Shown: positions 1 to 64,000, numbered from the stretch's first letter. The stretch is 64,000 bases of DNA from an uncultured delta proteobacterium (GCA_963769935.1 CAVYNY010000007.1:192001-256000), one strand, 5' to 3'. The notes: generated by a model from the letters alone, not told the origin. Numbers and translations are program-made.

Positions 1-2
1 CT

Positions 3-269
3 GAAAGAGAAGAACTGCACAGCCTGGCGCGCTATATCCGACGTAAAGTTAAGCATATTTGCAAACAGGCGATTGCCGCAGAAGATATTCGGGAAGATGA
101 AAAATTCTGGGTCCTGGCAACCCTCTATGAGGCATGCGTGGGTGTCGGAGACAATGAGGAAGCCGACAAGTGGTATGCCGAAGCTGAAAAGGTGGCCAAA
201 GATCAATGGATGAAGGCAACGATGGATGAACAGGATAAGAAATTGCGTGCCATTTTGAACGCGATTTAA
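3..269 (+). CDS. Partial (5'-truncated by window) TPR-S/DUF4071-like helical protein, C-terminus
   Basis: Own translation of frame 3: ...EKFWVLATLYEACVGVGDNEEADKWYAEAEKVAKDQWMKATMDEQDKKLRAILNAI*. This matches the W-x2-AT-x2-EA...A...Y...W-x3-T...Q pattern I recall for TPR-S/DUF4071 C-termini. Confidence 0.5.
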   Translation, partial: EREELHSLARYIRRKVKHICKQAIAAEDIREDEKFWVLATLYEACVGVGDNEEADKWYAEAEKVAKDQWMKATMDEQDKKLRAILNAI

Positions 270-308
270 TTTTTGTATCATCGCATAGATGACGGGCAGG
301 CATGGGCG

Positions 309-390
309 CCGGGCAAACACCCGCTCACGGTGAAGGCCAGCAGTTTATTATGTTATTGGGCGGTAAGAAAGCTGGGTATCACTGCCACCA
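309..390 (+). pseudogene. Remnant of the C-terminal HTH of a RAYT/IS200-like transposase
   Basis: PGKHPLTVKASSLLCYWAVRKLGITAT is homologous to the remnants at 3553-3700 and 3870-3950. Confidence 0.55.
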
Positions 391-409
391 AATGTCTCCT
401 ATTGGGGCG

Positions 410-527
410 GACCACCGCAAGGTTTTGTATCCATGGTAAAAAGGTTGAAAAGCACGGGTAATTTTTGACCTTGGAAGCATATTTTGAGCCATGAAAATGC
501 GGTTCTAAGGTCTCAAAAGGGGTATCT
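410..527 (+). repeat. Imperfect ~118-bp direct repeat, copy 1 (upstream of TIR gene)
   Basis: 488-527 matches 1911-1950 at 37/40. Weaker similarity extends back to GACCACCGYAAGGTT at 410 and 1833. Confidence 0.8.
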
Positions 528-625
528 ATGATAGGCTATTGAAAACATATCAGAATGATGGTGTGGTCCGATCACGCAGGACCGGACCCCGCAGGACCGC
601 GGGCGCAAACCGAGGAATTCGGAAA

Positions 626-1774
626 ATGAAAACCGATTGGATGATTTACGTCAAATGGCACACCATCGTGAAATGGAAGCGCAGAATGAATCTCGACAGC
701 GAGCCGGGTCAGCGGGAGTACCCTTTTCAATACGCCAGCAATGGACGGCGATTCCGGGAAATTAAAGCTGGAGATGTTCTCTGGGTGGTGACCAATCCCC
801 GTTTCAGTAAAACGGGCCGGCCGGTGACATACGGCCGGCCCCTCCCAATCGCTGTCATGGCAAGGCTTCGGGTCCGCACCGTGTGCTGCCAGGGCCATGA
901 CGTTACGATAGTGTGCGGGAAAAAACTCCCCAGCTGTTTAGACGTTCCAAACCTCAGAATCCACCAGGCCTCGGACAGACTTGTCGGGGACATCCTGGTC
1001 GTTGGTGAAGCGGACGTAGATGATGCAGGCCCTCTTGAAGTCACTTATCCGCCGCTGTACAACATTTTCGGCATCCTGGGTCAACTGGCATTTCAAAACA
1101 AGCGGGGGAATTCGAATCTCGATGCCTACCTCGCTTGGGTGAAATCCGGCAACTACTGGCGGACAGGCGTGCCAGAGCCGGGAAAGGACGAGCCGGGCCC
1201 ACACTGGAAACTGGGTCAGCACCTTCAGTCCTTGAGGAAGCTGACACCGGAGGCCGGGGCCCTTCTCGACGGTGTTCACACATCTGCCGTGAATGGCCGT
1301 CGTATCTTTCTCAGTTACCGCCATGCCGATGTGAAGAATCTCGCTGAGGCAGGCACTCCGGAGCGCAGCATGGAACAGTGGATGGCGGCGCTGGCAGAAG
1401 AGCTGGAAAAAAAGGCGTTTGTCTCGTGGCTCGACAAGCATCAAATCTTGGACAACGGTGCAAATATCGGACTGCTGGACCAAACACTGCGGGACGGTGT
1501 GCGCCAAGCTGTGTTTTTCGTCGCCTTGATAACACCAGGATATGCCGTATCAAAAATAGGGCAGGAGAGGAACTGGACACGCGAAGAATGGGATAGCGCC
1601 GGCAAACAGGTCAACAATCCCAGCCGCCGAGACCAGCTGATTCGAATCGGACTGCTTTGCGGCGGGGATGCCGGCACCCTGCCCAAAGAGCCGATCGACC
1701 GATTCGTGGAAACCAAAGCCACGCCTCAAGCCATTGCGAGAGCGATCGACGCGGTTGCAGCGGAAATCGTCTGA
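626..1774 (+). CDS. TIR-domain protein with uncharacterised (possibly PUA/EVE-like) N-terminal domain
   Basis: C-terminal RIFLSYRHAD...WLDK...FVALITPGY...WTREEW is a TIR_2-like pattern with the candidate catalytic Glu. ATG 626 (GAGG upstream) preferred over TTG 539. Confidence 0.8.
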   Translation: MKTDWMIYVKWHTIVKWKRRMNLDSEPGQREYPFQYASNGRRFREIKAGDVLWVVTNPRFSKTGRPVTYGRPLPIAVMARLRVRTVCCQGHDVTIVCGKKLPSCLDVPNLRIHQASDRLVGDILVVGEADVDDAGPLEVTYPPLYNIFGILGQLAFQNKRGNSNLDAYLAWVKSGNYWRTGVPEPGKDEPGPHWKLGQHLQSLRKLTPEAGALLDGVHTSAVNGRRIFLSYRHADVKNLAEAGTPERSMEQWMAALAEELEKKAFVSWLDKHQILDNGANIGLLDQTLRDGVRQAVFFVALITPGYAVSKIGQERNWTREEWDSAGKQVNNPSRRDQLIRIGLLCGGDAGTLPKEPIDRFVETKATPQAIARAIDAVAAEIV

Positions 1775-1832
1775 CCGGCCTGATGAGCGTTGGAAGCGAA
1801 TTGTGGGTCGGACCGTAACGAATTGTGGGTCA

Positions 1833-1950
1833 GACCACCGTAAGGTTAAAAATTCGTGATAAAAGGATTGAAAAGTAGGGGCGATTTTTAACCTCAGAAG
1901 TGTTATATGGGCCATGAAAATGCGGTTTTAAGGGCTCAAAACGGGTATCT
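1833..1950 (+). repeat. Imperfect ~118-bp direct repeat, copy 2 (downstream of TIR gene)
   Basis: See copy 1. It is preceded by a local duplication, CGAATTGTGGGTCRGACC x2 (~1797-1836). Confidence 0.8.
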
Positions 1951-1986
1951 TTGGTGCGACCCGCGAGAGATTTGTGTTGACGAAGG

Positions 1987-3159
1987 TCAGTAAGTTGTCG
2001 AAGATTTGAAGAAAATAACCGAGACAATCGTGCCCGCCAGACCAACCAAGCCCCCCACAAGAAAGGCCACAGGGATGCTGGAGACATCGGCGATCACCCC
2101 AAACAGAATCGGTCCCAACACCTGCCCGAGGCTCAGCGAAGTCGTGAAAGCTCCCGTAACAGATCCCATTCCATAGATTCTCCCCCTTTCAGTCCGGATC
2201 GCGATAGCCGAAGCACGCGAAACGGAACTGAATCCCCCCATGCTTATCGCCAGGACCACAAACATCAACATGCTGTGCGAGTAGGCGGCGGCACACATGG
2301 ACAAGGCACTGCAGGTGCCTCCTATTAAAATGAGATTAACCTTCTGGGATGGAAATTTATCCGCCATCAATCCAAACGGAAACTGCATTATGCTTCCAAA
2401 GAGCATGTAGACAGAAAGAACCAGACCGATATCGGCAGGGCTCATTTTTTCTGCTCTTACGGCAATCAGCGGAAAGAATGTATTGAATCCCCACCTGTAA
2501 AATCCCCTCGTAACCATGTATGCCATGATGCCGATCATGGGTTTGTCTTTGAAAACCGGAAGAATGGCCTTTAAGAAAGACGCCCTTTTCTTGTCACGGC
2601 TCTTGAAGGCGGGACTTTCCGGCACGAGGAAAAGCATCAATACCAATACCAGCAGTGACAGTCCTCCCATGGCGTAGAAAGGAGCTTTTATATTGAACCG
2701 GTCGGTGAGATATCCTCCGAGGTATGGGCCTATCGCCATCCCCGCAAAGAAGGACATGAAGAATAGATTCATGTATTTGCCCTCCTTTCCGACCGGCGTT
2801 AAGTCGCCGACGTAGGCCTGGGCCACCGGCGTGACTAACACCACCGCGAATCCCTGCAGGAGCCTGATAAGAGTCAAAGTCAGCGGAGAGCCGGCGTAAA
2901 CAAAGCAGGCAGAAACCACGGTGAAGAGAACCAATCCGGCTATCATGAGGTATTTCCTGCCGTGTCGATCCGAGTACTGGCCAATAAATGGGGCAAATAT
3001 GCTTCTCGACAATGCGAAGCCGGCGAAGATAATTCCCAACTGGACCCCGGTCGCCTTCATGCTCTTAGCATACAGGGGCAAGATCGGGTCGATTATTCCC
3101 AGCCCAGTCATCGTGATGACTGTGGCAAAAAATAGGGTGATGTAGATTTTCTTATTCAT
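1987..3159 (-). CDS. MFS transporter (DHA1/TetA-like)
   Basis: 390 aa, ~12 hydrophobic segments, MFS motif A GQYSDRHGRK. Confidence 0.9.
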   Translation of the reverse strand: MNKKIYITLFFATVITMTGLGIIDPILPLYAKSMKATGVQLGIIFAGFALSRSIFAPFIGQYSDRHGRKYLMIAGLVLFTVVSACFVYAGSPLTLTLIRLLQGFAVVLVTPVAQAYVGDLTPVGKEGKYMNLFFMSFFAGMAIGPYLGGYLTDRFNIKAPFYAMGGLSLLVLVLMLFLVPESPAFKSRDKKRASFLKAILPVFKDKPMIGIMAYMVTRGFYRWGFNTFFPLIAVRAEKMSPADIGLVLSVYMLFGSIMQFPFGLMADKFPSQKVNLILIGGTCSALSMCAAAYSHSMLMFVVLAISMGGFSSVSRASAIAIRTERGRIYGMGSVTGAFTTSLSLGQVLGPILFGVIADVSSIPVAFLVGGLVGLAGTIVSVIFFKSSTTY

Positions 3160-3254
3160 ATCAGTTGGATTTTTCTGAGTTTAAAAATACGATTGAAGAG
3201 CACCTGGGTCAAGAAGTGATGTGTGAATGCCAAATTTTAAATTATCCATTGGAG

Positions 3255-3326
3255 CTGCGGTATTAGATGAGGCAAAAGAGCGGTTAGAGGAGCGTTATCG
3301 GCTTCGGGCTTAAGGGTATGATTTAG
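3255..3326 (+). pseudogene. RAYT/IS200-like transposase remnant with in-frame stop
   Basis: Own translation AVLDEAKERLEERYRLRA*GYDL, resembling the segment that precedes the C-terminal HTH in this family. Confidence 0.45.
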
Positions 3327-3360
3327 AAATTTATAATTTTCAGGGTCTCTTGGGTCAGGC

Positions 3361-3517
3361 CTAATGCCGTTAACTTAAGAAAAATATTTTTAACCGACAT
3401 CATCTCTCGCTTAGGTCTGGGACTGGGAAAGATTGAAAAGACTGGATTCCGGCCTTCGCCGGAATGACGAAAAAAGCAATCACATAAGGGTCAGAAGGCT
3501 TAAGTTAATGGCATTAG
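3361..3517. mobile_element. MITE with IS4-like terminal inverted repeats
   Basis: CTAATGCCGTTAACTTAAG (3361-3379) and CTTAAGTTAATGGCATTAG (3499-3517) are inverted at 18/19 and resemble the IS4 IR TAATGCCGATCAGTTAAG. No ORF inside. Confidence 0.7.
3442..3469 (-). repeat. CGTC-type REP-like palindrome inside the MITE
   Basis: Minus strand reads CGTCATTCCGGCGAAGGCCGGAATCCAG, with stem ATTCCGGC/GCCGGAAT. Confidence 0.75.
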
Positions 3518-3552
3518 GTCCGACCCGGCAGTTGGGGTAAGAATTTGAATGG

Positions 3553-3798
3553 TTGGTAGATCGAGTGACCAGCTTCTTCGGTCTTACTTCCAAGGAGTTA
3601 TTGACGGTCGGAAAGCAACGGAGAACGGTAAAGGCCCGGAGCGTGTTATGCTATTGGGGGACGCGGGAACTTGGGATGAGCGCGGTTTGGATATCGAAAA
3701 AAACTGAACATCGCGTCCTCGACGGCAAGCGAATCCGCGGCGAGGGGTCGGCAAATCGTCGAAAGGCAAGGGTTGAATCTTGTGGACGAAAATATTGA
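3553..3798 (+). pseudogene. RAYT/IS200-like transposase C-terminal (DnaA-like HTH) remnant, probably frameshifted
   Basis: VDRVTSFFGLTSKELLTVGKQRRTVKARSVLCYWGTRELGMSAVWISKK. No N-terminal HUH domain; probable frameshift in the A-run near 3697-3703. Confidence 0.6.
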
Positions 3799-3869
3799 AT
3801 AATCCGAAAATCCGAGGAACGCCCCGGTATACGCGGTATACGGGGTATATGCTGTCCGAGTGGCGGCAA

Positions 3870-3950
3870 GAAGTCTGCTGTGTTATAGGGCCGTGCGCGA
3901 GCTGGGCTTTTCAGCCACCGAGTTGGCAAAACGACTTAAGATGACACAAC
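3870..3950 (+). pseudogene. Further transposase HTH remnant
   Basis: Own translation SLLCYRAVRELGFSATELAKRLKMTQ, paralogous to the other remnants. Confidence 0.55.
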
Positions 3951-3979
3951 TTGTACCCCCCTGAATTTTATTGTATTCT
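3951..3979 (+). promoter_or_regulatory. Putative sigma70 promoter of the TA cassette
   Basis: TTGTAC-17 bp-TATTCT upstream of the GGAGG RBS and ATG 4012. Confidence 0.45.
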
Positions 3980-4011
3980 GGTGTGGTTAAAGGCATTGTG
4001 GAGGATACCCC

Positions 4012-4329
4012 ATGATTGAGAAGACCAACGCTAAAGAGTTAATATTTAAGCGTATCTTAGACGAAAAAAAACAACTTGCGTTCTATGGCGTCAAAAATAT
4101 TAGATTATTCGGTTCCTTTGTCCGGGGTGACCAGACGCCCTTGAGCGACATAGATATTCTCGTGGAATTCACGCCTGAAAAGCACACTTTCGACAATTTT
4201 ATGGAAGTTGCATTCCTATTGGAAGAGATCCTGGGACGCAAAGTAGAGTTGATTACGCCAGAGGCTCTCAGTCCGCACATCGGGCCTCACATCCTAAGGG
4301 AGGTTGAGCGTGCCCCTATCGCCGCATGA
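4012..4329 (+). CDS. Minimal nucleotidyltransferase (MNT, MntA-like antitoxin)
   Basis: LFGSFVRGD...SDIDILVEF...LEEILGRKVEL motif; 105 aa; GGAGG RBS. Confidence 0.9.
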   Translation: MIEKTNAKELIFKRILDEKKQLAFYGVKNIRLFGSFVRGDQTPLSDIDILVEFTPEKHTFDNFMEVAFLLEEILGRKVELITPEALSPHIGPHILREVERAPIAA

Positions 4330-4440
4330 ATATATCCATCATATCTTTGATGAGATCGACTACATTTTAACCCAGATATCGGACGCTCGAAGCTTCAGAC
4401 TCTGCTTGAAGCAATCGAAAAAAGCCAACCAAACAGTTGA
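4310..4440 (+). pseudogene. HepT/DUF86 toxin pseudogene with large internal deletion
   Basis: GTG 4310 overlaps the MNT end and gives VPLSPHEYIHHIFDEIDYILTQISD (DUF86-like N-terminus). It is joined out of frame to KLQTLLEAIEKSQPNS* (C-terminus-like). The RxxxxH motif is absent. Confidence 0.65.
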
Positions 4441-4510
4441 GCGGACGCGGGCAACTTGAGGGATTTTTCATGTCGGTATGATGCCGCGCCGCTCACTTCC
4501 CAGGTTATGT
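4423..4510 (+). other. attC-like integron recombination site
   Basis: AGCCAAC...GTTGAGCGGACGCGG...CCGCGCCGCTCAC...GTTATGT: AAC/GTT cores and paired L arms with two unpaired bases, 88 bp, at the 3' end of the TA pair. Confidence 0.7.
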
Positions 4511-4677
4511 TTTTATCAAAACATCTTTGAAAATCGATCAAAATTATGGGAGGTGAGAAGCAGCGAGAAGACCTTCCCCGGTCACTTAGCACAATTTCAG
4601 ATGCTTAAATTTCTCGCCCTCTTTCACTTTGAGTATAAAAATTCCAAGCTCTAAAAAACCGATAACCCCAATCTTGG

Positions 4678-7600
4678 CTACTGCACCTGCGCTTGATACG
4701 GTTCCAGGGGAAGCGCCAGGGGTGAGTTGTCGACGACCGGGTTGCGCGTATCCGGCATGGCGCCGTAGAGATAGCGAACCGTTGCGCTTTCGGTAAGCGG
4801 ATTTTCCAACGTGATGCTGATGGTCGTCGGATTAAGGCGTTTGACCTCTGCGATGGGCTGGGCCGTTTCATTCACCAGGACTTCCCAGCCGGAAATACCA
4901 TCGACCGGCGTAAAATCCGATCCCCCCCGGTGTTCAATGCTGACATCTATGCGGCGGTCGTTAATTCGCCTGGCCGCGGTTGCCGTCGGTCCGCGATAAT
5001 ATTGCGCTTTCCCCAGGATATATAAAACCGTTTGCGCAACCCGGTATCCCATGGCCGTATACGCGTCCGGCTGCATATGCTGCTTTCCTCGATTTTTAAG
5101 ATCAAGAGTGGTGGCGGCCAGATAGCACTCAGGCACGTTTTCGGCAACGTATTTTTGAGCATTGCGGATGGCCTGGTGAGGTTCGTCCCAGCCCCCGGGA
5201 CGTCTGGTCATCATAATGACCAGAAAAGGCAGATGTTTACGATCCGAGCCGTTGGCAATGTCGGTCCGTACCTGATTCGTGATGAAGCTTTCGAGAGAGT
5301 CGCGATACTCCGTTTCGGTTACGGTTCTTCGGGCGGCATCCGCTTCACCCTGAAACCAGATGACAAATTCCAATACGCCGCCGACCTTTGACGCCCCGGC
5401 AACAAAATGGCTATAAATGGAGCCCGGCGCAGTATTTTCCCAGTAACCCGTGCCCCAGTCCGCCTCCTTGCGCAATCCGGAGCCGTTAACAGCAAAATCC
5501 AGCAATCCGACCGGTATTCCTAAGCTTTCGACCAGCCGGTTGCCGAAGGCCAGGGCCCCGTTGCCTCGGCTGCCCAATGACGTCCAGCCTTTATGCGAAT
5601 ATTTTCGAAGCATGGAATGCGCTTTAAATGATTCACCCGCATGGAACCACTCTTTCATGTTTGACTGACCCAGGCAGGCAATCAAGATTCCGACGCCCCA
5701 TTGATTCGATCCCTTGTCTGAAACTGAAGTTTTGCGGCCGAACCGAACCTGAAGATTGTACCAGCCTCCCTGGGGTACGCCGGCCAGCACACCCACAAAA
5801 ATACCGTTCTGCGGCGAATTGTCAATGATGGTCCAGGGCACAATATCTTCGCTGCTGTCCGCTCTGACGACCCTGGCCTCGATGGGTTCGACCGCTCCGG
5901 TACAGGTGCCGGATACGATGATATCCGCCCGGCGGTTATTGCGCTGGAAAATGCGTCCGTCTTCAAAGTCGGTCAATGTGATCGAAGGCGGATCCTCATC
6001 TGATTTTTGCACTTTCTCAGAAACGATTGGTTTGACATCGATGCTGCCTTCCATATTGCCGGTATGACTGACGCCGCTATCGGGTTTTGCTGTTGGTTCG
6101 GCATTTTCAGGCTCCGGCACAGGGGCAATAACGGCCGGTTTCCATTCGTGATCGGAGACTTTATCTCCGGCCTCATCGGGCTGATATCTATCGGAACGCG
6201 GGGGAGTACGGTCTTCAACAGCCTGATCATGGTCCGGCGGAATATCAGACTGGTTCGAGATTTTGGAATCGGCTTTTGCACCCAAGTCATGGTCCGGCGG
6301 AATATCAGACTGGGTCGAGATCGTGGAATCGGCTTTTGCAATCAAGTCATGGTCCGGCGGAATATCAGACTGGTTCGAGATTTCGGAATCGGCTTTTGCA
6401 ACTAAATCATGTTCCGGCAGGATTTTAGGTTCGCTTGAGAGATCAGAATTGGCTTCCGGTTTGGATGACTCGGCAGCCGTTTCAGGTTTAGCGGCGGTTG
6501 ATTCAATCTCAGGCTCGATTTTCACCTTCAGGTAACTTTTCGATGATCGATATTCCGCATCACCGGACGGTGTCCCGTCACCTGCCGCATCGATTATATC
6601 GGCATTCAAAGGGGGCGAGGGAAAGTTAAAAGCAGCGTCCTGTTCGGAAGTTTCCGCAATCCGGCCTCCAACAGATGCATATTCACCCGCATCAGGAGAT
6701 TCAGCGGCCGCTACCGTTTCGTTGCGAGGCGGTTGGTCCGTTGCCGGACGATCGGAAAATTCGATCAATTCGGCTGAGCGCAGCACGATCAGGCCGGCCT
6801 TTTCGCCCGGAAAAAATCGCAGCGACACCGTTTCCTGAAAGGGCAGCGGCAGGAAAAATTCCGTGATTCCCGGCTTGATGATTTTATGGACTGCATCCAG
6901 CAGCGGTATCCGGTATTGAATCGTCATGCGGTCCGACTGGCGCGCTGCCAGCGACAGCTTGAGCACCCGGAAAACATGATTGTTCGAGGCGGCCACGTCC
7001 GGCAATTCAAACGCGGACCCGGCTCCCAATGATTTGATTTCCAAACCATCCGGCCGATTAGCCAATGATGTTTGTGAGACCGGAGCCACTGTGGCCAAAT
7101 CCAGTGCAATTCTATGGGTGCTTTGCGCTTCGGGCTCCAGCATGGCATAGATTCGGTCAACGTCGATGTTCAGCGTCTGCAGCGCCGTTTGAGCGCTTTC
7201 CAACAATATGTATTTATACGCAAGCCAATCTTCCTTGTGCTGAATGGAGGGGATCCGGTCGGCCGGGACGACGGCAAGCTGTTTGAACATCTGCAACAGG
7301 TAGGGGGAAAGATTTTGCTGGAACAAGTCGCCGTATAGAATACCGGCCGGCAGATCGGACCGGTTGGAGCCGGCAAGGCGGCGGAAGGGCGTCTCCACGA
7401 TTTCCGCCGACAGTCCCATCAGACGGACGCCCAGATCGCCGATCCCGTCGTCGTGACTTGCGATGTAATCCAATGGGCCTGAACCGGCAGCAGCGTCATG
7501 GATGCGGTGATAGATGCTTTCGGCGGCCACCAACGCGCCCAGGCCGTTCCAGTGGGCATGCGTTTTGTCGTACAGCAGCGCCCGGCTTCTTTTGGCGGCT

Positions 7601-8172
7601 TTTATCACCTCGTCAAGCGGAACATAACTTTTTAGCGGATGGCGGTCCAGGCACCCCAGCAGCAGATCGAGTTGGCTGCGTCCGCTGTTGAGGAATTCGG
7701 GAGCCAGGCCGAGAAACTCGGGATAAACGATTGCCTTAGCCGGTGCCACGATGAATAAAAAACGCCGGCCTGAGGCGGTGACGATCTTCTCGATAGCGTG
7801 AAGCTGGAGCGCCAGCCGCTCCATATCAGCATCTTTGGCATCGTCTGCATTGCGGTAGTCCGTGATAGACTTGCGGCTGTACAACCAGCCGTCCCGGCCG
7901 ATGTGGACATCCTTCGCATCGGTTGTCCGAAACAGATTGAAATCAATCCAATTTTTGGCCAACATCAGCGGACCGCGCATTGAGAAACTGTCATCAAAAT
8001 ATTGCCCAAAAGCCCGGTAGTATTCTTTTTCCAGGAAGGCCCGGCCATAAGGTTGCGGAAATTTAAGTCCGAGCCGATTGATGTTGATGCCGAAATCCAG
8101 GCCCAGGATCCAGGCTGCGGTCGGCACAATCAGCAGGGAAACAAATAGTATGGCCAAAAATTTTCTCATCAA
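4678..8172 (-). CDS. AlgJ/AlgX-like SGNH domain + acidic repeat linker + sialate O-acetylesterase (SASA)-like domain fusion
   Basis: N-terminal TM; VHIGRDGWLY, APAKAIVYPE and THAHWN (AlgJ/AlgX-like); C-terminal GQSNM, WFQGEAD and QH...Y...G.R (SASA-like). Directly downstream of MBOAT. Confidence 0.75.
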   Translation of the reverse strand: MMRKFLAILFVSLLIVPTAAWILGLDFGININRLGLKFPQPYGRAFLEKEYYRAFGQYFDDSFSMRGPLMLAKNWIDFNLFRTTDAKDVHIGRDGWLYSRKSITDYRNADDAKDADMERLALQLHAIEKIVTASGRRFLFIVAPAKAIVYPEFLGLAPEFLNSGRSQLDLLLGCLDRHPLKSYVPLDEVIKAAKRSRALLYDKTHAHWNGLGALVAAESIYHRIHDAAAGSGPLDYIASHDDGIGDLGVRLMGLSAEIVETPFRRLAGSNRSDLPAGILYGDLFQQNLSPYLLQMFKQLAVVPADRIPSIQHKEDWLAYKYILLESAQTALQTLNIDVDRIYAMLEPEAQSTHRIALDLATVAPVSQTSLANRPDGLEIKSLGAGSAFELPDVAASNNHVFRVLKLSLAARQSDRMTIQYRIPLLDAVHKIIKPGITEFFLPLPFQETVSLRFFPGEKAGLIVLRSAELIEFSDRPATDQPPRNETVAAAESPDAGEYASVGGRIAETSEQDAAFNFPSPPLNADIIDAAGDGTPSGDAEYRSSKSYLKVKIEPEIESTAAKPETAAESSKPEANSDLSSEPKILPEHDLVAKADSEISNQSDIPPDHDLIAKADSTISTQSDIPPDHDLGAKADSKISNQSDIPPDHDQAVEDRTPPRSDRYQPDEAGDKVSDHEWKPAVIAPVPEPENAEPTAKPDSGVSHTGNMEGSIDVKPIVSEKVQKSDEDPPSITLTDFEDGRIFQRNNRRADIIVSGTCTGAVEPIEARVVRADSSEDIVPWTIIDNSPQNGIFVGVLAGVPQGGWYNLQVRFGRKTSVSDKGSNQWGVGILIACLGQSNMKEWFHAGESFKAHSMLRKYSHKGWTSLGSRGNGALAFGNRLVESLGIPVGLLDFAVNGSGLRKEADWGTGYWENTAPGSIYSHFVAGASKVGGVLEFVIWFQGEADAARRTVTETEYRDSLESFITNQVRTDIANGSDRKHLPFLVIMMTRRPGGWDEPHQAIRNAQKYVAENVPECYLAATTLDLKNRGKQHMQPDAYTAMGYRVAQTVLYILGKAQYYRGPTATAARRINDRRIDVSIEHRGGSDFTPVDGISGWEVLVNETAQPIAEVKRLNPTTISITLENPLTESATVRYLYGAMPDTRNPVVDNSPLALPLEPYQAQVQ
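6227..6420 (-). repeat. Intragenic 60-bp tandem repeat, three full copies plus a partial
   Basis: Units begin at 6227, 6287, 6347 and 6407 and encode AKADS(E/T/K)IS(N/T)QSDIPPDHDL-type 20-aa repeats. Confidence 0.95.
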
Positions 8173-8176
8173 TGCC

Positions 8177-9604
8177 TTAAAACCGGTAGTATATAAAGGG
8201 GGTGTTGGCCCCGCCCATAATCAGGGCGGCACAGAACGGCAGCAGCAGCAGGATCATCAGGACACCGGTGAAGAGGGGAATGGGGTCTTTTCTATCCATT
8301 AAATATCGCAGACCGGAGAAATCGCGCGGCATGAAAAATACCGTTAATGCGGTCATCAAAAACAGGACATTGCGATAATTTAATACCAGGCTCAGTTCGT
8401 AAGACACCGGCCAATTCGTTATCGTAAACATTCTGGATATAAACGCGAATGCCTGGAAGATGTTTGCGGAGCGAAAGACCACCCAGCCCAGGATGACCAG
8501 CAGCAGGGTGGCCGCACGACGCACCGCATGGTGTTTTTCAGCCGGCAGATTGCGGATGCCGCTGATTCGTTCCAGCATGAGCAAAGCACCGTGGAAAATT
8601 CCCCAGAACACAAACGTCCAATTCGCTCCATGCCACAGCCCGCAGAGGATAAACACGAGGCTCAAATTCAGGCAGGTTCGGCCGGTGCCTTTTTGATTGC
8701 CGCCTAAAGGAATGTAGAGATAGTCCCGAAACCAACGACCCAGCGTGATGTGCCAGCGATGCCAGAAATCCGTGATGCTTACCGAGGAGTAGGGGCGGTT
8801 GAAATTTTCGGGGAATTTAAAACCGAACAGCATCCCCAGGCCGATGGCCATATCGGAATAGGCGGAAAAATCGAAATAGATCTGAAGGGTGTAGGCAATC
8901 GCCCCCAGCCAAGCCATTTTGGTATCGAGCAGTTCGGGGCGGAGGGCAAAGGTGAAGTCGGCGATTCGGCCGCAGGCATCGGCAATTACGACTTTTTTGG
9001 CCAGTCCCCAGCAAAAGCGGATGATGCCGTCATAAAAGAGAGACCAGGATTCCCGGCGTTGTTTGAGCTGGCTGTGAACGGCGTGATACCGCATGATCGG
9101 GCCGGCAATCAACTCCGGAAATACGGCCACATAGAGCGCAAAATCAACGATATTTTTTTGGGCGCGGGCCTTGCCCTGATATACGTCCAGGATATAACTG
9201 AGCTTTTTAAATGTGAAAAACGAGATCCCGATCGGCAGAATAACTTCCTGCCATTGGATGCGTGCGAAACCGAATCGGGCAAAAACGATGTTCAAGTTGT
9301 CGACAAAAAAGTCGGCATATTTAAAATAGACCAATAGCCCGATGTTGAGAAGCACCGCCAGCACCATCCACAATCGTTTACGTGGGGCATCACGTTCGAT
9401 GAGCAGACCGAGCAAATAATCAGCCGTGGTGGAGCCGATCAGGATCAGCACAAAGGCGGCCGCACCGTAAAGATAGAATAGATAGCTGCCAAAAAGAAGG
9501 ACGGCGTTGCGCAGGTTTTTCGGACCCAGCAATTGCTGTGCGTAATATAGGATGATAACGGCCGGTAGAAAGCCGAACAGGAATATGGTGCTTGAAAATA
9601 CCAT
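8177..9604 (-). CDS. MBOAT family O-acyltransferase (AlgI/DltB/PatA-like)
   Basis: LPIGISFFTF, FPELIAGPI, QIYFDFSAYSDMAIG, ENFNRPY, FWHRWHITL, GLWHGA. Confidence 0.95.
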   Translation of the reverse strand: MVFSSTIFLFGFLPAVIILYYAQQLLGPKNLRNAVLLFGSYLFYLYGAAAFVLILIGSTTADYLLGLLIERDAPRKRLWMVLAVLLNIGLLVYFKYADFFVDNLNIVFARFGFARIQWQEVILPIGISFFTFKKLSYILDVYQGKARAQKNIVDFALYVAVFPELIAGPIMRYHAVHSQLKQRRESWSLFYDGIIRFCWGLAKKVVIADACGRIADFTFALRPELLDTKMAWLGAIAYTLQIYFDFSAYSDMAIGLGMLFGFKFPENFNRPYSSVSITDFWHRWHITLGRWFRDYLYIPLGGNQKGTGRTCLNLSLVFILCGLWHGANWTFVFWGIFHGALLMLERISGIRNLPAEKHHAVRRAATLLLVILGWVVFRSANIFQAFAFISRMFTITNWPVSYELSLVLNYRNVLFLMTALTVFFMPRDFSGLRYLMDRKDPIPLFTGVLMILLLLPFCAALIMGGANTPFIYYRF

Positions 9605-9734
9605 CGTAATTTATCCGCCGCCCCGTTTCTAAACTGATTTTCCCATTTTTAAGCGTAAATTTGATGAACAGCTTGAGGTGTTGTTATGGGCGGATAAATT
9701 AATTTAACCATAATTCGAGTAAACACTCAAATGG

Positions 9735-9773
9735 TTATTCCAAAATTGAAAACCTGATCCTCTGGGCCAGGAT
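9735..9773 (+). repeat. Dispersed 39-bp palindromic intergenic repeat, copy 1
   Basis: TTATTCCAAAATTGAAAACCTGATCCTCTGGGCCAGGAT matches 39585-39623 at 35/39. Confidence 0.75.
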
Positions 9774-9984
9774 GCTTTGCTTGCTTTGGGTGTTTTGCCT
9801 TTCAGGGCAACCCGGCAGACGGGTAAGAACCCCTTGAGGACTGAGCGCAGCCTAACTCTCCTTCGAAACGTATTCGCCGCTGTTGGTTTTTGGGGTTTCG
9901 ATTTTTATAATATCGTTTGATATTTGATGCGAAGAAATGACACCCGCCAGGAAATCGTCCCGGAATTCAAATCACGAAGCAAAT

Positions 9985-11622
9985 TTACCGGGCGGCGGTT
10001 TTGTCGTTGCGGTCGAAATGTTCATTCATGAATTTCGCAAGGTCTGATGTGTCGAATGTGAATTTCATGTTTTTCCTGAATTTAGCGAGGTCGTCATACA
10101 AAGCTGAAGCGCTCTGATATCTTACCTCTTTTTTCTTTGCCAGGCATTTCATAACGATGTCATTGAGTTCGGCCGGGATCCCCTCTCTCGCTTGCATTAA
10201 AGGTTCGATCTCCAATGTTGGAATAGCTCGAATAGCTTCCACATCCGTGTCAAAAGCGTAGACTTTTTTTCCACTGATAGTTTCATAGAGAACCAGACCA
10301 AGGGCATAAATGTCGGTTCTTTGGTCGATGGGTTCTCCTAGTGATTGCTCGGGGGATAAATAAGCCAATTTTCCTTTAATGACGCCGGCCAGGGTTAGGC
10401 TCGGCTCGGATATTGCCTTGGATATGCCGAAATCGCTTATTTTTACCTCGCCTTCATAGGAGATCAGCATATTTTGCGGACTGATATCCCGATGGATAAT
10501 TTCAAGGGGTTGGCCGCTGTCGTCATCCCGCCGGCTGTGAGAATAATCCAGGCCTTTGCATATTTTGGAAATGATGAATACGGAATGTTCAATGGGCAGC
10601 CCCTTTCCCAAAGCTGTCAGGATTTCCTTTAAATTTTTCCCATGGATATATTCCATGGCAATGAAATAGGCGTTTTCGATATTGCCGTAGTCGAAAATTT
10701 GAACAACATTGGGGTGTTGTAATAGCGCGGCCAGGCGCGCTTCCCGGGTGAACATCTTGATGAATTCCGAATTTCCAGCCAGGTGCGGCAGGATGCGTTT
10801 TATGGCAACCTTTCTTCGAAAACCGTCTTCCCGTTCGTAATCCGCCAAAAACAATTCGGCCATTCCGCCCTGGGCAACCTTTTGACGAATCAGATAGGGC
10901 CCGATGCGCTCCATGTTTGCAATTTCCTGCTTGATTTTTAACACCCTGGCTTTGGCCCTGCGGTCATGCCAGAAAATTATCGCAACGGCTAAGACAGCAA
11001 GCAGAGCGATCCCGGAAAAATATATGCTCCGTGAAAAATTTATGAATCGATTAAGATCGGCGGTTGAAAGGTCGATATAGACCGCTCCGATCTTCACATT
11101 AGAAAACGTTATATCTTTAAAAAAACCGATATCTTCCGTGTTGTCCGGTAAATGATTTGCAGTTACCGTGACTTCGTCCCTTACAGCGATCGGTTTTTGA
11201 TTCTGAGGGGGCTCGAACTTACCAACTCTCGGTTCAGCGCCTGCCTGCGCCAGAATCGTATTTGTGTGATCAGTAATCACTGCGAAATTAAGGCTTTTGA
11301 TCTTCTCCAGTTCTCTGATTTCAACGCTAAGGGCAAGCTGCTCTTTTTCCAATACCAATGGTGCGCTTTTGGCTGCCAAATCGGCGGTAGCTGCGAGACC
11401 TTGCTGATAAAGATCATTTCTTGCCCGCTCAACGCCGGAGCGATAAACAAAATAGCCGGCTAAACCGGCAACCAGCCAGACAGCGAGGCAGAGGACGATT
11501 GTTTTGCCATTGCGGCGCATAAATTCCATTTCTTTTATATTTTTTGATATTCGGTTGAAAATGCTCGTTGAAAATTCCTTTACTTTTACCGCCGTCGTTG
11601 ACGCAATATCGGTCGCAAACAT
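9985..11622 (-). CDS. Ser/Thr protein kinase with N-terminal TM-periplasmic sensor-TM and C-terminal kinase domain
   Basis: AQGGMA, VAIKR, HRDISPQN, DFG and YLSPE. Two TM segments flank a ~140-aa extracytoplasmic domain. AGGAGG RBS. Confidence 0.92.
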   Translation of the reverse strand: MFATDIASTTAVKVKEFSTSIFNRISKNIKEMEFMRRNGKTIVLCLAVWLVAGLAGYFVYRSGVERARNDLYQQGLAATADLAAKSAPLVLEKEQLALSVEIRELEKIKSLNFAVITDHTNTILAQAGAEPRVGKFEPPQNQKPIAVRDEVTVTANHLPDNTEDIGFFKDITFSNVKIGAVYIDLSTADLNRFINFSRSIYFSGIALLAVLAVAIIFWHDRRAKARVLKIKQEIANMERIGPYLIRQKVAQGGMAELFLADYEREDGFRRKVAIKRILPHLAGNSEFIKMFTREARLAALLQHPNVVQIFDYGNIENAYFIAMEYIHGKNLKEILTALGKGLPIEHSVFIISKICKGLDYSHSRRDDDSGQPLEIIHRDISPQNMLISYEGEVKISDFGISKAISEPSLTLAGVIKGKLAYLSPEQSLGEPIDQRTDIYALGLVLYETISGKKVYAFDTDVEAIRAIPTLEIEPLMQAREGIPAELNDIVMKCLAKKKEVRYQSASALYDDLAKFRKNMKFTFDTSDLAKFMNEHFDRNDKTAAR

Positions 11623-11671
11623 CGGACAACCTCCTAACGAATACTGAGTTTAGGGATTATTAATTCATGGC

Positions 11672-12550
11672 CTAGGCGGTCAATTTTTGAATAATTTCAG
11701 CGCATCGCAATATGATCTGACGTTTGATCCCATAAAGATCCTGGCGGTCGGCAATCTCCGATAAATCAATTCCTTTTAAGTCAGCATGGCATTCAGCGTT
11801 CTGCCCGGGATTCGAAATCTTCGCGATCGATTTTTCGTAAAGATGGGGGTGATAAAATCCATCGGCATTGACGGTTTTATTTGTGCCGCACATGGGACAC
11901 ATGATCACGTGTTTATCCGCTCTCGGCGCCTCTTGACGCCGGTGCCAGAAAAAATCCTTCAGCAGCCGTGGGTTGACGTTGATTTTTCGCCAGCCCAGCA
12001 TTACCATGAACAGCAATAGACATAGAAAGCTTAAAGCCGCGGCGATCATAAATTGATTTCTGACCATTACCGTTTTTGCGGCTGAAAGCGCAAGGTAAAT
12101 TTCACCAATTTGGGTGCCGGCATAATGGATGCCTGATGTAAAACTGACAATTTTTTTTTGGTTTGGAAATTCGCCTTTCCAAAAGGTTATTTGATCCTTT
12201 TTTTGCACGGAATCATTTCTGACGGGTTTGACATTTTGGGCACCCGCAACGGCTACAATTTCATCGCGATAATCGGACACCGCCAGATATAGGATGTCCT
12301 TTCTTTGCCCGATATCCATTACCTGTCTACGGATGGCCGGCGTATCTTTTTCTAAAAGCTTAACACTGATTTGTTTGGCAAGTCCGCTAACGATATTGAT
12401 TCCGGATTCCTGAATGCCGGAATTGATGTGCTCCAATCGAAGGGCCGTGACGGCGTAGCCCAGGGCTATCAATATCCACCAGACGACAATACCCAAAATT
12501 AAATGGCGGGAGTTAAAACCTGCTCTTTTTAGCCGGCTCAAGTCCATCAA
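11672..12550 (-). CDS. Two-TM membrane protein with periplasmic domain paralogous to the adjacent kinase and a cytoplasmic CPMC motif
   Basis: LLEKD...LAVSD...IHYAGTQIGEIYLALS aligns with the kinase's VLEKE...AVITD...ITFSNVKIGAVYIDLS; C-terminal CPMCG. Confidence 0.75.
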   Translation of the reverse strand: MMDLSRLKRAGFNSRHLILGIVVWWILIALGYAVTALRLEHINSGIQESGINIVSGLAKQISVKLLEKDTPAIRRQVMDIGQRKDILYLAVSDYRDEIVAVAGAQNVKPVRNDSVQKKDQITFWKGEFPNQKKIVSFTSGIHYAGTQIGEIYLALSAAKTVMVRNQFMIAAALSFLCLLLFMVMLGWRKINVNPRLLKDFFWHRRQEAPRADKHVIMCPMCGTNKTVNADGFYHPHLYEKSIAKISNPGQNAECHADLKGIDLSEIADRQDLYGIKRQIILRCAEIIQKLTA

Positions 12551-12913
12551 TAAAATGATCCCCGCAAATTGCGAAGTTACAGTTCTTTCCGGTCCAGCGT
12601 TGTTATCGAAAGGCGCACATTGACCACAAGAGCGATGCGTGAATTATCATTTAATTTATTCGTCCGCGGGCGCCTTGTCAAGTAAATTAACGTTCGGAAT
12701 TTACTATATTTAATCTGCGCAGCGACCCGTTGCGGGGTAAATTTTAACTCAATTGATTGATTAAACCCGTTCAAATCTTAACTGAAATAATTTGACAAGA
12801 CATTGATATTCAGACTAATAATAGCCTGGTAGATTCCGCCGGTTGCCTGAGGTACGGTGATGGTTTTGGCAGGCTGAAGTCCAGCGCAAACAAAAACCGA
12901 ATGGGTTCTCAAG

Positions 12914-13933
12914 GTGATGACTTATATTCAGATTATTCTATTAGCCGCTCTGATAATGCCGGCAGGTTTACTTTCCTGCGTTCCTATCGGTCCAGCCTCA
13001 GGGTATTCTTCCTCAGGGGACTCATCCCAAAATATTTTTAGATCAAAGGAATTTATCGTCTATCAGTTGCCGACAGCCGCAACGTCGACTGAATTGGCCG
13101 AACGGTTTCTGGGAGACAGCCATAAGTCGTGGCTGATCGAGGAGTCCAATCCAGGCGCTGGCTTTAACAGCGGCGAGCTGATTGTCATTCCGCTGAATCA
13201 TTTCGACAGGGGTGGATTGTGGAGAGACGGTATACAGACAATACCCATCCTCACCTATCACCGGTTTTCCAATGATTGCAGTTCACCGCTTTGCGTGGGC
13301 AGCAGCATTTTTGAGAATCAGATGAGATATCTGAAAGAAAATGATTTCCATGTCATTTCACCGGAGCAGCTGCTCGCCTTTCTGGAATACAGGGAGGGCT
13401 TGCCGAAAAAATCCGTATTGATCACTATGGACGATGGATATCGTTCAGCTTATGAGATTGCTTATCCCATCCTCAAAAAATATGGCTTCACGGCGACGTT
13501 TTTTATTTATACGAATTTTGTCGGCGTATCCAAAATGGCCATTACCTGGGATCAACTGAAAGAACTGAAAGCAAATGGATTTTCAATCGGTTCTCATACC
13601 ATAAGCCACAGCGATTTGACCCAGCGCGAGGACGGGGAAACCGAGGCTGATTGGATGGCCAGGATTGATAAGGAACTTCACGGTTCCAAGCAAATACTCG
13701 ATAAAAAATTGAACCAGGATACGATATCGCTGGCCTATCCGTACGGCAAATATGACCAACGTGCCATCGAAACTGCCCGAAAAGCCGGCTACAAAATGGC
13801 GATGTCGGTCCAAAGAGGCGGCAACCCCTTTTTTGCCGATCCCCTGTATCTGCGAAGGGACATGATATTGAAAAAGGATCTGCAAACATTTATCTCCAGA
13901 CTGAATACTTTTAAACCCATGTCGTTAAAGTGA
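12914..13933 (+). CDS. Polysaccharide deacetylase (CE4/NodB) lipoprotein
   Basis: Lipobox LLSC; PILTYH, ITMDDGY, GSHTISH and AYPYG motifs; degenerate LysM-like segment before the catalytic domain. Confidence 0.9.
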   Translation: MMTYIQIILLAALIMPAGLLSCVPIGPASGYSSSGDSSQNIFRSKEFIVYQLPTAATSTELAERFLGDSHKSWLIEESNPGAGFNSGELIVIPLNHFDRGGLWRDGIQTIPILTYHRFSNDCSSPLCVGSSIFENQMRYLKENDFHVISPEQLLAFLEYREGLPKKSVLITMDDGYRSAYEIAYPILKKYGFTATFFIYTNFVGVSKMAITWDQLKELKANGFSIGSHTISHSDLTQREDGETEADWMARIDKELHGSKQILDKKLNQDTISLAYPYGKYDQRAIETARKAGYKMAMSVQRGGNPFFADPLYLRRDMILKKDLQTFISRLNTFKPMSLK

Positions 13934-13940
13934 GAATGCC

Positions 13941-15365
13941 ATGAAAACAAGAGCTGGAATTATCGGTATTATCTTTTTGTGCGTGCTGGCAAACGGTTGC
14001 GCAACCTTGGGGACCAAGTCGTCCCCCAAAAATCGTGAGCAGTTGGCTGATGAGTATCAGACCAAAGCCCGGGATTACGAAGCGAAAGGTGAATTGGTTG
14101 AAGCGCTGGAACAATACAGACTTTGGCTCACGGTAGATCCTGAAAACAAATCGGCTCAGGATAAAAGCACGCAGATCGGACAGGAACTTCAAAAGTTGGC
14201 CGAAAGCCATTATCAAAGCGGACTGGCCTACTATCAAAAGGGGCAATACACTCCGGCCCGCCAGGAATTTTTAACTGCCCTCAGAGATGATCCGGATCAC
14301 CAGGGGGCAAAAGAGATGCTTATAGCCAATCGAGAGTTGGAACAGGTCGACAGATATGTATTGCATACGATCCAACCGAATGAGACCCTTGCAACATTGG
14401 CCAAACAATACTACGGCGACTATAAGAAATTTCATTTGATCGCCATATACAATGGCATCGAGGACGCCACTAAAGTCAGGGTCGGACAGCAGATTAAGGT
14501 TCCGGTCTTCGAGGGGGTCCCGATTATGGCAGATCCATCGAAAATTCTGACTGTTTCCGGCAAAGCTCCTCAAGCAAAACCGGAAGAAATCATAACGGTT
14601 AAAGGTTTCGTCGTCCATACCGTTAAAGCTGAGGATACCCTGTCGAAGCTGGCAAAAGAGTATTACGGCGATTTAAAAAAATTTGATCTCATTGCCAAGT
14701 TTAACGACATGCAGGTATCCGACAGTCTGCAGGTCGGACAGGAGATTAAAATCCCTGAGGTCGAGGGCGTGCCGTTTCTGGCACCTGAAGCCAAAGAGCT
14801 GACAGAGATCAAAACGCCGGAAGCGGAGGCCCCGGCGGCGAAAGAAGCACAGCCGGAAAAAGCTGCAGAGGAGCCGGCAACAGCCAAAGTGGAGGCCTCC
14901 GAAGAAGACCAGGCGGCCGCTTACCGGAAGTCCGGCATTGAGTTCTATCAGGATAAGAACTATGCGGACGCGGTAGTAGAACTGCAGAAGGCTTTAAGTG
15001 CAAATCCGGATGATAAGGTTACTAAGGATTATCTGTCGTTAGCCTACTTTGAACAAGGAGTTGCTTCCTTTAACAAAGAGGACTATTCTCAGTCCATCAA
15101 GGCGTTCGAAACCTCCCGGCAGTTCAACAGCAGCTGTGAAAAATGTGAATCGTATCTAAAGCAAAGCCAGGAAAAATTCAAAGATCTTCATTATCGCCAA
15201 GGGGTCTCGTATTTCGGGCAGGAAAAACTGGCCGAAGCCATCAGCGAATGGCAACAGGTTTATAACATGGATCCGAACTACAAGGACGTCAGCAAAAATA
15301 TATCCAAGGCTCAAACATTGCTGCAACGCCTTGAGGAAATACAAAAGAGCAATCAAAAAAAATAA
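13941..15365 (+). CDS. TPR - 2x LysM - TPR lipoprotein
   Basis: Lipobox ANGC; HTIQPNETLATLAKQYYG...GQQIKVP and HTVKAEDTLSKLAKEYYG...GQEIKIP; flanking TPR helices. Confidence 0.9.
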   Translation: MKTRAGIIGIIFLCVLANGCATLGTKSSPKNREQLADEYQTKARDYEAKGELVEALEQYRLWLTVDPENKSAQDKSTQIGQELQKLAESHYQSGLAYYQKGQYTPARQEFLTALRDDPDHQGAKEMLIANRELEQVDRYVLHTIQPNETLATLAKQYYGDYKKFHLIAIYNGIEDATKVRVGQQIKVPVFEGVPIMADPSKILTVSGKAPQAKPEEIITVKGFVVHTVKAEDTLSKLAKEYYGDLKKFDLIAKFNDMQVSDSLQVGQEIKIPEVEGVPFLAPEAKELTEIKTPEAEAPAAKEAQPEKAAEEPATAKVEASEEDQAAAYRKSGIEFYQDKNYADAVVELQKALSANPDDKVTKDYLSLAYFEQGVASFNKEDYSQSIKAFETSRQFNSSCEKCESYLKQSQEKFKDLHYRQGVSYFGQEKLAEAISEWQQVYNMDPNYKDVSKNISKAQTLLQRLEEIQKSNQKK

Positions 15366-15515
15366 CCCGAATTAAATCCAAATTGAGTCAAAAGTCTACG
15401 TGTGCTGCCGAAATGCGATTCGCTCCCGCAAAACAACAGACCTGAAACCGCGCAGATTTCTCTCATTAACATCCGTCATAATATCTCTGAATCTGCTAAA
15501 TAGAATTTTGAGACA

Positions 15516-17009
15516 ATGGCCAACCAAACCGCAACCACGTCGATTGCGCCCGCCCCCCCGCCGATCAGGGTGAGAATCGAAAAAGGCACTGCCGACAAAA
15601 GCGAGTATGTGTTTACCCAACCATTTCGCTGCGGGCGCGATGAAAGCTGTGAGGTACGACTTGCCGATACGGCGGTGAGTAGATTTCATGCCGAATTTTG
15701 GTTTTCGGCCGGAAGATGGTGGATACTCGATTTGCAAAGTGGCAATGGATCGTACCTGGATGGAACGAAAGTCGAACGTGCGCCGATAGCAACCCTGGCC
15801 AGAGTCCAGCTGGGCGATGATGGTCCGGTGCTTCTCTTGACGGTTGAACGGGTTCCAACGGCTGAAGACGTTAAAGAAGATAAAAAGGTTCAAGACCGGC
15901 CCCGCTCACTTGAACACTACCAGGAGCACTATTTCCAGGATACTGAAAAAGGCAATGTCGGCGAGCATACGATGATGATCCGGCAAGCCTTTAAAAGGGT
16001 CCAAAACCGCCAGAGAGGAAGATTTATCGCTGTCATCTCGATTTTGAGTTTTTTGGTTCTAGCCGCCGGTATATATGCTCTGTACAAACATCAGGAAGTT
16101 TCCAAGCAAAAATTATTGGCCGAGGATATTTTCTATGCCATGAAATCCATGGAGCTTGAGTTTGCGCCGCTTGTAAAGATGGCCAGACTCAGCCAGGATG
16201 CCAACCTTCTGGCTAAGGTCCAGGAGTACCAAGCCCGCCGCAAAGTGCTGGAAAACAAGTATGACAAGTTTATCGAAGCACTTGAAATCTATAAGAAAAG
16301 CATCAGTCCCGAAGAAAGGATCATTCTGCGTATCGCCCGTATTTTCGGTGAGTGTGAAATAAAAATGCCTGAGGGTTTTGTGCACGAAGTGTTGAATTAC
16401 ATTGAGAAATGGAAAGCCACCCCCAGGCTGAAAATGGCTGTTCAACGGGCCCGGCAAAGAGGCTACACCACCAAAATAGCTGAAACCTTGCTGGCTCATG
16501 ATTTGCCCCCCCAGTATTTTTATCTGGCCCTTCAAGAGAGTAATTTTGACCCCGAGGCTTGCGGACCGGAAACCAAATGGGGCATTGCAAAAGGAATGTG
16601 GCAATTCATACCGGATACAGCTGTTGTTTTCGGTCTTCGCACCGGCCCCCTGCAAGATCAGCGACGGCCGGATCCGCTCGACGATCGCCATGATTTTGAA
16701 AAGTCGACCGAAGCGGCCGCCAAGTACATTAAGGCCATTTATGATACGGATGCCCAGGCTTCCGGGCTGCTGGTTATGGCCTCCTACAACTGGGGTGAAA
16801 GACGGGTGAACCGGCTCATTAAAACAATGCCTGAAAATCCACAGGAAAGAAATTTCTGGCTTCTGCTGGACAAATATAAAAAGCAAATTCCCCGTGAGAC
16901 TTACGACTATGTGTTTTCCATCTTTTCAGCCGCCGTCATCGGCGAAAACCCCGCTCTTTTCGGCTTTGACTTTGAAAATCCGCTGATGCATATCGAAAGC
17001 CGATTGTAA
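15516..17009 (+). CDS. FHA domain - TM - coiled coil - lytic transglycosylase (SLT/MltD-like)
   Basis: FHA GR...VSRFH...DLQSGNGS; TM FIAVISILSFLVLAAGIYAL; SLT motifs QESNF, GMWQF and SYNWGE. Confidence 0.9.
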   Translation: MANQTATTSIAPAPPPIRVRIEKGTADKSEYVFTQPFRCGRDESCEVRLADTAVSRFHAEFWFSAGRWWILDLQSGNGSYLDGTKVERAPIATLARVQLGDDGPVLLLTVERVPTAEDVKEDKKVQDRPRSLEHYQEHYFQDTEKGNVGEHTMMIRQAFKRVQNRQRGRFIAVISILSFLVLAAGIYALYKHQEVSKQKLLAEDIFYAMKSMELEFAPLVKMARLSQDANLLAKVQEYQARRKVLENKYDKFIEALEIYKKSISPEERIILRIARIFGECEIKMPEGFVHEVLNYIEKWKATPRLKMAVQRARQRGYTTKIAETLLAHDLPPQYFYLALQESNFDPEACGPETKWGIAKGMWQFIPDTAVVFGLRTGPLQDQRRPDPLDDRHDFEKSTEAAAKYIKAIYDTDAQASGLLVMASYNWGERRVNRLIKTMPENPQERNFWLLLDKYKKQIPRETYDYVFSIFSAAVIGENPALFGFDFENPLMHIESRL

Positions 17010-17531
17010 AGCGCGGTGAGATCATCCAAATCATCCCTTGACAACCGATTAAATTTTAATTACAGAGAACAAGCTTTGTGAACATCTGCCTCATAAAGCT
17101 CATTTCAGTATTCAGCTAAACCCTCTCATCTGATAATTTCTGTAGCGCTAACAGTGGAACTATTCAAGGTGTTGCGCAATATGTCTTCTAATTTTTTAAT
17201 GGTGCTATGGAGGCAGATTCCAATTTTCCCGCAATTGAATCGGATCAAATGTAGTATAGATTTCATAAAATTATGTAGCTCTTTGCTTAATTTTTTTGAT
17301 CCAAATATTCGGCTTTCTATCTAAAATACTGTAATTATTGTTTATATGTTTTCAGTCGTTTTTTGTATAATTTTTGCATGAGAAGGCGACATCTGGGCGT
17401 AAAAATTCCGTGTCTTATGCGAAATGCTTTGAATGTCAAATGAATCATGGGGATTTTTCGGTGATTCTATCATAGGGCAGGATAACAGAGGAATTCTCCA
17501 AATCCGTGGGCATCCAAACAGGAGGTGACAT

Positions 17532-18887
17532 ATGTGTAAAAAGATCATTTATCTTCGGATACTTTTTATATTTGGACTAGTGATGCTTTCGGGCTGCACG
17601 TCGTATATGAAAGGTACCATGGATTTGGAGCGGGAAAATTATGAAGCTGCCATCGAAAACTTCCAGCAGGAACTGTCAAAAAACCCAAACAACTGGCAGG
17701 CCAGGCAGCAACTCGGGTTCGCTTATCTGAAAACCGGTCGGAATGACCAGGCAATTGCCGAGTTGCAATACGTCCTGGGGCAAGAGCCGGCTGACGTAAC
17801 GGCCTTGAGCTACGCCCCCAAGGATGTCGAGCGCGGGCTGGGGCAAAAACCGGATGCCCCTTACGCGAATTATTACCTGGGACTGGCGTATTTGCGCAAC
17901 GGACAGCGAAGTGAGGCCGTTGAAACCTGGCGGACCTACAATAATCCGCGTGAGCCGATACTGGCAGACGAAATCAAAAAACAGGTAACGGTCGTCGATA
18001 TCTATGACAGTCTGTATCTTGCCAGGCAAGCCCTGGAAGAGGAGAAAAAGCTTGAAACGACGCCGCCCAAACCGGGAACGGTCGCCGTATTTTATTTCAA
18101 GGATCTCAGCCCGGACAATCGCTTTCGCTATCTGCAAAAAGCAATGGCTGAAATGATTATCACGGATTTGACGAAGGTGAAATCTTTGCAGGTTCTGGAA
18201 CGGACGCGCGTACAGTATCTTTTGTATGAGATGAAAATGGGACAGACAGGCATTGTTGAAGAAAAAACGGCACCTCGAGCGGGTCGGCTGCTCGGGGCCG
18301 AAAACCTGCTCGTGGGCAGCCTCGAACCCGGCAGCATAGAAGCCAAGGCCAGCGTAGCTTCCACGACATCCAAGGATGTGGTCGGCGCCTTTTCAGTCAA
18401 AGCGGAGCAGGAAGAGTTTTTTGTGCTGGAAAAAGAAATAGTCTATAACGTATTGAAAGTATTGCCGGTTACTTTCACTCCGGAGGAAGAAGCGCAATTT
18501 AAAGGGTATCACACCAAAAACCTGCAGGCCGTCCTTTACTTCGGCCAGGGACTCGATGCCCTGGATGCGGGTCAATGGAAAGATGCCAGGGTTTCCTTCA
18601 AAAGGGCCACTGAAGAGGACCCGGACTTTAAATTGGCCCAATATTATCTGGAGCGATGCCCTGCTGCAACTGTCGCCAGTTTAACTACCCTGGGTGGGAT
18701 GACGGTGGGGCAAATGGCCGACAATGTCGAAGCGGCTGTGGATCAGGCCTCAAGTGCTCAAGCGGCCATAACATCCGGCCAGGGAACAGGGCCTGGAGAA
18801 GGGGGTGTTCCTTCTGGCCCAACGCCGGCACCGGCGCCGACACCGACTCCGGGACCTACTACCGGAAATGTATCCATCAGCTGGTAG
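17532..18887 (+). CDS. TPR + CsgG/TolB-N-like lipoprotein with Pro/Thr/Gly tail
   Basis: AGGAGG RBS; lipobox LSGC; TPRs; VAVFYF...VLER...AGRLLGAENLLVGS. Confidence 0.85.
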   Translation: MCKKIIYLRILFIFGLVMLSGCTSYMKGTMDLERENYEAAIENFQQELSKNPNNWQARQQLGFAYLKTGRNDQAIAELQYVLGQEPADVTALSYAPKDVERGLGQKPDAPYANYYLGLAYLRNGQRSEAVETWRTYNNPREPILADEIKKQVTVVDIYDSLYLARQALEEEKKLETTPPKPGTVAVFYFKDLSPDNRFRYLQKAMAEMIITDLTKVKSLQVLERTRVQYLLYEMKMGQTGIVEEKTAPRAGRLLGAENLLVGSLEPGSIEAKASVASTTSKDVVGAFSVKAEQEEFFVLEKEIVYNVLKVLPVTFTPEEEAQFKGYHTKNLQAVLYFGQGLDALDAGQWKDARVSFKRATEEDPDFKLAQYYLERCPAATVASLTTLGGMTVGQMADNVEAAVDQASSAQAAITSGQGTGPGEGGVPSGPTPAPAPTPTPGPTTGNVSISW

Positions 18888-18954
18888 TGGATTGCAGCTC
18901 CAAAAGATATGGAAAAACTCAGCTTTTCGAAACGTCCACAAGCGGGAGGATAAG

Positions 18955-20799
18955 ATGAAGCCCCTGAATAGTAAATCAAATGCCAATTTGATGGTTTTGA
19001 ATTTAGCGTTTTGCTGTTTGATTGCTCTCTTTTATTCCTGCGGCAGCGGCGGCGGAGGTGATTCCGCCGCAGCCTTCGGGAAAGGCTCGGTCGGCTTCAG
19101 TCTTGCCCTGGATAACCCGGCCGCTGCCCGGGCCGTGAGTTTCAGGGCAGCGGCTGATGCGGAGGTGCAATTCGCATGTGAAGACTATCAAATTGCAACA
19201 ATTGAAGCCCAGGTGGTTGACAAAAACGGGGCCGTGCTTGTTGAAGGCAGCTGGGCCTGTGATGAGCACCAGGCGACTATAAGCGGAATAACGCCGGGAG
19301 ACGGCATCGTCGTCAAGGTATTTGGAAGGGATGCGGACGGGGTTGTTCTCTTCGAGGGGCAAAGCGACGAGCTAATTGTTGTCGCAGGGCAAACGACCGA
19401 CGCGGGGCTGATTATTCTTGAACCGGTACCTTTCCTTGACACTGTTGCCCGGGTGAGTGTGGATTCAAACGCGCAAGAAGGAAACAATGCTTCTTTGTTC
19501 CCATCCGTCAGCGGCAGTGGCCGGCTGGTAGCCTACGGCTCATTTGCAGACAACCTTGCGACCGGTGACAGCAATGAACGGGCGGATGTATTTGTACACG
19601 ACCTGATTTCCGGCATCACAGAACTGGTCAGCGTGGCGTCTGATGGAACTCAGGGCAACGATGACAGCGGCCTTTACAGAGGGGAGGGCATATCCGCGTC
19701 TATAGCCATCGGTTCGAATGGTCGCTTTGTGGCTTTCGCATCTAATGCTTCCAATCTGGTCTCCGGTGATAGCAATGGATCAGCAGATGTATTTGTTCGC
19801 GACCGACAGTTGGAGACTACGGCGGTAGTCAGCGTTGCTTCGGACGGCACCATAGGAGACGACTGGAGCGGATTTGAGTATAAAATTGGAATCAGCTCCA
19901 ATGGGCGCCATGTGGCCTTTGCGTCATGGGCTGCAAATCTGGTGGCCAATGACACTAATGAGTCTATCGATATTTTTGTGAATGACCGCGATACGGATGC
20001 AGACGGCGTTTTTGATGAACCCGGCGCTATTGCGACCGTCCGAGCCAGCGTTGCGTCAGACGGCAGCGCCGGCAACGATAACAGTTATGATCCGGCAGTC
20101 AGCAGTGACGGGCGGTTTATAGCCTTTGCGTCGAATGCAACCAATCTGGTGGCTGATGATGCCAATTCTTACAGCGATGTTTTTGTGCATGACCGTGATG
20201 CCGATGAAAATGGAACATTTGATGAATCCGGCGGTATCTCAACCGTCCGAGTGAGTGTTGCTTCAGATGGCAGCCCTGCCAACTCTTACTGCTATAATCC
20301 CGCGATCAGCGGCAATGGACGTTATGTAGCCTTCACATCCAATGCAACTAATCTGGTGCCCGGTGACACCAATAATTCCAGCGATATCTTTGTGCATGAC
20401 CGCGATGCGGGCACGACCGTCCGGGTGAGTGTGGCGTCAGGCGGCAATGCCGGCAACGATGATTGTTATAATCCCGCGATCAGCGACGACGGCCGGTTTG
20501 TAGTATTTGAGTCATGGGCAGACAATCTGGTGCCCGATGACACCAATGACTCCATAGATATTTTTGTGCATGACCGCGATGCCAATGAAAACGGCGTATT
20601 TGATGAACCCGGCGGTGTTTCGACCGAACGCGTCAGTGTTGCTTTCAGCGGTACCGATGCCAACAGTAGTTCAGCGAATCCTGCAATCAGTTCGAACGGA
20701 CGCATCGTAGCATTCGATTCATACGCAACCAATCTCGTCAGCGGCGATAACAATGAGGTGCAGGACGTCTTTGCAGCGCCAAACCCATTTGTGCCCTAA
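18955..20799 (+). CDS. Lipoprotein with beta-sandwich-like N-domain and TolB/PD40-like beta-propeller repeats
   Basis: GGAGG RBS before ATG 18955; FYSC-GSGGGG; six repeats of RVSV..DG...P.IS..GR.VAF.S.A.NLV..D.N...DVFV.D. Confidence 0.85.
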   Translation: MKPLNSKSNANLMVLNLAFCCLIALFYSCGSGGGGDSAAAFGKGSVGFSLALDNPAAARAVSFRAAADAEVQFACEDYQIATIEAQVVDKNGAVLVEGSWACDEHQATISGITPGDGIVVKVFGRDADGVVLFEGQSDELIVVAGQTTDAGLIILEPVPFLDTVARVSVDSNAQEGNNASLFPSVSGSGRLVAYGSFADNLATGDSNERADVFVHDLISGITELVSVASDGTQGNDDSGLYRGEGISASIAIGSNGRFVAFASNASNLVSGDSNGSADVFVRDRQLETTAVVSVASDGTIGDDWSGFEYKIGISSNGRHVAFASWAANLVANDTNESIDIFVNDRDTDADGVFDEPGAIATVRASVASDGSAGNDNSYDPAVSSDGRFIAFASNATNLVADDANSYSDVFVHDRDADENGTFDESGGISTVRVSVASDGSPANSYCYNPAISGNGRYVAFTSNATNLVPGDTNNSSDIFVHDRDAGTTVRVSVASGGNAGNDDCYNPAISDDGRFVVFESWADNLVPDDTNDSIDIFVHDRDANENGVFDEPGGVSTERVSVAFSGTDANSSSANPAISSNGRIVAFDSYATNLVSGDNNEVQDVFAAPNPFVP

Positions 20800-20847
20800 T
20801 TAAAAAAAAGAATTTAATTCAGCCTAAATCCGTAAATAGCAGTCCAG

Positions 20848-20887
20848 AAAGCCCACGAGGCGTAACATTTCCCCGTGGGCTTTTTTG
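20848..20887 (+). terminator. Rho-independent terminator
   Basis: AAAGCCCACG...CGTGGGCTTTTTT after the stop at 20799. Confidence 0.75.
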
Positions 20888-21166
20888 TTGCAAAAGCAAT
20901 TTGGAATTCCAATGGATCCGTTGTCGGCACGGGTGGTCGTTTCGAAAAGCTTCTGTCTGAAATTATTAAGGATTATTTCCTTGACAGACAGATGTTACTT
21001 GGCATATGAAATTTGGGATATCTGATTTGGGAAAAAAGGATTCTACCGCCACCTGAACCGTTGAAGTAGCAACTCGTATTCTCGCGCCCCGCAAAACCAA
21101 GTTTCTCAGGAAATTATCGACCAGACCTAATTGTGACTAGAAAAGCACTGTTCAGCGGTAAAAGCC

Positions 21167-22123
21167 ATGTTATGGAAAATGAAAACCATAAAATCCGTAA
21201 TGATCAGTTGTTTGTTGATTTGCCCGATCTTTTTTTTTGATTCCCCATGTGCCGGATCGGAAACCTCCTCCCGGTTGTATTCTCTTCCTATCAGCGAACT
21301 GGAAGCCATAATGTCAGATTGGCTCACCCGGTCCGGTTTTCAAATACAGCGTTCCAAGCCTGAAATGGGCGATGTTCAGTTAACCATTACGCGACCGGCC
21401 GAAAAATTACAAATCGTTTTAAAACCTCATTCAGCCGTGACGACCGAGCTTCATGCCCTGCCTGCGGCGATCGCTTCCCAGGAAAATGCCACCATTGACC
21501 GCATGGCGGCCTATCTTGAGAAGTATATCCAGGCACTGGCCGAACAAAAGGAAAACTCCAATCAAATTATTCCGCCGGTGGTCCTGGCGCAGATCGGAAA
21601 TGTGGTCTGCCTGAAAACAAGATTCCATGATAAAACAGCACAGTATTCCGGCGTTATTGTGGATACTCAGGGCCTTATTCTGAGCACAATCCATGATGTC
21701 CAGACGCTGCATGGTATTACGATCACCCTTTTTGATGGCCGTGAAACAACGGGCGAGATCATTAAAAGGGACATCAAACACGACCTTGCTCTGATAGACA
21801 TCGGATCGAGTGTTGAGCATGCCGTTTCTCTGGCCCAGAGTCGCAACCTGCTGGGGATGGGCGAGAGAGTGTACTCGGTCGGGTGCCCGATGGATCTGGT
21901 CGGCTCGGTTTTTCCCGGCATCATTAACGGACCTCCCCGGCGAGTCGGGGATTTGCCGTACTGGCAGGTCAACATGGAGATTCATCCGGGCAGCAGCGGC
22001 AGTCCTGTTTTTGATGTCCAAGGCAATCTGGTCGGAATTGTAAAGGGCCGCTACCGGGGTACCGAAACCATCGGTTTTCTAATCCCGATCGAGACCATCA
22101 TCGCATTTGTGAAAGGACCGTAA
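21167..22123 (+). CDS. Exported trypsin-like serine protease (S1, no PDZ)
   Basis: Triad contexts STIHDV, HDLAL and PGSSGSP; N-terminal hydrophobic leader. Confidence 0.88.
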   Translation: MLWKMKTIKSVMISCLLICPIFFFDSPCAGSETSSRLYSLPISELEAIMSDWLTRSGFQIQRSKPEMGDVQLTITRPAEKLQIVLKPHSAVTTELHALPAAIASQENATIDRMAAYLEKYIQALAEQKENSNQIIPPVVLAQIGNVVCLKTRFHDKTAQYSGVIVDTQGLILSTIHDVQTLHGITITLFDGRETTGEIIKRDIKHDLALIDIGSSVEHAVSLAQSRNLLGMGERVYSVGCPMDLVGSVFPGIINGPPRRVGDLPYWQVNMEIHPGSSGSPVFDVQGNLVGIVKGRYRGTETIGFLIPIETIIAFVKGP

Positions 22124-22126
22124 AAT

Positions 22127-23311
22127 ATGAACTACGGTCGGTACGAGGTTGTTGATGAAATTGGCCAGGGTTCAATGGGGGTTGTTTATCGGGCCTATGA
22201 TCCCCAAATCAATCGGCACATTGCTTTGAAGCTATTGCGCCAGGACCGGGTCACCAGCGAGGAATTGGTGCAGCGATTTCTCAAAGAGGCCCAGGCCATG
22301 GGAGGGCTTTCGCATCCCAACATCGCCACCGTTTACGATACGGGACAGGATCACGGCACCATCTTCATTGCCATGGAAATATTGAGGGGTAAATCCCTCA
22401 AAGACCTTATGGGGGAAAAGAAATTAAGTCTTAATGAAATTGTTCATATCGGCGTTCAGGTCGCCGAAGCGCTTGACTTTGCCCACCAGAAAGGCATTGT
22501 GCACCGGGACATAAAGCCCTCCAATATCATTATAGATCCTAAAGGCAATGCAAAAATCACAGACTTCGGCATTGCGCACATCGAGGATCCTGCCGGCACC
22601 CAGCAAACGATACCCGGACAAATTTTAGGCACCCCCCTTTACATGTCGCCCGAGCAGGTCATGAGCAATCCCGTGGACGGGCGCTCGGATCTTTATTCTT
22701 TGGGGGTTATCCTATATGAGATGACCACCGGAACCCCTCCCTTTAAAGGCGATAACCTCGCCGCCATCTTCCAGGCAATTTTGCAGGGGACACCCCGGGC
22801 GCCGGAGCTGGACGGATCTCCTGTTTCCCGGAACCTCTCCAATCTGATTATGAAGAGTTTGAACAAAGATCCCGCCAAGCGATTTCAGACGGGCCTGGAG
22901 ATGGCACAACCGCTCAAAGGTTGTCTTCAGAGGAGGCAGTCGGATACCATCCGGGGCGTGAGGCGTCCTGAAAAACGCAAACGCCTTTTTCCCATGGTGT
23001 TGGCAGCCATAGTACTCCTTGCCGCAGCCGCCGGATTGATTTATTTTAAGACCGGCAAAAGTACCCCGCCGGAAAACAAGCTTTTAGCAGTTTTAAAAGT
23101 CGAGAGCGATCCCTCGGGCGCCAACGTTTTTTTAAACGACTCCCTTAAAGGCCAAACTCCTCTGACCATTGATCTGCCTCTCGGGAAATATGAAATTCGT
23201 TTAAGTCGCCAAAATTTCAATGAATGGGAAGCTCAACTTCAACTGGATGAAGCGGGTGAAACGCCTTTGTTTGTAAGGCTTATTGCCGTGGAAAAAAATC
23301 AGAACCCATAA
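22127..23311 (+). CDS. Ser/Thr protein kinase - TM - PEGA domain
   Basis: GQGSMG, ALK, HRDIKPSN, DFG and YMSPE; TM; PEGA-like VESDPSGANVFLN...GQTPL...LPLGKYEI. Confidence 0.95.
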   Translation: MNYGRYEVVDEIGQGSMGVVYRAYDPQINRHIALKLLRQDRVTSEELVQRFLKEAQAMGGLSHPNIATVYDTGQDHGTIFIAMEILRGKSLKDLMGEKKLSLNEIVHIGVQVAEALDFAHQKGIVHRDIKPSNIIIDPKGNAKITDFGIAHIEDPAGTQQTIPGQILGTPLYMSPEQVMSNPVDGRSDLYSLGVILYEMTTGTPPFKGDNLAAIFQAILQGTPRAPELDGSPVSRNLSNLIMKSLNKDPAKRFQTGLEMAQPLKGCLQRRQSDTIRGVRRPEKRKRLFPMVLAAIVLLAAAAGLIYFKTGKSTPPENKLLAVLKVESDPSGANVFLNDSLKGQTPLTIDLPLGKYEIRLSRQNFNEWEAQLQLDEAGETPLFVRLIAVEKNQNP

Positions 23312-23332
23312 CCCACGAAGCGATTAAAAGGA

Positions 23333-25288
23333 GTGATTAAAATGAGGTCCCTTATAAAAATGCTTGCCTGCTCGGCAGCACTTGTCGGCCTCGCTGTCAT
23401 CATCAGCGAGCCGGGCTACGGCCAAATTGCTGCCGGCCGACAGGCACCCGCCTTTGCCTTGGAGGATATCGGCGGTAAGCACCATGAGCTGGCAACGCTG
23501 GAAAACACGCCGATGGTTATTCTCTATTTTTTTGACGTAACGTCCCGACCCAGTCAAGAAGGCCTGTTGGCGCTGGATAATCTTGCCGGACGCTATGCGC
23601 AGGCCGATTTGAAAGTGTGGGCGATCACCCGTTCCGCCAAAGAAAATGTGTCTGAATTTGTTTCCCGGAGCCGAATTTCCTACCCGGTTCTCGTAGACAA
23701 TTCCAAAGTCAGCGATCTTTACCAGGCCCGCTTCGTGCTGCCGACGGTTTGCATCCTTGGCCCCGGGTTGAAAGTGCTGGATTATATACAGGGAGGCGGC
23801 AAAACCACCGAAATTATGCTGGTGAAGTTGGCTGAAAAAGAATTGCAGCGTAAACAGACAACGATCGCGAGAGAGATCAGTGAAGATGTTGTCCGCAAGG
23901 ACCCGCAAAATGTAGATGCTAAAATGGTCAAGGGATACGCGGAACTCAAAGGCGGCGATCTGGCTGCCGCTGAAAAAACCTTCAACTCCCTGTCTCAAGA
24001 CGCGGGCCAGGGCAAAGTTCTGGGCGAAGAGGGGATGGTTTCCGTGTATGCCGAGAAAGGACAGACCCAAGAGGCTTTGGACCTGGCCGAGAAAGTAGAG
24101 CAAAAAGCACCGGATCGGGGGTATGTGAATACCGTCAAGGCAGATATTTTATATGCCAAAGGCCAAAAAAAAGAAGCCCAGGCCGAATACCGCAAGGCCG
24201 TGAGTAAAAAATCGGCCGCTCCTTTTCAAAAGGCGGTTTCGCTGAATAAGCTCGGGCGCCTGCAGGCCAGTATCGGGAATTTGTCCGGGGCCCGGGAGCT
24301 TTATGATCAGGCGGTGGCAATTGATCCTTATTACATTGAAGCAACCGCCAATTCTGCCAAGACTTACGAAAAAGAGGGCAAGTGGGATAAAGCCCTGGGT
24401 GCGTACCGCCAGGCTCTGGCAGTCGATAAAGATGATGTGTTTGCCGCGACCCTGGCGAAAAGAGCTCAGATGATGGTTGCGCTCCAGAATGATGTTGAGA
24501 GAAAAAAACGCATGGACGCCCTGGTCAAGCGCCTGGCCGAGCGCTATCGCAGCCAGCAGCAATCCAAAACCAAAGCAGCGGAAGACTCCTGGACGTCGCG
24601 GCCCATGGTGATGACTTTCGTCGATTTGCAGGAAAAAGGCGGATTATCCGAACGGGATGGATTGCCCACCGTTTTAATGTTTCAACTGTCCGATGAGCTC
24701 AATGCATCCGGCCGAATTCATGTGGTCGAACGGATCTTGATTGAAAAACTGCTCGAGGAATTAGATCTCGGCTCCTCGGACTTGGCCGATCCCGATACGG
24801 CCTTAAAACTGGGCAAAATACTGGCCGCTAAAATCATCGGTACCGGTTCTATTTACTATCTTCCGGCCGGCAATATTCTGAGTCTGCGCTTGATCGATAC
24901 CGAAACCTCGGAGCTGCCCAAGATCATCAACCGCCAGTTCGGTCCGAAAGTGTCGCTGGATAAAGAACTGAATCAGCTTTATCACGAAATTCTGACAGCT
25001 GTTATGCAAACTTATCCGTTGCGAGGCTACATTGTGCAGGTATCTTCGGATCGGATTATGATCAACCTGGGATCAAAACAGGGTGTGAGCCAGGGCACTA
25101 AATTTGAGGTATTAAAAGAAAAGGAACCCATCGAGTACAAGGGTAAAATCCTGCACGGTGCACCCGAAGCCGTTGCATTATTGCAGGTGGAGCAAGTCGA
25201 GCCGGATCTTTCTTACGCGCGCATTCTGAGCAAGCAAATCCCCATCGCCCGCGATGACAAGATTCAGGAGAAAGTGGGAAAACTCTAG
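23333..25288 (+). CDS. Exported thioredoxin-fold (no CxxC) - TPR - CsgG-like - FlgT-C-like protein
   Basis: APAFALED.GG redoxin start; TPR array; VVER...EELDLGSS..AD...ALKLGKIL; INLGSKQGV..G.KFEV. Confidence 0.8.
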   Translation: MIKMRSLIKMLACSAALVGLAVIISEPGYGQIAAGRQAPAFALEDIGGKHHELATLENTPMVILYFFDVTSRPSQEGLLALDNLAGRYAQADLKVWAITRSAKENVSEFVSRSRISYPVLVDNSKVSDLYQARFVLPTVCILGPGLKVLDYIQGGGKTTEIMLVKLAEKELQRKQTTIAREISEDVVRKDPQNVDAKMVKGYAELKGGDLAAAEKTFNSLSQDAGQGKVLGEEGMVSVYAEKGQTQEALDLAEKVEQKAPDRGYVNTVKADILYAKGQKKEAQAEYRKAVSKKSAAPFQKAVSLNKLGRLQASIGNLSGARELYDQAVAIDPYYIEATANSAKTYEKEGKWDKALGAYRQALAVDKDDVFAATLAKRAQMMVALQNDVERKKRMDALVKRLAERYRSQQQSKTKAAEDSWTSRPMVMTFVDLQEKGGLSERDGLPTVLMFQLSDELNASGRIHVVERILIEKLLEELDLGSSDLADPDTALKLGKILAAKIIGTGSIYYLPAGNILSLRLIDTETSELPKIINRQFGPKVSLDKELNQLYHEILTAVMQTYPLRGYIVQVSSDRIMINLGSKQGVSQGTKFEVLKEKEPIEYKGKILHGAPEAVALLQVEQVEPDLSYARILSKQIPIARDDKIQEKVGKL

Positions 25289-25300
25289 CTGGAGAAAGCC

Positions 25301-25801
25301 GTGTCGCTGCCAAAGCAACTCATAGGACTGTCACTGCTGCTGCTTGCGTTTTTATCCGGATGCACCCCGCTGCCTAAGCCAAGTGTGGACCGGCAGACGT
25401 CGGCGGTTGCTGTCTGGGATTTGGAAAACTTGAATCCGGACGAGGGCATCGGGACCGATATGGGCGAACTTTTGGCGTCGGAAGTGATCGAGACGTTCAA
25501 AGAATCCAGTACATTTCAGGTAGTCGAAAGGCAGCGTCTCATCCTGGCGCTGGAAGAGTTGAATCTGGGCAGCTCTTCTTTGGCCAACGAGGCGACGCGC
25601 TTGAGAATCGGCCGCATCGTGGGCGCCCGTTTCATGGTATTCGGCGGTTATTTCGTGCTCGGCGATATGATGCGTCTGGATTTGCGATTGGTGGAGGTTG
25701 AAACCGGCGCGATCGTCAAAGCGGCAGAGAAGACAACTGCTGCCGGTGATTTGAACGGCTGGCTGAAAGCCACGCGGCAGGCAGCCGAGGAATTGATTTA
25801 G
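25301..25801 (+). CDS. CsgG/HfaB-like lipoprotein
   Basis: Lipobox LSGC; VAVWDL...VVERQRL...EELNLGSS...IGRIVGA...RLVEVETG. Confidence 0.85.
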   Translation: MSLPKQLIGLSLLLLAFLSGCTPLPKPSVDRQTSAVAVWDLENLNPDEGIGTDMGELLASEVIETFKESSTFQVVERQRLILALEELNLGSSSLANEATRLRIGRIVGARFMVFGGYFVLGDMMRLDLRLVEVETGAIVKAAEKTTAAGDLNGWLKATRQAAEELI

Positions 25802-25802
25802 A

Positions 25803-27515
25803 ATGATCGAGGGGGGACTATTGCCCACGATGCGTTTCAAAATCGTTAACACGGATGATCCCAATCTTGTTTTTGAGACAGATCGGCGAGAATTCGCACT
25901 CGGCAGATCCAAAGAGTGTGAGATCGTCATCCAAGATCCTTCTATTTCAAGGGTTCAGGCCCGGGTTCGGTTTGAAAGCAACCGTTTTTACATTGAAAAT
26001 ACAGGGCAAAATCCCGTTCAGATAAATGGCGCACCCACAGCCGGCCAGTTTCTCAATGACGGTGATCAAATTACGCTGGGCACAACCAGTTTCCGGTTTC
26101 AAGCAGACCGGACTTTTGATGTAACACCGCATCCGATCGCTTTTGACGAGAAAACAATCGCCGTTGGCTCCCTGCCGAATCATACATTGGGTCCACGCCT
26201 GGTTCTCACCACCGATGCCGGCGACACGCAAGCATACCCCATGAATAAGGACCGCCTTATCATCGGTCGGTCCGAAGATGCAGACATCGCTTTGCAGGAT
26301 CCCTCCATTTCGCGCCAACACGGCATAATCGAACAGCGGGAAGACGGGTATTTTGTCAAAAACTTGAGCCAAACCAATCCGTTATTGCTCAATGATGCGA
26401 CCGTTTCCGACAATCGCCTTTATTCAGGGGATCTTATTCGCGTCGGCTCTTTTTATTTGACTTTCGTATCAGACCGGCCCGAGGACGCCAAACCCATCGA
26501 GGAGAAGATCATCACTCAGCAAAAGGGACCGGGGTGGGCGCTCTGGCTGGCAGCGGCCTGCTTAATTCTGATTGCTGGAAGCTTCTTGCTTTACCGGCAT
26601 GCTTACTATCCCTGGAAAATTAATCGGAACCTGAAATCAATTGCCGGTCAAATTGCGGCGGGCAAATATCAGCCGGCCCAAGACGCGCTGCGGCGTCTGC
26701 TCACTAAAGGCGTCTCGCCGGACAGCAGGCGCAGGGCCAGAGAGCTGCTGGCTCAGACGGCGCTGGCGATTGTGCAGAATCTGGCCGAAGCCGGCAAGCT
26801 TCCGGAGGCGGAACAATACCTGATTGCCTATCTGAAAGAATATGGCGGCGGCAAAGAAGCGGACACTCTCTGGGAGCGCCTGGATATGTACCGGGTCGAA
26901 ATCGCTCAAAACCTGGAAACCGCCTCGCAGTATCAGGCCGCTTTGGGCCTGTATGCAGCGGTGAGAGAAGACAGCCCCTATTATGGCCGCGCCCAGCAGG
27001 GCATCCGGCGAATTTGGCTTGCGTCCCAGCAGGAACAACGCCGGGATCAGAATGTGGCCCAATTGCTTCAGGAGGCTGATCAGGATTTCAGAGCCAAACG
27101 CTACCTGACGCCGGTCAACAGCAATGCCTATTCTGTTTATCAGGCCGTTCTGGCCGCAGATCCTGAGAACTCCATTGCTCTGGAGCGCATCGAGCAAATG
27201 AAAGACTTCTATCTCAGATACGGCGAAGAGTATTTTAATAAAAATAGCTGGCGCAATGCCCTGACCTATTTTGAACGATATGTTTTTATGGCACCCGATT
27301 CACCGGACATCCAGCAGAAAATCGACCTCTGCCGCGCTAAGTTGAAAGCATCCGATTCGAACGGTCCGCAGACCGGGGCAAAATCAGCCGCACCGGAAAA
27401 GAGCCGCGAGCAGGTCAAAAAATTACTCGAAGAATCCGGCGTTGAAAGTTCGCGCATCATCAAATTTCTTTATGAGGATCCGGGCGGTGAAAAAGATCCC
27501 GAAAAACCCTGGTAG
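25803..27515 (+). CDS. Tandem FHA-FHA - TM - TPR protein
   Basis: Two GRS...DPSISR motifs; TM WALWLAAACLILIAGSFLLY; helical repeats after the TM. Start may be ATG 25830. Confidence 0.88.
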   Translation: MIEGGLLPTMRFKIVNTDDPNLVFETDRREFALGRSKECEIVIQDPSISRVQARVRFESNRFYIENTGQNPVQINGAPTAGQFLNDGDQITLGTTSFRFQADRTFDVTPHPIAFDEKTIAVGSLPNHTLGPRLVLTTDAGDTQAYPMNKDRLIIGRSEDADIALQDPSISRQHGIIEQREDGYFVKNLSQTNPLLLNDATVSDNRLYSGDLIRVGSFYLTFVSDRPEDAKPIEEKIITQQKGPGWALWLAAACLILIAGSFLLYRHAYYPWKINRNLKSIAGQIAAGKYQPAQDALRRLLTKGVSPDSRRRARELLAQTALAIVQNLAEAGKLPEAEQYLIAYLKEYGGGKEADTLWERLDMYRVEIAQNLETASQYQAALGLYAAVREDSPYYGRAQQGIRRIWLASQQEQRRDQNVAQLLQEADQDFRAKRYLTPVNSNAYSVYQAVLAADPENSIALERIEQMKDFYLRYGEEYFNKNSWRNALTYFERYVFMAPDSPDIQQKIDLCRAKLKASDSNGPQTGAKSAAPEKSREQVKKLLEESGVESSRIIKFLYEDPGGEKDPEKPW

Positions 27516-27728
27516 TTTCCGGCGGGGCGGCCATGCAATTTAAATATTTCCTCAGACACTTAACTGAGCGATATCGACAATTTGTTGTCGATGTTGATTA
27601 ACCGCTGGCAGTTCTATGTATGAATGAACTAAAATTAAAAATGACTAAAATGAGCTAAAATTTTGGAATCCTATCGATTTAAAAAGACAGAATACCGCAA
27701 ATATTCAATATTCGATTTTCAATCTTCA

Positions 27729-29366
27729 ATGAAAAAGCGCAGGGCCTACCTTTTAATTTCTGTGATCATCGTCATACTGGCCGCCTGTGCTATGACGGAG
27801 ACGGCAGAGACACCGCAACCCGAAGTGGCCGACAAAAGCCTGCTGCCGCACAAGGTCGCTATTCTGCCGTTTGTCAATCAAACCTCCAATCCGAAAGCTG
27901 CCGCAGTTATGCGACGGATGTTTTACAATTTCTTCAGTTCTCTGAATTACCTGGATGTGGAACCCTCTTTCATCGATGAGAAGCTGGCCGGGACCGATGT
28001 TTATCAAAAAATCACGGCCGGCGAAGCTGTTTCCCCCCAGCAGCTGGGCCAAATGCTGGGCGTCGATGCCGTCGTGTTCGGTGAGGTTCTCAGCCTCGGT
28101 AAAGTTTATGCAGTATTATATTCCGATACGGAGGCCAGCCTCAGGGCCCGGCTGGTCAGCTGTCAATCCGGCCAAACCATTTGGGAGCTTGAACATACAG
28201 CGCACCTCAGAGAAGGGGACGTACCCTTAAGCATTACCGGGCTGGCCGCGGCGATTATCAAGACGGCTATCAGCCATGAAATGGCTGATGTCATGCAGGC
28301 TGCTTCCAAGCTCTGTATGCAGATGATTGCCACCATTCCCGACCGGCCGGCGCTCGCTGAATCTCCGCCTCGGATCCAGGTGATGGTTCACAACGGCGCC
28401 GGTACGCTCCTGCGGCCGGGGAGTCTTTTGAAAGTGGTCATGGTCGGTGATGAAAAAATGGAAGCCAGCTGGAGTGTCCCGCCCTTGATTGAAAATCTTG
28501 CGATGAAAGAAGATGAACCGGGAGTCTATTTTGCCAGCTATCGCATTAAACCGCAGGATCGGCTGCCATACGGCCGGCTGGTAGGTCATCTGCGATCAAA
28601 AAAAGGGCTCCAGAGCCAATGGGTGGATATTTTGGGACCGATAACGATCGGTGAACCGACCGTGCTGCCGTCGGTCATCTCCGGGGACCAGGTACTGGAG
28701 TCTTCGCAGAGTCCCTATCTGGTGAAAGATGCGCTGGTGGTGCTGCCCGGTGCGAAGCTCACGATGAATCCCGGCACGGTTGTATGGTTCCGTCGCATGG
28801 GAATCGTTGTAAAGGGCGAACTGAATATTATGGGATCGGCAGACAACCCGGTTCACCTGGCGGGTATGGGTGATTCCGGCTGGAAAGGGATCCTGCTGGA
28901 TCAGAGCCGGTCGGACAATGTTTTATCCTTCGCAACGATATCCAATGCTGAATTCGGATTCAAAGCCGCCGGCTCCAATGTTAAATTTCAGCATTGCCTT
29001 CTGCAGGAAAATAAATGGGGAATCGTGCTTGACAATACGTCAGCCGAAATACATGACAGCCTTATCCGCACCTCTGAAAAAACAGGCATCTCCGCGCGTA
29101 CGTCTCAACTGCTGGTAAAAGGATCAACCATCTCAGAGAATGGTTTTGGCGGATTTTTACTGGAAAATTCAACGGCCCGGATCGAGCAGAACAATATTTC
29201 AAATAACGGCAGCTGGGCCATTAAGGTAGTTCAGAGCCCGGGCCCAGTCGGCGCGGCCAATAACTGGTGGGGGAACAAAAATTTTGACCCGGAAACAATG
29301 ATTATCGGACCGGTGAAAATTCAGCCCACCCTGGCTAAACCTCCCGCGATCCAGATGCTGGAGTAA
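27729..29366 (+). CDS. DUF799/GNA1162-like lipoprotein fused to a right-handed beta-helix domain
   Basis: Lipobox LAAC; VAILPF.N...LGQMLGVDAVVFGEV; C-terminal parallel beta-helix repeats and ANNWWG. ATG 27729 preferred. Confidence 0.8.
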   Translation: MKKRRAYLLISVIIVILAACAMTETAETPQPEVADKSLLPHKVAILPFVNQTSNPKAAAVMRRMFYNFFSSLNYLDVEPSFIDEKLAGTDVYQKITAGEAVSPQQLGQMLGVDAVVFGEVLSLGKVYAVLYSDTEASLRARLVSCQSGQTIWELEHTAHLREGDVPLSITGLAAAIIKTAISHEMADVMQAASKLCMQMIATIPDRPALAESPPRIQVMVHNGAGTLLRPGSLLKVVMVGDEKMEASWSVPPLIENLAMKEDEPGVYFASYRIKPQDRLPYGRLVGHLRSKKGLQSQWVDILGPITIGEPTVLPSVISGDQVLESSQSPYLVKDALVVLPGAKLTMNPGTVVWFRRMGIVVKGELNIMGSADNPVHLAGMGDSGWKGILLDQSRSDNVLSFATISNAEFGFKAAGSNVKFQHCLLQENKWGIVLDNTSAEIHDSLIRTSEKTGISARTSQLLVKGSTISENGFGGFLLENSTARIEQNNISNNGSWAIKVVQSPGPVGAANNWWGNKNFDPETMIIGPVKIQPTLAKPPAIQMLE

Positions 29367-29387
29367 AGTATTCGAGCTCCACAATTT

Positions 29388-29427
29388 TTGCTCTAAAATT
29401 GAAAAACAGGTCCTCTGGGCTTGGATT
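29388..29427 (+). repeat. Degenerate third copy of the 39-bp palindromic intergenic repeat
   Basis: AAAATTGAAAAACAGGTCCTCTGGGCTTGGAT, between convergent genes. Confidence 0.55.
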
Positions 29428-29457
29428 CTTTACTTGAGCGCTTAACGGACAGAATAC

Positions 29458-30354
29458 TTAGGATTTGAAAAATTTGCCGAAAATTTTTTTAGCAACTTTA
29501 GGGGAAGCGGTGGTTTTGTTTTCAGCTGGCGGCGGGGTTTCCGGCGCCTGAGGAGGCACATCGGTTCTTTGCAATGGTGCGTCTTCAATTTCTGCCAGAC
29601 GGCCGGCGCCCAAAAACCGGAAGTTGGGTCCGTCGGCGCTCAGGGAGAGGCGACTTTCGGGCTGCAGTGCAGCTTGAGACGGCACGGGCGACCCATTGAT
29701 GGCAACCTGGTTTCGGCCGGTCAGATCTTTTACCCAATATTGTCCCTGATGGAAGAAAATCTGGGCGTGTTGCTCCAAAATACCGGGATGGTCGATGCTG
29801 AAATCACACGCCGGGTTCCGGCCGATGGTGACGGGCAGTTCCTTGAACGTACGCAGGGTCGGCCCATACTGAATGATCAGGGGCATCTTTGTTCTTTCGA
29901 TCTCCATTGCCGGAGCCGGCATCTCCGGCGGAGGCGGGGAAGGGGCCCGCGGAGTTTGAGGTTGAGAAGGCCGGGGCCGATTCATCCGGTCTGCTGGTAT
30001 TTCCGGAGTTTGCTGAAAATCCGCCGGTGATTCAGCAATTTTGGTCAGAAAACTGACTTTAGGCCCACCGTCGGCAAAAAGTAAAATATCGCCGTCTTTT
30101 AAGATTGCTTCGGTTATCCGTGTCCCGTTTAAAAACGTTCCGTTGGTGCTCTGATCAATTAATTTGAAACGATTGCCTTCCCTGACGATGCGAGCATGTT
30201 CGCGGGAAATGATGGCCAGATCTTTTGGGAAGCGCACATGGCAGGACGGCTGACGCCCGATGGATATTTCATTATCAGGAAATTCCTGAATTTCCCCCTT
30301 CATGGGACCCTGAATATGAACCAATTGCATAATAATGAGAGGTGCTTTTTTCAT
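29458..30354 (-). CDS. Soluble double-FHA protein with Pro-rich linker
   Basis: FHA1 IGRQ...ISREH...STNGT is intact; FHA2 IGRN...LEQH...GRNQV is degenerate. No TM. Confidence 0.9.
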   Translation of the reverse strand: MKKAPLIIMQLVHIQGPMKGEIQEFPDNEISIGRQPSCHVRFPKDLAIISREHARIVREGNRFKLIDQSTNGTFLNGTRITEAILKDGDILLFADGGPKVSFLTKIAESPADFQQTPEIPADRMNRPRPSQPQTPRAPSPPPPEMPAPAMEIERTKMPLIIQYGPTLRTFKELPVTIGRNPACDFSIDHPGILEQHAQIFFHQGQYWVKDLTGRNQVAINGSPVPSQAALQPESRLSLSADGPNFRFLGAGRLAEIEDAPLQRTDVPPQAPETPPPAENKTTASPKVAKKIFGKFFKS

Positions 30355-30518
30355 ATTCCCAATGATTCTCCATTTGGCTTGTCGGATTGAATGGCGCTTG
30401 CCTTTATCTGATAAAGTGCTTTAAAGTACCCCTCTCTGTCAAGAAAATAATGAAGAAGAGCTGACTGTCGGTCCCGTCCGGTCCGACAAATCATATAAAT
30501 ATTAACCCCAGGATTTAG

Positions 30519-31265
30519 GTGCAGATGACTATGCTGAACATTAATTTTGCTGGAAAAACCAACATCGGCCTCAAGCGAACCGCCAATGAGGACGTGTTTA
30601 TCATTGAAGGCCAACGGGGATTTTGCCTGGTAGCCGACGGTTTGGGTGGGGCCGCAGCTGGTGATGTAGCCAGCCGGTTTTTTGCCGAAGCAACGGCGGA
30701 AGTATTTCGGCAGGCCGCCGATTTGGATGAAGAAAATGTCGTCAAGCGAGTTCAGGAGTCTTTCCGCCTGGCCCATGATAAAATACGGGATCATATAAAG
30801 ATAAATCCCTTACACAATGGCATGGGGTGCACTGCCGAATTGTTGGCGTTTTCCGATCAAGGGTTTGTTGTCGGACATTTGGGGGACAGCCGGACATATC
30901 GTTTCAGAGACGGCCATTTGAAACAATTGACGCACGACCATTCCCTGGTTCAGGATCAACTTGACAAGGGGCTTATCGGCGAGGAAAAGGCCAGGCGGCA
31001 TCCCCTTAGAAACGTTATTCTCAAGGCAGTTGGTATCGAGGAGGATCTGGCCCTTGATTTGATCCGCGGGCGGACCTACCCCGAGGACCAATTCCTGCTC
31101 TGTTCGGATGGATTGACGGATATGGTCGAAGACGTTGCCATCGGCAAGGTCTTTAACTCACCGATCCCGGCCGGCAAAAAAGTAGACCAGCTCATTGATC
31201 TGGCGCTTGCCGGCGGCGGCAAGGACAATATAACCGTGGTTCTCATAGATATCAAAGGATCATGA
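30519..31265 (+). CDS. PP2C-family Ser/Thr phosphatase (Stp1/PrpC-like)
   Basis: R..NED, VADGLGG, HLGDSR.Y, DHS, LCSDGL and GGKDN. Confidence 0.95.
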   Translation: MQMTMLNINFAGKTNIGLKRTANEDVFIIEGQRGFCLVADGLGGAAAGDVASRFFAEATAEVFRQAADLDEENVVKRVQESFRLAHDKIRDHIKINPLHNGMGCTAELLAFSDQGFVVGHLGDSRTYRFRDGHLKQLTHDHSLVQDQLDKGLIGEEKARRHPLRNVILKAVGIEEDLALDLIRGRTYPEDQFLLCSDGLTDMVEDVAIGKVFNSPIPAGKKVDQLIDLALAGGGKDNITVVLIDIKGS

Positions 31266-31373
31266 GATTACTAAGTACATAGTTTCATAAATACGGTAAA
31301 CGTGTAATCTATTGAAGAGCTAACGACTATTGGATCTCACCACAAGGCACAAAGGACACGGAGTTAGATTTTC

Positions 31374-31446
31374 TTTTTGCCCATCGGGAGACCCGCCCGC
31401 CTCGCCTGAGCGAGAGCGATGGCGGGCAGGCGACGATGGGCAAAAA
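31374..31446. repeat. Nested palindromic intergenic element
   Basis: TTTTTGCCCATCG...CGATGGGCAAAAA outer stem with inner GCCCGCC/GGCGGGC stem. Confidence 0.7.
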
Positions 31447-31814
31447 AGGTCTGACCCTTCGGTGATAATTCTAAGCCTTAATCCGCTGGCAATGGCCGTA
31501 CGCCTATTAAGCGGATGCTTTTCGTTTGCCGTTGTCTCCCGGCAATCGAAAAAAATTTCATCTCAGGATAGCGGACGTTTACATTATTGGTTCTATTTAT
31601 CAAAATCCGACCAAGTTTCATTTAAATATTGATATACAGGATAAGATACCGCCAACTATCCAAGTCTTTATGTTCTGGCTATCATACAGAGCTTGGGTCG
31701 GTGAGCGAGGTTGGCACCTAATTCCAATCGCTGGCAGAATCCGAGGCTAAAACGAATAAGAGTTCCTAATCCAGACTCGCCGCTCTGCATGGTCTGAACC
31801 GGAAGGAAGCCGCT

Positions 31815-31985
31815 GGGCTTATGCGACCATTGGCTGAATCGCGCGGGTTCTTGGGCATGGACGTGACCATTTACAACCCAAACTTCGACCCGGACCGGCG
31901 CTATGCCGAGCAAATCATCAGCACTCTGGCTGATGTGTTGGCACCCCGCCCGTACCAGAACCATACAAGGAATGGTGCAGGATAG
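31815..31985 (+). pseudogene. Arginase-family C-terminal fragment
   Basis: Own translation GLMRPLAESRGFLGMDVTIYNPNFDPDRRYAEQIISTLADVL; no N-terminus. Confidence 0.5.
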
Positions 31986-32413
31986 CCTGTCGATTCAGGT
32001 GACAGCCAGGGCCAAGCCGTTCTTGAACTTTGTTGTAAATCGAAAATCATCAGTTTTTTATGAAGCAATATAAGTCCCCGCTGTCCGTGACATAATCGTT
32101 ATTATGCTAAGAATATTATGATTGAATTGAAAGAGCCGATCTATAATGATAAAGAATATCCGTATGTGAATCACATGAACATACTTCATGATTCATTACA
32201 GCTCATCGATGTTCAGTCATTAGTAAAAAAATGTACTGACAGGTGGTATAACTAAACGCTATGTCGGGTCAACGACTCGGTGGTGAGGCTTGGCAGATTG
32301 CAAGGAGAATATCATTGAGATAATCGAACGTATCTTTAAATAATCCAGTATCAAAGTGACCGGATCTGTCACGGGTGTGTGATAATATTCTTCCCAGCAA
32401 AGGAGAAAATTTT

Positions 32414-32602
32414 ATGCACACCGACCGGATGAAACCGCAGCCCATGAATGAAAGCCAGCTGGAGCATATCAAAAAACAGATCATCAAAACCTACCTGTAC
32501 CTTATAAGTCACACTGAACACGATCCAAAAGTGGTCGAGGTTATGAAATTATCCGCGCTGGCGGATGTGCAAAGAAGGTATGAGGCCAGGGAGCCCTGGT
32601 GA
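32414..32602 (+). CDS. Small hypothetical protein
   Basis: AGGAG RBS before ATG 32414; helical-looking 62-aa product. Confidence 0.5.
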   Translation: MHTDRMKPQPMNESQLEHIKKQIIKTYLYLISHTEHDPKVVEVMKLSALADVQRRYEAREPW

Positions 32603-32647
32603 CGTGAAACCTTCAGATACGCGATCTTAAACGTATCTTTTTATTTT

Positions 32648-32900
32648 AGTACACCCCGTATTTCTCAAGCGCTTCCCACATGGTGATGATGTTTGCGGGA
32701 GGGACGTCGGCCTGGATGTTGTGAATGGTGTTGAAGACGTAGCCGCCGCCTGGCGCCAAGGCCCCGATATTGCGGTGCACGTCGTCTTTAACTTCTTCGG
32801 CGTGCCTGAGGGCAGGGCCTCGTGGGTGTTCGCAGGGCTGCCCCAGAGCACCAGGTTCCGGCCGAAATCCCTCTTGAGAGCCTTCGGCTCCATGTCTTTG
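32648..32900 (-). pseudogene. Uroporphyrinogen decarboxylase/MtaA-family C-terminal fragment, frameshifted
   Basis: MEPKALKRDFG..LVLWG...LPSGTP then, in another frame, EEVKDDVHRNIGALAPGGGYVFNTIHNIQADVPPANI. Confidence 0.75.
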
Positions 32901-33117
32901 GCGCGAAGGTGAAATTGAATAAGTTGAGGCCGGCCTGTAGGTCCGACCGGCTGACTCGCTTAAACTCCTTTTTTTACCTTATAAGAATCGAGATTACTAA
33001 GTATCTCTGACATATTTCCAGGGACAATTTCATTATTTTATCCAGCTGCCAAATCTTCTAATTCTTCTGAAATTGCTTCATCGACAACGATTTTTTTCAT
33101 AACTAATAACTCATATC

Positions 33118-34218
33118 TCAGCGAAAGCTCTTTCGCACGGGTGTCCGCTTAAGCGGCAGTTGTACCGGTTTGCCGCCGGCCAGGGCTGAGCGGTAGATGG
33201 CCAGGATAATCTCAAGGGACTTGCGGGCTTCCGGCCCATCTATCAGGGGTTTTTGACCGGCTTTGAGCGAGCGGACGGCGTCTTCGAAATTTTTCAGATG
33301 TCCGCTGAAATCAATAGCCTTGGGGTCGGCGGCACCGGCACCAGCCTCTTCGGCCCGGGTCCGGAATTTTTGCAGTATTTTTTTGTCCCCAGGTTTTTTC
33401 TTCTTGAATTCCCACATCGTGAAGGAATTATCCCGCATGAAGATCGATCCCTCCGAACCGCACAGATGAACTTCGGCCGGGTGACCGGTCGGCGAGAAGC
33501 AGGATGTGGAGCCCTCGATGACTCCCAGAGCACCATTTTTAAATTTTACTATGGCAACCGCATTGTCTTCGGTCTCGATCCTTTCATGAATGGCGCGATC
33601 CGCAAAGGCACAAACGGACTCAACCTCACCGGCCAGATAGTACAACAGATCGATGGTGTGAATGGATTGGTTCATCAGAGCCCCGCCGCCGTCCAGCAGC
33701 CAGGTCCCCCGCCAATCGCCGCTGTCGTAATATGCCTGGGTGCGGTACCACTTGATGTAGGCATCCGCCAGGGTGATTTTGCCCAGGCGCCCGGCTACGA
33801 CGGCCTGCCTGAGCACCGCGGTGGCCTCGTTGAATCGGCGTGGAAAGATGCCGGCCAGCATGACCTTGTTTTCGCTGCAGACCCGGATCATGCGGTCAAC
33901 CCGTTCCAGGGTCACCTCCAGCGGCTTTTCGCAAATAATGTGTTTGCCGGCTCGGGCCGCCTGTTCGCAGGGCTCCAGGTGCGCTCCGCTGGGTGTGGCA
34001 ATGGTCACAATATCCAATCCGGGATGGGCCAGAAACGCCCTGTAATCCTGATAAGAGGTGCAGTCATGTGCTTGGGCGACCCGATCCGCGTTGGCTTTGC
34101 TGCGTGAAAAGACACAGGCCAGGTACCCGCCCTTCATGGCTTCAATTGCCCGGGCATGAAAATCAGCGATCATCCCGCAGCCGACAATACCGAAACCATA
34201 ACCGCCTTTTTTTGCCAT
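33118..34218 (-). CDS. Gfo/Idh/MocA family oxidoreductase
   Basis: GIVGCGMIA, CEKP and GGGALMNQSIHTID. Confidence 0.92.
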   Translation of the reverse strand: MAKKGGYGFGIVGCGMIADFHARAIEAMKGGYLACVFSRSKANADRVAQAHDCTSYQDYRAFLAHPGLDIVTIATPSGAHLEPCEQAARAGKHIICEKPLEVTLERVDRMIRVCSENKVMLAGIFPRRFNEATAVLRQAVVAGRLGKITLADAYIKWYRTQAYYDSGDWRGTWLLDGGGALMNQSIHTIDLLYYLAGEVESVCAFADRAIHERIETEDNAVAIVKFKNGALGVIEGSTSCFSPTGHPAEVHLCGSEGSIFMRDNSFTMWEFKKKKPGDKKILQKFRTRAEEAGAGAADPKAIDFSGHLKNFEDAVRSLKAGQKPLIDGPEARKSLEIILAIYRSALAGGKPVQLPLKRTPVRKSFR

Positions 34219-34236
34219 GACGTCCTCCCCCCTTTA

Positions 34237-34286
34237 AAAATGCCTAAAATGCCTAAAATGCCTAAATTGTCTAAAATGCCTAAAAT
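34237..34286 (+). repeat. 9-bp tandem repeat (AAAATGCCT) ~5.5 copies, intergenic
   Basis: Seen directly in the sequence. Confidence 0.9.
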
Positions 34287-34313
34287 TAATGCATCCTTTC
34301 TCCTTTATCCTTT

Positions 34314-35606
34314 TCAATGCAGCATCTCAAAAGGCGACGCAAGGGCTTTGGTCCTGGCGTTCGCCAGCAGGGTGTACTTGGCGATGGTGCAGGCACGATG
34401 CCCCGGAGATTCGATGCCTTTATCCAGTTGCTCGATAAATGCGTCGCGCACCCGGTAGAAATGCTGCTCATGGGTTGTTCTTATATTGTCGGGAATCTGA
34501 ATCAAGTAGGCATTTTTTTCCGGGGTCGTCGAAAGGCCCGGATACCTGTCAGACCATGTTGTCAGGCATCGCTGAACGGCTTCCTCAACCTGCTCTCTGT
34601 TTTCCCGCGGCACAATTAGAAGCTCGGTTTTAAAGTCTTTTTCCGGCAACTGGCGGATCATAAGGTCGGAACGAGTGCCTTTGATGAGAGATCGATGGGT
34701 GTCTCTACCCCCGGGCGGCTCGTCCAGGTACCAGATTTCCCGCAGATAAACCGGTACGCCCCTGATGCGGTAAATCAATTCGCCGTTGCAAAAATAGTCC
34801 AGGACATCATCTTTCACATATTCACGAATATCCTGTGGAAAGTGATCGGTGCCTGTGATCTTTGCGAACTTATCCAGGGGAACCCTGGTTGCCCAGCGTC
34901 GGGCTTCTACCAGTTCAATATCTTTTTCATAATCGATAGCCGTGGCGGGAAACAGCATCCATTGGGTCATGTCCACCAGGTGAATGGTGGTATCGACAAG
35001 GCCTTCACCCTGGACATCGATATCAAAATACCAGGCCGGTCGCACCAGGGGTCTTGCATTGACAATCTTGTAAAGATGATGGACACATTCTTTGAAGACC
35101 GAAGGGCTGGTGTCTTTTTCGATTCGAATTTTTCCAAAAACTTTTTCTTCCTTCATAAATTCTTTTTGAAGCAGGGTAGCAATTTCGTAGCGTTCGGTCA
35201 TGATATCCGCCGCCAGGGGGCGATCGGGTGCCAGGGCCGATCGCAAAAAAGGCAGCGCCGCCTCGGTTGTTACCCATGGTTTATCTGCTAATATCGCAAA
35301 CCCTGCCTGGCTCAAGGCATCGATGTTTTTCATCTTGGTGTTGTTGCGGCCGGCCAGAACGACGATATCTCCCTTTTTTTCATCAATTAATTTTTCAAGA
35401 CTGTCTTTTCCGCGGTAGACGCTCATTCGCCAGCGGGTGGGGTTGACCTGTCGGTTGTTGAAGGCTTCAGCAATCTCCAAAAAGCGATCCAGATCCGGCC
35501 CCGGTTCCGAATACACATGGATATCATCGGAGAGACTTGGATGACGTTCACGCAATACCAGGGCGGCGTGGAAGTGACCGGGATTTAGTATGAGGAGTTT
35601 ATGCAT
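34314..35606 (-). CDS. Putative oxidoreductase (Oxidoreduct_C-like family)
   Basis: PGHFHAALV, LADKPW, DIMTERYE and QGEGLVD...HLVD patterns. Confidence 0.75.
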   Translation of the reverse strand: MHKLLILNPGHFHAALVLRERHPSLSDDIHVYSEPGPDLDRFLEIAEAFNNRQVNPTRWRMSVYRGKDSLEKLIDEKKGDIVVLAGRNNTKMKNIDALSQAGFAILADKPWVTTEAALPFLRSALAPDRPLAADIMTERYEIATLLQKEFMKEEKVFGKIRIEKDTSPSVFKECVHHLYKIVNARPLVRPAWYFDIDVQGEGLVDTTIHLVDMTQWMLFPATAIDYEKDIELVEARRWATRVPLDKFAKITGTDHFPQDIREYVKDDVLDYFCNGELIYRIRGVPVYLREIWYLDEPPGGRDTHRSLIKGTRSDLMIRQLPEKDFKTELLIVPRENREQVEEAVQRCLTTWSDRYPGLSTTPEKNAYLIQIPDNIRTTHEQHFYRVRDAFIEQLDKGIESPGHRACTIAKYTLLANARTKALASPFEMLH

Positions 35607-35619
35607 GGTTGTATCCTTC

Positions 35620-36159
35620 TCATCTTTTCAACTCTGCCCGCATTATCCGATCGGCCTCCCGATAGGAATCCATGCTGCCGATGTCCAGTCGGGATGCATT
35701 CAATTTAAAGGCATATACTGCCTCGGTCTGGCACAAATAATCAATGAAATACCCTGGAGCATCGCTATTTGCAGAGCTGTTGACAAACGCTTCGAGCCTG
35801 GGCCGGGCCGAAGCCTGCAGGGAATACAGCGGTGGGCAGGACCACGTGGACTGCGGCCGGCCCGGCTTTTCGTGCTGGCGAATCACCCGGTCCTGCGCGT
35901 CCAGTTCAAGTACGCCGGTTTTTTTCAGCTTACGCCTGTCCATCTCAGGCAGCGCCGCAACATAATGATGGCGACTCTGCAAAAATTGCCGGCAGAGGGG
36001 CTTGATGGAAAACCGGTAGATGTTATCGCCGGCGGAAACCAGGATCCTGGAGGTATCTGAAATATGCTTCAACACCAGTTGCAAATCGGCCGCTGCCCCC
36101 CGTCGACTTTCATTGGCTTCAGCGTCGTCATTGTAAATCTCAAATAATTTGCTTTTCAT
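35620..36159 (-). pseudogene. Sugar-phosphate nucleotidyltransferase, 5'-truncated
   Basis: AGDN, EKP, DAPG and DIG motifs present; the N-terminal LAAGxGTR motif is absent. Confidence 0.7.
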
Positions 36160-36568
36160 GGCAAGTCAATGCCAAAAAACAAAGGTGAATTTGCCCAAAC
36201 GTTGCTTAAGTCTGCTTAACTCTTCATGTGGGGTAGACGGAAGGCAGCCGATTTTCCCGGGACGATGCTGGATGCTGGATACTTGATGCTGGATATTGTG
36301 GAATTCGCCGAGTGTGGGATTCTGAAACATCCAGTATTTACATGATATCTGTTTAGAGACTGATTTTGATTCGAACTGCGAAAATGATTGAAAAAGATTT
36401 TTCCCTGTAATAAACACAGCAGACAGCTGATAACGCCGGTGAATCATAACGATCAATAAAGGAGGTGATCACAAAAACGCCCTTCATGTTTCCAACCGGA
36501 TGTATAATCCGAACCTATGACCGAGCCTTCTCACATTTTTCAGACACCTACTGCAAGAGGGGGACATC

Positions 36569-36985
36569 ATGAAAAGATCCTATTTGATTGCAATCGTACT
36601 CGCCGTTTTGCTGGCAATGCCGCTGGGCGCGGCCGCAAAAACCATCAAACTCACCGTCGCTGAAATCCACCCCCAAGATTATCCCACCACGCAAGGGTTG
36701 TTCAAATTCGCCGAACTGGTAAAGCAACGTTCCAAGGGAGAAATTATCGTCGATGTCAAATACGGCGGCCAGCTGGGGAAAGGCGAAAAGGAGGTTGTCG
36801 AGCAGGTGCAGTTCGGTGCGCTGGACATGGCCCGCATCAGCGTCTCACCGGTCACCGAGTTTGGGCCTTCACTGGAAGCTTTTGGCCTGCCCTACATCTG
36901 GGCCAGCCGCGATCATATGTGGAAGGTCTTGAACGGTCCGACCGGCCAGGGACTTTTAAAAGATGCGGCATTTCCCAGAAACTGA
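36569..36985 (+). pseudogene. dctP: TRAP substrate-binding protein, N-terminal fragment
   Basis: Signal peptide, [19 protein letters not shown] and LPY; terminates after ~132 homologous residues. Confidence 0.8.
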
Positions 36986-37450
36986 TCGTCATGGCCAATG
37001 TGTTTGTCGGCCGGATCCGGGGGGGCCTGGCCATGGTGAATGTCCTGGCATCCATGCTGTTCGGCGGGATATCCGGCTCCTCGGTGGCCGATACGTCCTC
37101 GATCGGCTCCATCCTGATTCCGATGATGCGAAAGGCCGGCTATGACAATGATTATTCGGTGGCCGTCACCATTTCTTCCTCCGTTCAGGGGGTTATCATA
37201 CCGCCGAGCCACAATGTGATCATCTATGCCCTGGCGGCCGGCTGGGTGACCGTGACCGTAAACGGAATTCAAACCCAGTTTTCGCTGTCCATCGGCAAGC
37301 TGTCTCTGGCCGGCGTCATCCCGGGAATTCTGGTGGGCATCACATTGATGGTCATTTCCTCCTATCTGGCCGTCAAACGCCGGTATCCGCAGGAAAAGCC
37401 CCTCAGCCCGAGGGAAAGCTTCTATAAAGTGGTCGACGGCGCTTTGGTGA
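36967..37450 (+). pseudogene. dctM: TRAP large permease, internal fragment
   Basis: [24 protein letters not shown]...IIPPS...AGVIPG. Confidence 0.85.
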
Positions 37451-37467
37451 CCAATTCCCTGATCCAT

Positions 37468-37671
37468 CTGACCGACTCCCGCAGCTTTCTCTCCTACCCA
37501 CGGCATGAGTACTTTCGGAGAATATTGTGCAACCTGCTGGGCAAAGAGGTGGAAGGCGGCGAACTGCCCGATGACCTCGAACTGCTGGGGAATATGGTCA
37601 AAGATATTTGCTACTACAATGCCGAGAGCTATTTCGGCTTCAACGATTCTGACGATAAAGAGCTGCATTAG
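37468..37671 (+). pseudogene. uxaC: Uronate isomerase C-terminal fragment, fused in frame to the dctM fragment
   Basis: [25 protein letters not shown]...DICYYNA..YF is the UxaC C-terminal signature. Confidence 0.85.
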
Positions 37672-37697
37672 CAGCGGAAGAGGGGAGGAACATTAAA

Positions 37698-38639
37698 ATG
37701 ATTAAAGTCGCTGTCGCCCAGTCCGCACCGGTTTTATTTGATTGCGATGCGTCGATAGAAAAAGCCGTGCAGGTCGTCAATGAGGCCGGCCGCGCGGGTG
37801 CCAGGCTCGTTCTTTTGCCGGAAGCCTATATTCCCGCCTATCCTCGCGGGTTCAGCTTTGGGATGGTTGTCGGCAACCGAACCCCGCAAGGCCGTTCACT
37901 CTGGAAACGATATTGGGAAAACTCCGTGGATGTTCCGGGCAAAGCCACCGAGGCTTTAGGGGCGGCGGCCCGCGAAGCGGGCGTGTATCTGGCGATCGGG
38001 GTTGTCGAGCGGGACGCCGAATACAGCCACGGCACGCTTTTTTGCACACTGTTGTATTTCAACCCCCAGGGGAAATTGATGGGCAAACACCGCAAACTGA
38101 AACCCACCGGTTCCGAACGGTTGATATGGGGCGAAGGGGATGGCAGCACCATGCCTGTTTTTGATACCGACATCGGACGCATCGGGGGCTTGATTTGCTG
38201 GGAAAACCATATGCCGCTGGCCAGGGTGGCCATGTACAGCAAAGGGGTCGAGATTTATCTGGCCCCCACGGCCGACCAGCGGGACATCTGGCAGGCCACC
38301 TTACGGCACATTGCCTTTGAAGGCCGCTGTTTTGTCCTGGGCTGCAATCAATTCGTGACCAAAGACATGTATCCCGCCGAATTGGAAGCGATCGATGAAC
38401 TCAAAGATCAGCCGGAGATCATGTGCCGCGGCGGCAGCGTGGTCGTCTCTCCGATGGGCGAGGTGCTGGCCGGCCCGGTGTATGACAAGGAGGCCATATT
38501 GTACGCCGACCTTGACCTGGATGAAATTGTCAGGGCCCAGTTGGACCTGGATGTCGTGGGCCACTATGCCCGGCCGGATGTATTTCAGCTCTATGTAAAT
38601 GAGAAGCCTTTGAAACCGGTAAACTATAACCCTAAATGA
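37698..38639 (+). CDS. Nitrilase (carbon-nitrogen hydrolase family)
   Basis: Triad contexts LPEA, HRKLKPT and ICWEN; D.VGHYARPD. Confidence 0.93.
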   Translation: MIKVAVAQSAPVLFDCDASIEKAVQVVNEAGRAGARLVLLPEAYIPAYPRGFSFGMVVGNRTPQGRSLWKRYWENSVDVPGKATEALGAAAREAGVYLAIGVVERDAEYSHGTLFCTLLYFNPQGKLMGKHRKLKPTGSERLIWGEGDGSTMPVFDTDIGRIGGLICWENHMPLARVAMYSKGVEIYLAPTADQRDIWQATLRHIAFEGRCFVLGCNQFVTKDMYPAELEAIDELKDQPEIMCRGGSVVVSPMGEVLAGPVYDKEAILYADLDLDEIVRAQLDLDVVGHYARPDVFQLYVNEKPLKPVNYNPK

Positions 38640-38674
38640 GTCAAAATTCTTCTCGTCTTGAAGGGGGAAAAATT

Positions 38675-39447
38675 ATGGTTGTCGATCTGACCGGCAAAAC
38701 AGCCGTGATTACCGGGGGCACAGCCGGCATCGGCTTGAGCATTGCCGAAACCCTGGCCGGCGCCGGCGCAAGGATAGCAATTTGCAGCCGTGTGCAATCA
38801 AATGTTGCCGGGGCCTTAAGTTATTTGAAAGGCAAAAAAATCAATGCCTACGGGCAGGTCGCCGATGTGTCCCAGCGCGCGAGTATCTTTTCATTGGCCG
38901 ATGAAGTCGAGAAAAAATTGGGCGGCATCGATATCTGGATCAGCAATGCAGGCATCTTTTCGCCGAAAAAGCTTATCGACACTCCGGAAAATTATGGCAG
39001 CAGGTGATGGATGTCAATGTCAAGTCAATTTACTACGGCGGATTGATTGCCGCCGATAAAATCAGAAAGCGCGGCGGCGGCGTGCTGGTAAACGCCGCCT
39101 CATTTGCATCCTTAATGCCTTCGATCGGCAGCGGCGCCTATGCCGCATCGAAGGCAGCCGTTTACAGCATGACCAAAACCCTCGGCGCCGAGCTGGCGCC
39201 TTTCAACATCCGCGTCGTCGGTTACGCGCCCGGCGTGATCGAAACCGGGATGACGGAACCGGGAATTAATTCAAGGGGCAGGGAGCTTGCAGGCCAGATT
39301 GCGCTGCAGCGATTCGGCCAATGCCAAGAGATCGCCGCGGTGGTCCTGTTCCTGGTTTCAGACCATGCGTCATACATCACCGGAACCTGCATCGAGATAT
39401 CCGGGGGCAAATTCTGCGTTCAAAATCCCGTGGACGCCTGGAGATGA
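38675..39447 (+). pseudogene. SDR family oxidoreductase with one frameshift (~38990)
   Basis: TGGTAGIG and SNAG in the first ORF; YAASK in the second. A one-base deletion in CCGGAAAATTATGG explains the break. Confidence 0.85.
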
Positions 39448-39584
39448 AGAGATGAAGAGGTGTCACATCTTATTTTTTAAGAATTCCCAGGCGACATTAA
39501 ATATTTAGGGTGCGACACTATTGCTTTCACTATAACAAGCTGCTGCAGCCCCTGCGGGCAAAATCCACAAGAACGGATAGCCGT

Positions 39585-39623
39585 TTATTCCAACCTTGAA
39601 GACCTGGTCCTCTGGGCCAGGAT
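39585..39623 (+). repeat. Dispersed 39-bp palindromic intergenic repeat, copy 2
   Basis: TTATTCCAACCTTGAAGACCTGGTCCTCTGGGCCAGGAT; hairpin CCTGGTCC/GGGCCAGG. Confidence 0.75.
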
Positions 39624-39819
39624 TATTGGCTTTAGAGATTTGATGCCGTCTTGCTTGAAACTTTTGGTGAATTGGTTTAAATCACAGGACAACCAAAGAC
39701 AAAGGAATACACGATCGATTTGGTGAAATACAGCCAGGAATCAGTGAACGGTCGTCCGAATCACGCGGTGTCTTCGATAACCTTGCCGTCATGGCAAAGA
39801 GAGCTGTTTAAATTTCCAT

Positions 39820-40221
39820 ATGCATGAAACGGGCGCTTTGCAGGTAGTCAGGCTGCTGCTCGACAGAGGAATTGGAGTGGAGGCCGGCATCTGGACCGCC
39901 AGGGCAGCCGAGATCCTGCTATACAGCGACTTCGCCGACGAATGCCTGCGGATTCTGATCGAGCCCGCCGAGGGGCCGGGCGATGCGCGAACGAACTTGT
40001 CAGAGATAGAGACCGGCCTGGATCGTGTCCGCTGTCCGCGCCTCCTGCATGGCCTCGGAGCATCGGCTTGGGAGTTCATCAAGCTGGCGGCGGCGCGCAC
40101 CTATGACACGCGCACCGGTTTCGAAGACACGCTGAAGCTTCCGGACGGGTCCCTGGCGGAGAGCAATGCCGAGCTGGTTGCCGCGGTACGCCGGGTCGTC
40201 GCGAATGTGGTCTCACCATGA
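39820..40221 (+). pseudogene. 3-keto-5-aminohexanoate cleavage (BKACE/DUF849) family, C-terminal half
   Basis: GIGVEAG, LLHG and RTGFEDT...DG..A.SNAELV; the N-terminal HxH region is missing. Confidence 0.7.
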
Positions 40222-41357
40222 ATACAAAAGCAAGGCGTTATGATAATGATTGGCTCACTGTGCTGGCAATGCTGACTATATTTTTCTTTCATTGTGCCAG
40301 GTTCTTCAATTTTGAAGATTGGCATGTGAAGAACAACCAATTAGATGCAGGCCTGAGCCTTTTTGTTGCAATTGTGGCCCAGTGGATAATGCCGCTATTT
40401 TTTATACTTTCAGGCATAAGTTCCTGCTACTCGCTGAAGTCCCGGACAACCGGCCGCTATATCGGCAACCGATTCCGGCGTCTGGTCATTCCTCTGATAT
40501 TCGGTACATTCATATTGCTCATTCCCGTGCAGGTTTGGATTGAACGTGTCAGTCACGATCAATTTAATGGAAGTTTCATCGAATTCTACCCGCACTATTT
40601 TGAGGGATTTTATGCCTTTGGGGGAAATTTTGCCTGGATGGGCCTTCATCTCTGGTACCTGGAAATGCTTTTTATTTTTACCCTGATTACACTTCCGCTC
40701 TTCATTTTGCTGAAGCAAGAAAATATTCAGGAACTGATTTCAGGGGCCGCGGCGTTTTTTGCGCAGAACGGCGCCATCTTCCTTTTTGGTGTCCCGCTGT
40801 TTGCGATGGAATTGCTGGTCAACTTGCAGCCGGAAGGTGTCGGAATCAGAAGCTTTGGCGGGTGGAGTCCTCTTTCGTATCTCGTTTTTTTTGTAGCAGG
40901 CTTCCTGTCGGGCTTGGATTCAAGATGCAGAGAAGCGATGGAAAGATCCCGGTATGTTTCACTGGCGTTGGGGCTCTTGACAACCGGTTTGATGTTCTTC
41001 TTCCCTGTGGATACAGCTCCCCTTGGAGAGTTCGTATCCTATAGTCTGACGGAATTTTGCCGGTCCTTCAATTCATGGTTTTGGCTCGTGGCCCTGCTTG
41101 GCTTCGGGAGTAGATTTCTCAACTTCAACAACGGGATATTGAAATATGCCAGAGAAGCGGTATTGCCGTTTTACATTCTTCATCAAACGGTAATCGTCGT
41201 AATCGGTTTTTATATTGCCGATTGGGAAGCGCGCGTTGCGGTGAAATACCTCACGCTCAGCACCCTGTCATTTATTGTGATCATTGCCGCATATGACTTG
41301 TTGATCAAACGGGTCAAGGCATTGCGATTTTTATTTGGAATGAAAGTCGAAAAATGA
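40218..41357 (+). CDS. Acyltransferase-3 family membrane protein (OpgC/MdoC-like)
   Basis: MPLFFILSG, RFRRLVIP, HLWYL and PFYILHQ; ~10 TM. Confidence 0.88.
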   Translation: MNTKARRYDNDWLTVLAMLTIFFFHCARFFNFEDWHVKNNQLDAGLSLFVAIVAQWIMPLFFILSGISSCYSLKSRTTGRYIGNRFRRLVIPLIFGTFILLIPVQVWIERVSHDQFNGSFIEFYPHYFEGFYAFGGNFAWMGLHLWYLEMLFIFTLITLPLFILLKQENIQELISGAAAFFAQNGAIFLFGVPLFAMELLVNLQPEGVGIRSFGGWSPLSYLVFFVAGFLSGLDSRCREAMERSRYVSLALGLLTTGLMFFFPVDTAPLGEFVSYSLTEFCRSFNSWFWLVALLGFGSRFLNFNNGILKYAREAVLPFYILHQTVIVVIGFYIADWEARVAVKYLTLSTLSFIVIIAAYDLLIKRVKALRFLFGMKVEK

Positions 41358-41476
41358 GTTTATTTATGAGGCCAAGCAAAAGCCTCTGGAAATGGATCCA
41401 ACGGCGGAGCCCGGAGAACAGGGCACGCTAGATAGCGGCGCCGCAAAGCTTTTATCGGCCGGGGACATGTTATCCA

Positions 41477-42040
41477 ATGGAAACCGTACTATTTTATCAG
41501 GTCAACAGCGCCGAGCACAGACAGCAAGCGGGCGACCTGATTCGTGAGTATTTGGAATGGTTGAACCAGCTCGTACAGCGCGATTACGGCATTGAATTCG
41601 ATGTCGAAGCCATGGTGGCATCCGATCTGTCGGACGCCGACAAGTTTCATCCGCCGGGCGGGCGTTTCTACCTTGTTAAGTACGGCGGCGATATCGCCGG
41701 GGTCGGTTGTTTGAAAAAACTTGAAGAAGGCGTGGGGGAAATCCAGCGCATGTATGTTCCGGCCTGCCTGAGAGGAAAGGGCATCGGGCGGGCTATCGTG
41801 AATCGTTTGATAGAAGATGCCCGCGCCGTCGGGTATCGCCGGCTGAAACTTGAGAGCTTGGAATTTCTGGCAGCGGCACATTCGCTATACCGGTCGGTAG
41901 GCTTTCACGAAATCGATCCATACGCCGATAACAGCATGAAATCGTACCAGGACGCGGAAAACCTTGATAAGTACTATTCGATTACTGTATTTATGGAGCT
42001 TGATCTTCAGCAGTCGGAATCAAAGAATGGAGGAGCTTAG
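41477..42040 (+). CDS. GNAT family N-acetyltransferase
   Basis: EIQRMYV...RGKGIG and A..LYRSVGF. Confidence 0.9.
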   Translation: METVLFYQVNSAEHRQQAGDLIREYLEWLNQLVQRDYGIEFDVEAMVASDLSDADKFHPPGGRFYLVKYGGDIAGVGCLKKLEEGVGEIQRMYVPACLRGKGIGRAIVNRLIEDARAVGYRRLKLESLEFLAAAHSLYRSVGFHEIDPYADNSMKSYQDAENLDKYYSITVFMELDLQQSESKNGGA

Positions 42041-42240
42041 CTATGAGGAGAATTTTACTCAAAATGCCCATACAAAGCCTCCGAAGGTCTGTACATCTTA
42101 TCGGAGGCTTTGCAGGAAAATTTATTCGTTTAAATCGGCATGCAAAGAAGCATTAATCAGCTGCCGAATTAAATTAAGCCAGCATTTAGCATGCGGCATG
42201 ATGACCGAGGATAGCAAATCAAGAGGAGGAGATTAACATC

Positions 42241-42474
42241 GGAAACGACGGCAACGGCAGTCTCCTGTTCCTGGACGGAGCCGGCCAAAAGCTTTTCCGG
42301 CTCAACACCCGCAATATGTCCCTGACATTGGTGGCCGCGGATCTGCCGATTGGCTATTCAACGGTCGGCGGATATCCTCCCGTTGAATTTCCCTGGCCCA
42401 TGGCGGTCGGCTCCAATGGCGACATCTACCTGGCTACCATGAACCGCGGAATGATAAAATTACAGAAAAAATAG
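42241..42474 (+). pseudogene. C-terminal fragment of a beta-propeller (SMP-30/NHL-like) protein
   Basis: Own translation GNGSLLFLDGAGQKLFRL...LVAADLPIG...MAVGSNGDIYLA...KK*; no conventional start seen. Confidence 0.45.
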
Positions 42475-42480
42475 AGCGAA

Positions 42481-42963
42481 ATGTTGTTCAAAATAATATC
42501 AGGCGGCCAAACCGGAGCCGACAGGGCAGCCCTGGACGCTGCCCTTAAATTTGATATGCCTTACGGCGGTTGGCTCCCCAAAGGCCGCCTGGCCGAAGAC
42601 GGCCCTCTTGACGCCAAATACAGTCTCAAAGAGATGCCCACCGACAGCTACCCCGCCCGAACCGAACAGAATGTCGTTGATTCAGACGGCACGGTCATAT
42701 TCTCGCATGGCAAGCCCACCGGCGGAACGGATTACACGCGGGAAATGGCCTTAAAACATGGTAAACAGCTGCTCGGTATCGATCTGAACCTGACCGCTTC
42801 CCATGATGCAGCCTCATTGATTGTGTCCTGGATTCAGTTGCGGCGGATAAAAATCTTAAATGTTGCCGGTCCCCGGGCCAGCGAAGATGCGGGCATATAT
42901 AATGACGTGTTCCGGATCCTGGCTGTGGTCATACTAACGCAAAAGAAGGCGCAAGGTTCTTAG
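42481..42963 (+). CDS. Putative molybdenum carrier / SLOG (YpsA-like) protein
   Basis: KIISGGQTGADRAALD, RTEQNVVDSDGT and LNVAGPRAS. Confidence 0.88.
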   Translation: MLFKIISGGQTGADRAALDAALKFDMPYGGWLPKGRLAEDGPLDAKYSLKEMPTDSYPARTEQNVVDSDGTVIFSHGKPTGGTDYTREMALKHGKQLLGIDLNLTASHDAASLIVSWIQLRRIKILNVAGPRASEDAGIYNDVFRILAVVILTQKKAQGS

Positions 42964-43122
42964 GCAGACAAAAAGAGAAGGAATAGGGATTTGAAGGGTC
43001 AAACCTGGGAACCGTCGACGTCATGTGGGAACCAGCAAGCAGCATCCGGGTCGAATAGGTTTGTCAATTCCGCAACGGACGACTTGAAGATTCACAGCGG
43101 GTTGCGCTGAAATAAAAAAAAC

Positions 43123-43159
43123 ACTTGACATTATCAAGTATTTTTGTTGATAATGGCAA
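43123..43159 (+). promoter_or_regulatory. Promoter with palindromic operator upstream of the MarR-GNAT gene
   Basis: TTGACA-18-GATAAT; palindrome ACTTGA-N5-TCAAGT; TTGACATTATCAA/TTGATAATGGCAA inverted pair at 12/13. Confidence 0.6.
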
Positions 43160-43182
43160 ATAATTTGAAAAACCCGCATTAA

Positions 43183-43338
43183 GGGCTCACTCAAAAATAA
43201 CTTCACATTTTATACGCTGATGCATCTCTTGCGGCTGCGTTGCGAAAGCTCGGAATATCCAGATATTCCTGCGTTTTCGCGCCTTGCCGCAAGAGCGCCT
43301 CAACGCCTAAAACCGTGAATTAATTTTTTCATGAACCC
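43183..43338. mobile_element. MITE-like fold-back element (~156 bp)
   Basis: Imperfect 25-bp terminal IRs GGGCTCACTCAAAAATAACTTCACA / CGTGAATTAATTTTTTCATGAACCC; inner stems CTCTTGCGGC/GCCGCAAGAG and GGAATATC/GATATTCC. Confidence 0.65.
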
Positions 43339-44281
43339 CAAGGATCAAATCATGGCCTCAACTCACATCGGTCAACATGTCGAAGCCGTGCGCCGGTTCA
43401 GCCGCTTTTATACCAAGCAAATCGGACTGCTGCAGGAGAAAATATTGCGCAGCCCGTTTTCGCTGGCCGAAGCCAGGGTCATATATGAACTTGCCCACCA
43501 TGAAAAGACAACCGCCACGGAACTTTCCAACGAGCTTGGTTTAGACGCCGGCTATTTAAGCCGCATCTTACGCGATTTCAATAAACGGGGTCTGATAGAC
43601 AAGGGCCGCTCCGAAGCGGACGGGCGCAAAAAGTATTTACGCTTATCTGAAAACGGGCAAGCTGCATTTGCCGGGATTAACACCCGCTCCCGCAGAGAAA
43701 TCGAAGCGAAATTGAGTAACCTGTCGCCGGCTGACCGGACCCGCCTGGTCCAGGCAATGCAAACGGTTGAAGATCTGCTTGGTGCCAAGACTGAAAACAA
43801 GGTGCCCTATATCCTGCGGACTCACCAGCCGGGCGACATGGGCTGGGTCGTTCACCGCCACGGCATCCTGTACGCCGAGGAATACGCCTGGGATGAGCAA
43901 TTTGAGGCACTGGTGGCGGAAATTGTGACCGGTTTTATCCGAAACTACGATCCCAAAAGGGAGCGCTGCTGGATAGCGGAAATGGATGGCGATAGCGTCG
44001 GGTCGGTTTTTCTGGTCAAGCAATCAGATTCAACGGCCAAGCTACGCCTGCTGCTGGTTGAGCCAAAGGCCCGCGGGCTGGGTATCGGCAACCGCTTGGT
44101 GAATGAATGCCTGAAATTTGCCCGGCAGGTCGGTTACAGCCGGATCACGCTCTGGACCAACAGCATTTTGACGGCGGCGCGCCGCATCTATCAAAAGGCC
44201 GGCTTTCGGCTCACTGATGAACAACCCCACACAAGCTTCGGCCATGATTTGATCGCCGAGACATGGGAGTTAAAATTGTAG
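43331..44281 (+). CDS. Bifunctional MarR HTH / GNAT acetyltransferase
   Basis: LGLDAGYLSR...DGR (MarR); PGDMGWVVHRHG and LRLLLVEPKARGLGIG (GNAT). Confidence 0.93.
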   Translation: MNPKDQIMASTHIGQHVEAVRRFSRFYTKQIGLLQEKILRSPFSLAEARVIYELAHHEKTTATELSNELGLDAGYLSRILRDFNKRGLIDKGRSEADGRKKYLRLSENGQAAFAGINTRSRREIEAKLSNLSPADRTRLVQAMQTVEDLLGAKTENKVPYILRTHQPGDMGWVVHRHGILYAEEYAWDEQFEALVAEIVTGFIRNYDPKRERCWIAEMDGDSVGSVFLVKQSDSTAKLRLLLVEPKARGLGIGNRLVNECLKFARQVGYSRITLWTNSILTAARRIYQKAGFRLTDEQPHTSFGHDLIAETWELKL

Positions 44282-44459
44282 CAATTGATTTCAAATCGAT
44301 TATCTCCTGGAAAGCTAATCAACTTATGAACTTACGCACTTATCAGCTTCCTATCTTCTCGACTTCCCGACTTCAGAACTTTTCACCTGTTCATCATTAC
44401 AGCCTCAGTGCTTCCCGGTCTTCTAGTAATTCGCCAATCTTAATGATTGGGCGATAACC

Positions 44460-45716
44460 CTATAAATCCGAGACAAGATTGCCGTCTTTGCCGAATTTTA
44501 GCGGCCGCGCAGCTCCGATGATGCTGAGCCCTTTTGATTTTTTGGCCTCTGCCAGCATGGCCTGGGAAATATACATCTCCTCCAGATGCAGGGTGTCGCG
44601 GATATGGACGATGCGGGCATTTTGCGGTTCGACCAGTCCGATGGTGTTCAGCGCGGTGTCGATTACCTCGCGATCCGTGTTGAAATAAGGCGGTATCCGG
44701 ACGGCTTCGGGGCAGGAGGATGTGACGGCATTCATGTAGGTTGCCCGGCGATCAATTTTATCAACCAGCCGTTTGGTGGTAAAGTCGGCATTGCCGACGG
44801 CAGTAGCGTTGCCCTCGGAGTCGGCCGTCAGATCCCGCACAAAGATACGCAGGACATCGATTTTAGTGTCGGGGCGGTGGTAGGAGATGACGGTGCGGCC
44901 GATCACATTCTGGTCCATGCCCGTGCCGCTGATTTCCTTGCCCATCCAGTCAACGATCAGCAGGTCAATGGGATCCAGGGGTATTTGCGGCAGCAGCAGC
45001 TTGGCTTTTTTGAGCAATTGCGGTTCTGTCTTCTCGATTTCTCCAGCCGGGATGGCGCGGATGATTTCCGTTTCGTCCCGCTGATTTTCAACCACGGCTA
45101 CGCCGAACGCAATCGGACACTTTTCCAATATCACCCGGGCCACCGATGTTAATACGGGATAGTGACCCAGCCGCACAATAGCATTGTGATACAGGTCGGC
45201 CCCTTTTTGCTTGCCCAGTCCGATGGCCATGATCTTCGTCAAACCGCTTTCGATGTTGCCTTTAAAATCCGTGTGAGGTTTGACCCGGTTGAAGACGACG
45301 ATGTGGTCGGCCTGGGAGGCGTAACGGTCCAGATATACCGGAATCCCGTCAGGGGTGGCCCCGATCTGGACCACCTGCATGGACGATTTGATGGGCACAC
45401 CCATGTTCTCTTTGGTCACGCCGTAATGCTCTAAAATCTTTTTTTGTCCCGCGGGTGTGGCGCCGCCGTGGCTGCCCATGGCCGGGACAATGAAAGGTTT
45501 GGCGCCGATTTTTTTCAGCTCCCGCACGATTTCAGCCAGAATTACGGCCAGGTTGTTGATGCCGCGGCTACCGGCGGTAATGGCCACGGTTTGTCCCCGG
45601 GCAATTACTTTTTGAGGCTCGATCCGGCCCAGTTCAGAGCGGACTGCGGCTGGAATATCTTTGATGGGATTGGTTTTGAAATTTTGCCTGATTCTAATCA
45701 TTTTCGGGTATTTCAT
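44460..45716 (-). CDS. Lactate racemase (LarA)-superfamily / DUF2088-like protein
   Basis: AITAGSRGI, PAMGSHGGAT, NRVKPHT and GKEISGTGMD; AGGAG RBS before ATG 45716. Confidence 0.8.
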   Translation of the reverse strand: MKYPKMIRIRQNFKTNPIKDIPAAVRSELGRIEPQKVIARGQTVAITAGSRGINNLAVILAEIVRELKKIGAKPFIVPAMGSHGGATPAGQKKILEHYGVTKENMGVPIKSSMQVVQIGATPDGIPVYLDRYASQADHIVVFNRVKPHTDFKGNIESGLTKIMAIGLGKQKGADLYHNAIVRLGHYPVLTSVARVILEKCPIAFGVAVVENQRDETEIIRAIPAGEIEKTEPQLLKKAKLLLPQIPLDPIDLLIVDWMGKEISGTGMDQNVIGRTVISYHRPDTKIDVLRIFVRDLTADSEGNATAVGNADFTTKRLVDKIDRRATYMNAVTSSCPEAVRIPPYFNTDREVIDTALNTIGLVEPQNARIVHIRDTLHLEEMYISQAMLAEAKKSKGLSIIGAARPLKFGKDGNLVSDL

Positions 45717-45771
45717 GTATTTGCATCTCCTTTTCGAAGTCAACTTGCTGCCCGGACCATTTGATTTCTGC

Positions 45772-45801
45772 TTGACGGCAGAATAATAATGAACGTATAG
45801 T
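45772..45801 (+). promoter_or_regulatory. Putative sigma70 promoter for kdgK-eda
   Basis: TTGACG-18 bp-TATAGT in the divergent intergenic region. Confidence 0.45.
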
Positions 45802-45937
45802 TGCGCAATTTTTCGAGCCGCCGGTGCCTATTGCCGTCCACCTGGGTTTTTAGCATAAAACAGATTTTAAAGGAACCATTAAATGATCTTGCCGAACGTA
45901 CAAAAGTCACCCGACAAATGAGGATGGAGGAGCTTTC

Positions 45938-46924
45938 ATGTACGATTTAATTACCTTCGGGGAAGCCATGATTCGATTGTCTCCGCCGGATTTTAAGCGA
46001 CTGGAGCAGACCACCACGCTGGATCTGAACATCGGCGGCGCCGAATTAAACGTAGCCGTCGGCGTTTCGCGCCTCGGCCTGAAAAGCGCCTGGATATCCA
46101 AACTGCCCGACAACCCCCTGGGCCGGATGATTGCCAATAAAGCCCGCGAGCTGGGCGTGGATGTTTCTCCGGTTATCTGGGAAAAAGAGGGCAGGGCAGG
46201 GCTTTATTTTCTGGAATACGGAGCCACGCCGCGTTCCAGCTCGGTCGTTTATGACCGCGGCAATTCATCTTTTAGCAGCATCCAGCCGGGTGAGGTGGAC
46301 TGGGATGAGATTTTTAAATTGGCCAAATATTTTCATCTGACCGGTATTACGCCGGCCGTCAGCCATTCAGCGGCTGCGGCAACCCTGGAGGCGCTCCGGA
46401 AGGCCAAAGCCTCGGGCTGCAAAGTAAGCCTGGATTTGAATTACCGCGCCAAGCTGTGGAGCTCCGCCGCAGCGAATCAAACCCTGGCGCCAATGATGGA
46501 CTATGTGGATATTTTAATTACCACCAAAGGCGATACGCGCACCATCCTGGGTGTCGAAGCGGAAAATGATGAGACGCTGGCCGGGATTCTGCTCGATAAA
46601 TACCCCATCGAAATGGTTGCCGTCAGCTACCGGGAAGGCGACTTCGTCCGGAACTGCCTGTATAGCGCGCTGGCCAGGACCCGGGAGAAAACCTTCACCA
46701 GCCGGACTTATGATATAGAAATCGTCGATCAGGTCGGGCGGGGGGATTCATTTGCAGCCGGATTTTTGTACGGCATTATTGTCGAGAATGATGTTCAAAC
46801 GGGGCTGGATTATGGTGTCGCCTTCGCGGCGTTGAAGCACAGTTTTCCGGGAGACTTCAACTGGTGCACCCGGGAAGAAGTTGAGGCGCTGCTGGCAGGA
46901 CCCCGACCGGGGGTACACCGATAG
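45938..46924 (+). CDS. kdgK: 2-dehydro-3-deoxygluconokinase (PfkB family)
   Basis: FGE.MIRL, GGAELNVA, DLNYR..LW and D.VG.GDSF; adjacent to eda. Confidence 0.85.
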   Translation: MYDLITFGEAMIRLSPPDFKRLEQTTTLDLNIGGAELNVAVGVSRLGLKSAWISKLPDNPLGRMIANKARELGVDVSPVIWEKEGRAGLYFLEYGATPRSSSVVYDRGNSSFSSIQPGEVDWDEIFKLAKYFHLTGITPAVSHSAAAATLEALRKAKASGCKVSLDLNYRAKLWSSAAANQTLAPMMDYVDILITTKGDTRTILGVEAENDETLAGILLDKYPIEMVAVSYREGDFVRNCLYSALARTREKTFTSRTYDIEIVDQVGRGDSFAAGFLYGIIVENDVQTGLDYGVAFAALKHSFPGDFNWCTREEVEALLAGPRPGVHR

Positions 46925-46974
46925 GTAATCCGGTACCGAAATGACGACGGGTTTTCGTGTTGTGGGGTGTAAGG

Positions 46975-47634
46975 ATGATATCTAAAGATAAAGACAAGGT
47001 TAAAAATGAAATATTGCGCTGCGGGTTTGTGCCGATAATTCGAACCGACAATTCGCAGGCGGCTGTGCGGGTGGCCGGGGCGATACGTGACGGCGGGGCG
47101 CCGCTGCTTGAAATCACCATGACGGTGCCCGGTGCCCTGGATAGTATAAAAGAAATTGTCGACACTTTCGGCGATACGGTTCTGGTGGGCGCCGGCACCA
47201 TCCTCGACTGTGAAACCGCCCGCATGGCTATTCTGGCCGGCGCCGACTTTATCGTCGCACCGATCCTGGATGCGGCGACCATTCGCCTGTGCCACCGCTA
47301 TAGTAAAATCGTTATGCCCGGTGCGCTGACGCCAACCGAAATCCTTCAGGCCTGGGAACTGGGGGCCGATTTTGTCAAAGTCTTCCCGGCCGATGCCCTG
47401 GGCGGACCGGCGTATATAAAAGCCGTCAAAGCCCCGCTGCCGCAGGTTGACCTGATCCCCACCGGCGGCGTGGATATTGATACGGCGGTGGATTTTATCC
47501 GAGCCGGCGCAGCGGCGGTCGGTGTCGGCAGCGCGCTTATCGATAAACAAATTATTGCCGCAGGTGACTGGGGCCGGCTGACGCAGAAGACCGACGAATT
47601 TTTACAGACCATCCGTGCGGCGCGGAACGGGTGA
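46975..47634 (+). CDS. eda: KDPG/KHG aldolase
   Basis: LEITM, VGAGT, TPTE, KVFPA and PTGGV. Confidence 0.92.
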
Positions 47635-47869
47635 GAAGACGGGATGCTAAGAAGTTGAGAAGGTTGGATGGTTAGAAGGTAAGAGGGTGTGAGGATAAGA
47701 AGCTGATAAGCTCGTGAGCAAAGGATGATTAAGGTCGATTATATTGCGTCCACGACTCCTCCGGTTAGCCCTTTCCCCCCGTCGACTTAATCAATCACTT
47801 ACAATCATCCAATCATCCTAATAGCCAATAACTATTAACTATCACTTACACCGGCTGGAGACGGATCGC

Positions 47870-48901
47870 ATGAAGGCCCTGGTACTGGAAGAATATAACC
47901 GGCTGACTTACAAAGAAGTGCCCGATCCGCAGGTCGGGCCGGATGATGTGCTGATCCGGGTTAAAGCCGCCGGAATTTGCGGCAGCGATGTGCACGGCAT
48001 GGACGGCAGCACCGGCCGGCGTATACCGCCGCTGATTATGGGGCACGAGGCCTCGGGGGTTATAGCGGACGCGGGTTCAAATGCCGGAAAATCCAAGCCG
48101 GGTCAGCGCGTTACGTTCGATTCCACGGTTTATTGCGGCGTATGCTTTTACTGCCGCCGGGGTGCTATCAATTTGTGCGACCAGCGCCGCGTGCTGGGTG
48201 TAGCGTGTGCTGATTACCGTCAAAACGGCACCTTTGCCGAATACGTGGCCGTGCCCCGGCATATCGTCTACCCCCTGCCTGATAAGATCACCTTCGAGCA
48301 AAGCGCCATGGTGGAGCCATGTTCCGTGGCATTCCACGCAGTGGCGATTACCCCTCTGTCCTTAAATGATACGGCGGTTGTCGTGGGCGCTGGTATCATC
48401 GGGCTGCTGGTAATTCAGACCCTGCGAACTTCCGGCTGCGGCCAAATTATCGCCGTCGATCTCGAGCCGGAAAGACTGGCGCTGGCACGGCAGCTGGGCG
48501 CAGACCGGGGCTTGAATCCTGGTGAGGAAGATGCCCTGTCCGTGATTAAAAAAATAACCGGCCAGCGGGGCGCCGACGCGGCGTTCGACGCGGTCGGGCT
48601 GAATGCTTCCTTGAAGACCGCCCTGGGAAGCCTGCGCAAAGGCGGTGCACTGACCTTAATCGGCAATTTAAAACCTCAAGTCGAACTGGCGCTTCAAACC
48701 GTGGTAACCGGAGAAATCACCCTGAGGGGTTCATGTGCGTCCCGTGGTGATTACCCGGCCTGTCTGGATATGATTGCCCGGGGTGCCATTCTGGTCGATC
48801 CGTTGATCAGCGCTACAGCCCCGCTTGCAGACGGCGCGCAGTGGTTTCGACGGTTATATGCGAAAGAGCCCGGCTTGATTAAGGTTATACTCAATCCCTG
48901 A
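47870..48901 (+). CDS. Zn-dependent polyol/sugar-acid dehydrogenase (MDR family)
   Basis: GICGSD, GHE, CxxCxxC...C and GAGIIG. Confidence 0.9.
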   Translation: MKALVLEEYNRLTYKEVPDPQVGPDDVLIRVKAAGICGSDVHGMDGSTGRRIPPLIMGHEASGVIADAGSNAGKSKPGQRVTFDSTVYCGVCFYCRRGAINLCDQRRVLGVACADYRQNGTFAEYVAVPRHIVYPLPDKITFEQSAMVEPCSVAFHAVAITPLSLNDTAVVVGAGIIGLLVIQTLRTSGCGQIIAVDLEPERLALARQLGADRGLNPGEEDALSVIKKITGQRGADAAFDAVGLNASLKTALGSLRKGGALTLIGNLKPQVELALQTVVTGEITLRGSCASRGDYPACLDMIARGAILVDPLISATAPLADGAQWFRRLYAKEPGLIKVILNP

Positions 48902-49022
48902 AAAGTAAGTAATGGTTCAGCGTTCAGGGTTCAAGGTTCAGCGTTCAGAGGTTCGAGTCTCATGTCCATAGGCGTTCAAATAAGATCAACCGGCTATTCA
49001 GAAAATGCCAGAAATATTGGAC

Positions 49023-49094
49023 GTGGGAGCGGCTTTTAGCCGCGATTTGAATCGGACTGCGCTCTTTTAATTCGCGGTTGAAAACCGCTCCCAC
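49023..49094. repeat. Inverted REP doublet (REPIN-like)
   Basis: GTGGGAGCGGCTTTTAGCCGCGA ... TCGCGGTTGAAAACCGCTCCCAC. Confidence 0.85.
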
Positions 49095-49167
49095 ACCATC
49101 TTTGATCTTTTTGAGGTTCCAATGAAATTTATCGTCCTCACCTTTTCTAAAAATGAGGAGTTTAGTA

Positions 49168-49962
49168 ATGAAAAAAGATATATTCGACCTCACCGGTAAA
49201 GTGGCCGTCGTCACCGGTGCCAGTCGGGGGCTTGGCCAGTATTTCAGCCGCGCCCTGGCCCGGGCCGGCGCCGATCTGGTAATCACCAGCCGGCAGCTGG
49301 AATACCTGGATGCCTTTAGACAGGAGATCGAATCCCTGGGGCGCCGGGCGCTGCCGCTGCCGCTTGATGTGCGGGACTATGACAGTATCCAGCAGATGGT
49401 TGAAAAGGCCGGCCGGCACTACGGCCAAATCGACATCCTGGTAAACAATGCCGGCTGCAATGTTCGCAAAGCCGGCCTTGAGGTAACCTGGGATGACTGG
49501 AATCTGGTGCTGAACACCAATTTGCGGGGCACATTTTTCGTGGCCCAGGCGGTGGCCAAAAAAATGATTCCACGTCAATACGGTCGAATCATCAATATCG
49601 GCTCCGTAACTAGTGTGTTCGGTTATGCCGGTCTGGCGCCATACTGCGCCAGCCGGGGAGGCGTCAAGCAGTTGACCATGTCGCTGGCCGATGATTGGGG
49701 TAAATTCGGGATTACCGTTAATTGCCTGGCGCCGGGTTGGTTCAAGACCGAGCAGACCAGGGCGATGTATGAGAATAAAGACTGGGTCGATTATCTGACC
49801 GATCGCATACCCTTGAAAAGGCCCGGCACCCCCCATGATCTTGATGGAGCGGTGGTCTTTCTGGCCTCCGATGCGGCCGAGTATCTAACCGGACAGACCA
49901 TCCTGATAGACGGCGGTATAACGACCGGTTCCACCCGGGCAATGCCGGCAGTAAAAGCCTGA
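49168..49962 (+). CDS. SDR oxidoreductase, gluconate 5-dehydrogenase/KduD-like
   Basis: TGASRGLG, NNAG and YCASR (Arg in place of the usual YxxxK Lys). Confidence 0.85.
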   Translation: MKKDIFDLTGKVAVVTGASRGLGQYFSRALARAGADLVITSRQLEYLDAFRQEIESLGRRALPLPLDVRDYDSIQQMVEKAGRHYGQIDILVNNAGCNVRKAGLEVTWDDWNLVLNTNLRGTFFVAQAVAKKMIPRQYGRIINIGSVTSVFGYAGLAPYCASRGGVKQLTMSLADDWGKFGITVNCLAPGWFKTEQTRAMYENKDWVDYLTDRIPLKRPGTPHDLDGAVVFLASDAAEYLTGQTILIDGGITTGSTRAMPAVKA

Positions 49963-50352
49963 CCGAATCCAGGAAAATCCAGCTTTAAACCGGAGCCAGG
50001 CACCAAAAACGTTTCGTATTCGATCAAGCCGGCAGTCTCCTTCGGCCGGCGGCGGTGCCGACACCTGCAATCATTTGACACTCTCCGCACTCGGCAACAT
50101 CGACCGCAAGTTGTCGATACGGCGCCGCTAAACGCTTAAAGGATTTCACTTGACAACAAGAGTTGGTTGCTAATATCTAAGTCTTCATATTTGATTATCT
50201 TTTTCGCCGATAGATGCACCTGCAGACATATTGGAGGGAATTTTTTTCAAAACGTTATCGATCGGAGGTTTTGCACCACCTTAAAGATTCTTAACCGGTC
50301 CGTGATCGATGTCAACCAGCAACTAAAACAACAAATTAAAAAGGAGGAAGTT

Positions 50353-51327
50353 ATGAAATCTAAGAATTTGGCTTTTGCGGCGGTAATCTTTGCATTCATA
50401 TTTGCCCTTGGCTTGACCGCCGCTTCGGCTGCGGATTACCCCAGCCGGCCGATCACATTGATCTGTCCCTGGGGTGCCGGCGGTGGCACGGATGCGGTAT
50501 CGCGAATCATTGCCACCCTGCTCAAAAAAAACCTGGGTGTGCCGGTCAACGTCGTCAACCGCACCGGCGGCAGCGGGGCTGTGGGGCATACGGCCATGGC
50601 GACGGCTAAACCCGACGGCTATACCATCGGTATGCCGACAGTTGAAATCACCATGATGCACTGGATGGGGCTGACCCAGGTGACATACAAAGACCTGACT
50701 CCCGTGGCCATGGTGAACTTTGATCCGGCCGGCATCAACGTGCTTGCGGATTCGGACTGGAAAACCTACAAAGAACTTGAGGACTACGTGCGCAACAACC
50801 CCGGCAAACTGAAGGACTCCGGCACCGGCCAGGGCGGAATCTGGCATCTGGCCATGGCCGGCTGGATGAATGCCATCGGGCTGTCCCCGGAAGCGATCAA
50901 ATGGATTCCCAGCAAAGGCGCCGCCCCGGCCCTGCAGGATCTCATGGCCCACGGCATCGATATGAGCACCTGCTCGCTGCCCGAGGCTGCGACCTTGATT
51001 GACGCCGGAAAAGTCAGACCCCTGGCGATCATGGCTGATGAAAAGGATCCGAAGTTTCCGGAAGTCCCGACCCTCAAAGAACTTGGGATCGATTGGACCT
51101 GTGGTGCCTGGCGCGGGATTGCCGCTCCCAAGGGAACGCCCCCGGAAATAGTGGCCGTGCTTGAAAAGGCCGTTGAAAAAGTCGTTAAAAGCGATGATTT
51201 TATTAAATTTATGAAAAACCGCGGCTTTGGCATTTACTGGCTGAATTCGGCTGACTTTGCCAAGGCGATCGCTAAGGCCGACGAGGACAACGGCAAAATC
51301 ATGAAGGCGGCCGGCATCGTCAAATAA
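50353..51327 (+). CDS. tctC: Tripartite tricarboxylate transporter substrate-binding protein
   Basis: YPSRPITLICPWGAGGGTD, PDGYT and PEVPTLKELG; AGGAGG RBS before ATG 50353. Confidence 0.92.
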   Translation: MKSKNLAFAAVIFAFIFALGLTAASAADYPSRPITLICPWGAGGGTDAVSRIIATLLKKNLGVPVNVVNRTGGSGAVGHTAMATAKPDGYTIGMPTVEITMMHWMGLTQVTYKDLTPVAMVNFDPAGINVLADSDWKTYKELEDYVRNNPGKLKDSGTGQGGIWHLAMAGWMNAIGLSPEAIKWIPSKGAAPALQDLMAHGIDMSTCSLPEAATLIDAGKVRPLAIMADEKDPKFPEVPTLKELGIDWTCGAWRGIAAPKGTPPEIVAVLEKAVEKVVKSDDFIKFMKNRGFGIYWLNSADFAKAIAKADEDNGKIMKAAGIVK

Positions 51328-51351
51328 GAAAAAAAGCACGAGGAATCAACC

Positions 51352-51810
51352 ATGCGAACGAGTAACACGGCCATCGGCCTGGTCTTAATTGTTTTTGCCT
51401 CTGCCGTACTGATCCACGTCCAGGGATTTCCGACTCTGGAAAACGGCTACCCGGGTCCGTCGCTGTTTCCGGAGGTCCTGGCCGTGTTATTCATTTTTTG
51501 TGGAATCGGGTTAATCATCCAGGGAGTCCGCCAACGAGAAAAAATCCTGAAATTCGACCTGGGAAACATTACCCTATCGGGGTGGCTGAACATTGTTTTT
51601 GTGCTGGGTACGATATTCTGCTACATATTTTTCGCCGAATATATAGGGTTTCTAATCTTCTCCTTTGTGATTCTTATGATTCTGATGAAATGGTTGAAAG
51701 TGAAAATACTGCCGAGTTTGGCCATGTCGATCATTGTGACCCTGTCCATTTATATCTTATTTGCAAAAGTTCTGCTTGTACCCCTGCCGTGGGGCCTCTG
51801 GGGCTGGTAA
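51352..51810 (+). CDS. tctB: Tripartite tricarboxylate transporter small membrane subunit
   Basis: GP..FP, ~4 TM and F..VL.VPLP.G. Confidence 0.85.
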   Translation: MRTSNTAIGLVLIVFASAVLIHVQGFPTLENGYPGPSLFPEVLAVLFIFCGIGLIIQGVRQREKILKFDLGNITLSGWLNIVFVLGTIFCYIFFAEYIGFLIFSFVILMILMKWLKVKILPSLAMSIIVTLSIYILFAKVLLVPLPWGLWGW

Positions 51811-51814
51811 AAAA

Positions 51815-53356
51815 ATGGAACATATCCTGACCGCAATTTCTCTCATCGTACAGCCATATGTGCTGATGATAATTGGTATTTCCGCAATCTATGGGCTGTT
51901 TGTCGGCGCTATTCCCGGCCTTACGGCGACCATGGCAACTGCGCTGCTGGTGCCGGTTACTTTTTTTATGGACCCGGTTCCGGCGCTGGCGGCTATTGTT
52001 ACCATGGAAGCCATGGCCATTTTTGCCGGTGATATTCCGGGCGCATTGGTGCGAATTCCCGGCACCCCCTCCTCGGCGGCCTATGTCGATGAATCCTACG
52101 CCTTCACTCAGAAGGGTCAGGCCGGCTACGTGCTGGGGGTGGATGTCACGGTGGCGGCCATTGGCGGCATGATTGGTTCGATTATCCTGATTTTGCTGGC
52201 CCCGAGGCTGGCCGAAGTGGCGATGCAGTTCACGTCGTTTGAATATTTCTGGCTGGCCTGCATCGGTTTGAGCTGTTCCGTTCTGGTGACCAAAGGCTCC
52301 CTGCTGAAGGGCCTGGTTTCCTTGCTGATCGGGCTGATGATGACCACGGTCGGGGTGGACATTACGCTGGGATATCCGCGGTTTACGTTTGGAATTACGG
52401 ATTTTTTAAACGGTTTTACATTTATCCCGGCGATGATCGGCATGTTCGGCATTTCCGAGGTTATGCGCAATGTCTCCTCGGAGGACTGTAATTATACGGC
52501 CACCGGGGTTCAAACGAAAAAGATGTTTACGGGTGTTTTTAAAACGATTCGAAAGTACAAGTTCAACGTGGTCCGCTCCGGACTGATCGGCACCTTTGTA
52601 GGTATTTTACCCGGTGCCGGTGCGGACATCGCGGCCTGGATCGCCTATGCGGTCAGCAAAAAATTTTCCAAAGAACCGGAAAAATACGGTACCGGGCACA
52701 TCGAGGGTATCGTTGACGCCGGTACGGCCAACAATGCCGGCTTGGGCGGTGCCTGGGTGCCGGCCCTGGTCTTCGGCATCCCGGGTGACTCCATTACCGC
52801 CATCGTGATTGGGGTCCTGTTCATGAAGGGGCTGCGGCCGGGCCCGATGATCTTTCAGCGGACTCCCGAGATTCTGTATGCCGTGTATATCACCTTTATC
52901 CTGGCCAACCTCATTTTAATTCCATTTGGCGTCATGGCCATCAAGACCGGCAGCCAGATGCTGCGAGTACCTCGCAATATGTTGATGCCGGCGATCCTGA
53001 TGTTTTGTATCGTCGGGTCCTTTGCCATCAACAATACCACTTTTGACGTCGGCGTCATGCTGGCCTGCGGGATATTGGCCTACTTTATGGAGGCCAATGA
53101 TATACCGGTTGCACCGGCGATTCTGGGGATCGTGCTGGGCAACCTCCTGGAAGACAGCTTTATGGTTTCCATGATAAAAAGCGACTGGGACCTAACTGTG
53201 TTCTTCCATCGCCCTGTGAGCGCCGTGCTCGGCATCATAACCGTGATTTTGTGGAGCGGTCCTTTCATCGCTGTGTTTCGCAAGTGGCGGTTGGATACCA
53301 AAAACAACCCAGCGAAAAATGAGGAATGCCGACCCGGTTTTAAAGATGTTGTTTAG
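51815..53356 (+). CDS. tctA: Tripartite tricarboxylate transporter permease
   Basis: GAIPGLTATMA, IPGTPSS, TANNA, GIPGD and G..PGP. Confidence 0.92.
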   Translation: MEHILTAISLIVQPYVLMIIGISAIYGLFVGAIPGLTATMATALLVPVTFFMDPVPALAAIVTMEAMAIFAGDIPGALVRIPGTPSSAAYVDESYAFTQKGQAGYVLGVDVTVAAIGGMIGSIILILLAPRLAEVAMQFTSFEYFWLACIGLSCSVLVTKGSLLKGLVSLLIGLMMTTVGVDITLGYPRFTFGITDFLNGFTFIPAMIGMFGISEVMRNVSSEDCNYTATGVQTKKMFTGVFKTIRKYKFNVVRSGLIGTFVGILPGAGADIAAWIAYAVSKKFSKEPEKYGTGHIEGIVDAGTANNAGLGGAWVPALVFGIPGDSITAIVIGVLFMKGLRPGPMIFQRTPEILYAVYITFILANLILIPFGVMAIKTGSQMLRVPRNMLMPAILMFCIVGSFAINNTTFDVGVMLACGILAYFMEANDIPVAPAILGIVLGNLLEDSFMVSMIKSDWDLTVFFHRPVSAVLGIITVILWSGPFIAVFRKWRLDTKNNPAKNEECRPGFKDVV

Positions 53357-53479
53357 AGCCGGATACCCCGCCAGAGCATATTCCCCCCGATGGAGTTGAA
53401 AAGCCAATTTTAAGCTATTGGCTGCTATATATTTTGTGGGACCTAATTCGGACGAGTTGTATCCAAAAAAGAGACTAAT

Positions 53480-53557
53480 CACGAAAACACGAAAGGACGA
53501 AAACACGGAAAAGAGACGAGATAAATTTCGTGTTTTTCTAGATTTCGTGTTTTCGTG
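53480..53557. repeat. Inverted pair of ACGAAA(A)C low-complexity repeats
   Basis: CACGAAAACACGAAA ... TTTCGTGTTTTCGTG. Confidence 0.75.
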
Positions 53558-53630
53558 TTAAAAAAAATATAAAACGAAAACAAATTACAAATAAGACTAT
53601 ACTAAGCGTCTAAAGAGAGGATCACCAAAA

Positions 53631-55162
53631 ATGACCGCACCCCGCCCACTCACGATACGTCTTCACAATTCCGACAACGTAGTTGTCGCCCGCGTTGATA
53701 TTCCGGCCGGAACCAAAGTCCCGGAGGAGCAGATCGTCAGCCGTGAGCCGATTTCCTTCGGCCACAAAGTTGCCGCGTCCCCCATAAAATCAGGCGAGGC
53801 CGTAAAAAAATACGGTCAGATTATCGGGTTTGCCTCAAAGGATATCCAACCCGGAGCGCACGTTCACACCCACAACGTCGGGATGAAAGCCTTCGACCGT
53901 GATTACGCCATCGGTGCCGATGCTGATTTATCGCCCGAATATGAGGCGATGCCGGCGACATTCTGAGGGAATTGTCAGAGCGGACGGCCGGGTTGCCACC
54001 CGCAATTACATCGGTATTATCAGCACAGTGAATTGCTCGGCCTCGGTGAGCCGGTTTATCGCCGATGCCTTCAAGGGGGATGCACTGGCTGAATTTCCCA
54101 ATGTGGACGGAGTTGTCTCCCATCTGCCATGGCATGGGCTGCGCCTGTTCCAACGACCAGGAAGGATTCGAAATGCTGCTGAACGTTTTAGCCGGCTATA
54201 TCCGCAATCCCAATTACGGTGCCATCCTGGTCGTCGGCCTGGGATGCGAAGTCATGCAGATCGATACTTTGTTTCAGCGCAGGGACCTGCAGCAGAACGC
54301 GCTGCTGCAGACCATGACCATCCAGGGAACCGGCGGTACCCGAAAAACCGTGCAGCAAGGTATCGAGCGGGTGCGCGCCATGCTGCCCGTTGTCGATCAG
54401 GATCGAGCGCACACCGGTCTCAGCCGGCCAGCTCATCCTGGGCCTCCAATGCGGCGGTTCCGACGGTTACTCCGGACATTACCGCCAACCCGTCGCTGGG
54501 CGCGGCGGTTGATCTGCTCGTGCGGCATGGGGGGGCCGCCGTTCTGGGTGAAACCCCGGAGATTTACGGCGCAGAACATCTTCTCACCCGCCGCGCCGTC
54601 TCCCGCGAAGTTGGCGAAAAGCTGATCGACCGCATTCACTGGTGGGAGAATTACACTGCCGAAAAATAATGCCGAAATGGACAACAATCCTTCACCCGGC
54701 AACAAAGCCGGCGGCCTGACCACCATTCTGGAAAAATCCCTCGGCGCGGTGGCCAAAGGCGGAACCGGCAACCTGGTGGATGTGCTGCAATACGGCCAGC
54801 CCATAACCGGCAAGGGACTGATGTTTATGGATACGCCCGGCTACGACCCGGTCTCGTTGACCGGAATGGTTGCCGGGGGCGCCAATATCATCTGCTTTAC
54901 GACCGGCCGCGGTTCGGTTTACGGCTGCAAGCCGATCCCGAGCATCAAACTGGCAACCAACACTGCAATGTTTCGCCGCATGGATGATGACATGGACATC
55001 AATTGCGGGGAAACCATGGACGGCTTGACAACCGTGGAAGAGATGGGCCGGCGTATTTTCGAATTCATTCTGGATGTTGCCTCGGGACGCAAGACCAAAA
55101 GCGAATTGAACGGTATCGGCGAAGACGAATTTGTACCCTGGAACATCGGCGCCGTGATGTAG
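53631..55162 (+). pseudogene. uxaA: Altronate/galactarate dehydratase (UxaA/GarD family) with about five frameshifts
   Basis: SAF domain (DNVVVA, GHKVA, KYG, HVHTHN), then TRNY, H..GC, GLGCE, GLQCGGSDG, ETPE, NPSPGNKAGGL and DTPG.D, spread over successive +1 frames. Confidence 0.85.
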
Positions 55163-55298
55163 TATTTCCCCCTATGAATTGGCCTGAAAAAGGATTGGCC
55201 TGGGGGGAAGGCGTGTCCCTTTCAATCAGATGTAATTCGCACGAATCAGGCGTCATTATTGATTAGATGAAAAACGTGCAATCCAGGAGAAAGCTTCC

Positions 55299-56643
55299 AT
55301 GAAAATACTCAGTGTTGATGTCGGTACTACCGCTATGAAAATGGGGGTGTTTGAGGATATCAACGGCGGTCTTGACCTGCTCAGGCAATTCTACCAGGAG
55401 TATTCGATCAATACTTACAATGACGGGCTGTTCAGTGATATCGAGCAGGAAAAATGGCAGCAGGCGTTTGCGGCGGGGTGCAGGGAAATGTCAGATTTTA
55501 TGCCCCAAATCGATGTCATTGCCCTTTCCGGCACGACACCGGGACTGACGGCCATGGATCAGGAGGGCAATGCGCTTTATCCGGCCATTCTCATGCTGGA
55601 CCAGCGTTCCCGGACCCAGGCCCAGCAGATCATCGACCGGATCGGTCTGGAAACACTGCTCAAGTGCAACCGCCAACATGCCGGTGGCCGGCGGCTGTTC
55701 GCTGGCCAGCATTCTCTGGCTCAAAGACAATCTGCCCGGGGTGTTTAAAAAGACGCACGTTTTCGGCCATTCCAACACCTTCATGGCCCGCTGGCTGTCC
55801 GACAAATTTGCCATGGACCCCTCATCGGCCTCGCTGACGGCGATGTACCGTACCGCCGAGAATGATATGACCTGGGATAATGAAATCCTGGATGCGTTTG
55901 ATCTGTCGGCCGCCTGTTTGCCGGAGTTGATGCCGGCCTACCACAGCACGGGCAAGCTGCGCACGAGTCTTGCCGCAGAGTTTGGCTTCAAGAAGGAGCC
56001 GCCGGTATTGATCGGCGGCAATGACGCCGTGCTGGCAGCATATTCGGTGGGCATCCGGCAGCCGGGCGAAATCTTCAACATCAACGGCACCTGCGAAATT
56101 TCCATGGTCTGTCTTTCCAAATGTTTTGCCTCCCGCAATTATAACATCCGCACCCACGTCCTGCCGGAGCGGTGGTTTTCCTTTTATGTGATGAATGCAG
56201 GCGGCAAGGCCTTCGAGTGGTTTAAAAATCTTTTCTGCAGCGAGATGAGCGAAGAAAAATTCTTCAGCGATTTTATCCCGCATACTATTGAGAAGTGGTT
56301 GAACCGGGAAAGCGGTGTGGCTTATATGCCATATCTGATGGGTTCCAGGTATTCTCTGGCACCGCTGAAAGCCGAATTTCGCGGGCTGACCCAGGAGACT
56401 TCCCGCGAAGAACTGCTGGCCGCGCTGGTTCGGGGCCTTTGTGAGTATCAACGGGAGAATCTGAAGGAAGTTTCCCTTGAAATGCCCCTGGCCGATGAGA
56501 TCATAGTCTCCGGCGGGGCGGTCAATGAGGCGCTGATCCGTGCTAAAACCAAATGGATGCGCAACTGCAGCTACCGATTTGAGACCGAATCCTCGTTGAA
56601 GGGAGCAGCCATGTTGGGGCGGAAGTATTTAGTGGGTGGTTGA
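55299..56643 (+). pseudogene. FGGY-family carbohydrate kinase with one frameshift (~55665)
   Basis: DVGTTAMK and DQRS in the first ORF; GGND, NGT, PYLMG.R and SGG in the second. Confidence 0.85.
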
Positions 56644-56684
56644 CTTTGATTTCACCCGGAATAATGGAATAGTGGAATTGTTAT

Positions 56685-56939
56685 TTGGACCGCGGACCCA
56701 TTGCCCTGGTGGAAGACGGCGATATCATATCCATCGATATTCCCGCCCGCACCCTGAATATCGTCGGACCTAAAGACGGCCGCCTTAATTCAAATGAGGT
56801 CCAAGCCCTGCTGGCCGAGCGCAAAAAGAGTTGGACCCCTGTCGTCCGGCAGCATCCCCCCGGGATCCTTAAACGATATACCTCCCAGGCGGCATCGGCC
56901 ATTAAAGGGGCGTATCTGGAAACTCAACGAACTCAATAA
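56685..56939 (+). pseudogene. ilvD: Dihydroxy-acid dehydratase family C-terminal fragment
   Basis: GPIALVEDGDIISIDIP.RTL...G.L.RY.....SA..GA; only ~80 aa. Confidence 0.8.
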
Positions 56940-56957
56940 ACGCTGTAAACTCGCCCG

Positions 56958-58187
56958 ATGTTTCCAAGCTCACCATATCGACTTACGCTGCTGGTCTGCC
57001 TGGCGGAAATATTCGGCCTGGCTTCCATTGCCGTCTTTCCGGCGCTGCTGCCGACGTTCAAGGCGGAATGGCAGTTGAGCAACACGGCCGCCGGCTGGAT
57101 CAGCGCGGCCTATTATGCGGGCTACATGATTCTGGTGCCGGTGCTGACCAGCATCACCGACCGGATTGATGCCCGCCGGATTATGGGATTGGGAGCATTA
57201 TTCGCTGCCATGTCGGCCGCTGGCTATGCTTATCTGGCCCAGGGATTTTGGTCGGCCCTTGTACTGCGGCTTCTCTCCGGGGTAAGCTTGGCCGGAATTT
57301 ACATGCCCGGGCTCAAGGTGGTCGGCGATCACACCGAAGGGGAGGGGACGCTGCAGTCCCGGTTTGTTTCTTTTTACACCGCAAGCTTCAGCATCGGCGC
57401 CAGCCTTTCGTATCTGCTGGCCGGTGAAATCAATGTGCGGGCCGGGTGGCGCTGGGCTTTTATGGCATCTGCCATAAGTGCCGTCGGCGCACTGGTAATT
57501 GTCATTTTGTATGTGCCCCCGGCGCGGGTGCGCAGTGCTGAAAAGAACGGCGCCCTGCTCGCGGATTTCAAAATTGTTTTGCGATCCAAGGCGGCCATGG
57601 CTTATGTTCTGGCATACGCCGCCCACATGTGGGAACTTTTTGCGCTGCGAACCTGGATTGTGGCTTTCCTGGCCTTCAGCATTCAGCTGCAGCCGGCCGG
57701 CGCCTTTACCTGGCGTCCGACCCAGATCGCCTTTATTGTCAGTCTGATCGGGCTTCCGGCCAGCATCGGCGGCAATGAGTTGTCCCGTATCTTCGGCCGC
57801 AGAAAAGTTATAACGGTCGTGATGATCGTATCCGCGGCATTGGGAACGATCCTTGGTTTCAGCGCAGCCTTGCCGTACTTACTGGTGGCCTTCATGGCGA
57901 TCTTGTACGGCATCACCATTATTGGTGATTCAGCGTCGCTGACTGCCGGAGTTGTCGCCGTCGCCCCTGCGGGCTATCGGGGCACGACCCTGGCCGTTCA
58001 CTCCACCTTCGGATTTTGTTCAGCCTTTCTCAGCCCTCTGGCTGTCGGCGTCGTGCTCGACTTTTTCGGCGGCAACCGCCTGGCCTGGGGTATGGGCTTT
58101 GTCTGTATGGCCGCCGGCAGTTTGCTGGGGCCGGTGTTTTTAGCGCGGCTTAAGTCCGATACGAATGGGAAGAAAGATATAATTTAG
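56958..58187 (+). CDS. MFS transporter
   Basis: ~12 TM; TDRIDARR, LAGIYMPG and HMWELFA. Confidence 0.9.
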   Translation: MFPSSPYRLTLLVCLAEIFGLASIAVFPALLPTFKAEWQLSNTAAGWISAAYYAGYMILVPVLTSITDRIDARRIMGLGALFAAMSAAGYAYLAQGFWSALVLRLLSGVSLAGIYMPGLKVVGDHTEGEGTLQSRFVSFYTASFSIGASLSYLLAGEINVRAGWRWAFMASAISAVGALVIVILYVPPARVRSAEKNGALLADFKIVLRSKAAMAYVLAYAAHMWELFALRTWIVAFLAFSIQLQPAGAFTWRPTQIAFIVSLIGLPASIGGNELSRIFGRRKVITVVMIVSAALGTILGFSAALPYLLVAFMAILYGITIIGDSASLTAGVVAVAPAGYRGTTLAVHSTFGFCSAFLSPLAVGVVLDFFGGNRLAWGMGFVCMAAGSLLGPVFLARLKSDTNGKKDII

Positions 58188-58822
58188 ATATAAACTAAGG
58201 AATCCGGGTGTTAAAAAAGCACATAGCAGTTAGCAAAATATTCACTTTATTAAAAAATGGCTGTATGAACTAGAATTTTGGTGGTTTCGAATTAATTGCG
58301 ATAGAAGACGCATATCCCCCGTTTCACCGCCAGTATGCGATATAACAATATATTGTGCCGGACCACTGGCTCTAAAAATCATAACCCGTATATTTTTTTT
58401 CATACAATTTCCATATTTCCATAATTTCAGGGTTAGGCATGCAAACTTTTAGACAAACCAAGATTTGTTTTATTAGCTGATGCAATATGCAATCAGACTC
58501 CTCGAAGACTGTGGGGTGCATATTGGACTGGGGCAGGGATGACCTTGAGGGCTGATCGAAGGAACAAAATCCCTTCTGTCAAATAAAGAAATATCCTGAA
58601 AAACGCACAGAAAAGTATATTCCACCGGAAAACGATTTTTGGAAAGTCTTTAATTAAGCATAAGGCGACAGCCATGAACGGGTCCAGGGCCGTTAGATGC
58701 TTATCTCTTTATTGCATCTTGCCGGTTGAAGAATCGAGATATTCGGCTTCAAACTGTCCGATCTGGATTTTCCCAACAGTAAAGTTATGTTTTGAAGCCG
58801 AAGGCCGGAGTCCAATTTTGTA

Positions 58823-60085
58823 TTATCGTCTGTAATAGGATAGGACTTTTGTAATTGATGAGGCCATTGCCTCTGAATGCTGGGAAGTGAAACCTTCGTT
58901 CCAAACGATATAAATTGTTTCTCTGCAATGTTTTTCTGCCACCGGGCACAAGCCTTCTTCGAATCTATATTCCCCCCAAACTCCACTGAGGGGGAATCCG
59001 GATTTTCCAAACGTCATTCGATCACGCAAAACTTTATATAAGTAAAGAGGCCGATCTAAATAGCCACAATGTGCAGGGAGACCCTCCGCATTGAGAGCTT
59101 TTACAATGTCTGAAATTGGTACTCGAAACACTTGAGGATCAAGCCGGAACGTATAAGCATAGTAACTACAAAAGCCTCCGTCAACAATGCGCTGCGGATA
59201 TACCCCTATTTCGCTGCCAATTAATGCCGAGAGCAAGTTTGCGGAGCTACTTCTATCGACTACCACCTTATCAAGTTTGGGTAATTGTGCGAGGCCCACA
59301 GCAGCTTGGAGCTCAGTCATATGGTAGTTCGGAGCAAGAAAGAGGTGATCGCGCCACTCGTCACGCGGCCATCCCTTGTCAGCACACAGCCGAAGTTCGC
59401 GTCCAAAGGCCTTATCCTTTCTGGCTATGACGAGACCGCCGTCTCCCGTTGTAATGTGTTTAGATTGCTGGAGGCTAAAACATCCAAGGTCCCCTATGGT
59501 CCCTACAATTCTATTCTGATATTTAGCGAGAAAGGCTTGGGCACAGTCCTCAATCACGGCAATTTTATGCCTGTGTGCGATGTCCATTATTGGATCCATG
59601 TCACAAGGAGCTCCAAAAATATGGGTAACGATTATCGCTTTCGTTCGTGGGGTGATACGATCTTCAATGAGTCGTGGGGACATGGTAAAAGTTTCTTCGT
59701 CAATGTCTACAAATACTGGGATATTTGCCTGGTATAGGACTGGAATTACGGTTCCCATGTCGGTGATGGGGGAAGCCAGTATTTCATCCCCCGGCTCGGT
59801 GTTGAGAGAGATCAATGCCGCGTGTATTGCAGCGGTGCCGCTGCTTGTGGCTATAGTAAATGGAACACCGAATTTCTTGGCGAAATTTGCTTCAAATTGA
59901 CGAACTTTAGTGCCATATATATACGCGAGGGTTCCAGAGTCCAGCACCTCTTTGACGGCCTCCAACTCTTCTTCTCCTATGGTTCTCCCTGAGCGGTTTT
60001 TGTGGGTTGGCAATGGCCCCTTTATGGCCTTCTCTCCACCAAAGATCGCTAACTGCTCTTGTCTGTTTTGCATCTTACCTCCCAT
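58823..60085 (-). CDS. DegT/DnrJ/EryC1/StrS PLP-dependent aminotransferase
   Basis: SSGTAAIH, IEDCAQA and FSLQQSKHITTGDGG (PLP Lys). Confidence 0.92.
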   Translation of the reverse strand: MGGKMQNRQEQLAIFGGEKAIKGPLPTHKNRSGRTIGEEELEAVKEVLDSGTLAYIYGTKVRQFEANFAKKFGVPFTIATSSGTAAIHAALISLNTEPGDEILASPITDMGTVIPVLYQANIPVFVDIDEETFTMSPRLIEDRITPRTKAIIVTHIFGAPCDMDPIMDIAHRHKIAVIEDCAQAFLAKYQNRIVGTIGDLGCFSLQQSKHITTGDGGLVIARKDKAFGRELRLCADKGWPRDEWRDHLFLAPNYHMTELQAAVGLAQLPKLDKVVVDRSSSANLLSALIGSEIGVYPQRIVDGGFCSYYAYTFRLDPQVFRVPISDIVKALNAEGLPAHCGYLDRPLYLYKVLRDRMTFGKSGFPLSGVWGEYRFEEGLCPVAEKHCRETIYIVWNEGFTSQHSEAMASSITKVLSYYRR

Positions 60086-60171
60086 GCACAGTAAAATACT
60101 TTTGTTTTTCGTTAAAAAAGTCTAATGCAAAAACTGAATTATCAGTACCACAATGAGTATATTTTAATCCA

Positions 60172-61005
60172 TTATTTAAGACCCGAAAGGGCTATGCCGC
60201 GTATCATATACTTCTGCGAGATTATATACGCGATTAACATGGGGCCAGTGGAGAGCACGGTGGCCGCCATTAAGGGTCCATAGTTTATATTTCCATAAGG
60301 ATCCTTGAACAGGGCGAGCCCCACGGGGATCGTTCGCATGTTAGGTGAGTTTATTACGATTACTGGCCAAAGAAAATCGTTCCAACACTCCAGAAAAAGG
60401 ATCATTGCCACTGTTGCTATGATGGTCTTGACCAGCGGGGCGATGATGGTCAAAACGATACGAATTTCTCCCGCACCATCCATCCGCGCTGCCTCGATTA
60501 GATCCACGGGAATTGCTTTAATCCCCTGCCGGAGCATAAATACGCCGAAAGCGCTGGCGAAGTTCGGGGCCAAGATCCCTTGATAGGTATCCACCCAGCC
60601 GATTTTTGATAGCAAAACATACAAGGCAACGGATGTAACTTGGACCGGCACCATAAGCGTTCCCAAAATTAGGATAAAAAAGAAGTTTTGCAGAGGAAAG
60701 CGATAAACGGCGAACGCATACCCAGCGAATAATCCGAACAGGAGTGAACAGGTGACGGAGACAAAAGCAACGACGAAGCTGTTCCAGTAGTAGGTCAGCC
60801 ATGGAGCCTTTTCATAAGCTTCAATGAAGTGATGAATTGTCAGATGGGTTGGAATCCACTTGGGTGGAAAGGAGATGATGTCCTGCGCAGGACTGAAGGC
60901 GGTAATCAGCATCCAATAAAATGGACAGATCATCAGCACCGCCACGATACTAGCGATAAGGTAGAAATTCAAATTCCTAAGGCCCTTTACAATTGAACTC
61001 ACCAT
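60172..61005 (-). CDS. Carbohydrate ABC transporter permease (MalG-like)
   Basis: EAARMDGA and WNDFLWP. Confidence 0.93.
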   Translation of the reverse strand: MVSSIVKGLRNLNFYLIASIVAVLMICPFYWMLITAFSPAQDIISFPPKWIPTHLTIHHFIEAYEKAPWLTYYWNSFVVAFVSVTCSLLFGLFAGYAFAVYRFPLQNFFFILILGTLMVPVQVTSVALYVLLSKIGWVDTYQGILAPNFASAFGVFMLRQGIKAIPVDLIEAARMDGAGEIRIVLTIIAPLVKTIIATVAMILFLECWNDFLWPVIVINSPNMRTIPVGLALFKDPYGNINYGPLMAATVLSTGPMLIAYIISQKYMIRGIALSGLK

Positions 61006-61017
61006 GTCCTTAACCCC

Positions 61018-61932
61018 TCAATATGTGACTTCAAAGCGCTTAGAGTAAACGTGTTGCAACATCGTGATTACCAATATAAAAATGAAGAGGACCATAGCCT
61101 CGGCTGCAGCTAGGCCGAAGTTGAAACGCTGAAACGCCTGCCGGTACAACTCCAAAACGACTACGTTGGTTGAATTGGCAGGACCCCCTCCAGTCAATAC
61201 AAAGACCTGATCGAAGACCTGGAAAGCGAGAATACTGTTATAGATCAAAATAAACGTTGTCGTGGGAGCTAAAAGCGGTACTGTGACGTGCCAAAAGCGC
61301 TGAAAGGCGCCGGCCCCATCGATGGTGGCTGCTTCGTAAAACTGTGCCGGGATGGCCTGAAGCCCAGCTAGGTAGATAATCATATTGTAGCCCAGGGTTT
61401 TCCAGATGCTAAAAATGATGATGGAAGTGAGCGCCGTATGGCTGGACATCAGCCAGGACTGAGGCTCAATATGCAACAGACGAAGGACGACATTAAAAAG
61501 TCCGAACTGGGGATTATATAGCCACCACCAGACCATTGCGGCGGCTACCGTGCTTGTTACCATGGGTGAGAAATAGATCGCCTTAAAGACAGACTGGAAC
61601 CGGAACTTGGAGTTGAAAATGACGGCCAACAATAGCCCGAGGGTGGCCGAGGTGGGGACGATGGCCGCGACGTACACCAAGGTGTTTAATGTTGCCCCGC
61701 GGAAGATCTCATCCGTGAGAAGAGATCGAAAGTTATCTAACCCGATGAAGGTAAATTGTCTCCGAAGCAATTCAACTTTGTAAAAGCTGTAGAGCAGGGT
61801 CTGGATGGAGGGGACTACCCGAAACAGACCGAAGAACAAAATGACAGGCGCGATAAAAAGGTAGGCATGGAAAATGCGTCTTGAGCGGAGGGTGGCCAAA
61901 GTATGCGCCACTGATTGTTTATGCTTACCCAA
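61018..61932 (-). CDS. Carbohydrate ABC transporter permease (MalF-like)
   Basis: LAGLQAIP..FYEAATIDGA and FQVFDQV. Confidence 0.93.
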   Translation of the reverse strand: MGKHKQSVAHTLATLRSRRIFHAYLFIAPVILFFGLFRVVPSIQTLLYSFYKVELLRRQFTFIGLDNFRSLLTDEIFRGATLNTLVYVAAIVPTSATLGLLLAVIFNSKFRFQSVFKAIYFSPMVTSTVAAAMVWWWLYNPQFGLFNVVLRLLHIEPQSWLMSSHTALTSIIIFSIWKTLGYNMIIYLAGLQAIPAQFYEAATIDGAGAFQRFWHVTVPLLAPTTTFILIYNSILAFQVFDQVFVLTGGGPANSTNVVVLELYRQAFQRFNFGLAAAEAMVLFIFILVITMLQHVYSKRFEVTY

Positions 61933-61966
61933 TTTCTTTGTACTCCCGGGTTTCGAGTTTCAAAGA

Positions 61967-61996
61967 GCTGCCCCAGGGGAACCTCCCTGGGGCAGC
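61967..61996 (-). other. Intercistronic stem-loop between SBP and permease genes
   Basis: GCTGCCCCAGGG-GAACCT-CCCTGGGGCAGC, a perfect 12-bp stem without a U-tract. Confidence 0.75.
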
Positions 61997-62003
61997 AGCC
62001 AGT

Positions 62004-63299
62004 CTATTTAGCGGCGTCAGCGATAGCTTTGTTGCCCAGTCGTTCCGCATCAGCGAGTGCCTCATCAACGGAAGCCTCGTGATGCCAAACTTTCTGGATG
62101 GCAGAACCGAGTGCATCAAAGATGCCATTGAGTCCGAGGTTATTTGGATAAGATATCCCGCAAAGGTAGAGAGGCTTTAGGCTTTGATCGTATGGATCGG
62201 ACCTGAAGGGCTCCTTATCCCAGTTTTCCATGTACAGGGGTGTTGCATCATACTTTTTGGCTAGTTCGTAGTCCTTCTGTGGGCTGTTTAGCCATTCAAG
62301 GGCCTTCCAGGCCAGCTCTTTATTTGTGGCCTGCCTCGGCACAACATACATCCAGGCGCCCATAAGAGTCACATGCTTATCTCCAGCGTGGGGTACGGGC
62401 GGTAAAGCTACCCCCCACTTCAGATCTGGAGCATCTCTGGGCTGTTGAGCCTTGATGCTCACGGTCTCGCTGATTTGCATGGAGGCGATACCGCTGATAA
62501 AGGCGGCGCGGGGATCCGGAAAGTTCAGGCTCGTTGATCCGTCCACGTCCAACATGTCCAAAATGAGTTGAAGCGCGGATTTACCGGCCGCATTGTTATA
62601 CATCGTTTTGCCTCCGCGCAGAGCCAACGGATCGTTGACCAATGCAGCGCCTGCCCCATAAATGGCCCACCAGTGCTTGTGAACGATCCCATGGGGATGC
62701 CCTACATGCCGGATGGCATACCCCACCCGCGTAATGTTGCCTTGACTGTCTCTTTTGGTCAATTTCTTGGCATATTCACGAAATTCAGCCCAGGTTACAG
62801 GCGGCCTTTCGGGATCCAGTCCGGCCTCTTCAAAATGCGCCTTATTCCAAGTCAAGCCATAGATCTCAAGGCCGAACTGGGGATAGCCCCACATTAGGCC
62901 ATTGCCGTAATCCGAAAGCGTCCTGACCTCTGGAGCGGTAGCCGCAAGCCAGGCCTTGGCTTTTGCCTCGGATACCGGCTCTAACATATCCTCCTTCAGA
63001 AATCCAGGAATCCAGGACCTGTCAACGAGCAGGATATCGCCTGTTTTCCCTGCCGCCGCACTCGCAAAAAGCTTCTGAATCATCGTGTCATAGTCCAATC
63101 CCACCAGCTGCACTTTACAGTTGTTTTTAGCCTCAAACTCGGCAAACAAGGTCTTGTCCTTGTATGAGGCAGTTCCCGGAGCGATGTCTCCTTCGGGATA
63201 CCACAGGGAAATGGTAGTGGGGCCCGCACTGGCTATCGTTACGAGGGCGAATAAAAAGATGATAGCCAATGTTAAGCACATAGTCTTATGATTTTTCAT
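62004..63299 (-). CDS. Carbohydrate ABC transporter substrate-binding protein
   Basis: Signal peptide, WNK..FEEAGLDP..PP.TW.E; GGAGG RBS. Confidence 0.9.
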   Translation of the reverse strand: MKNHKTMCLTLAIIFLFALVTIASAGPTTISLWYPEGDIAPGTASYKDKTLFAEFEAKNNCKVQLVGLDYDTMIQKLFASAAAGKTGDILLVDRSWIPGFLKEDMLEPVSEAKAKAWLAATAPEVRTLSDYGNGLMWGYPQFGLEIYGLTWNKAHFEEAGLDPERPPVTWAEFREYAKKLTKRDSQGNITRVGYAIRHVGHPHGIVHKHWWAIYGAGAALVNDPLALRGGKTMYNNAAGKSALQLILDMLDVDGSTSLNFPDPRAAFISGIASMQISETVSIKAQQPRDAPDLKWGVALPPVPHAGDKHVTLMGAWMYVVPRQATNKELAWKALEWLNSPQKDYELAKKYDATPLYMENWDKEPFRSDPYDQSLKPLYLCGISYPNNLGLNGIFDALGSAIQKVWHHEASVDEALADAERLGNKAIADAAK

Positions 63300-63846
63300 C
63301 GAAAAGTACCTCCTTTTCAGCCAAGGTTGGCAAGAAAAATTGATTTTATTTGACGGCCCTTGTTTGAGCCATCCCCATACACACCATTATTTCCTGGTCA
63401 ATGATTCATCAGGTCAAGTTTATATTGGGAGATCCTTTTAGTAAATTCTTTGAACTGTATTCATTATCAGGCAATCTTCTTAATGCGATCCCGACGGATC
63501 AAGCCTGGCACTTTGAGCGAAACGGTATTCAACGGGCTCTTGTACCAAAATTATCGCAATGTATACATAACTAGTGTGATATCATGTTCTGATAATCATT
63601 TTTATTAATCCCCTAAAAAATTATTGTCAATACAAAATTTATATAATTTTGTATTCATTTTATGCTTGCTTTTTAATACAATAGCTTTTATTCTTTTTTG
63701 CATTGGCATAATAGGTTATTGTTGCACCTTTAAGAATTATAGGTATTCTTAAATATAGATTATAGACTGGCCGACTATTGGTATGAGAGGAACAACTATT
63801 ACTGGTCACTCAGCCTGGATAGCATGACTTATCGGAGGCACCATAA

Positions 63847-64000
63847 ATGGCAAAAGTTGTGTTGAAAAGTCTTACTAAAAAATACGGCAATGTTGTGGCA
63901 GTAAACAATGTCAATCTTGAGATTTCAGACCGGGAGTTTGTTGTGCTGGTTGGACCTTCCGGCTGTGGCAAAACAACAACCCTGCGGATGATGGCCGGGT
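63847..64000 (+). CDS. Partial sugar ABC transporter ATPase (MalK/UgpC-like), runs off window
   Basis: Own translation [14 protein letters not shown]...[21 protein letters not shown] (Walker A); GGAGG RBS. Confidence 0.9.

Follow-up and report, generated by a model that had tools for sequence, protein, structure and literature searches.

Introduction

The known pathway for control of the T6SS by threonine phosphorylation consists, in the H1-T6SS of Pseudomonas aeruginosa, of TagQRST, PpkA, PppA, Fha1, and TagF, with RtkS and PpkA as its counterpart in Serratia. FHA domains may also act within a single chain, as in OdhI/GarA and Bdellovibrio DgcB, where the domain binds the protein's own phosphothreonine tail. 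In Acidovorax, T6SS threonine phosphorylation takes the form TssW-PpkA-Fha (PMC12607579). T6SS assembly needs local cutting of the wall (TagX, MltE) and is gated by PpkA, PppA, Fha, and TagF (PMC13584744; PMC10433429).

Results

The window, a 64,000-nt stretch from an uncultured delta proteobacterium (genome G000), holds an island of 15 open ORFs, here g1 to g15, across positions 9985-31265. Pfam agreed with the inventory given in the original prediction: two Hanks kinases (9985-11622 and 22127-23311), one PP2C (30519-31265), and three proteins with one, two, and two FHA domains (15516-17009, 25803-27515, and 29458-30354, respectively). Other island proteins matched SLT, CE4, LysM-TPR, trypsin, PD40 propeller, and beta-helix families, and four (starting at 17532, 23333, 25301, and 27663) had CsgG/GNA1162-type matches. 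Checking of sequence motifs found the catalytic motifs of both kinases, the PP2C, the CE4 enzyme, and the protease intact. The 15 genes stood as delimited, but the conserved unit reaches further left, to MBOAT and AlgX/SASA genes (4678-9604) that accompany the Cache kinase module.

The island is a mosaic of three separately distributed modules beside a complete T6SS, and not the self-contained single system first proposed. Module A comprises an FHA-TM-lytic transglycosylase, an Fha-like protein, a PP2C, a protease, a PEGA kinase, and FlgT/LpoB-like proteins; module B, a Cache kinase, a deacetylase, and a LysM-TPR protein with the adjoining MBOAT/AlgX genes; and module C, an FHA-TPR protein and a beta-helix lipoprotein. 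Our main sample was 351 genomes of one order, in which TssC presence was scored as the T6SS marker. Among these, g5, g10, and g4 occurred together only in G000, and none of the loci examined elsewhere had the complete 15-gene unit in exact order, other genomes having sub-blocks only. No description of such a system was found in the literature searched.

The statement that no T6SS genes are present holds for the window but not for its contig, C7, which carries a full T6SS (tssJKLM-tagF-tagJ-tssABC-hcp-tssEFG-clpV-vgrG) at 146,865-175,526, outside the window, ending ∼16 kb before its first base and 26 kb upstream of the island. TagF scored over the cut-off in a profile search. Among the ORFs scanned in this locus there was no kinase or PP2C, the only signaling gene found being an FHA-cyclase. 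The 26 kb between vgrG and the island in G000 is filled by unrelated defense and transport genes, TIR, RES, HigBA, and TPR-S genes among them.

The originally predicted coupling of phosphosignaling to peptidoglycan remodeling is most direct in g5 (15516-17009, + strand), which by Pfam and structure model is a fusion of an FHA domain, a TM segment, a coiled coil, and an MltD-type lytic transglycosylase. Its model (pLDDT 84.5) matches the folds of FHA domains, with the OdhI/GarA and DgcB structures among the matches, and of MltD (8rhf). The SLT domain, with catalytic Glu341, is the predicted periplasmic cutting domain; both this residue and the TM segment are present in 78 of 78 sequences, and FHA residues Arg41, Ser55, and Asn77 are kept in 75, 75, and 76 of them. 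Thr152 is found in 74 of the 78, is the sole Thr column above 40% within residues 1-170, and has I, V, or L at position +3 in all 78. Judged from sequence, this near-invariant Thr152-x-x-[IVL] is a candidate phospho-switch; the residue sits close to where a predicted helix begins, however, and may be conserved for structural reasons. It is likely, as predicted from these features, that g5 opens peptidoglycan on a kinase signal. Identity of g5 with TagX (a VanY-type peptidase) or MltE was rejected, there being no peptidase domain and MltD being the nearest named family.

The module A kinase, g9 (22127-23311, +), has by Pfam a kinase domain at residues 6-254 and a PEGA domain at 322-380 on either side of a TM segment (287-305), which fits the inner-membrane kinase-TM-periplasmic topology of PpkA; activation-loop residues Thr161 and Thr169 are present in 17/17 sequences, and a g9 gene in 13 of 17 g10 loci. 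Two further signaling proteins belong to modules A and B alike. The soluble FHA-Pro-rich-FHA protein g14 (29458-30354, -; Pfam) is Fha/TagH-like, scoring 88 bits against TIGR03354 (TagH), whose cut-off is 120, and the phosphothreonine-binding residues of its first FHA domain (G-R, S-R-x-H, and N) are invariant in 18/18 sequences. The PppA-like PP2C phosphatase g15 (30519-31265, +; Pfam, metal-binding motifs) occurs in 7/17 g10 loci and 14/22 LysM-TPR loci. The exported trypsin-like serine protease g8 (21167-22123, +; Trypsin_2, His/Asp/Ser motifs) is found in 12 of the 17 g10 loci.

The module A marker g10 (23333-25288, +) joins a thioredoxin-fold domain without CxxC, TPRs, and an FlgT-like C-terminal half with a Pfam FlgT_C domain. 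The top Foldseek match of its model (pLDDT 87.3) is FlgT 3w1e (E 1.5e-8), a likeness at the domain level only (TM-score 0.18/0.26, rmsd 11.6), and its VIA list of structure matches is taken up by thioredoxin and TPR domains. No flagellar context was seen: flgH lies on contig C21, and the 17 g10 loci recur with kinase-module and T6SS genes. Beside g10 in 15 of the 17 is g11 (25301-25801, +), a small LpoB/CsgG-fold lipoprotein by alignment, and in 8 of the 17 there are relatives of g6 (17532-18887, +), a lipoprotein with TPRs and a CsgG/TolB-N-like domain (Pfam; lipobox). The PD40 beta-propeller lipoprotein g7 (18805-20799, +; Pfam PD40, lipobox Cys79), which probably starts downstream of 18805, has partial relatives that come after g6 in two other loci (G015 and L026).

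The analogy to PpkA/PppA/Fha proved right in that module A tracks the T6SS. TssC was present in 16/18 g5 carriers versus 83/333 non-carriers and in 32/36 g10 carriers versus 67/315 non-carriers, i.e., 89% of carriers of either marker and 21-25% of non-carriers, an association that Fisher p-values overstate because related genomes are not independent. Further g5 carriers, mostly Acidobacteria, had TssC in 46/50 genomes as compared with 4/70 in a phylum-wide sample. Module A is embedded in the T6SS loci of relatives, with g5 and g10 placed between tagF, tssA, and vgrG; in G092, G184, G262, and G240, the genes g14-g15-g8-g9-g10-g11 form a run immediately next to tssA, vgrG, or tssJ. A core tss gene lies inside 26 of 80 g5 loci (23 of the 41 that are at least 15 kb long); many of the remaining 54 are short. 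Because only 16 and 32 of the 99 genomes with TssC carry g5 and g10, respectively, neither is required for T6SS. TssC, TssF, and VgrG were not found in G127 (89% complete), which carries g5-g14-g8-g9-g10, or in G276 and G309, which carry g10; G102 (one contig) has g5 and TssF as the only T6SS gene found. In G161, 1.1 Mb separates g10 from tssC, in the well-assembled G311 and G230 the two are on different contigs, and in G249 g5 is an orphan.

Module B begins with an AlgX/AlgJ-like SGNH and SASA esterase protein (4678-8172, -; Pfam ALGX and SASA; AlgJ 4o8v, E 2e-5) and an MBOAT O-acyltransferase (8177-9604, -; Pfam MBOAT), an MBOAT and SGNH acetyltransferase pair of which each member is found in 9/22 LysM-TPR loci. 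The TM-Cache-TM-Hanks kinase g1 (9985-11622, -; Pkinase, weak sCache_3_2) has two TM segments, HRD/DFG motifs, and a Thr410 present in 18/18 sequences. Its neighbor g2 (11672-12550, -; 14/22 loci) had no Pfam or PDB match and aligns with the N-terminal half of g1 (blastp E 7e-15) as a kinase-less paralog of the g1 sensor domain. The CE4 polysaccharide deacetylase lipoprotein g3 (12914-13933, +; Polysacc_deac_1, lipobox and metal motifs, PDB 6dq3 E 2e-30), with a weak LysM-like N-terminus, is found in 21/22 loci and precedes the marker g4 (13941-15365, +), by Pfam a TPR-LysM-LysM-TPR lipoprotein. The FHA-cyclase of this module is located inside the T6SS locus in G000. Module B does not track T6SS, TssC being present in 18 of the 50 g4 carriers among the 351 genomes. 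The original suggestion of envelope-damage sensing stays as an alternative for module B, given its conservation in genomes that yielded no TssC, TssF, or VgrG. Module B likely senses wall state and armors the wall by altering its acetylation, whether or not a T6SS is present.

Module C consists of g12 (25803-27515, +), an FHA-FHA-TM-TPR protein by Pfam with a Thr118-x-x-Val motif (Thr in 12/12 sequences), and g13 (27663-29366, +), a lipoprotein with GNA1162-like and beta-helix Pfam matches. Both have paralogs on contig C1 (44% for g12). The marker g13 was found in 28/351 genomes, including 12/12 of its own genus, and TssC in 7 of the 28, so module C does not track T6SS either. The island pair is a second copy of this genus-wide pair, and modules B and C are independent of T6SS.

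Discussion

We consider it fairly probable that the mosaic includes, in module A, the threonine-phosphorylation trigger of the neighboring T6SS; g5 is the part predicted to breach the wall at sites of kinase activity. We infer the functional steps from sequence and neighborhood. The periplasmic proteins g10, g11, and g6 (FlgT-, LpoB-, and TPR-like) would serve as a scaffold or sensor in place of TagQ/TagR and would activate g9 through its periplasmic PEGA domain. The kinase would then phosphorylate the soluble g14 and Thr152 of g5, with g15 reversing the modification and TagF repressing. Phosphorylated Thr152 may be bound by an FHA domain, either that of g5 or a neighbor's; as Thr152 starts the long membrane-crossing helix, binding could let the MltD-type domain cut peptidoglycan locally and make way for TssJLM insertion, the job of TagX or MltE elsewhere. 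Module B, with g1 as kinase, g2 as co-sensor, g3, g4, MBOAT/AlgX, and the FHA-cyclase, would provide wall-state sensing and armoring.

A less probable, though not negligible, alternative is that the whole island is a circuit for envelope-damage sensing and wall armoring that rides with the T6SS in a conflict island and has no control of its assembly, g5 repairing or remodeling the wall after attack. The defense genes between the T6SS and the island would fit this, as would the order algX-mboat-FHAcyclase-PP2C-g1-g2-g3-g4 kept in six TssC-less genomes (G012, G020, G362, G049, G120, and G224) and the finding that 21 of 23 TssC-negative g4 carriers tested also lacked TssF and VgrG. Walls are protected by O-acetylation and N-deacetylation, and the former restrains lytic transglycosylases (PMC6127315). 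It leaves unexplained, however, the tracking of TssC by g5 and g10, the placement between tagF, tssA, and vgrG, and a TagF-bearing locus without its own kinase or PP2C. That the modules are functionally unrelated and were brought together by chance rearrangement in G000 is very doubtful: the exact gene order is confined to G000 among the loci examined, and modules B and C occur alone, but blocks that combine A with B, or A with both B and C, are found next to T6SS genes in eight loci or genomes (G116, G290, G280, G288, G050, G311, G363, and L070), and a tree rooted only at its midpoint places the island-type copies of g13 outside the clade that holds the stand-alone ones.

The original proposal of a single, self-contained and undescribed machine, switched by phosphorylation to open the wall and to assemble or export a surface structure, now appears improbable and is largely refuted. 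The cluster is dense, intact, and mostly co-directional, with syntenic sub-blocks in G015, G116, G290, and L070, and the three module A carriers without detected T6SS genes (G127, G276, and G309) are in its favor; against it, g5, g10, and g4 are distributed separately, the island lacks genes for an exported substrate, an ATPase, or a pore former, and a T6SS lies next door, with both module A markers found largely in genomes that have one. Also in its favor, searches of G000 turned up neither curli nor Tad markers, so the island genes do not serve those systems. Least credible of all is a curli-type outer-membrane secretion pore formed by the CsgG-like proteins. CsgG matches were indeed obtained in g6, g10, and g11, and Atlas groups g11 with the CsgG family proteins, but all three are partial, reaching only profile positions 9-99 of 210. 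Pore hairpins were absent from both proteins examined: g11, by alignment and PDB profile match, has a loop of ∼6 residues where its CsgG match breaks off and aligns ungapped, if weakly (E 0.07), with LpoB, and at that position the g10 model shows no more than a short hairpin.

With the T6SS threonine phosphorylation pathway the island shares an inner-membrane kinase-TM-periplasmic topology, a PP2C, a soluble FHA protein, envelope proteins as candidate activators, and genetic linkage, its contig also bearing a complete T6SS that includes TagF. It differs in its PEGA sensor domain and second, Cache kinase, in having TPR, FlgT-like, and LpoB-like proteins and a protease but no TagR-type protein, either in the island or in the T6SS locus, and in FHA domains fused to an enzyme (g5) and to a TM-TPR protein (g12). 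None of the six TagR-type FGE-sulfatase genes of G000 is on contig C7, and the ORFs scanned in the island and the T6SS locus include no ABC transporter. Relative to CsgG, the CsgG-like island proteins have the alpha/beta core fold in common, whereas g11 and the g10 model lack the membrane-spanning hairpins, and searches of G000 (96.7% complete) gave neither CsgF nor curlin. The Vibrio flagellar ring protein FlgT (3w1e/8z5n) is the best fold match for the C-terminal half of g10, to which g10 adds its thioredoxin fold and TPRs. Module B resembles PatA/PatB, AlgI/AlgJ, Ape esterase, and PgdA/PgaB-type deacetylases in its MBOAT and SGNH pair, esterase domain, and CE4 lipoprotein, but is clustered with a Cache kinase, a PP2C, and an FHA-cyclase, with peptidoglycan or exopolysaccharide as candidate substrates. 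The wall cutting linked to T6SS through TagX (an Acinetobacter endopeptidase) and MltE (an EAEC lytic transglycosylase recruited by TssM) is paralleled by g5, whose predicted arrangement, an inner-membrane anchor with the catalytic domain in the periplasm, matches that of TagX. Unlike either, g5 has an MltD-type transglycosylase, a cytoplasmic FHA domain, and a candidate phosphothreonine; such a fusion is missing from Table 1 of PMC13584744. As in OdhI/GarA and DgcB, an FHA fold and a conserved Thr-x-x-[IVL] share one chain, but in g5 the threonine lies between the FHA domain and the TM helix, and the output of the candidate switch would be a periplasmic enzyme.

Results

An ORF and Pfam scan recovered 15 ORFs at window positions 9985–31265 (g1 to g15, in window order) with the domains listed in the original prediction. 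Catalytic motifs are preserved in the two kinases (g1 and g9), the PP2C (g15), the CE4 deacetylase (g3), and the protease (g8); the cluster is real and intact. The putative co-sensor g2 had no match in Pfam, NCBIfam, or PDB. No bordering tRNA or sharp GC edge was found, counts from promoter scans (20 vs. 22.1) and terminator scans (28 vs. 25.8) did not depart from chance, and a close relative of g5, an FHA-TM-SLT fusion, is present in a genome of the same genus (G015). Elsewhere in the window (36569–37671), a TRAP transporter region lies in fragments, with a short DctP and a DctM piece fused to a UxaC tail.

The window spans positions 192,001–256,000 of contig C7 of the source genome (G000). 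A complete T6SS occupies positions 146,865–175,526 of the same contig, comprising tssJ, K, L, and M, tagF, tagJ, tssA, B, and C, hcp, tssE, F, and G, clpV, a fused tssB/C-like gene, an FHA-cyclase gene, and vgrG, the last followed by DUF6484, DUF2169, PAAR-like, and TsiV genes. Its end lies 26 kb from g1 and ∼16 kb short of the window, from which it could therefore not have been seen; the predicted absence of T6SS genes holds within the window and fails for the contig. The locus encodes TagF, a known repressor of Fha, and none of the ORFs scanned there is a kinase or PP2C. Its vgrG is split in the assembly (C7:173,273–175,526). Three of the four public runs (from two studies) yield contigs that span this point with a one-letter difference, and the break may thus be an assembly error or strain-specific. 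RNA runs contained no more than minor portions of the T6SS stretch.

Several other features of this stretch were recorded. Directly 5′ of tssJ, ORFs with no Pfam or NCBIfam match (C7:143,840–146,808; fetched locus L110:3841–6809) are candidate undescribed T6SS accessory genes; their homologs precede tssJ in seven relatives (G284, G201, G092, G199, G145, G015, and G240), and the first two form one longer ORF in several. In addition to ordinary tssB and tssC genes, the locus encodes a TssB-TssC-like fusion of ∼525 aa (C7:169,979–171,562; L118:15928–17508; L161:15507–17078), and a very diverged form adjoins the ortholog of the Fha-like g14 in G284, G290, G311, and G050. The FHA-adenylate/guanylate cyclase (C7:171,775–172,719; L111:13776–14720), which has conserved linker threonines, lies here inside the T6SS locus and elsewhere in module B, one of three sub-sets of the island (A, B, and C). 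Defence-type genes lie between the T6SS and the island (C7:184,900–193,800; window 539–1774 and 4012–4329): RES/HEPN, two TIR proteins, HigBA, TPR-S/TRAF, and a small nucleotidyltransferase.

A single sample of 351 Desulfobacterales genomes, each with a completeness of 85% or more, was searched with TssC and four island markers. TssC was found in 99 of the 351. It was present in 16 of 18 carriers of g5 vs. 83 of 333 non-carriers, and in 32 of 36 carriers of g10 vs. 67 of 315 non-carriers; the latter count leaves out four genomes (G058, G204, G252, and G334) whose sole match was weak (near E 1e-52), and with them becomes 33 of 40. For g4, a LysM-TPR protein (18 of 50 vs. 81 of 301, p = 0.23), and g13, a beta-helix lipoprotein (7 of 28 vs. 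92 of 323, p = 0.83), no such association was seen, and these p-values overstate because related genomes are not independent. Co-occurrence with T6SS applies to g5 and g10 and not to g4 or g13. Outside the order, TssC was found in 46 of 50 genomes of g5 loci (50 of the best 80, chosen mainly outside Desulfobacterales) vs. 4 of 70 in a comparison set that samples evenly the phylum to which one acidobacterial carrier belongs and is not matched by class.

Module A comprises g5, g14, g15, g8, g9, g10, g11, and g6. Relatives of g5 were encoded in 556 of 597 matched stretches of GTDB genomes, and the best 80 were retained; their commonest neighbours were kinases, VgrG, TssG, ClpV, PP2C, TssF, TssK, TssM, and TssL. 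By tblastn, a core tss gene was present in 26 of these best 80 of 556 loci, and in 23 of the 41 spanning at least 15 kb. In G092, g5 directly follows tagF, and the run g14-g15-g8-g9-g10-g11 follows tssA; this run adjoins vgrG in G184, tssA in G262, and genes upstream of tssJ in G240, and in G284 and G201 the greater part of it borders the T6SS. Among 17 g10 loci, tblastn found g11 in 15, g9 in 13, g8 in 12, g14 in nine, g6 in eight, and g15 in seven. Genomes with both g10 and TssC carried them on one contig in 14 of 32 cases, in 13 of these within 45 kb. There are counter-cases: g10 and tssC are 1.1 Mb apart in G161 and on different contigs of good assemblies in G311 and G230, g5 is an orphan in G249, none of TssC, TssF, and VgrG was found in module A carriers G127, G276, and G309, and the g5 carrier G102 has TssF as the only one of these T6SS proteins.

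Further genes recur around these loci. In both Desulfobacterota and Myxococcota, two unannotated proteins of ∼255–260 aa (clusters c14 and c16; L050:11319–12928 and L118:14190–15856) are repeatedly encoded beside g5 and genes of the T6SS; tblastn did not find them in G000. A caspase and FGE-sulfatase (TagR-like) protein lies directly 3′ of g5 orthologs (L027:3830–5752; also G102, G199, G076, and G273). A TolC-MacA-ABC-MacB set (L134:1155–6180; L137; L117; L123), a possible TagS/TagT analog, neighbours the T6SS or module A in four genomes: G116, G261, G284, and, without a TolC match, G092.

Module B consists of g1–g4 with PP2C, FHA-cyclase, and MBOAT/AlgX genes; six genomes lacking TssC preserve the arrangement algX-mboat-cyclase-PP2C-g1-g2-g3-g4. 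In 21 of 23 TssC-negative g4 carriers tested (23 of 32), TssF and VgrG were also absent. Across 22 g4 loci (two overlapping, from G290), g3 was present in 21, g1 in 16, g2 and PP2C in 14 each, MBOAT and AlgX in nine each, and the cyclase in eight. Mixed blocks of modules A and B lie beside T6SS genes in G290, G280, G050, G311, and L070. Module C (g12, an FHA-TPR protein, and g13) has a second copy on another contig of G000 (C1), and g13 is present in all 12 genomes of the genus. Some 25 kb from that copy, genes for a CHASE2 kinase and a small FHA protein come after an ExeA/ExeB-like pair (C1:77,191–83,399; L021:7192–13400). In midpoint-rooted trees, which do not establish the order of events, the T6SS-free g1 and g13 copies fall within or alongside the T6SS-linked ones, a hint of retention after loss.

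In the model of g5 (pLDDT 84.5), an FHA domain and a disordered linker precede a long helix (148–226) that contains the TM segment; another helix then leads to an SLT domain. The fold matches are FHA domains and MltD. Across 78 full-length members, Glu341, G-x-W-Q-F, and Y-N are invariant, the pThr-binding residues of the FHA domain are near-invariant, and the TM segment is always present. Of the cytoplasmic threonines, Thr152 alone is conserved (Thr in 74 of 78 and Ser in two), and I, V, or L follows at +3 in all 78.

Discussion

The proposed stand-alone, self-contained machine is contradicted by the adjoining T6SS on the same contig and by the separate distributions of g5/g10 and g4/g13. Neighbourhood conservation extends to the runs of the modules, which are syntenic in relatives, and not to the island as a whole: of the 351 genomes, G000 alone combines g5, g10, and g4. 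We conclude that the cluster is not a new machine but a variant on a system of known type.

A curli-type pore was considered for the CsgG-like proteins. Their CsgG Pfam matches end at profile position 99 of 210; g11, a 166-residue lipoprotein, has a short loop where the match breaks off and aligns to LpoB without gaps, weakly (E 0.07). The g10 protein combines a CxxC-less thioredoxin fold, TPRs, and a C-terminal half with FlgT as its top match (E 1.5e-8, low TM-score), for which half a VIA search, filled by thioredoxin and TPR domains, was uninformative. CsgF and curlin were not found in G000, and we rejected a curli pore on these grounds; judging from the g10 model and the g11 alignments, we read these and the other CsgG-like proteins as probable periplasmic scaffolds or activators rather than pores. 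TadE was likewise not found in G000, and Tad was rejected. A flagellar role for g10 was rejected because flgH lies elsewhere in the genome, and a redox role because CxxC is lacking; a weak GltG FHA match was the sole gliding-type sign in the protein-family scan. In four genomes, a 380-aa protein resembling an outer-membrane beta-barrel, with no Pfam match, is encoded between g11 and g6 relatives (L187:8050–9195; L183; L186; L192); tblastn did not find it in G000.

Many FHA domains prefer ligands in which I, V, or L stands three residues after the threonine. The conservation of Thr152 in this context suggests that, once phosphorylated, it would engage an FHA domain and shift the membrane-spanning helix; the same conservation could instead have a structural reason. 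Building on the phosphorylation reading, a joint interpretation that we offer tentatively, and consider rather doubtful, is that g5 would be a one-protein transmembrane phospho-switch, in which pThr152 leads an FHA domain to pull the TM helix and turn on the periplasmic lytic transglycosylase, a direct kinase-to-wall-opening wire that serves T6SS assembly in Desulfobacterota, Acidobacteriota, and further phyla; module B would be a T6SS-free descendant of the same pathway, converting wall damage to cyclic nucleotide and wall armour. If true, a widespread FHA-TM-transglycosylase would unite kinase switch and wall cutting in one protein. The island further points to FlgT-, LpoB-, and TPR-like proteins as candidate upstream activators of T6SS kinases in phyla still without a studied one, and its kinase/deacetylase/cyclase module persists without the weapon.

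No description of the FHA-TM-SLT fusion or the modules was found in the literature searched, which covers few subscription journals; supplements could still list such a gene. Passages of PMC3482391, PMC5801462, PMC3942780, and PMC12419801 contain nothing on this system, Table 1 of PMC13584744 includes no FHA-transglycosylase, and PMC3608642 concerns another tag cluster, of Pseudomonas type, in host-associated Deltaproteobacteria. In the reviews consulted (PMC13584744 and PMC10433429), T6SS wall cutting in time and place is understood for two cases, TagX and MltE, and neither is described there as tied directly to the assembly-triggering kinase switch. By analogy, module A appears to work like the PpkA/PppA/Fha/TagF pathway joined to a TagX/MltE-type wall cutter: it shares that pathway's kinase, phosphatase, and linkage to T6SS; its Fha-like g14 scores 88 bits against TIGR03354 (TagH), below the cut-off of 120, and there is no local TagR.

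Follow-up and report, generated by a model that had tools for sequence, protein, structure and literature searches.

Does the wall-cutting enzyme encoded by one gene of an uncultured delta proteobacterium answer to threonine phosphorylation, and which process would it serve? The gene lies in a 64,000-nucleotide stretch of DNA (GCA_963769935.1, CAVYNY010000007.1:192001-256000; hereafter, the window) and encodes an FHA domain, a transmembrane (TM) helix and a lytic transglycosylase in a single chain.

An FHA domain and a lytic transglycosylase in one membrane protein

Both ends of the protein matched Pfam families over the curated cut-offs, with FHA at residues 38-100 (E 2.9e-13) and SLT (PF01464) at residues 333-441 (E 2.2e-14). 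The phosphothreonine pocket, described as intact in the initial annotation, is complete, and its residues (G40-R41, S55-R56-x-H58 and N77-G78) are conserved in 116-119 of the 120 best homologs. The catalytic glutamate of the proposed MltD-like domain is E341, in Q340-E341-S342; it is invariant in the best homologs (120/120) and in the loci that we collected from GTDB genomes (80/80). Alignment to MltD placed the catalytic Glu in its ES motif and revealed GxxQF, YNxG and ET-x-x-YV, which we take to be family 1 lytic transglycosylase motifs. Only one hydrophobic segment is present (residues ~171-189; Kyte-Doolittle 19-mer maximum 2.54), as first noted, and no N-terminal signal or lipobox pattern was found in the fusion protein. 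Among aligned members, K/R residues average 6.4 before this helix and 3.4 after it, and the net charge is higher before than after in 93/93. Because of this positive-inside bias, the N-terminus and FHA are predicted to be cytoplasmic and the enzyme periplasmic, in agreement with the topology originally put forward.

An AlphaFold2 model built from a 93-sequence alignment (mean pLDDT 88.5, pTM 0.66) predicts, in order, the FHA domain, a low-confidence linker, a membrane-crossing helix (148-226), a second stalk helix (229-256) and the catalytic domain. The "coiled coil" of the initial annotation corresponds to these long predicted helices. A model from the single sequence (pLDDT 38.7) was set aside. 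We consider it very probable that the protein is a membrane-anchored enzyme with a cytoplasmic FHA domain and that the enzyme is, as predicted, active. Promoter and terminator scans of 12400-17600 gave counts at chance level.

Table 1 Features of the fusion gene and its neighbourhood (window coordinates).
Feature	Position	Strand	Remarks
Membrane Hanks-type Ser/Thr kinase, two TM, periplasmic loop, C-terminal kinase	9985..11622	-	Candidate writer
Two-TM protein, no family match	11672..12550	-	Directly before kinase gene in relatives
Polysaccharide deacetylase lipoprotein	12914..13933	+	Co-directional upstream neighbour of fusion
TPR-LysM-TPR protein	13941..15365	+	Co-directional upstream neighbour of fusion
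FHA - linker - TM - stalk - MltD-like lytic transglycosylase ORF	15516..17009	+	ATG start, 497 aa; Pfam, AlphaFold2
FHA domain with intact pThr pocket (R41, S55, R56, H58, N77)	15552..15851	+	Residues 13-112 (model); Pfam 38-100
Conserved short linker helix Y135-F140	15918..15935	+	Model; Y139 co-lost with FHA pocket
G149-E-H-T152-M-M-I-R156 motif	15960..15983	+	T152 codon 15969-15971, predicted phosphosite and predicted FHA ligand
Single predicted TM segment, residues ~171-189	16026..16082	+	Within continuous predicted helix 148-226, register conserved
Periplasmic helical stalk, residues 190-260	16083..16295	+	Model, alignment
MltD-like family 1 lytic transglycosylase domain, no LysM	16326..17000	+	Catalytic E341 codon 16536-16538
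TPR-CsgG-like lipoprotein	17532..18887	+	Recurrent neighbour of fusion
Trypsin-like peptidase	21167..22123	+	Recurrent neighbour, directly before second kinase
Hanks-type kinase - TM - PEGA	22127..23311	+	Candidate writer
AhpC-TPR-CsgG-like protein and CsgG-like lipoprotein	23333..25801	+	Recurrent neighbours
Two FHA domains - TM - TPR protein	25803..27515	+	Pfam, TM scan
Soluble two-FHA protein	29458..30354	-	Recurrent neighbour; TIGR03354 88 bits, below 120 cut-off
PP2C-type Ser/Thr phosphatase	30519..31265	+	Candidate eraser

The fusion forms a large and sparsely distributed family

The same FHA and SLT pair occurs in 119 of the 120 best homologs, and chance, a frameshift or a fusion artefact is therefore rejected. 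Relatives are encoded in 292 stretches of the GTDB collection; the best 80 of these, kept as loci, span Desulfobacterota, Acidobacteriota, Betaproteobacteria, Myxococcota, KSB1, Bacteroidota, Nitrospirota and Aminicenantes. The family is large, with profile matches at E<1e-30 falling into 760 clusters at 50% identity. It is also sparse, being carried by 2/301 genomes in the window's phylum (Desulfobacterota, as judged from the nearest named homologs). Cultured carriers include Desulfopila sp. IMCC35008 and Aquabacterium humicola RJY3.

Automatic database names already give both domains of the fusion, and ESM Atlas clusters with the pair carry the name "hypothetical protein"; the architecture appears to be annotated in databases but uncharacterised. 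The initial annotation had left room for an earlier characterisation. Our literature search, which covered openly available full texts, turned up no paper on an FHA-transglycosylase fusion. Such a fusion is also absent from the compared portions of a 2026 review of T6SS accessory factors, which lists MltE, TagX and TagH (PMC13584744). The other literature compared was PMC9251886, PMC6733907, PMC12419801, PMC3608642 and PMC3482391. The fusion is real and conserved, and it is apparently undescribed.

A linker threonine is lost together with the FHA pocket

The juxtamembrane motif EHTMMI (residues 150-155) had been singled out as a candidate phosphosite. It contains the sole strongly conserved threonine of the cytoplasmic part, T152, found in 89/93 sequences of the core alignment, where the next best threonine reaches 41/93. 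The residue is present in 119/119 ungapped rows of the 120 best homologs and in 73/78 ungapped GTDB loci.

We profiled the joint state of T152 and the pocket (scored on R41, S55, H58 and N77) in 194 non-duplicate members. Three exact duplicates were left out, as were rows in which the alignment did not reach the FHA domain, and the 14 rows whose linker could not be aligned were scored as lacking Thr. Members with an intact pocket kept T152 in 158 cases and lost it in 19; those with a degenerate pocket kept it in 3 and lost it in 14. This co-loss has a log odds ratio of 3.5; the 80 periplasmic control columns, similar in conservation to T152, reach at most 1.57 (median 0.12). The pattern is present in all three divergence terciles, and Y139 and G149 likewise decay with the pocket. 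In a FastTree phylogeny built from the periplasmic part (two short rows left out), the pocket state changes 12 times. The tree-corrected comparison gave 3 to 0 among 5 supported independent pairs (p 0.25), which falls short of significance because only these 5 pairs lie on well-supported branches.

Among the 165 Thr-bearing members, the -2 position is E/D in 116 and the +3 position is I/V in 138. With an acidic residue at -2 and hydrophobic residues at +2/+3, the context of T152 resembles the tails of DgcB and of the GarA/OdhI type, which have E at -2 and hydrophobic +2/+3 positions (according to the portion of PMC6733907 compared). We infer that the linker motif may be a ligand of the protein's own FHA domain, either in cis or between chains, and we lean slightly towards such a self-ligand switch. 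A shared outside partner of the motif and the FHA domain would fit the co-loss equally well, and the 19 members that keep the pocket without T152 imply that some of these FHA domains must read other ligands. Complex prediction of the FHA domain (12-113) with the unphosphorylated linker (128-169) scored 0.02, which counts neither for nor against self-capture.

Conserved helix register and replacement of the FHA domain by a kinase

T152 lies 55 residues from F206 in 93/93 rows of the core alignment A1, in which the linker from the FHA domain to T152 varies in length from 28 to 82. In the wider family, the distance from T152 to the periplasm (F206) is again 55 in 143/163 members, and of the 19 exceptions, 17 are offset by a whole number of helical turns (-3, +3, +4, +7, +11 or +14); L016, which contains a run of X, was left out of this count. 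The bias towards whole turns has a p of about 1e-4 with likely shared events merged. This shows that the helix is continuous between the predicted phosphosite and the periplasmic stalk and that its register is conserved. A conserved register is the expected look of a signalling helix, but any amphipathic structural helix would behave similarly, so that the whole-turn indels show continuity and not signalling.

In four relatives (P0233, P0239, P0241 and P0268), a Hanks Ser/Thr kinase replaces the FHA domain before the same TM-transglycosylase. These kinase-TM-SLT fusions fall at four separate points of the transglycosylase tree, where many branches are weak, and the swaps provide independent support for coupling to kinases. 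With the co-loss of T152 and the pocket and the kinase and phosphatase neighbours described below, the comparative evidence makes it highly likely that the fusion is phospho-coupled, as had been suggested for its wall cutting from the start.

The gene lies in a kinase and phosphatase module

The fusion gene belongs to a 21-kb module in which genes for two membrane kinases and a PP2C phosphatase are also found. The module further encodes two more FHA proteins, a LysM-TPR protein, a deacetylase, a protease and lipoproteins of CsgG-like type (Table 1). The two-TM protein encoded next to the first kinase is found ahead of the two-TM kinase in six related loci and has a weak sCache_4 match (E 0.069); it is a possible co-receptor. 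A second copy of the gene pair for the FHA-TM-TPR protein and a GNA1162/beta-helix protein is found on another contig (L084:9755-12918, G000 C1).

An MBOAT and AlgX-like/SASA esterase pair adjoins the module (window 4678-9604) and was not observed to recur beside the fusion. We presume that this pair performs AlgI/AlgJ-type O-acetylation; O-acetylation of peptidoglycan blocks lytic transglycosylases. The kinase module and the T6SS effector region are separated by defence-like genes with TIR, RES and TPR-S domains (window 539-1774 and L083:6939-14266). Split or frameshifted ORFs occur in the assembly at vgrG (L082:14282-16523) and at window positions 36919-37671 and 53899-55162.

Two RNA-library runs contain a relative at about 92-97% identity; the contigs listed extend over the deacetylase and LysM-TPR genes and over hardly any of the fusion gene. 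A contig from the X11 run (relative at about 97% identity) joins position 15390 to 16971 and keeps the last ~40 bases of the fusion gene, which means that this relative lacks the gene. In this strain the fusion appears to have been lost, with the deacetylase and LysM-TPR genes still in place.

A T6SS with no full-length TagH in its core lies upstream of the window

The initial annotation missed a probable client of the fusion, a T6SS just upstream of the window that travels with the query's branch of the family. The system is complete and lies on the same contig (tssJKLM, tagF, tagJ, tssABC, hcp, tssEFG, clpV, vgrG and PAAR); its end is about 28 kb from the fusion gene, with unrelated genes in between. 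Contigs from two short-read studies do not share the break in vgrG and differ there by one base, so the frameshift is probably an assembly error.

The core of this T6SS has no full-length TagH, kinase or phosphatase. Directly before tssJ lies an ORF of 243 aa (L081:6077-6805, G000 C7) that is like the C-terminal part of TagH and has no FHA domain. Its PF20232 match is below the cut-off (E 0.049), PF20232 is present in 3/120 homologs, and the ORF is conserved before tssJ in L012, L095, L105 and L107. This suggests a putatively split TagH. The head gene of the cluster (L081:3840-6081) is one ORF of 550-880 aa in four relatives and two ORFs here. Its product is rich in Cys in the N-terminal part and has a Pro-rich tail with 4-6 E-T-x-[VI]-[LI] repeats, and no family match was found for it. 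Scanned as [ED/A]-T-x-[VIL]-[VILM], the motif occurs 4-6 times at the end of the gene in this genome and the four relatives, and its density in the head gene is the highest among the genome's 3668 long ORFs (6 in 413 aa versus 0.22 per 400). Judging by these repeats, the head gene is a candidate for a multi-phosphothreonine docking platform. We rejected an N-terminal threonine of TssL as a ligand, since neither an N-terminal extension nor a conserved Thr at the N-terminus was present in the five Desulfobacterota-type clusters examined.

A further gene in the cluster, just before vgrG, encodes an FHA - adenylate/guanylate cyclase protein (L082:12775-13716). A second TssC-family gene with a TssB-like N-terminal part was observed at L082:10979-12559, and several loci have genes of this kind close to the fusion.

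Carriers of the fusion usually encode a T6SS

Of the 80 carrier genomes, 66 gave a TssC match at E<=1e-30 (43/50 and 23/30, plus one weaker match). The background in even samples was 34/300 for the window's phylum and 25/250 for Acidobacteriota (10-11%). Three TssC-negative carriers have vgrG or PAAR beside the fusion gene. An even sample of the window's order gave TssC in 6/8 carriers versus 49/192 non-carriers, and the seventh of the 8 carriers is TssC-negative with TssF and TssM; at least 3 of these 8 are also among the 80 loci (same coordinates). The fusion gene directly follows PAAR in the T6SS operon of Desulfopila IMCC35008 and tssJKLM-tagF in L012, and it lies inside T6SS operons in L009/L095-L097, L012, L037 and L062.

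Close linkage is less common. A TssC-family match lies within 36 kb on the same contig in 16/43 TssC-positive genomes, only 24/80 loci have a T6SS marker within 10 kb, and 27/80 have a kinase or PP2C gene within that distance (neighbours annotated by tblastn; "FHA2x" matches directly before the gene are the fusion's own FHA domain and were uncounted). In Terriglobia the gene is mostly unlinked to the T6SS, with 541 kb between them in L039. Of nine carriers in a random Acidobacteriota sample (centre genome excluded), seven were without TssC, one of these being a close member at 667 bits, and three of the seven also lacked TssF and TssM. Several TssC-negative Acidobacteriota carriers have an adjacent kinase gene instead (L113, L117). 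T6SS genomes, in turn, are mostly without the fusion (33/35 in the phylum sample; 2/35 carry the gene).

Within the query's clade, which is weakly supported, TssC was found in 42/44 tested members versus 3/11 outside it; these counts were made by hand before the further 30 carrier genomes were added. From the clade counts and the kinase neighbours, kinase coupling looks family-wide, and the T6SS looks like a client of the query's branch. The genomes are related and often incomplete, so that the T6SS counts overstate independence and understate presence. On this genomic evidence, we regard a T6SS as the likely client of the fusion.

Two proteins of ~256 aa, c4 (L055:201-971) and c5 (L013:2132-2908), are encoded beside the fusion in T6SS loci (16/80 and 14/80). 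The first also occurs in Acidobacteriota and Betaproteobacteria, and neither was found in this genome. No family matches were found for either (for c4, in Pfam and NCBIfam), and c4 had no Atlas match above 0.84.

Possible roles of the fusion

We give an even chance to the reading that the fusion is the kinase-gated wall opener of a T6SS. A neighbouring membrane kinase would phosphorylate T152 at the cytoplasmic foot of the long helix, and the protein's own FHA domain would capture pThr152, either in cis or between partner chains, a step with precedents in GarA, OdhI and DgcB. Capture would shift the continuous helix 148-226 and thereby switch the periplasmic transglycosylase, probably on rather than off. 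Local glycan cleavage would let the TssJLM complex pass the wall, a job done elsewhere by MltE or TagX, and the PP2C phosphatase would reset the switch. A fuller version is tentative and holds less of our confidence. It adds that the helix moves as one rigid piece within a one-polypeptide switch, coupling the T6SS threonine-phosphorylation signal to wall opening at the assembly site, with TagH divided among a core piece that lacks FHA, a docking protein with multiple threonines, and separate FHA readers.

Phosphorylation could instead set where the wall is cut and not whether the enzyme works. The enzyme would then always be active, its FHA domain would dock a phosphorylated T6SS protein in trans, and pT152 would recruit another FHA protein. 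The dense repeats of the T6SS head gene would suit such docking, and a TagH-C-like ORF without FHA before tssJ implies that FHA readers would act in trans. The members that keep the pocket and lack T152 also fit, and in Agrobacterium, Fha is known to bind the pThr of TssL (stated in the portion of PMC13584744 compared). However, the TssL proteins examined here offer no comparable N-terminal site, and localisation alone leaves unexplained both the decay of T152, G149 and Y139 with the protein's own pocket and the kept helix register. We think this doubtful. The fusion might also belong to a general kinase-coupled system for envelope remodelling or repair, acting with the deacetylase, the LysM-TPR protein and the CsgG-like lipoproteins, with the T6SS merely sharing the genomic island. 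Carriers without T6SS markers exist, some with a kinase gene directly beside the fusion, kinase or PP2C genes are found within 10 kb as often as T6SS markers, and the nearest co-directional neighbours are the deacetylase and the LysM protein. This reading is unlikely given TssC in most carriers from several phyla, even where the gene is unlinked, and the position of the fusion inside T6SS operons in several genomes. In addition, the close relative with the deacetylase and LysM-TPR genes (one contig) does without the fusion, and four genomes of the same genus lack both the fusion and TssC.

Least probable, in our estimate, is an outside-in sensor, in which the SLT domain would sense or process damaged peptidoglycan and signal inward through the helix, exposing T152 or moving the FHA domain and so leading to retaliatory T6SS assembly. 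A continuous helix could signal in either direction, the kinase-TM-SLT fusions are laid out like receptor kinases with an SLT ectodomain, and T6SS assembly triggered by attack through threonine phosphorylation is known (from the portion of PMC9251886 compared). Against it, the invariant catalytic Glu and its surrounding motifs fit an enzyme better than a pure sensor, and an FHA domain has no catalytic output of its own.

Comparison with known systems

The C-terminal part of the fusion best matches the structure of P. aeruginosa MltD (8rhe; Z 18.6, 189 aligned, rmsd 3.4). MltD (PDB 8RHE/8RHF/8RHI) is also the only PDB sequence match (E 1.4e-10) and the best NCBIfam match, and it has the catalytic fold and motifs in common with the fusion. 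MltD (family 1D) has an N-terminal lipoprotein signal, whereas the fusion has no lipobox and instead has the internal TM segment and a cytoplasmic FHA domain. The fusion also lacks LysM, ending just after the catalytic domain, and scores 56.2 bits on NF008050, for which the cut-off is 508. On these three differences (no LysM, no lipobox, NF008050 below cut-off), we rejected membership in MltD.

Peptidoglycan cleavage is needed for T6SS assembly, as described for MltE, which is recruited by TssM in EAEC Sci-1, and for TagX of Acinetobacter, an inner-membrane anchored, T6SS-encoded L,D-endopeptidase (PMC13584744, PMC9251886; portions of both). The gene for MltE, a housekeeping enzyme, lies outside the T6SS locus, and TssM stimulates the enzyme in the periplasm; neither MltE nor TagX is described with a cytoplasmic phospho-reader in the portions of these papers compared. 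The fusion is not a TagX, as its domain is SLT and not the VanY-type L,D-endopeptidase of the definition given there (PMC13584744). With TagH/Fha1 of the PpkA-PppA pathway, it shares an FHA domain with an intact pocket, genes for a membrane kinase and a PP2C alongside, and a link to the T6SS. Unlike TagH/Fha1, it spans the membrane and is fused to an enzyme rather than soluble in the cytoplasm, and it has no T6SS_FHA_C domain and no TIGR03354 match at E<=0.01. Membership in TagH was rejected on the absence of both and on the presence of one TM segment with a periplasmic domain. Like T6SS accessory (Tag) proteins, the fusion is encoded in or with T6SS loci; this does not extend to the wider family, and the distance here is 28 kb.

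The top fold matches of the N-terminal part are the FHA domains of GarA, OdhI, Rv1747 and DgcB. GarA, OdhI and Bdellovibrio DgcB combine, as the fusion does, an FHA domain with a conserved threonine of their own, E at -2 and hydrophobic +2/+3 residues. By sequence comparison, the threonine of the fusion is likewise in a putative FHA-ligand context and appears to evolve with the pocket. In DgcB, capture of the tail activates the attached enzyme (in the portion of PMC6733907 compared). The fusion differs in that its Thr is C-terminal to the FHA domain at the foot of the TM helix, the -3 residue is Gly, and the output would lie across the membrane.

By analogy, the fusion resembles MltE or TagX coupled to the TagH pathway, with a self-switch like that of DgcB. 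How T6SS assembly is placed in space and time has been called unclear (PMC9251886, portion compared). In the portions of the literature compared, separate modules see to the timing of the T6SS (PpkA/PppA/Fha) and to the opening of the wall (MltE, TagX), and the fusion family would have both in one chain. Were its control allosteric, threonine phosphorylation would govern a peptidoglycan hydrolase from across the membrane, a case of which our literature search found no description. The family offers exact sites for mutation in T152, R41/S55, E341 and, by insertions in or out of register, the helix.
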